The notes under the pieces: generated by a model
Seen by the model: the letters and a program-made list of their open reading frames with translations, nothing else
What the model was told of the DNA's origin: nothing
Databases searched by the model: none
Shown here: one piece after another, positions 1 through 23,129 of the stretch
Position numbering within the stretch: the stretch's first letter is position 1
Layout of the letters: each line of letters opens with the position of its first letter
Translations under genes and position numbers: made by a program
Assembly: GCA_043228905.1 (NCBI GenBank)
Contig: JBHGNT010000488.1
Coordinates: forward strand, 1 to 23,129
DNA length: 23,129 bases
Source of the DNA: Azolla caroliniana
Lineage: Eukaryota; Plantae; Polypodiophyta
Direction of reading: 5' to 3'

Positions 1-64
1 TGATGAGGATATTTGCGCCTACGATGCCCCCAATAACAATAAAAACAATGGCGACAGTATTCAT
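1..64 (-). CDS. Cys-rich transmembrane micropeptide, copy A (5' part only; runs off the window edge)
   Basis: Reverse complement from ATG at 64 reads MNTVAIVFIVIGGIVGANILI..., nearly identical to copies C and D. It has the same gagaaagATGA start context and the same upstream TATA block. Confidence 0.7.
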   Translation of the reverse strand, partial: MNTVAIVFIVIGGIVGANILI

Positions 65-131
65 CTTTCTCGATAATATATAATGCACCACCAATTCAAA
101 TCCTGCCCTCAAAACCGAATGTATGCATATC

Positions 132-192
132 ATATATATAGTGCTAAATCAATCCAATTAATATAATGGAATTGGCCCTCGAATTAAGATCC
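132..192 (-). promoter_or_regulatory. Conserved core-promoter block of copy A (GGATCTTAATTCGAGGGCCAATTCCATTATATTAATTGGATTGATTTAGCAC-TATATATA)
   Basis: Same block upstream of all four peptide copies, with the TATA tract ~70 nt before the ATG. Confidence 0.65.
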
Positions 193-600
193 TTCCCCCC
201 CCCACCCCATTTCCACCCCTCCCTCACCACTTTGTCTTTGACTTTGATTAATATAATATAATGTTCAAATCCTTGCCCCATTTCCACCCCACCCCCCACC
301 TTGTCTTATACTTTAATTCTCTGTAACTGCTTGCCTCATTACCATCAAATGTTGGCCATGTTCATGTTTTAAATGTAATCAACAAAGTGAGATCGATCTC
401 CCAAAACCAAATGTGGAATGTGACTTTTCCTGTAGGAGTCTAGAGGCCTGCTTTAGAACGGCACCAAAGACAGATATTCTTCATATATTCCCTTTGATGA
501 GATCTAGATACAAGTCATATAAGCTAAGCATGATGATTATTAAACATATGTGCAGGCAAAACAGAAGACTCATAAGTTCATAATTAAAACGCCCATGAAT

Positions 601-618
601 TAAACGCACGTGCGTTTA
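601..618. promoter_or_regulatory. 18-bp perfect palindrome TAAACGCACGTGCGTTTA with G-box (CACGTG) core
   Basis: Read directly; duplicate of 2971-2988. Confidence 0.5.
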
Positions 619-1042
619 TCTTCTTCAGGAGAAAGGTGTTAACCATGGGAAAGGTGTCAAAAACATTCAAAACCGTAACCCCCTAACATATATCTACTTT
701 TAAGAGTCTTTGTTGTGAGTGAGCGAGTGTATGTGCAATTGTAATTATGTAATCGTGTACGAACGTTTGAATGCATTTCATTTTGTAAATGAAATTGTCG
801 CCTCCTTTCTTACAATGTCACCACCTAACATCTGCCCTTTACACTAGTGTTTGGACAAATGTTTGGACATATAAATTGCAAGGCCAAGTGAGAAGGGAAG
901 ACATCAAAGTCAAAGAAATGGTGTGTGGGGGGGGGAGGGAGGAAAGGATCTTAATTCGAGTGTCAAGTGGACGTCAACAAGAGTAACGAGAGGAATCAAC
1001 ATGGAGATAGCCTCAAAAACCAATGTAAAGCTAATAGGATTG

Positions 1043-2354
1043 CAAAAAGGTAGTTTTGGGCCTTATGAGTAAGCAAGGTTATAAATAAAGGCGTGTGCTA
1101 CATTAATAGTTTCAGTTGAACTAAGATTGCGACTCCAACTACAAGGAAGAGAATGAAGGTTTCGAAGAAGAAGGAAGCTTCCACATGGATTTAAAGAATT
1201 TTTTAGTAGTGATGCACATAAATTACTTGTGTCGGAAGTGATCGTATAATGATGCTTTCGCATGGATTTGATGAAGAATTACTTAGTAGTTGTGCACAAG
1301 AATTTCAAGTGGTGAAAATGAGGATATAGTCATGCTTCCACATGCATTTGAGTGTATCACATACCTGCGGTATCTAATAAATAGGTTTAACCTGATCTAC
1401 GAAATGTGAATAATTAAATGATCTGATATTTTGCTTAAGAGAAATTTGTTAAGAAAACATAAGAGATCCTATGGTATAGTAGATAAGAGACATTGGTCTT
1501 TGAAACGAGACATCAGTATAAGTATAAGTTAGGACCATGATCCTAATTTAAGTTAGGAAGATAAAGAATTATTGAGTTGTGATGCATGTTAAGTACAAAG
1601 CATTCACATAGTAATCCCATGTATGCTCTTTAGTTGAACGTACTAAGCAATAGAACATTAGAAATAACGGCTCTAAGAAAGGTCTCTTATATATATATAT
1701 ATAGTGTTGAATTAATTCACAAACCTCATCACATATGCACACTATATATGTGCTCAATCAATTCAATACACATAATCATCACCTGCAGAACTTCCCCAAT
1801 GATGAACTTCCACAAACCCAGATTGACTTTGATTTTCTGTGGGGTCTGTCATCATTTTATCCGACCCATCACAACTATTTTAATTGTGGATTGTGTAAAA
1901 AAAACCCTTTCTCAAAAAATTTCGTGGTTATTATGAAGCCAAGCAGAATCAGATGAGAATTAGAGGAATGTAATGATTTCGTAGGAAATGTGGCAATAAT
2001 TATAGACAAATCTGTGTGGCAATAATTATTATGGAATGTTACAATGGTTTTGTAAGCATGATTGATGACAACTGCATTATGCATTTAAAACCTGCTACAA
2101 TTTACTATCATTAAATGAGAATTTCTAGAAAAGGGCACACATCCAGACTGAAATTAATCAGAGGTTACATACACCTTAACCATGTCTTCACATTATAATT
2201 CAATGAGGGTCTACATACACATGCATATATATCGAGAAAGAGACATTTGTTTCCATGGATTAATTCCTATTCCTTGCTAGCCAAGTACATTGTGCCATGG
2301 TGGCTTAAAAACCCATTTAGTTTGGCCAAGATCAACTATAGATTTTGAGTTACT
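1043..2354 (-). repeat. Duplicated 3' flank of the peptide cassette (copy B version)
   Basis: Inverted similarity to 4986-5877 (e.g. 1043-1100 vs 5821-5877) and direct similarity to 22128-22831, with copy-B-specific extra segments. Confidence 0.85.
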
Positions 2355-2507
2355 TCACACCGGATTTTCCTGATTCGAATCTGAAAGTGCTGCCACCGCA
2401 AAGATACCGGCGCAGCAGAATGTGCAGCACATGATTAGCAGTGCGGCAATGAGATTTAGGCCTACGATTGCCCCAATACAAATAAAAATAATGGCAACAG
2501 TATTCAT
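2355..2507 (-). CDS. Cys-rich transmembrane micropeptide, copy B (50 aa, divergent paralogue): MNTVAIIFICIGAIVGLNLIAALLIMCCTFCCAGIFAVAALSDSNQENPV
   Basis: Open frame kept despite many substitutions and a 3-codon length difference from C/D. MNTVAI, VG.N, CC..CC, NQ..PV and TGA-agtaact are conserved. The true start is taken as the ATG at 2507, not the longer ORF-track start. Confidence 0.8.
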   Translation of the reverse strand: MNTVAIIFICIGAIVGLNLIAALLIMCCTFCCAGIFAVAALSDSNQENPV

Positions 2508-2571
2508 CTTCTCGATATATTGCAGCGATTCAGATCCTCCCCACAAACCGTCGATGTATGCAAATAATATC

Positions 2572-2639
2572 TATATATATACATATAGTGCCGAATCAAT
2601 TCAATTAATATAATGGAATTGACCCTCGAATTAAGATCC
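2572..2639 (-). promoter_or_regulatory. Conserved core-promoter/TATA block of copy B
   Basis: Diverged version of the shared block (GGATCTTAATTCGAGGGTCAATTCCATTATATTAATTGAATTGATT...TATATATA). Confidence 0.6.
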
Positions 2640-2970
2640 TTTCCTACCTCCCCCCCACACACACCATTTCTTTGACTTTGATGTCTTCCCTTCTCACTTG
2701 ACCTTGCAATTTATATGTCCAAACATTTGTCCAAACACTAGTGTAAAGGGCAGATGTTAGGTGGTGACATTGTAAGAAAGGAGGCGACAATTTCATTTAC
2801 AAAATGAGATGCATTCGAACGTTCGTACACGATTACATAATTACAATTGCACATACACTTGCTCACTGACAACAAAGACTCTTTAAAGTAGATATATGTT
2901 AGGGGGTCACGGTTTGGAATGTTTTTGACACCTTTCCCATGGTTAACACCTTTCTCCTGAAGAAGCTTCA

Positions 2971-2988
2971 TAAACGCACGTGCGTTTA
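2971..2988. promoter_or_regulatory. 18-bp perfect palindrome with G-box core, near the middle of the B/C divergent promoter
   Basis: TAAACGCACGTGCGTTTA lies ~460 nt from the copy B ATG and ~430 nt from the copy C ATG. CACGTG is the established plant bZIP/bHLH G-box. Confidence 0.55.
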
Positions 2989-3288
2989 ATTCATGGGCGT
3001 TTTAATTATGAACTTATGAGTCTTCTGTTTTGCCTGCACATATGTTTAATAGTCATCATGCTTAGCTTATATGACTTGTATCTAGATCTCATCAAAGGGA
3101 ATATATGAAGAATATCTATCTTTGGTGCCGTTCTAAACCAGGCCTCTAGACTCCTACAGGAAAAGTCACATTCCACATTTGGTTTTGGGAGATCGATCTC
3201 ACTTTGTTGATTACATTTAAAACATGAACATGGCCAACATTTGATGGTAATGAGGCAAGCAGTTACAGAGAATTAAAGTAATGAGGAA

Positions 3289-3349
3289 GGATCTTAATTC
3301 GAGGGCCAATTCCATTATATTAATTGGATTGATTTAGCACTATATATAT
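3289..3349 (+). promoter_or_regulatory. Conserved core-promoter/TATA block of copy C
   Basis: GGATCTTAATTCGAGGGCCAATTCCATTATATTAATTGGATTGATTTAGCAC followed by TATATATA at 3341-3348, ~70 nt before ATG 3417. Confidence 0.65.
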
Positions 3350-3416
3350 GATATGCATACATTCGGTTTTGAGGGGAGGATTTGAATTGGTGGTGCATTA
3401 TATATTATCGAGAAAG

Positions 3417-3560
3417 ATGAATACTGTCGCCATTGTTTTTATTGTTATTGGGGGCTTCGTAGGTGTAAATATCCTCATCACACTGATAATGCTATGCTGC
3501 GGGTGCTGCTGCTTCAGCATCGCTGCAGCGGTAGAAGCGAATCAGAAAAGTCCGGTGTGA
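3417..3560 (+). CDS. Cys-rich transmembrane micropeptide, copy C (47 aa): MNTVAIVFIVIGGFVGVNILITLIMLCCGCCCFSIAAAVEANQKSPV
   Basis: Intact ORF shared with three paralogues. It has a ~23-residue hydrophobic stretch, a CCGCCC cluster, an upstream TATA and a purine-rich start context. Confidence 0.82.
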   Translation: MNTVAIVFIVIGGFVGVNILITLIMLCCGCCCFSIAAAVEANQKSPV

Positions 3561-3671
3561 AGTAACTTAGAAATCTCCATGTCCGCCCACATGTTATGCT
3601 TGATCTTGGACAAATTAAAATTGTTTTAAGCCAACATGACCAACAAGGAAGAATAATGCTTGTAAACAAAT

Positions 3672-4786
3672 TAGAGAGACCATTGGTGATGATGCTATCA
3701 CGCCAACTCCGAAGCAAATCGACTGTACCACATGACATTATTAGGGCCGAGTTCACGTTACCCCCAATGCTAGTAGAGGCACTTTTTCAACTTGTAGTCT
3801 TTATTGATAGGATACATAGCCAACCACATGATAGAATATCTCATCAAGCCTTTAAGGCCTCTCGATCATTGTATGAGTCCGGCTATACTAGCTCATGGTA
3901 TGGCATGATGGTGACTTGGCTTCTTGCGAATGGTCTAGACATTAATAACCTACCTCCCCTTAGGTACAACCACACGAGTGATAACACCTTAATCTCTCAT
4001 GAGAACCGCAATAAAGTAATACGCCAAGAAATATGGCAAATTTACACTCGGTGTAAATGGATCACCCCACTAGAGCCACTCCCATCTAAAATGTCGTACT
4101 ATAAGAAACACTTCATGCACTTCTCTGAGTTAGGTTTTATCACACGGCCAAAATATCTAGATGTATTCTTACCACATGCACTAAGGGTTGCCATAGGACA
4201 ACTTAGAATATCATCTCACCAACTTGAGATTGAAAATGGCCGTACTAGTGGAGTCCCTAGGGAGGAAAGGATATGTAGGTTATGTCACATAGAGATAGAG
4301 GATGAGTACCACTTTACTTGCAAGTGTCCAACCTATGCCGAGATAAGGGCACAATACCAAGACATACTTGGTCCGTCTCCCACTCTCCCCAAACTATTAG
4401 ATACTCTAGATATAAAGAAATTAGGCAAATACATTCTAGCGCTAAAACAACACAGAGAGAATAAATTACAAAATGTTGACAATAATGCTGCTAATGATCA
4501 CGAACATGTAACAAATGCAGTTTTTCAGGAACCTGAGGAGACAACGAATGCCGACACACTTGCACCACTCGGCCTTTCCATTGATGAGGCAGAAAACCAG
4601 AGAAGAATCAGACGTCCTCGGGTGCCGGGTTTTAAAACAACTCAACGTGATGTGGACGCAATATTGAAAATAAGGGAACGTGAGCTACACCGCCTAGAAG
4701 CCATGGCTAGGGCACTCTCTACATTGGAACCCACATCAAGACCCTTTGACCCCCCACTTCTTTTCGAGAGGCTTGGGTGGAAATAA
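3672..4786 (+). pseudogene. C-terminal part of LINE ORF2 (post-RT region with Cys/His zinc-binding motif); no endonuclease or RT core
   Basis: ORF track 3596..4786. The motif C-x2-C...EDExHF...CP is typical of LINE ORF2 C-termini. The first ~25 codons of the ORF derive from the peptide gene's 3' flank. Confidence 0.75.
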
Positions 4787-4985
4787 AATTAGGCTTAGTG
4801 TATAGTCACTTTCGAGTATACTACATATTGTACACTACTAGAACTCTTTTAGTTTAAGTTCTATTTTTTTTTTACTTAATTTTATTTTTAGTTATGATGA
4901 CTGGATAAATACTCTATTGTTGTAAACCAATTGTCTCATGGGCCAAATTTGGCCTTAGAAGACGTTAATACACCTTTCTTTCTTC
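3672..4985 (+). mobile_element. 5'-truncated non-LTR retrotransposon (LINE; RTEX/L2-Crack-like C-terminus) inserted in the 3' flank of copy C
   Basis: Copy D has ...gtaaacaaat-gtcaga-tctctctctacatat..., whereas copy C has ~1.3 kb between the same flanks. The insert encodes LRISSHQLEIENGR...CRLC..EDEYHF..CP and ends in a palindrome plus a CTTT-type tail. Confidence 0.85.
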
Positions 4986-5877
4986 TTTCTCTACATATAT
5001 ATATATATATATATATGCATTTGTAGCCTCTCATTGAAATTATAATGTGAAGACAAAGGTTATGGTCAAGGTGTATGTATGTAGCCTCTGACTAAAATTC
5101 AGTCTGTGATGTGTCCCATTCACTAGAAATCATTACATACCACATTTACTACAAAATCATTACATTCCTCTAATTCTCATCTGCTTGTGATTATGTGTAT
5201 TGAATTCATTAAGTGTACATATGTGAGGTAACTTGTGACTTAATTGAGCACTATATATAGTGTGCAATATATATATATATATATATAAGAGACCTTCTTT
5301 GTTATAGCCGTTAAATCTAATGTTCGATTGCTCAGTACGTTGAACTAAAGAGCATAATGCTTGTACTTCACGTTCATCACAACTCAATAATTCTTGATCT
5401 TCATATTTCTAATATCTTAAATTAGAATCACGGTCCTAACTCATACTTACTAAATGTTGAGCGCAGAATCTCTGGTTTCAAAGACCAATTTCTTTTATCT
5501 ATTATGCCATAGGAACTCTTAGGTTTCCTTAACTGAATTTCTTCTAAACAAAACATTAGATTAATTTAATTATTCTCATTTCATAGATCAAGGTAAACTT
5601 AAGAATTAGATACCACAATTGAGACATAAGTATGTGATACACTCAAATCCATGTGGACACATGGACTCTATCCTCATTTTTAACACTCGGAAATTTATGT
5701 ACACAACTACTAAATAATTCTTCATCAAATCCATGTGGAGGTTTCCTTCTTCTTCAAAATCTTCATTCTCTTCAATGTAATTAGAGTCTAGATCTTAGTT
5801 CCATCTAAATTATTAATGTAGTACATGCCTTTATTTATAACCGTGCTTACTTCATAAGGTCCAAAACTACCCTTTTG
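4986..5877 (+). repeat. Duplicated 3' flank of the peptide cassette (copy C version, distal to the LINE)
   Basis: 4986-5586 is the reverse complement of ~22128-22720 at high identity, and the segment matches 1043-2240 at lower identity. Confidence 0.88.
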
Positions 5878-6662
5878 TCCCACGAATAAGCTCTTATCCA
5901 TTGAGCTATCCCTTTTTGTTGTTTTGATAATGGTCTTGTCTTGTGTCCTGCTTGTCACATGTTTGCACTATCTTTCAACATTTTATATGTCTTACGGTTG
6001 ACGTATTTCAATTCGCCAACTTCCCACATCACGACATTGTTAGTTGCGAATCTCATTCACTGTAAACTTGAATTTTCATCATTCAATACGAACATTGTAA
6101 ATCGTCAAGTTTTTGGGTCATAGCATCAAATTAGCTCATGCAAGAGGCGTCGTGGATTGATGTGAAAAAATGTTGGGATCGAAGTTTAGAGAGGAACTAC
6201 ACAATTGACAAAAATTGTGTGTCGGGCAACAAGAATTGTATAGTTCCTTTGTGTCAACATTGAGCTTTTACTAATGTGTTATGAACACGCCACAAGTCAA
6301 CATGATTTTGATTATTCCTTCTACGATTATATTTGCGAATGCTCAAGATGGCGATCACGTCATGATCGACAACACAAGGTTGGAGAATGTCACCATTGCC
6401 CCTCCTATATAGATTCCCTCATATCATGGTGAATGGTCCTCACTTTTAAAATAAGACTAGCTCGGTCACTTTTGCTAAGTTGTTTTAAGAATAATGCCCC
6501 TTGTATGAGTACTCGAACTATGTCACCAACCCATGTTAGTGCAATGTTGAGTGTGATGAGTGACGCATATGGTGTGTCACCTTCAATGCCAATTGTTGCT
6601 TCGCCACCCATTGGTTGTGAGAAATGATTGGCCGAGACATGCTTTTTGCCGAAGTTCAAAAT

Positions 6663-6858
6663 TGTAAAAAGAATAGCGTGCGGAAGCAATAGAAAACCGA
6701 ACACAAAAACGCAGGTTTAATGGAGAGCTTGAATATACACAGTACGCGGGAGAGAGAGAGAGACAGAGAGAGAGACAATGCACACAGACTCAATTCAAAA
6801 AAAATACTCAATCTATACATAGGAGGTGCTCAGTGAGCACTTTTATACAAGTCCATAC
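6663..6858 (-). mobile_element. Distal (R/U5-side) part of the 3' LTR of the minus-strand copia, separated from the rest by the TIR element
   Basis: Minus strand reads TATAAAA (6841-6847), then a CT-rich tract, ending ...TTTTTACA at 6663. It joins 13482-13715 across the duplicated GTCCATAC. The distal end is inferred because no second LTR is available for comparison. Confidence 0.6.
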
Positions 6859-7089
6859 CCCGGGGGCTTCACTGTCAAAACTTGTATGATAGCACGTGAG
6901 TTCATCAAAAGGGGTTTAAATTGACCACTGAGATACAAAATGTATATATATAAGGGTATAAATAAATCTTTGAAAATATATCTACCTAAGGGTATTATCT
7001 ATTATGCTAGAGAAAAAAATTTCATAAGCCCATGAAATATTAAATATTTCAATGAGATAGTAAAGAATATATTATGCAAACAATGCTCA

Positions 7090-9690
7090 AATTTGGAGTA
7101 GCATATATACATTATACATACATATACATGCGTGCATGCATGTATACCTACATTTAAACATTACATCCGTGAATATGTATATACACACATTACACCCATT
7201 TATACATGCAGAGTGCCTAAACATGAATATATTATATTTGTACAAATATGTATTACCATATGTAAATATGTACATAAATACAATACATACTACATAGTAT
7301 ATAAATACATGCATACATATCTAGATATATATAAATTGTACAAATAAAATACAATACATACTACATAGTATATAAATACATGGATACATATCTAGATATA
7401 TATAAATGCATACATTCTACACACGTATCAGAATAAGCCATATATATTGACATACATATATACATAATACACACATTAAAATTACATATTACATATATAC
7501 ATACACATTCTTACAAACTATTTTATATATTACATATTACACACATATATTATTATACACACAAATCACAATTATATACAAAACATGTTGTGGTGTGCAT
7601 GTGTGCATTTCACAATATATACATACCAAACACAAAAAGATTACATACATAAATAAATTACATATTATATATACACATACACATACACGTAAATATAGAA
7701 GATTACATATTATATTTAATACAAATCTACATACATACAAACATGTTACATATATTACACACACACACACACATACACATAAATAAATTACATACTACAT
7801 ATCATGTAATCCATACATATTATATGATATACAAATTTACATACACATACATACAAACAAGTTACATATATGTATTACACACATACCCATAAATAAATTA
7901 CATGCTACATATCATATAATCCATACATATTATATGATATACAAATTTACATACACGTACATACATACATAGATACATACATATTCCACATATCACCATA
8001 TCTATAGGTTATACGAAACCATACAAAATACAATACTTAGTACATATATATACATATATACATTCATACACACACATTGGATATATGTATACTTACACAT
8101 ACATCGGATATATACATGTATATTATATGCATATTACAAACATACATCCATATATGAGTTATACACATACTAAACATTAAAATACACCGAAAATATAGAT
8201 ACATAAATACATTAGATATATACACATACATACATTCATATATTCATTCATACATTGCTACACGTAAATACGTACATATGCCTACAATGTCACACATATA
8301 AATTTTATAAACACACATACATACATACATTACATGCAAGCATACACATACATACATTACATGTATGCATACACATACATATATTACATGCATGCATACA
8401 CATACATACATTCCATACATATGTACATATATATCACCACATACACACACACATAGTCATACACACTACAATAATACATATATACATACACATCCATACA
8501 CATTGAATCATGTACATTGACATATGCATATATGCATAAACATATATACATACATTACATATGTTACATGTACATACATATTCCACATATCACCATATAT
8601 ATAGGTCATACGGGGTCATACAAACTACATTCCTTACATATATGCATACATATGTATACGCATACATTGGATATATGCATACATATTATGTGAATATTGC
8701 TAACATACATCTAGATATGACCCATACACATACTAAACACTCAAATACCCTGAAAATATACATACATATATACACATACGCACATGGACATACATATATT
8801 CATTCATACATTGCTACACGTATATATGTACATATGCCTACAATGATACACGTATAAATTTTACAAACATACATCCATACACATACACACATATATACAT
8901 TACATACATAAATACATACATACATACATATTCCACATATCACCATATATATAGGTCATATGGGGTCATACAAACTACAATACATACATAATATATACAT
9001 AGACATACATACATATTACAAACACACATCCACACACACATGTATGCATACACATACAAACGTACATACATTACTTATTACATATATACTCATATGTACA
9101 TGCATACATGTACATACATATATTCATTCAACACATAATGGATCCAATATACACATCTAAACTTACACACATGCCATATATACAATACATATAATACATG
9201 CAATACAATACATATATGTACATACATACACACATCCCATACATACAATGCATATGTATATACAATAGATACATCATACAATTAATACATACAATATGTA
9301 CATACATACACACTTACATATGTACACATATCACATACATATATATACATGCAATACAATACGTATGCATGTATATATAGAATAGACACACACATATATA
9401 CACATGTATGTACGCATACACATATGTATATAGAACATACACTCACATAACACACACATACATATGCATAGGCCATACGAATAATACATACACATTACAA
9501 TACATCATATGCACATGTACAGAACATACACACACATAGCACATACATACATATGCACATGTCACACAGACAACACATGGAGTACAATACATACATATGC
9601 ACATGTATAGAGCATAACACACACACACACACACACAAATATACATATCCACATGCATAAACATGCACATGTATAGAAGGTACATACACA
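7090..9690. repeat. ~2.6-kb low-complexity TACA/CATA/TA-rich tract with internal block duplications
   Basis: Degenerate (TACA)n/(CA)n/(TA)n. Duplicated blocks include ~7277-7337 vs ~7347-7408 and ~7970-8330 vs ~8570-8870. Confidence 0.9.
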
Positions 9691-9809
9691 CAATAGAACA
9701 CTCTTTTTAAAATGCCTCTCAAAGGGATGCTAATTGTTTTAAAAAAATGGGGGAAGAAAGGGAGGGAGATTATATATGTGATGTGTTTTAGTAAAAATTG
9801 GGGGGGAAA

Positions 9810-9811
<2 letters not shown>

Positions 9812-9857
<46 letters not shown>
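9812..9857. repeat. (GA)n microsatellite
   Basis: Read directly. Confidence 0.95.
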
Positions 9858-9859
<2 letters not shown>

Positions 9860-9901
9860 CTTTGTCTCCTCTTTCACCCCCCTCCACATCTCAAAGCTTC
9901 C

Positions 9902-10335
9902 ATGGCCGTTGTAGATCTCGAGTATTGCTGCTTCATTGGAGGTTTCGCATGGACCATCGATGATCGTAGGATACTTCGGCGAAGTTGTCAACTCCAAGGT
10001 TATCAATGACCATGAAACGGGACGATTACGAGGCTTTGGCTTTGTGACATTCTCTGATGAGCATGTGATGGCAGGTGTGATTCAGTCGACGAATGGAAAA
10101 GAGCTCAATGGAAGGAACATTACTGTGGACAAAGCTCAGGCAAGATCGGGTGGGGGTGATGGAGGCTATCGTGCCTCCAATGGAGGTGGTGGTTCAAAAT
10201 ATAACAAGGACAAATCAGATGGAGGAAACAGTGGATAGTGGTTCTGGTTCTGGTTGTGCTGATGGCTATAATGATACCAATGGTGGTGGAAATGGTGGCT
10301 ATGGCGGTAGCAATCTCAGTGGTGGTTATAGTGGG
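9902..10335 (+). pseudogene. Intronless, frameshifted glycine-rich RNA-binding protein (GRP7/GRP8-like RRM) copy
   Basis: ATG 9902 gives MAVVDLEYCCFIGGFAWTIDDR (RNP2-like). After a deletion/frameshift it reads YFGEVVNSKVINDHETGRLRGFGFVTF (RNP1)...ITVDKAQARSGGG. The Gly-rich tail is broken by a second frameshift/stop near 10238. Confidence 0.88.
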
Positions 10336-10420
10336 GTAATAAAAGGTATTCAAGTGGTGGCTCGGATTCACAAAATTGGAGGAAGTAAACAAAATGAAAA
10401 CTTTACAAACTTTTGTTTAT

Positions 10421-10425
<5 letters not shown>

Positions 10426-10468
<43 letters not shown>
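10426..10468. repeat. (GA)n microsatellite
   Basis: Read directly. Confidence 0.95.
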
Positions 10469-10469
<1 letters not shown>

Positions 10470-10814
10470 AAGGATGTGCAAGACGAGCTACAAGAAGGTG
10501 CGAGAGATTTTTGTTTTTTACATTGATTTCTCCATTGTTCTCTATATAATCCTTAAATGCTTAGGATTGCTAATTTTGTAAACAAAACATTGATTTTAAG
10601 AATTATTTGGTTTCCTTTTCTTCATATATAATTTCTGAATTAATTTTTACAATCTTGCATCTTGAAATTGTACTATAATAGCTTTTGCTTTTGCTGAAAT
10701 TTTATTGTTCTTTTATTGTTTCTTTTTTATTTAACTTTGATTTCTGTATAGCCCTGAATATATTATCATGTTAATTATGTATTAAAAACTTTTTTCTATG
10801 AATTTACTTTGCAA

Positions 10815-12290
10815 GGATATCCAAAAAAGCAAATCATTTGGAGGGTCTTATGGAAATATTGTCACTTGATCTATGATAAATCAAGTGTTTGTGGTGAAGA
10901 GGGGAGGAGGAGGATGTAGGAAATAATGATGCCGAAAACATGAGGGAAGGTGACATTGCAAACATGAAGGTTCTTAGTTTAGTACCATATCAATTTAAAA
11001 CTACGTTTGTATGACTACGTGTATGCATGTGTGCATGTGTGCATGCGTATTTGCATATGCATGTGCATGGTTGTGTTTGTATGCATGTATGAATGCATGC
11101 ACACATGCGTTTACAACATTCTCTTGCATACTTTTTTTGCCATGTTACTTTGTGTATTTGCTATTGTCATTTCACATGAAAGATGATCTCTTTCGGTCTT
11201 GAGAAACCTCATGTAGCTTCAAGAAGCGATTGACAATAGAGGCGAGAGATTCTAGTGACAATCGAACAAGAGTTTGTTGTGATTTGTGCAAGCTTTTGTG
11301 CGAATGCAAGCTCTAAAAAAGAAAGAAGGTGGACCAATACAACTTCTAAAGAGCTTATGCCATACCATTTGAATCTCGACTGACCAACACTGAGGTACAC
11401 ATAAAAAACACTTAATTTATTTTATGATATCTTTGTTGGAAATGTTGTAGATCTTGTTGATATGTGTTATATTAATGATACGCTTAATCTTCTAACCCAA
11501 CCATGAAGTTCCATTATCTTGTTTCATTTCCAAATTTCTTTGTTATTCAAGGTGGCACAATAGCATAGGAACAATGGAAGAGATTGAAGCATGTGTATAT
11601 TTGGGCAAGAAATGACATATATGACTGTCCTGACCTTGAATAGCTCTTGCAATGTTGGAGTTTCCTATGAAACTATATGGAAGTAGGCTTTGTTAATTCA
11701 AGCTTCCCCCAGAATTGATGGCTTGGAGAAAAGGGAGGTCATCGAGGCAAATATAGTAACACGAAAACCACGAGGCATGCATCCATACACGATTATAAAT
11801 ATATATATATACATAGTTATGGGTTGCATATTATATTATGGACCACATAAGTTGATGTTATTGTGCACGGGATCACTTAGGAGGTGAAGGTATAATGATT
11901 GATGCTTCTTGATTATTACGCTACATCTTTTGTTTGTTGGAGATTATATTATGGACTAAAAAAGTTGAACTTATTGTGCATGGGATCAAGATTGTAGCAT
12001 TACTTAAGAGGAGAAGGTATAATGATTCATGTTTCTTGATTATTACTCTACATCTTTTGTTTGCAACTATCATTTTGATCGTGTTATTTCATTCGCACAA
12101 AATATTAACCTTTGGTTTCTTATTGTTACTCTATAGGTTTTCAACTTATCAAATGATGGTGCTCGACAAAGAAGTAAAATAACATGTTTTTTGTGTGTAG
12201 GTTTGCAAATGTCAAATTTGATAAGGACTATGATAAAGGGCATGTACATGAAGCTTGTTCATATAAATTCCAAATTAAATGTTCTTGATA
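10815..12290 (+). pseudogene. Possible degraded multi-exon gene remnants inside the TIR element (identity unknown)
   Basis: Purine-rich blocks follow T-rich/AG acceptor-like sites (~10815, ~11551, ~12200) and precede GT. They contain stops, and no motif was recognised. Confidence 0.2.
11830..12063. repeat. Imperfect tandem duplication of ~110-125 bp
   Basis: ttattgtgcaYgggatca...gaaggtataatgatt...ctacatcttttgtttg occurs twice. Confidence 0.75.
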
Positions 12291-12939
12291 TAAAGCTCTA
12301 TGGGTTCCAGAGTGTAATTACTTTGTTTTTGTTGTAGAGAGATTAATGGCTATGGCTATGAAAGAGAATATGTTTTATAGATTAAAAGTGTTGTGTGTGA
12401 GTGATTGCATTGTAACAAGTTAGGGACTCAAATGCTCAATTTTTCTTAGCAATAAACTCAGTGTGTGTTTGTTCTAGCATTGCAACATTTTTATCCAATG
12501 AAGTTCCTGCTCAAGTTGAATGTTGTGAATGATTATTGAACATCTCATAGCATAGTATTTTTGTTATATATATGCTCTTTTAGATATATTGTTTTTCACT
12601 TCCATGAAGCCACAATATATGCATTGTTACATAGGCATGTCAGAGAAGATGGCATGGAATGAAGACAACCTTTCATGCTTAGTGATTAGATGGCGATCCT
12701 TCTTCGAAGATGGTTTGACGACACATATGATCCACATCAACATACATGCAAACAAACAAACATAAATCGATACATACAAACACATTTTTTTAAAAAGAAA
12801 TAAAGAGAAGAAAAAGAATTATTAAAAAAAGTAAAAACAAAATTTACTCTTTTCAAAAGGTGTTGCACAATCATGGTATATGTGCAATGCTAATAGCAAT
12901 GTGTTTTGGCATCACTACTAGCTTATTTTGTTGTAGTGA

Positions 12940-13280
12940 CATGTATAATACACATTCACGCATGCACATATATAGAACACATGCACACAATACACAAACT
13001 ACATACATATACACACACACATATATCATTACACTTACATGCACACACATGCACATATAACACATAGATACATACACACATGCCATATACATAAAATATA
13101 TACAACACATGCAATACAATACAATACATGCATATATAAACATGGAATACAATACACTACATATGTACATTCACATGCAATACAATACATGTCAACATAC
13201 ATACACATAACCCATATATAAAATATATACAACACATGCAATACAATATAGTATATACATACACACTTATATTGAACATA
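12940..13280. repeat. TACA/CATA low-complexity tract
   Basis: Same composition as 7090-9690, with shared words such as acacatgccatata and atgcaatacaatac. Confidence 0.85.
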
Positions 13281-13481
13281 CATGTGTTTTCTATGTAAGG
13301 CCATTTAAAATGAGTTGTTGTCAAAATATATATTTGCACTAAGCGGTATTTTTATTAACTAATTTTTTACAAAAGCGTCTCTAAAATAATAAAAAACATA
13401 CATATAAGGGGTTTATAAAAGATGCCGTGAACGCACGTGATACAACCTCTTTATATGTAGTGGAGCCCCCAGGGTCCATAC

Positions 13482-13715
13482 TTACTGACAGAAGTACTGA
13501 CACATACTTCAATGCTCATAAATGAGCTCTACACTAACTCCCAAAATATATTCCTACGCGGAATATCTTTCCAAAGGCCTCACGGTTTACGCACCGCTAT
13601 GGCTTCTCGTTGCGCACCTGTTTACGCACCGGTCTGGCCTAACCGATTGATCCCAACCGATCCGGTTCTCGGCTTGCATAGCCGATCCAGCCAATGTTGA
13701 GGTTGTATATCAACA
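13482..13715 (-). mobile_element. Proximal (U3-side) part of the 3' LTR of the minus-strand copia
   Basis: Minus strand begins TGTTG at 13715, immediately after the polypurine tract CTTGAGGGGGAG (13716-13727). Confidence 0.75.
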
Positions 13716-16145
13716 CTCCCCCTCAAGCTCAACTTGAGGTTCCATCCGCTCTTCTGGATCTACGCTCCGGTTCCTTCTAGCTTCATGCCTTGCTCGCGCT
13801 CCTCGACCTGTTCGATTCTGCGCGCCTCGACCCTTCCGGTTGGCTTGCATGCTAGTGCGGCCCTTCTCAATTCCGTTCTTGTCGCGGTGTTGGCCCTTCT
13901 TCTACTGCCTTCTTTTCCGCTTGGCCCTCAGTTGATTCGGCGTATCCGAATCAAGCATCTGAACCGACTCGGCTTCCTCAGATTGGTTTTCGCTTTCGTC
14001 CGAGTTGGCTATCTCCAACTCGTCTTCAGTCTTCCCGCCCTTGATGGCTTCGTCTTCCCCACGCTTGGTTGGCTTCGGCTCTTTCTTTCGACTGCTCCCC
14101 TTATATCCACTTTCAGAATCTTTCGGGGATCCACCCTCGGCTTCTTCAGCCGATCCGGAATCGAATTCGTCATCCAACTCGGCGTTGCGGTCTTCTAGAA
14201 CTTTTCTCCCTCTTCCGTGGTCATTTGGGACATCTCTCCCCCACAAGTTCGGCATGTCGAGGTGGCACAACCCAAGCACACCCGAGAATTGCTGCAACTT
14301 GTCCAGACCAAGACGCTTGGTGAAGATGTCGGCGGTCTGCCGATTCGTTGGAACATACTGAAATTCGACTTCACCGGAGAGGACACGCTCACGGACGAAA
14401 TGGTAGTGCACCTCAATGTGCTTAGTTCGGGCATGGAAGACGGGGTTCTTTGCTAGCTGGATGCTGTTGAGGTTGTCGTAGTAGTTTGTCATTGGATCAG
14501 ATACCTTCACCTGCAAATCCTTAAGTAGTTGCTTCAACCATATGGCTTCGCATGTTGTGACAACCACTCCTCTATACTCAACTTCGGTGCTCGACAACGC
14601 AACTGTCAGCTGCTTCTTGCTACTCGAAAGGATCCCGACACTCCCAAGAGAGAACGCAAAACCGGACGTGGATCAGTGATCGACGACGTTGTCGGCCCAG
14701 TCGGCATTGGTGTAGTCGACCAATTGCGGGGTTGTACCGGTCCGATATAGATGCCCCTGGTCCTTAGTGCCACTTATGTACCGTAGTACGCGTTGCGCAC
14801 ACTAAAGGTGCTCCTTGGTAGGTCACCCCATGAACTGACTAATCACCCCGACCGGGTAGCTGAGATCTGGTCGGGTGATGGTCAAGTATATAAGGCTTCC
14901 AACTATCTGTCGGAACCTCGTCGGGTCGCATACCTTTCTAGAATCGGGGCGAAGCTTGACGGTTCTATCCAAAGGAGTCGAGATAGACTTATAGTCGGCC
15001 ATCCAGAATTTGAAGAGCATACTTAGCACATAATGCGGTTGGCTAATCAGTATGCCTTCGGGGGTGAGGATCACTTCGATCCCAAGGAAGTAATGAAGGT
15101 CCCCTAGATCCTTCATGTCGAATGATGCCGCAAGCTAGAGCTTCATGCGGTCAATCGCACCTAGGTCGGCGCCGGTGATGACCAAGTCATCAATATAAAG
15201 TAAAATGCTAACCGACCCGAGTCGACCTTTCCGGATGAATAGTGAGGAGTCCGATTTTGATGTTGCAAAGCCCATCCGACGCAATCGTTGCCTGATCTTC
15301 ACGTTCCAGGCACACGAGGCTTGCTTTAGTCCGTAAAGGGACTTCTTTGACCGGCACACTGCTGAGGTTTTCGTTCCGGAGTGAAATCCGTGGGGCTATA
15401 CCATGTACACCTGTTCCTCAAGCTCACCTTGCAGGAATGCATTCTTTACATCCATCTGATGTAAGTGCCACCCCTTCGCCGCAACTACTGCAAGCAAAAC
15501 GCGGACGGTTGTCATCTTCACGACCGGTGCAAACGTCTCATCGTAGTCGATGTCGTGTTGCTGTGCGTAGCGTTTTGCTACTAACTGGGCTTTGTATCGG
15601 TTGACCGAGTTGTCAGTGTTGTACTTGACCTTGTACACCCACCTACATCCGATCGGCTTCACACCTTTCAGTGCGTCAACCAGGTCGCAGGTTTCATTTT
15701 CTGCCAATGCACGCATCTCTTCCTCCATTGCGGCACGCCAATTCATGTCCTTCGCCGCTTCTGCGTAGCTCTCTAGCTCACCCACTTTCGTTACACGGGT
15801 CATGTACGCATAGTGATGCACCATGTACTCATTGTATCTGAACCGCACAACAGGGTTCTTCTGGCGGGTAGATCGGTGTAATTGCTCATTAGCCGATGTT
15901 GAGGCTTTCTTGGCCGACGTGGACTTCGCTCTCGAAGACCCGTCATCACTTCCCTCGGAGTCGGACTTGCGTCGATCCGACTTGTTCCTATCTATCCTGT
16001 AATCCGACACCTTCTTCTCGTTCCTATCAGGGAATGCACAATCGAGTCTCCACTACTTGCCGGCTCTTCTTCGGACTGGTCAATCCGACTCAGTCATCCA
16101 TTCGGTCCACTTAACCGAAACGAGAGTGGACTCTCTTCGAGGGTC
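13716..16145 (-). mobile_element. Ty1/copia LTR retrotransposon, internal region, 5'-truncated (no gag or integrase in view)
   Basis: RT and RNase H remnants plus PPT. The GC-rich sequence ends abruptly at ~16145. Confidence 0.92.
13902..16010 (-). pseudogene. Copia pol remnant (RT + RNase H), broken by stops and frameshifts
   Basis: Motifs [77 protein letters not shown] and ADIFTK are spread over four ORFs. Confidence 0.92.
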
Positions 16146-16149
16146 TCGA

Positions 16150-16493
16150 TTTAAAGATTTATAGGTTTTTAGTTAACTTTTCTTTTAGCTTAATAGTATA
16201 TTAATTTAATGGCTTAATTAATGGTTTTTTATTGATTTTATAAATTTAACTTAAATGTTAATTTAATTTAATGTATTTTACTTTATTTAGATGTTTAAAT
16301 AGTTTGATTTAGATGGTTCGGTTCGGTTTCAACTTTTCCCTAAACGGTTTGGTTTTAAATGGTTTTGTTAAAAAAATTTATTAAATGGTTCAGTTTGGTT
16401 TCAACTTCGTTAAACGGTTTGGTTTGGTTTTTGTTTTATATAAACGGTTCGATTTCTTTGCCTTGAAACTGAACCGAACCATGCCAATTGCTA
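16150..16493. mobile_element. AT-rich DNA-transposon/MITE end fragment with AAACGGTT/GGTTC subterminal repeats
   Basis: Repeated aaacggtttggtt/ggttcggtt motifs, ending ...aaccgaaccatgccaattgcta (TAG on the minus strand), which resembles plant hAT ends. No partner end or TSD found. Confidence 0.5.
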
Positions 16494-16801
16494 CACACTA
16501 GAGATACAGTATGGGTAGAGTGGAACTTTTAGCCCAACTAGAGGTCTATGGTAGCGCTTCAACTTACTTTTGTTGATAAACCCCACACGTTAATGTCATT
16601 GAGTCTATGGTGATGATGGTATTAATGTATCATCCTCTCGTCATAGTTAGAGTTTCTTTTTTATGTCTTTGCTCGAAAACTTTTAGGACAATGCTTCCCT
16701 CCTCTAGATCTTTGTCTTTAACCTTATTGTCATGCCATATACATTTCGATTCATTTTTTTCTATAAATGTTAGGGTAGGTTATAGGTGATCATCGTCCCA
16801 T

Positions 16802-17577
16802 TTGTTAATAAGTATGAATATGAATGAAAATGATGATGTTGATACATTTGTTAAAAACTGGAGACTTCGACTTGATGATGTGATCCTTTCAGGACTTAGT
16901 TTGCCAAGTTCTGTTCAATCCGCCCTCTTGTTAGCCACCCTACCCCCATCATGGCCACCATTTATAAGTACAAAATCTACATCAGCCAACATTAGTGTCC
17001 CAACATTAGTGGCATCAATCTCACAAGAAAACATACTTCGTAGGGCAATAAATCAACCCTCCTCATCTCACACTGCACTTTATATCAAACATCCAAATTA
17101 CAATAAAAAACCTTACAATAAACCTAGATCAACATACCAACCTAATAACTCCAAATTTTATTCACAGACTTCTAAATTTAATGATTCAAGGAATCATAAC
17201 AAATCTAGGTTCCTTAGATCCTTTTGTACAAATTGTCAAAGGAGTGGACATGAAACAAAAGATTGTTATAGGAATCCTAACAATGGGAAAAGAACATATA
17301 AAGAAGACCAATCTTACAATGCATCACGTGATGACTACGATCAAAATAATGACATATGTCATGGTGACCAAAATTCCGATGAGGATAATGAAGACTCTTT
17401 CATTGCCTTCATGGCCCTCACTTCATTTAACAACTCTCCCACTTCAACGTGGATTCTTGATAAAGGTGCCACATGTCACCTCACCTCAAGAGTTGAATGG
17501 CTCAAAGACTATAAGGTCTTAGAGCATCCTTTCCCGGTTAGATTTGGGAACAATGGGGTTGAATATGCCCTTGGACA
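16802..17577 (+). pseudogene. Copia gag (C-terminal half, CCHC knuckle) and start of aspartic protease
   Basis: LLLATLPPSW, zinc knuckle CTNCQRSGHETKDC and protease motif WILDKGATCH. Confidence 0.9.
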
Positions 17578-18382
17578 TGTTGGGAGATAGTTCCCTCCGG
17601 ATGGGAAGGGAGAAGAACAATGCTGATAAGCAAACTCGGCCGAGGCCGAAACCGGATGAGGAGTACCCGGCTACGGAGAGCCGAATGGTGCAAACCCGGT
17701 GAGAACCGGATGAGGATTACGCGGCTACGGAGAGCCGGATGGTGCAGACCCGGTGAGAACCGGAGGAGGAGTACCCGGCTACGGAGAGCCGGATGGTGTA
17801 GACCCGGTGAGAACTGGATGAGGAGTACCTGGCTACGGAGAGCCGGATGGTGCAGACCCGATGAGAACCGGATGAGGATTACCCGGCTACGGAGAGCCGG
17901 ATGGTGCAGACCCGGTTAGAAGCGCTCTTCGGATGAAGAGACATATTTGTAAATATGTTTCTGAGAGTCCATCGTGGCTATATTTGTAAATAGCCGAAAA
18001 GTCATATTAGTATAAATATGACTTAGGGCAAACTTTTGTTGTGGTTGTCATTCTTGTTTTGCATGAGATTAGAGCGCGTAACAGTGTACAGAGAGAGAGA
18101 GAGAGAAAGAGGTCGCTGCCTCTGTTGTAACCGCCGCCTGTGGCGAAGATCGTGAGCGCGAGGTCGTTGCCTCCGTGAGCTCACTGTTGTAATTATCGTG
18201 ACATAGTGATAGTTAGCAGTCAGTGGACTGCCGTGGTTTTTCCCTCTCAAGGTTTTCCACGTTAAACATCCCGTGTACTCTTCTCTCCATTGGGTCGTGC
18301 ATTTCATTTCTCATTTTCTGTGCATAATTCTAAACTCGGTTGTGGCCGAGCGTTGCGTATAGGGGATGCGTAATTCCCGTCA
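17578..18382. mobile_element. Solo LTR (805 bp) nested in the copia protease region
   Basis: TG...CA ends (TGTTGGGA / TCCCGTCA) and 5-bp TSD GGACA at 17573-17577 and 18383-18387. Removing it restores the frame ALGH|GTAHLELSDG...KNLISV. Confidence 0.93.
17650..17919. repeat. Tandem array, 5 x 54 bp, CCGG-rich, inside the solo LTR
   Basis: Unit AACCGGATGAGGAGTACCCGGCTACGGAGAGCCGGATGGTGCAGACCCGGTGAG starts at 17650, 17704, 17758, 17812 and 17866. Confidence 0.95.
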
Positions 18383-21300
18383 GGACATGGGACTGCCCAT
18401 CTTGAACTTTCTGATGGGAACTTCATTGAAATCAATGAAGTTTACTATATACCTAACATAGCAAAAAACTTGATATCTGTCAATAAACTCACAAATGATA
18501 ATACATCCGTCGAGTTTTATCACAAATATTGTATCATTCGTCATAAGACACCCTGTGGACGAGGCTATGTCGTTAACTGTCCAAGACAAGGATGTCTTTA
18601 CCTCTTAGGTCACTCCGTGGTACCTACCGAAGAAGCACACCACATGGATGATTCAAACACATCCAACTATATGACCTTATTATGGCACTATCGATTAGGC
18701 CACTTAAACCATCAAACAATGGTTCACATGGCCCGACAACATATAGCAGTTGGTTTTACTCTTCCTAGTAAATCGAAACTATCCCTTTGCGAAGGGTGTA
18801 TATTTGGAAAACTCTCTAACTCGCCATTTCCATCCCATCCTACAACGACCACTAAACCCCTCCAACTAGTGCACACAGATATATGTGGTCCTTTGTCTAC
18901 CCCATCCCTATCTGGAAATGTATATTTCCTAACATTTATCGATGACTTTACTCGTTTCACGATGGTCACATTTCTCAAGACAAAATGTAGTGATCAAGTC
19001 CTTGAGAAATTCAAAGCCTATCATAAACTTGCAACAAATAAAAAAGAATTACCCCTTAAAGTACTCCAATCATATAATGGTGGAGAATTCAAGTCCCAAC
19101 ACTTCCAAACATATTGCCAAAATCATGGGATTCAACAATGGTTTACCATTCCATATACACCCCAACACAATTCAAGGGTTGAACGACGAAACCGGTTGTA
19201 TATGGATGCCACTCGTTGCATGGTCTCCGTTGCAAACTTTCCCCGAACATATTGGGAAGAGGTTGTTTCGACCGCTTGTTATATATTCAATAGAACATAT
19301 AGTCGATCAATTAGGACAACTCCATTTTCCTTGTGGTTTGGAAAAAATCCATATTATATACATCGAAGAATCTTTGGATGTCCATCATATGCACTCGTAC
19401 CGCTAGAAACTCGATCAAAATTAGATAATCACGCAGTTCGCACAATATTTGTTGGGTATGGCGAACCTCATGGCTACAAGGGTTATCGATTATACGACCC
19501 AAAATACAAAAGATTTATATTTAGCCAACGAGTGATATTTGATGAAGACAAATTGATATCTAATCCTCATTCACATCATGGCTATGAAAAGATACAAGAC
19601 GCGACTACCATGTCTAACACTGAATCCAATAAAGAAGTAATATCATCACCTACTAATTCTTGGCGGGCTCCACAAATGTCCTTGGAAATTCAACAAGTCA
19701 CAATTAACTCTCCTCCATTAATGCCCTCATCTCTAGAGGTCCTCCCACAAGTCTCAGGTTCAACCAATGACTCCAACTTATTGCCTTTAATAACCAAACA
19801 ATCCCAACAAACTGATGTACATACTCCAATTTTAAACAGTAACCCCAACCAAAGTAAAAAGAGCCTTAATAATCACCATAGCACTCATAAGGAAAAACTT
19901 TTAGATGGAACACAACTGACTCATATTGATTATTCATGCTCCCATCCTATCAAAAATCTCCTTATTCCACTACGACGATCCTCACGTCTTAATGGCAAGT
20001 TGAAAACCATTGGTCACAATGATGCATATGTAATTAAAATAGGATGTAGAAATACTTCATATTCCACTAATAATCAACATGTAGAACATACAAATAGTTC
20101 TGACATTGCGAAATCACCTAGTTCACTTAGCTCTACATCCACTCCAAAGAAAGTTCATATTATTCAAGATCTTTATAATCACACAAAAAAAATAGACGCT
20201 CTTGTTGCGGACCATCAATTTGAACTTGAGTTTGCATTTTCGGCTCTTGGTTCCCCCTCAACCACATCAGACATTTCTGATGATCCCTTAACTATCAATG
20301 AGGCATTGCAAAGCCCAGATCATAATGAATGGCAAGCTGCCATGGCAAAAGAACTTGAATCTCTTGAGGCCAACAAAACGTGGACCCTAGTCCCACTCCC
20401 AATGGGACGCTCACCTATTTCATGCAAATGGGTGTTGAAGAAAAAACTAAACCCTGATGGTACTGTTGCACGTTACAAAGCTCAACTTGTCGCTCGTGGT
20501 TTTTCTCAAGTTGAAGGACTTGACTATTCTGAGACATTCTCACCCGTTCTTCGCATGGCATCTTTTCGGCTCCTAATGGCTCTGGCCACCATTCTTGACC
20601 CTGAGGTACATCATTTGGATTTACAAACGGCATTTCTACATGGTGATTTACCCGAAGAAATCTACATGTCACAACCTCCTGGGTTTGAGTCACACTCTCA
20701 ACCAAACTATGTGTGTTGGTTACATCGGTCACTTTATGGACTCAAACAATCTCCTAGGTTATGGTTTCAAAAATTTAACAATTTTATGCTCTCACATGGC
20801 TATTCTAGATTGTTATCAGAACCAAATATATACATTAGACATAATCATACATCTTATCGGTTGTTAGTGGTAGCACTATATGTGGATGACATTCCTATAG
20901 TTGGAACACCATCTGAAATTACTCAAGCAAAGCTAGAACTTTCCAAAGCATTTTCAATAACAGATTTAGGTCCCCTATCTTATTTTCTAGGCATGCAAGT
21001 TACGCGTAATCGTAGTATGGGCACCTTGATCATTCATCAAAATAAATTCATTAATGAAATTTCGAAATCCTTCGGAATGTTAAACATTAAACCTTACCCT
21101 ACTCCCTTATCACTAACATGTAACTTAAGCATATCCGATGGTCCAACCACAAAAAGAGATATTAATTTTATGCAACAATTTCCCTTTAAATAATTAATAG
21201 GAAAACTTCGATATTTAGTCACAGGAACTCCTCCTGACCTTTGTTTTGCAATTAATTATCTATCACGCTTTATGCATAACACCAGCCTTATGCATTGGAA

Positions 21301-21870
21301 ATCAGTTGAATGAATTATGTGATATCTAAAACACACATCTAACTATGGATTAACATATAAACGATCCCAATCCGAAAGACCAATCAAATCACTTGTTGGT
21401 TGGTCTGATTCGGATTGGGGGGGGGGGACGTTGATTCTCGAAGATCTACTGTTGGTTTTTCTTTTATAATGGCAAGAGCAGCAGTGACGTGGCAATCGAA
21501 AAAACAAGAATCTGTGACACTCTCATCTACTGAAGCTTAATTCGTAGGAGTGGCATTGGCTGCTAAAGAAGGATTATGGTTGCAAACAGTGTTAAAAGAA
21601 CTCCAACTATGTGAACCACACCAATTGAAAATCTTCTGCGACAATATATCATGTATCTACTTAACGAAGAATCCAAAGCACTCGGAGAAAACAAAACATG
21701 TGGATTTAAAATATCACTTTATACGAGAGTTGGCCGAAGAAAACAAGCTTACCTTAGAGTTTACATCGACAAATCATATGTGGGCTGATTTTCTAACAAA
21801 GGCTCTACCTCCGGACAAATTTGAAGCTTGTTGTGAAAATTTAGGATTACAACGATTCACAACTAATTAG
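18383..21870 (+). pseudogene. Copia pol (protease end, integrase, RT, RNase H), disabled
   Basis: WHYRLGH..CEGC (HHCC), VHTDICGP, SYNGGEF, YKAQLVARGFSQ, LYGLKQS, LYVDDI, KHVDLKYHFIRE and ADFLTK. There is a stop at 21191-21193, further stops downstream and a poly-G run near 21417-21428. Confidence 0.93.
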
Positions 21871-21882
21871 TTTATGGGGGGC

Positions 21883-22127
21883 TGTTGTAATAAACTAATT
21901 AGTGTAGAATAAATAAATAGGAAACTAAATAATAAAAACGTAACCTTATGATATGAAAAGGTGCACCCCAAAAATAGGGTGCACCTATAACCACCACATT
22001 TGCTCTTTGTGTGGTCGGTTGGTTGTAAGAGAGAGACAGAAACTATCATTCAATTAAGTTTTCTTCTTCTCTTTCTCTCTCTTCCTCTCTCCCTCTCTCT
22101 CCATTCCATATTCCCTTATTTTCCACA
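21883..22127 (+). mobile_element. 3' LTR (~245 bp) of the plus-strand copia
   Basis: Starts TGTTG after the PPT and ends ...CCACA exactly where similarity to the peptide-cassette flank (ctatgaaatgag...) begins. Confidence 0.8.
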
Positions 22128-22831
22128 CTATGAAATGAGAATAATTAAATTAATCTAATATTTTGTTTCGAAGAAATTCAGTTAAGAAAACCTAAGAGTT
22201 CCTATGGCATAATAGATAAAAGAAATTGGTCTTTGAAACCAGAGATTTTGCGCTCAACATTTAGTAAGTATGAGTTAGGACCGTGATTCTAATTTAAGAT
22301 ATTAGAAATATGAAGATCAAGAATCATTGAGTTGTGATGAACGTGAAGTACAAGCATTATGCTCTTTAGTTCAATGTACTGAGCAATCGAACATTAGATT
22401 TAACGGCACTAACAAAGAAGGTCTCTTATATATATATATTGCACACTATATATAGTGCTCAATCAATTCACAAGTTACCTCACATATGCACACATAATCA
22501 ATTCAATACACATAATCACAAGCAGATGAGAATTAGGAGGAATGAAATGATTTTGTAGGAAATGTGGTATGTAATGATTTCTAGTGAAGGGGACACATCA
22601 CAGACTGAATTTTAGTCAGAGACTACATACATACACCTTGACCATAACCTTTGTCTTCACATTATAATTTCAATCAGAAGCTACAAATGCATATATATAT
22701 ATATATATATGTAGAGAGAGATCTGACATTTGTTTACAAGCCTTATTATTCCTTGTTGGTCATGTTGGCTTAAAACAATTTTAATTTGTCCAAGATCAAG
22801 CATAACATGTGGGCGGACATGGTAAGTTACT
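22128..22831 (-). repeat. Duplicated 3' flank of the peptide cassette (copy D version, without the LINE)
   Basis: Reverse complement matches 3561-3671 joined to 4986-5586. Confidence 0.9.
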
Positions 22832-22975
22832 TCACACCGGACTATCCTGATTCCCTTCTATCGCTGCAGCGATGCCGAAGCAGCAGCACCCGCAGCACGC
22901 TACTACCAGTCCGATGAGGCAATTTGCGCCTACGATGCCCCCAATAACAATAAAAACAATGGCGACAGTATTCAT
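22832..22975 (-). CDS. Cys-rich transmembrane micropeptide, copy D (47 aa): MNTVAIVFIVIGGIVGANCLIGLVVACCGCCCFGIAAAIEGNQDSPV
   Basis: Intact ORF collinear with copy C (36/47 aa identical), with the same start context and TATA block. Confidence 0.82.
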   Translation of the reverse strand: MNTVAIVFIVIGGIVGANCLIGLVVACCGCCCFGIAAAIEGNQDSPV

Positions 22976-23042
22976 CTTTCTCGATAATATATAATGCACC
23001 ACCAATTCAAATCCTCCCGTCAAAACCTAATGTATGCATAGC

Positions 23043-23100
23043 ATATATATAGTGCTAAATCAATCCATAATATAATGGAATTGACCCTCGAATTAAGATC
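23043..23100 (-). promoter_or_regulatory. Conserved core-promoter/TATA block of copy D
   Basis: Same block as in copies A-C, followed by a poly-C run at the window end. Confidence 0.62.
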
Positions 23101-23129
23101 TCCCAACCCCCCCCCCCCCCCCCCCCCCC

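What the first reader, a model, noticed from the sequence alone, without database searches (positions are those of the whole stretch)
1..23100. Clustered family of unrecognised 47-50 aa Cys-rich membrane micropeptides (four copies)
Seen: four intronless ORFs (1-64 partial, 2355-2507, 3417-3560, 22832-22975) share MNTVAI.FI.IG..VG.N. The three complete copies also share a ~23-aa hydrophobic helix, a CC-x-x-CC cluster, an Ala-rich stretch and a fixed NQ-x-x-PV-stop end. Frame, start context and an upstream TATA block are kept even in the divergent copy B. Known: juxtamembrane Cys clusters are typical S-acylation or metal-binding sites; CYSTM proteins are comparable but carry the Cys-rich membrane segment at the C-terminus. 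Inference: this is a lineage-specific, expanding family of membrane micropeptides small enough to be missed by annotation. I do not recognise the family.
Basis: partly seen in the sequence, partly recalled or inferred. Interest (0 to 1): 0.85.

Follow-up and report, generated by a model that had tools for sequence, protein, structure and literature searches.

The report
Unnamed fern membrane micropeptide family
A plant, likely a fern, carries repeated copies of a tiny gene of 47-50 codons that matches no family in the libraries searched and likely encodes a membrane-spanning peptide, predicted to be fat-anchored and to regulate a partner membrane protein, with some copies changing faster than the DNA around them.

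Summary
Confirmed. Four intronless ORFs (A 1-64, B 2355-2507 and D 22832-22975 on the minus strand; C 3417-3560 on plus) lie in duplicated units of about 2.5 kb with a shared TATA promoter. Seven more copies occur in five metagenome contigs of related plants. All 11 frames are open as far as they are held. Lengths differ only by whole codons (41-50 aa), and none of 36 inferred changes in residues 4-26 brings in a charge or stop. Contigs from a run guessed to be RNA match B exactly and show a fifth variant starting 43-44 nt before the ATG. No Pfam, PHROGs, PDB, Rfam, viral or prokaryote match passed threshold. CYSTM and TAXIMIN membership tests fail. Corrections: the invariant core is G16-x-N18, CC27-28 and N-[QE]-x-[SN]-P-V, not CC-x-x-CC (6 of 10). 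Family-wide dN/dS is about 1. The C and D ORFs differ four times more than their flanks. Best model: a single-pass, S-acylated regulatory micropeptide (inferred). Translation, topology, partner and lineage range are untested.

The parts
1..64 (-). Copy A, first 21 codons (cut by the window start)
131..191 (-). Copy A promoter: 16-nt conserved block (176-191) and TATA block (starts at 140)
309..966 (-). Upstream region of A: 97% identical inverted copy of 2619-3280; ends in a stub of B's promoter block (about 944-966) with no ORF behind it
962..2354 (-). Downstream part of the B unit, homologous to the C and D downstream regions (73-84%) and to the spacer between tandem copies in L002 and L004; no ORF with start and stop shared by all units
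2039..2439 (-). Stretch matched with 0 differences by a 401-nt contig of run X1 (RNA is a guess): 3' half of ORF B plus 316 nt downstream
   Evidence: table 8
2355..2507 (-). Copy B ORF, 50 aa
2578..2638 (-). Copy B promoter: 16-nt block (2623-2638) and TATA block (starts at 2587)
3290..3350 (+). Copy C promoter: 16-nt block (3290-3305) and TATA block (starts at 3341); B and C are head to head
3417..3560 (+). Copy C ORF, 47 aa
3672..4983 (+). 5'-truncated LINE-like fragment inserted 111 nt after C's stop; absent at the same site in D; not part of the gene family
   Evidence: LINE identity recalled from the C-terminal cysteine motif, supported by PF00078 on relative P0034
4984..6195 (+). Downstream part of the C unit, resumed after the LINE fragment
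22128..22831 (-). Downstream part of the D unit, cut at 22128 by a copia LTR
22832..22975 (-). Copy D ORF, 47 aa
23042..23100 (-). Copy D promoter: 16-nt block (23085-23100) and TATA block (starts at 23051)

Best explanation
These are four copies of a tandemly duplicated plant gene of 47-50 codons that likely encodes a single-pass membrane micropeptide, predicted to be S-acylated at an invariant Cys-Cys just after the helix and to act as an in-membrane regulator of a partner membrane protein. Shown: the ORFs, shared promoter, duplicated units, open frames in 11 of 11 copies, selection against charged residues and frameshifts, and faster change of the C and D ORFs than of their flanks. Inferred: residues 4-26 cross the membrane with the 3-residue uncharged N-terminus outside; C27-C28 sit at the cytosolic boundary and are acylated by a DHHC enzyme; the hydrophobic stretch of variable length after CC lies along the membrane surface; small-xxx-G16 and the invariant mid-helix N18 form the contact with a partner helix; the invariant N-[QE]-x-[SN]-P-V end is a cytosolic binding or export signal. 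The rapid amino-acid turnover in the C/D subfamily most likely reflects tuning to a changing partner at a biotic interface (defence or microbial association). About 0.9 that the genes make a hydrophobic peptide, about 0.4 for this mechanism.
For: Open frame in 11 of 11 nhmmer hits in the window and five loci. Five length classes (41, 43, 47, 49, 50 aa), all in frame, while 47 of 295 pairwise flank gaps are multiples of 3 (pairs not independent). 36 parsimony changes at positions 4-26: 0 charged or stop states (expected 14%, p=0.005), 0 with N/Q/H/P added (24%, p=5e-5). Neutral simulation: 0 of 3000 replicates kept the first 33 residues free of charge and stops in all copies, under each of two base compositions. 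Residues 1-28 have no indel; all length change lies after C28, and in L003 only six residues separate CC from an Arg, so a second full helix is not required. AlphaFold2 gives one helix, residues 3-44, mean pLDDT 77.4, 87-91 over residues 1-20. Contigs of X1 match B with 0 differences over 401 nt, and a variant contig starts 43-44 nt before the ATG, 32-33 nt after the TATA start. C against D: 18 of 144 ORF sites differ against 26 of 822 flank sites (p=1.6e-5; p=0.002 without the 5 CpG-type changes), about 15.5 of the 18 non-synonymous. Cys next to membrane-spanning regions are typical acylation sites (PMC5364179 section 16); yeast CYSTM proteins and Arabidopsis ROT4 are S-acylated small membrane-associated regulators (abstracts of PMC10840359 and PMC10897394).
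Against: No evidence of translation. X1 is only guessed to be RNA and X2's kind is unknown; both are contigs, which cannot show strand, start or level; no listed contig matches the ORF of A, C or D exactly. Family-wide dN/dS does not differ from 1 (MG lnL -670.61 free against -670.79 fixed), so the usual purifying signal is absent; it appears only among B-type copies (pairwise 0.3-0.66; MG 2dlnL 6.4, GY 2.3). No conserved helical face: variability moment p=0.62, volume moment p=0.46, so the contact surface is not supported by that test. The C-terminal tail has net charge -2 to +1, not the positive charge usual on the cytosolic side (rule recalled). Faster-than-flank change is seen in 3 of 6 pairs (C/D p=1.6e-5, L001/L003 p=0.03, L003/L004a p=2e-4; the last two share L003) and not in A/C (0.14), L002a/L004a (1.0) or L002b/L004b (0.69); N against S within C/D is not significant (p=0.24). 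Gene conversion, or chimeric low-coverage assembly in the loci, could mimic it. P0059 matches only the first 24 or so residues and may be a broken copy. No partner is identified.
Confidence: 0.4

Rival explanations
1. Secreted-peptide precursor: the hydrophobic N-terminus is a signal peptide or anchor, cut after the invariant G16 or after the Ala-rich stretch, and the conserved N-[QE]-x-[SN]-P-V end (or a TAXIMIN-like hydrophobic mature peptide) is the signal.
For: The last six residues are the most conserved polar part and are kept through all indels. G16 is invariant and small residues precede the polar tail, as at signal-peptidase sites (rule recalled). TAXIMIN shows that a very hydrophobic Cys-rich plant peptide can use the secretory route (PMC4526920 passages).
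Against: No basic n-region; the uncharged run is 33-43 residues, far longer than a usual h-region. The segment before the tail varies widely (L002b and L004b have VVVPKLSDL, with no Ala-x-Ala). Cys number varies from 3 to 6, so there is no fixed disulfide frame. No signal-peptide predictor was available.
Confidence: 0.2
2. Self-assembling proteolipid: the peptide oligomerises through small-xxx-G16 and N18 into a pore (viroporin- or phospholamban-like), or acts as a structural hydrophobic or surfactant component of a lipid surface such as cuticle, spore wall or lipid body.
For: GRAVY 1.6-1.9, one invariant polar residue in mid-helix followed by a Cys cluster, an anatomy that resembles coronavirus E and surfactant protein C (recalled, not tested). 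Free exchange among hydrophobic residues with dN/dS near 1 fits a role set by bulk properties.
Against: No sequence or fold match to any viral or solved protein. A bulk role does not explain the invariant C-terminal motif or an ORF that changes faster than its flanks.
Confidence: 0.22
3. CYSTM-like metal or redox shield: the Cys cluster chelates metals or buffers redox stress at the plasma membrane.
For: CC-x-x-CC or CCGCCC in all three complete window copies; CDT1-type CYSTM peptides confer Cd and Cu tolerance (PMC2804304).
Against: The second CC is lost in 4 of 10 members; no Pfam CYSTM hit at E up to 1 in any of 10 members; the module is not C-terminal and there is no Pro/Gln head.
Confidence: 0.1
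4. Non-coding or passenger sequence: the ORF is a by-product of a duplicated repeat, mobile element or structured RNA.
For: The whole unit of about 2.5 kb is duplicated, the region is rich in retroelements, and family-wide dN/dS is about 1.
Against: Frame, hydrophobicity, start and stop are kept in all copies while flanks gather frame-breaking gaps. No terminal inverted repeats mark the unit ends in the three regions scanned, and no other ORF is shared across units. No Rfam match; folding z-scores -0.57 and +0.97.
Confidence: 0.06

Closest known systems
CYSTM / CYSPD / PCM family (PCC1, CDT1, yeast Cpp1-3)
   Same: Small, Cys-clustered, membrane-associated; clustered paralogs; S-acylation shown in the yeast members (PMC10840359 abstract); plant members tied to defence (PMC8049917 abstract).
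   Different: CYSTM has the Cys module at the extreme C-terminus behind a polar Pro/Gln head (PMC2804304). Here the hydrophobic helix starts at residue 4, the Cys follow it and a polar tail ends the peptide. No HMM match.
TAXIMIN (TAX1/TAX2)
   Same: Very hydrophobic, Cys-rich plant peptide that reaches the plasma membrane.
   Different: 73-75 aa, a predicted signal peptide plus a 46-aa mature part, six Cys and three Pro conserved, one intron in Arabidopsis, conserved across land plants (PMC4526920 passages). Here 41-50 aa, 3-6 Cys with two invariant, one invariant Pro, no intron. No direct sequence comparison was run.
ROT4/DEVIL (RTFL) peptides
   Same: Non-secreted small plant peptide whose S-acylation brings it to the plasma membrane, where it changes the partners of a kinase (PMC10897394 abstract): the functional model for the best explanation.
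   Different: ROT4 depends on acylation for membrane association; its soluble, basic RTF domain (recalled) has no likeness to a 33-43-residue uncharged run. No Pfam hit.
Animal single-pass micropeptide regulators and viroporins (phospholamban/regulins, SPAR, coronavirus E)
   Same: One helix, juxtamembrane Cys, short tail (recalled). Pfam SPAR and TMEM52 score weakly (E 0.15 and 0.046-0.076).
   Different: Scores of 12-14 bits are far under the cut-offs of 26-27 and reflect composition; no homology is claimed.

Membership tests
CYSTM | [quoted passage not shown] | tested here: not met
   Cys at 27-32 are followed by 11-22 residues ending in a polar motif; definition from PMC2804304
CYSTM | N-terminal polar Pro/Gln-rich head before the module | tested here: not met
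   Only three residues precede the hydrophobic run
CYSTM | 5-6 Cys with 3-4 consecutive, then an acidic residue | tested here: inconclusive
   C, D and L005 have three consecutive Cys; B has two pairs; 3 of 10 members keep a single pair and L003 a pair plus one; no acidic residue directly after the cluster
CYSTM | Match to the Pfam family model | tested here: not met
   0 of 10 members hit a CYSTM model at E up to 1
TAXIMIN | 73-75 aa with a 46-aa mature peptide | tested here: not met
   Whole ORFs are 41-50 aa; definition from PMC4526920
TAXIMIN | Six conserved Cys and three conserved Pro | tested here: not met
   Two invariant Cys and one invariant Pro
TAXIMIN | Functional N-terminal signal peptide | not testable with these tools
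   No signal-peptide predictor or experiment available
PMP3/RCI2 and RTFL/DVL small plant peptides | Match to the Pfam family models | tested here: not met
   No such family among the 10 listed at E up to 1 for 10 members; that Pfam holds these models is recalled
S-acylated single-pass micropeptide (functional class) | One hydrophobic helix of 19 residues or more | tested here: met
   Best 19-residue hydropathy 2.6-2.9 in 9 of 9 complete copies; helix 3-44 in the model
S-acylated single-pass micropeptide (functional class) | Cys at the helix boundary, on the cytosolic side and acylated | not testable with these tools
   CC27-28 invariant in 10 of 10; side of the membrane and modification not testable
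S-acylated single-pass micropeptide (functional class) | Translated in vivo | not testable with these tools
   Only contigs of runs of guessed or unknown kind; selection on the protein is indirect support
Transposable-element component | TE protein domain, or terminal repeats bounding the unit | tested here: not met
   No TE domain in the peptides; no terminal repeats at unit ends in three regions; head-to-tail spacing 2663 and 2693 nt in L002 and L004. Genome-wide copy number could not be checked

The most novel reading that the evidence does not exclude
A fern-restricted family of S-acylated single-pass micropeptides, one subfamily of which is under diversifying selection because it acts at a membrane facing a microbe (pathogen or resident symbiont), as a host-made pore or as a regulator of a receptor or transporter: a membrane-embedded counterpart of the secreted Cys-rich peptides with which seed plants control microbes.
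Probability: 0.12. Interest if true: 0.85.

Novelty: new variant of a known kind. Interest (0 to 1): 0.52.

Why it matters
Plant membrane micropeptides are known from a handful of families, nearly all studied in seed plants. This one has no match in the libraries searched, is short enough to fall below usual annotation cut-offs, and comes with natural variants (loss of the second CC, in-frame deletions, a fast-changing subfamily) that already dissect the peptide. If it regulates a membrane partner at a biotic interface it gives a direct handle on fern-microbe interactions. If not, it is still a clean case of a small-protein family kept by selection on hydrophobicity and frame with dN/dS near 1, which standard coding tests would miss.

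Tried and rejected
Own genome: none held, so copy number outside the window is unknown. Run search: no holder on record as RNA; 2 holders listed, both under half of the words. X1 and X2 have no cover on 1-2000, 2601-3200, 5201-6000 and 18400-22481, and X3 on nothing; lack of cover is not used as evidence. Homodimer prediction: no verdict, score 0.03 against a mark of 0.32, alignment not used. Foldseek against PDB: 0 matches at E up to 10; PDB sequences: 0. ESM Atlas: no answer for P0001 and P0005; for the mis-extended P0006 no feature hit and 10 structural rows, all under the bar. Pfam: best E 0.0048 (OppC_N) and 0.0097 (holin-X), under cut-off or composition-driven. PHROGs: best E 0.017. Viral contigs 0 of 6 and prokaryote genomes 0 of 197 pattern hits confirmed. 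Conserved helix face: not supported. Structured RNA or miRNA precursor: rejected. A second conserved ORF in the unit: none among 82 ATG ORFs of 25 aa or more. Longer N-terminal forms (P0006, P0007): rejected as gene-caller products; the extra ATGs lie upstream of the likely start of transcription or need TGA read-through. CpG decay as the cause of fast C/D change: explains 5 of 18 differences only. Earlier scan notes: 5 look-ups, nothing. Literature: 7 searches, none describing the family.
Full report
1. Observation. All four have a TATA block at -76 or -80, a 16-nt block at -125 to -131 and no ATG between TATA+25 and the start. The start-context pattern gives 3 matches against a shuffle mean of 0.04. 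B, C and D share 25 invariant columns of 50.

2. Anatomy of the locus. The duplicated unit is much larger than the ORF. Self-comparison shows 309-966 as a 97% inverted copy of 2619-3280, 1-196 as a 98% inverted copy of 3285-3480, C and D units 91-95% alike, and B's downstream region 73-84% like those of C and D. B and C are head to head; A follows B head to tail at 2443 nt; D lies 19 kb away beyond two copia fragments, an RRM pseudogene and low-complexity arrays. C's 3' flank is interrupted at 3672-4983 by a LINE-like fragment absent from D, and D's unit is cut at 22128 by a copia LTR. No terminal repeats mark the unit ends in the three regions scanned, and none of 82 other ATG ORFs of 25 aa or more has a start and stop shared by all units.

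3. Lineage. A search with 210 aa of the LINE fragment gave 45 hits; 2 of 45 carry a name, both from the fern Adiantum nelumboides (best 51% identity, E 1.7e-53); the other 43 are unnamed ENA proteins. The source is therefore likely a fern (inference from one retroelement). No whole genome is held.

4. Relatives. Profile searches found 1 protein among 9 candidates, 3 in the full library of 1.84 billion representatives and 3 among 732 candidates; all are unnamed ENA records. P0006 and P0007 are the same gene type with a false N-terminal extension, and P0007 also reads through the stop. P0059 matches only about the first 24 residues and may be a broken or chimeric copy; its DNA was not seen. A metagenome scan confirmed 5 of 586 pattern hits. 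These loci are about 65-90% like the window in ORF and flanks; L002 and L004 each hold a second copy head to tail at 2663 and 2693 nt. nhmmer over the window and the five loci finds 11 copies and no degenerate one; 9 are complete and 2 are cut by a sequence end. Viral contigs (0 of 6) and prokaryote genomes (0 of 197) gave nothing. Absence from protein collections does not show lineage restriction, because plant annotations often omit ORFs this short (recalled) and no plant genome could be searched.

5. Is it coding? By dN/dS alone, no: over ten copies the codon model with free omega is no better than omega fixed at 1 (MG -670.61 against -670.79; GY -664.85 against -665.00, reading the fixed GY parameter as omega; the estimates themselves were not printed). 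B-type copies lean purifying (pairwise 0.3-0.66; 2dlnL 6.4 MG, 2.3 GY), C, D and L005 lean above 1 (1.2-2.75; 2.1 MG, 4.0 GY). By other tests, yes. Complete ORFs fall in five length classes (41, 43, 47, 49, 50 aa) between a shared ATG and a shared PV-stop, whereas 47 of 295 pairwise flank gaps are multiples of 3 (in nucleotide alignments 44 of 77 ORF gaps are, and the rest sum to whole codons; pairs are not independent). Of 36 parsimony changes at positions 4-26, none gives a charged residue or stop (14% expected, p=0.005) and none N, Q, H or P (24% with these, p=5e-5); one state outside A, V, I, L, M, F, C, G occurs (states counted once, so approximate). In neutral simulation on the DNA tree 344 and 576 of 3000 replicates had no internal stop, 14 and 4 of 3000 kept start, frame and stop, and 0 of 3000 kept the first 33 residues free of charge and stops. 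The members were partly found by protein similarity, which favours intact motifs; the second copies in L002 and L004 and the window copies were also found at DNA level. No Rfam match and no unusual RNA folding.

6. Expression. The run search listed 3 runs, none on record as RNA. In X1 (RNA is a guess) a 401-nt contig matches 2039-2439 with 0 differences: the 3' half of B and 316 nt beyond its stop. X1 and X2 (two studies, two organism codes) both hold a variant that differs from C at 13 of 221 sites and from D at 10 sites plus a 7-nt indel outside the ORF. All 10 differences from D fall in the ORF; read by hand they change eight codons, all to other amino acids, none to a stop. It also differs from A, so it is a fifth copy or allele. 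Its X1 contig reaches 43-44 nt upstream of the ATG, 32-33 nt after the TATA start, which fits a plant transcription start (spacing recalled), though contigs cannot show a start. This is compatible with transcription of B and of the variant; it does not prove it, and no listed contig matches the ORF of A, C or D exactly.

7. What is conserved. In ten aligned members the invariant columns are G16, N18, L23, C27, C28, N42, P46, V47; M1, N2, T3, F8 and I11 are invariant in the nine that reach them. Position 12 is G or A, giving small-xxx-G16. Residues 1-28 have no indel. CC-x-x-CC survives in 6 of 10. The run without charge is 33-43 residues, GRAVY 1.6-1.9, net charge -2 to +1. AlphaFold2 on the ten-row alignment gives one helix (3-44), mean pLDDT 77.4, pTM 0.40, with no PDB match by fold or sequence. 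A test for a conserved helical face was negative (p=0.62 and 0.46).

8. Fast change in the ORF. C and D differ at 18 of 144 ORF sites but 26 of 822 flank sites (p=1.6e-5); without the 5 CpG-type changes p=0.002. Non-synonymous sites exceed the flank rate (15 of 108, p=1.7e-6), synonymous sites do not (3 of 33, p=0.09), but N against S inside the ORF is not significant (p=0.24). Of six pairs tested, three reach p<0.05 (two of them share L003, a low-coverage contig) and three do not. Ten of the 18 C/D differences lie in codons 19-26. Diversifying selection is the simplest reading; gene conversion (A is a C/D mosaic) is not excluded.

9. Mechanism. Committed model (0.4): a single-pass peptide, N-terminus out, S-acylated at C27-C28, that regulates a partner membrane protein through its helix and presents N-[QE]-x-[SN]-P-V to the cytosol. 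Shown: gene structure, duplication, selection on frame and hydrophobicity, fast change in C/D. Inferred: translation, topology, acylation, partner, biotic role. Rivals: oligomeric pore or structural proteolipid (0.22), secreted-peptide precursor (0.2), CYSTM-like metal shield (0.1), non-coding passenger (0.06).

10. Comparison with known families. It may work like CYSTM/CYSPD or ROT4 (acylated small membrane regulators) but is not a member of CYSTM: the module is not C-terminal, there is no Pro/Gln head, and no HMM hit. It is not TAXIMIN by length, Cys/Pro pattern or gene structure; a direct alignment with TAXIMIN was not run because no tool gave the sequence. Weak Pfam hits (TMEM52, SPAR, holin-X, OppC_N) are far under cut-off where a cut-off was shown. 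Papers seen: PMC2804304 (parts 1 and 2 of 3, whole main text), PMC4526920 (passages), PMC5364179 (passages and section 16), PMC11012589 (passages), PMC10840359, PMC10897394 and PMC8049917 (abstract and outline); all others as search listings only; no supplements were opened. Not found in print in these searches: four family motifs anywhere in the text, 0 papers; 'Azolla filiculoides, small peptide, transmembrane, lineage-specific, tandem' and 'Azolla, Nostoc, leaf cavity, small protein, transcriptome', where the genus is a recalled guess and untested; 'fern, microprotein, single transmembrane, S-acylation, species-specific'; 'fern genome, orphan gene, small open reading frame, membrane peptide, positive selection'. 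Gene lists in supplements of fern genome papers could hold these genes under model numbers and were not seen.

11. Verdict. A real, apparently undescribed micropeptide gene family in a likely fern: a new variant of a known kind (small Cys-bearing membrane peptides), with good evidence for selection on the protein and weak evidence on function. Interest 0.52; 0.85 if the fast-evolving subfamily proves to act at a microbial interface (probability about 0.12).

Noticed in passing
window 3672-4983: 5'-truncated LINE-like fragment in sense orientation in C's 3' flank, open for about 370 codons; the empty site in D has about 8-10 nt that are missing in C and no clear target-site duplication. Its best named relative is a fern protein.
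   Followed up: partly
window 16790-22127: Copia element (gag, integrase, RT by Pfam) with a 3' LTR at 21883-22127 that cuts the D unit; no matching 5' LTR in the self-comparison; stops and frameshifts in RT/RNase H.
   Followed up: partly
window 17591-18373: G+C-richer insert that splits the copia gag-pol frame and holds a 54-nt tandem repeat (17650-17924); possibly a solo LTR of another element.
   Followed up: no
window 13700-16150: Second, broken copia RT/RNase H fragment on the minus strand (Pfam RVT_2).
   Followed up: no
window 9915-10420: RRM followed by a Gly-rich tail, with an in-frame stop and no clear start: likely a processed pseudogene of a glycine-rich RNA-binding protein, between two GA microsatellites (RRM_1 E 1.7e-12).
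   Followed up: no
window 7100-9700 and 12950-13280: Long degenerate TACA/CATA low-complexity arrays with strong strand skew.
   Followed up: no
window 1688-1776 (and 5243-5290, 22424-22463): A second promoter-like TATA block about 800 nt downstream of the ORF in each unit, 81-88% like B's own promoter, with no conserved ORF behind it; also three 77-80-nt repeats at 1171-1349.
   Followed up: partly
window 3373-3537 / 22852-23018, run X1: The 200-nt contig of the fifth variant closes on itself: a joint from inside the ORF back to the 5' end with 3-5 extra letters. Library or assembly artefact, or a circular form; not resolved.
   Followed up: no
window 2-64 against C and D: Copy A shares codons 14-17 with D and codons 19-21 and its promoter with C, a mosaic that hints at gene conversion between copies.
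   Followed up: partly
L003 about 430-455 and L004 about 170-195: Short run of TTAGGG repeats upstream of the gene.
   Followed up: no

Follow-up and report, generated by a model that had tools for sequence, protein, structure and literature searches.

Structure of the locus

The window analysed here, the whole stretch of 23,129 nucleotides, is an unplaced 23-kb contig (C488) of the 523-Mb genome of Azolla caroliniana, cut inside copy A at one end and in the promoter of copy D at the other. Two marker proteins place the genome in an Azolla-type fern: the best named matches to its RbcS come mostly from ferns (72%, with one 60% entry labelled barley in the same ranking), and its matK shares 99% identity with a member of the 90% cluster containing maturase K of Azolla filiculoides. 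Four copies of a small open reading frame (ORF), A to D, lie within the window. The features around them are as follows.

1..64, minus strand: copy A, first 21 codons, truncated by the contig start
65..966, minus strand: upstream region of A, matching 2619-3416 in inverted orientation, with 15 substitutions over 790 aligned nt
1043..2354, minus strand: 3′ flank of B, homologous to 5005-5877
2355..2507, minus strand: copy B, a 50-codon ORF and older paralogue, head to head with C; its 3′ part also appears in X6 and X9 contigs
2508..2682, minus strand: promoter of B
3290..3416, plus strand: family promoter and 5′ leader of C, with a TATA-like run at 3341-3349
3417..3560, plus strand: copy C, an ORF of 47 codons whose product is hydrophobic over residues ~4-40 and contains a CCGCCC cluster
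3561..3671, plus strand: proximal 3′ flank of C
3672..4983, plus strand: high-copy repeat fragment inserted 111 nt behind the stop of C and absent in D, junctions mapped
4984..5877, plus strand: distal 3′ flank of C, carrying the conserved element of the family at 5140-5186
22128..22831, minus strand: 3′ flank of D, free of the insertion
22832..22975, minus strand: copy D, a 47-codon ORF and the fastest-changing copy
22976..23100, minus strand: promoter of D, truncated by the poly-C contig end

The TATA-like run lies 32 nt upstream of 3373, the start point of contigs in two small sequencing runs, and transcription of C would begin near that position. C and D are young inverted duplicates, and the family to which they belong counts at least 11 small ORFs, all free of introns. 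Neither the missing end of A nor the sequence upstream of D turned up on another contig of the genome. A single 100-N gap inside the family cluster on C13 sits next to a promoter remnant and then retroelement sequence (C13:4100297 and 4101872), and a second remnant lies at 3996113; the window may belong near the gap.

The inserted fragment behind C (~1.3 kb) reaches a depth of ~64,000 in run X3 against ~20. It had no Pfam match over the cut-off, and we take it to be LINE-like from a zinc-finger motif. This truncated repeat has a 396-codon open frame at 3596-4786 that begins in the 3′ flank of C. Since a variant found in other runs (F, below) lacks the insertion, it may be polymorphic. Three of the changes private to C are CpG transitions, which may reflect silencing. 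Elsewhere in the window, 9960-10422 holds an intron-free RRM and Gly-rich fragment in two frames (PF00076, E 1e-12), probably retrocopied from a gene for a glycine-rich RNA-binding protein. Two broken copia-type elements follow: one at 13490-16150 on the minus strand, presumably of this type by its motifs, and one at 16800-22050 on the plus strand, identified by Pfam, with five copies of a 54-nt repeat at 17650-17921 that recurs on C13. A long TACA/CA-rich low-complexity satellite with strong strand skew occupies 7100-9680 and 12730-13300. A degenerate promoter-like repeat also occurs downstream of several copies (window 1723-1783 among them) and is a possible remnant of an older tandem array.

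The gene family across the genome

Eleven ORF loci, a lower bound, came from searches of the genome and from a profile run over the window and 800 kb of tiles. Seven of them lie outside the window.

C13:4220282: copy E
C13:3704897: copy G1
C13:3728297: copy G2
C13:4012424, minus strand: copy G3
C13:4059134: copy G4
C14:14820366, minus strand: copy G5
C14:1150430, minus strand: copy G6

No intact copy beyond G1-G4 was found in the 200 kb around E and the 490 kb before it, and two extra promoter matches are remnants that carry no ORF. At all 11 loci the ORF starts with MNT, MTT or MNI behind the same promoter, and the blocks of the 3′ flank are common to them. Over aligned columns promoters are 74-99% identical; among G-type proteins, and between these and B-E, identity is 19-48%. 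Each copy encodes an N-terminal hydrophobic stretch (best 19-residue hydropathy 2.0-3.1) followed by a tail rich in Cys, Gly or both. Two flank motifs gave 9 and 8 genome matches, all at family loci, against 0 for controls. Conservation in the 3′ flank is highest in a 50-nt element ~350 nt behind the stop (5140-5186 at C), which is doubled at G3 and G5 and has no match in Rfam. The family was also considered as a non-autonomous transposon or ncRNA host, and this was rejected: the ends of homology differ by copy, the flank motifs match at 8-9 places and only at family loci, and no Rfam element reached its threshold.

G1 and G2 are a more extreme case than C and D. They sit in a duplicated block of about 11 kb whose two copies are about 97% identical; between their promoters identity reaches 99%, and 3 differences occur within 300 nt of 3′ flank behind the stop. 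Their ORFs differ at 54/181 aligned bases, with 10 gaps, against 180/5805 bases in the block, and cannot be aligned after about codon 9. G1 has a run of Gly codons and G2 the expansion of a 24-nt repeat. The 3′ untranslated part of G1 is similar to the final codons of C, which points to recruitment of the B-E tail through a shifted stop. At G3 (C13:4012424-4012242, minus strand) another frame encodes a C-D-G-C repeat tail like that of G5, and the copy looks frameshifted into a new hydrophobic tail.

Relatives outside the genome are few: one match among 14 candidates, and three proteins among 1.84 billion, all of them ENA singletons of B type. One of these relatives, P0003, reads past the usual final PV with a Trp, which may be a lost stop or an effect of the gene-calling code. 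Pfam gave no family at its cut-off for the 10 family proteins scanned. In Atlas the best value was 0.78, for C, and nothing was returned for G5; in Rfam nothing exceeded the threshold, and sub-threshold matches fell on one simple repeat only. A literature search across titles and the openings of abstracts found no description of this peptide family. Azolla expression tables, e.g., those of PMC6786969, may hold family genes under gene numbers.

Divergence of copies C and D

The sequence-only reading had held that the peptide-coding sequence diverges faster than its own flanks, and its counts were borne out. Of 141 coding nt, 18 differ between C and D; they fall in 12 codons and change 11 amino acids, codon 16 being the only purely synonymous one. 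Thirteen of the 18 differences fall in codons 14-26, the membrane helix of that reading, and codons 1-13 and 27-33 are identical. There are 4 substitutions and 1 indel in 125 nt of 5′ flank, and 2 substitutions and 1 indel in 104 nt of 3′ flank. The distal 3′ block behind the insertion adds 19 substitutions over 586 nt aligned between C and D. Coding divergence (18/141, 12.8%) is therefore ~4 times that of all flanks (25/815, 3.1%; Fisher P = 9e-6). The clustering within a 13-codon window has P = 0.0008 by base and 0.023 by codon.

Flank changes are clock-like (C 7, D 9, 1 unassigned). Relative to the flank rate, the 2-3 synonymous changes fit the 1.1 expected (P 0.09-0.33), and the 15-16 non-synonymous changes far exceed the 3.1 expected (P about 1e-6). 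The further claim that C and D differ almost only by amino-acid changes stands as a count, but not as an excess over chance: with 72-75% of sites non-synonymous anyway, 15-16 of 18 is not beyond expectation (P = 0.08-0.31). Pairwise dN/dS is 2.2-2.6 (P = 0.08-0.13), which is not significant and is rejected as proof of selection. Thirteen of the 18 differences separate D from both C and E, and five are CpG-type transitions.

The coding part diverges faster than the flanks in three pairs: C-D, B-C (39/138 coding vs 85/667 flank, P = 1e-5) and G1-G2. Between C and E it does not (11/141 coding, P = 0.75), and between D and E it is faster than the D-E flanks (P = 0.005) but borderline, without significance, against the 5′ rate (P = 0.10), with dN/dS of 0.9-1.1. 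Synonymous divergence in the ORF is ~2 times the flank rate in B-C and C-E.

Site-model tests of selection

Site models (GY94) were fitted with our own code rather than PAML to 46 codons of copies B, C, D and E only, with no recombination term. Variants from sequencing runs were tallied by hand and left out of the likelihood models. Under a one-ratio model whole-gene omega is 1.2-1.4, not different from 1. Comparisons of M1a with M2a and of M7 with M8 gave 2dL of 12-16 (P 0.0004-0.002 across the two trees and the two sets of frequencies used), with 41-49% of codons assigned an omega near 0 and 38-52% an omega of 4-7. When multi-base changes were allowed P was 0.002, and the observed value was reached in 0/80 and 1/64 null simulations. 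With a codon-level mutation hotspot allowed, omega above 1 still improved the fit under three codon-frequency settings, significantly so in two of them (P = 0.017, 0.008 and 0.067; 5/544 simulations); the hotspot model alone recovers most of the likelihood gain and adds nothing once omega is free (P 0.3-0.5).

Removal of the codons hit at CpG left the site test at P = 0.005, and the two halves of the gene taken singly gave P = 0.025 (codons 2-22) and 0.044. Dropping C gave P = 0.036, and dropping D removed the signal (P = 0.45). As 13 of the 18 C-D differences are specific to D, flank changes are even (7 vs 9) and the test fails when D is left out, the signal rests on the D branch. Counted by hand, 22-23 of 25 changes on the young branches, run variants included, are non-synonymous (P 0.015-0.10), and 26 of 32 are when the E stem is added (P 0.17-0.28). 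In codons 5-26 of B-E the 22 extra residues are without exception apolar or small (roughly, 0.75^22 = 0.002); as changes in the helix stay apolar or small, the ORF is constrained as well. The variants at codon 22 (A, V, T, G, S) all lie a single step away from GCA, and none alters the third base.

Variants in other accessions

Data from other accessions consist of contigs from 8 of 16 sequencing runs, and these show presence, not absence. Run X1 contains a C-type core. A variant F, seen in runs X2, X3, X6 and X9, differs from C at 13 coding bases (12 of them visible in X3), in 10 codons and 9 amino acids, and at no more than 1 of 155 non-coding bases (run X9; coding vs non-coding, P = 0.0004). 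F shares codons 17, 19, 22, 34 and 41 with D, adds L14, V21, V26 and W30, and combines a promoter base common to A and C with D-type codons. Relative to E, the E-type copies in X1 and X2 have L for F at codon 19, and X1 also has A for S at codon 22. Copy B carries A22V in run X3. A B-type copy is present in run X14, which bears another species label. No family contig was obtained from run X13, which is not proof of absence.

The contigs of X6 and X9 both begin at 3373 and cover only the ORF and 3′ flank. This coverage is a weak hint that F and B are transcribed, X6 being RNA by our guess and X9 being listed as DNA. One contig of run X6 on 3373-3537 joins 3537 back to 3373; it may be an artefact of library or assembly, or a circular form.

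Selection, gene conversion and mutation bias

The sequence-only reading had proposed diversifying selection or, alternatively, patchwork gene conversion from a more distant paralogue. Selection gains support from the four-copy site models, from repeated hits to the same codons in other accessions and from G1/G2, and none from the C/D ratio itself. Against it weigh the whole-gene omega close to 1, the loss of signal once D is dropped, the lack of coding excess in C-E and the borderline result for D-E, the raised synonymous divergence in B-C and C-E, and the CpG-type share of the C-D differences. Duplication with diversifying selection, as in NCR peptides, has support here that depends on copy D. 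We consider it quite likely that selection on the family is real, and the overall picture is of an unclassified family of fern peptides that probably evolves under diversifying selection, with a contribution from conversion.

Conversion has to be weighed in two forms. Wholesale transfer from one older paralogue is not supported, as D has codons 17, 19, 22, 24-26, 39, 41 and 44 in a form found in neither B nor E. Partial exchange among copies is likely and explains part of the pattern only. Taken as the main account, it would have C receive codons ~23-47 from an E-like copy, so that the C-D differences reflect an older split with relaxed variable codons (omega near 1). C and E do differ at only 2 bases in codons 23-47, their runs of identity at polymorphic sites are longer than permutation allows (P = 0.001-0.002), F joins the promoter base of A and C to D-type codons 17, 19, 22 and 41, and the D-E dN/dS near 1 is what such relaxation predicts. 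However, an E-derived tract predicts 7-11 differences where 18 are observed (P 0.0004-0.039), only 2 sites group C and E against D and B, the loci found include no donor for the codons of D, and the site test is significant both when C is dropped and in codons 2-22 by themselves. We regard this account as unlikely. Rather improbable, in our judgement, is biased mutation or fixation that mimics selection in a GC-rich ORF, through methyl-CpG decay in C after the insertion and GC-biased conversion on the D branch. The ORF has a GC content of 0.47 against 0.30-0.34 in the flanks, the CpG-type transitions would fit the first process, 9 weak-to-strong changes and 2 of the reverse kind were counted by hand along the branches to D and F (P = 0.03), and the hotspot model captures most of the likelihood gain. 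Yet 13 differences are left when CpG sites are set aside (P = 0.0006) and the site test holds up there, omega above 1 is favoured with the hotspot allowed while the hotspot becomes superfluous once omega is free, and flank changes of D have no GC bias (4 vs 3).

Given the weight that D carries, its status matters. It could be an artefact of assembly, the window being a small unplaced contig cut within A and in the promoter of D, and the core of D was not seen in the contigs of runs X1 and X2. On the other hand, the changes in D keep the frame and are mostly apolar, its flanks are ordinary, and F, a halfway form, occurs in four runs. An artefact is thus very improbable.

Peptide structure and possible role

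In B-E hydropathy is high over ~35 residues, to residue ~40, and structure prediction returned a single helix over residues 2-44 (pLDDT 78, from four sequences with low information). G12, G16, N18, L23 and C27-C28 are invariant across copies; G12 is not kept in P0002 and P0003. A single helical face for the variable sites is weak (R = 0.29-0.36).

Peptides that change this quickly usually stand at a biotic interface. With somewhat better than even confidence, we favour a family of peptides under likely diversifying selection whose predicted membrane helix acts on a changing microbial partner. The peptide would stay uncleaved and sit in the membrane as a helix, with its Cys cluster putatively S-acylated or metal-bound and the invariant G12, G16, N18, L23 and C27-C28 holding the scaffold. 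Swaps among apolar residues at positions 10, 14, 17, 19, 22 and 24-26 could then retune the surface met by a membrane partner. The partner is the least certain part of this proposal; for Azolla one would think first of leaf-cavity bacteria, pathogens and gametes. If selection is granted, we give even chances to a microbe-facing role, whether in defence or in control of leaf-cavity bacteria. A role in reproduction seems unlikely, as does, to the same degree, regulation of a host membrane protein, and we see only a slight chance of some other role.

The main structural rival keeps selection and alters the product: the N-terminal ~22 residues would be a cleaved signal peptide, and the secreted Cys- or Gly-rich products would be strictly NCR/GRP-like. 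In 7/7 aligned proteins position 22 is occupied by A, G, S or T, which fits the (-3,-1) rule for signal-peptide cleavage, and G1, G4 and G6 combine a hydrophobic start with a Gly-rich tail. We find this form doubtful, given that hydropathy in B-E extends well past such a site, that a charged n-region is lacking and that most of the variation lies before residue 27 and would be discarded.

The family carries the evolutionary signature of a biotic interface. It offers a short, testable list of lineage-restricted candidates for how Azolla controls its inherited nitrogen-fixing partner. Selection within a short hydrophobic helix, together with paralogues 23 kb apart whose flanks are 97-99% identical and whose ORFs no longer align, makes a compact case for new peptides arising by slippage, frameshift and stop-codon shift. 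Should selection fail on more data, this would still be an unclassified fern gene family.

Comparison with known systems

Animal single-pass micropeptides (TMEM52, SPAR, SMIM3) resemble the fern peptide in having a helix followed by a Cys cluster, but their matches were far below cut-offs (Pfam E 0.05-0.2; Atlas 0.76) and are likely compositional. The CYSTM/CYSPD proteins are, as outlined in PMC2804304 and PMC10840359, also small and membrane-bound with a cluster of 5-6 Cys; they have links to stress and pathogens, and palmitoylation was shown in yeast. According to the same outlines, the N-terminus of CYSTM proteins is polar and rich in Pro and Gln, and their Cys module is conserved and C-terminal. 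The layout of the fern peptide is the opposite, hydrophobic from residue 4 and with an internal Cys cluster at 27-32 of 47. With this layout and no match to a CYSTM Pfam model, membership was rejected.

Toxin gene clusters offer an evolutionary analogy only, with no homology. In conotoxin and snake-toxin clusters the genes lie in tandem, and between some neighbours conservation is higher in the promoter than in the gene itself. The same is described for ant venom peptide clusters in PMC10800049.

The closest likeness in mode of evolution is with the NCR and GRP peptides of IRLC legumes, which, as summarised in PMC6056668, form small families that grow by duplication under diversifying selection, have a conserved N-terminus and a divergent remainder, include Cys-rich and Gly-rich branches, and belong to plants with a nitrogen-fixing partner, the partner of the fern being presumed here from its lineage. 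Azolla carries an inherited Nostoc partner, as summarised in PMC6786969. The word "peptide" is absent from a 2025 review of the dialogue between Azolla and its partner (PMC12825409). In contrast to the legume peptides, the fern family numbers about 11 copies and had no sequence similarity to them that we could find, and no NCR profile matched at E<=1 in Pfam for the 10 proteins scanned (A and G6 left out). Instead of the fixed 4/6-Cys defensin-like pattern of NCR peptides, only C27-C28 is invariant over 7 close proteins, and the Cys count across the family is 2-13. Gly content is 6-15% in B-E, 15-19% in G2, G4, G5 and G6 and 43% in G1, compared with 20-30% behind the signal peptide in nodule GRPs. 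Variation in the fern lies within the hydrophobic helix, whereas in the legumes it lies in the soluble mature peptide. It is a speculative and quite unlikely idea that Azolla independently evolved a counterpart of NCR/GRP peptides, made of orphan, swappable, hypervariable cassettes behind one conserved promoter, whose membrane-helix products would keep the vertically inherited cyanobiont, or other bacteria of the leaf cavity, under control and would be selected inside the helix. The fern family evolves like the legume NCR and GRP peptides, but by its Cys pattern and the profile search it does not belong to the NCR peptides.
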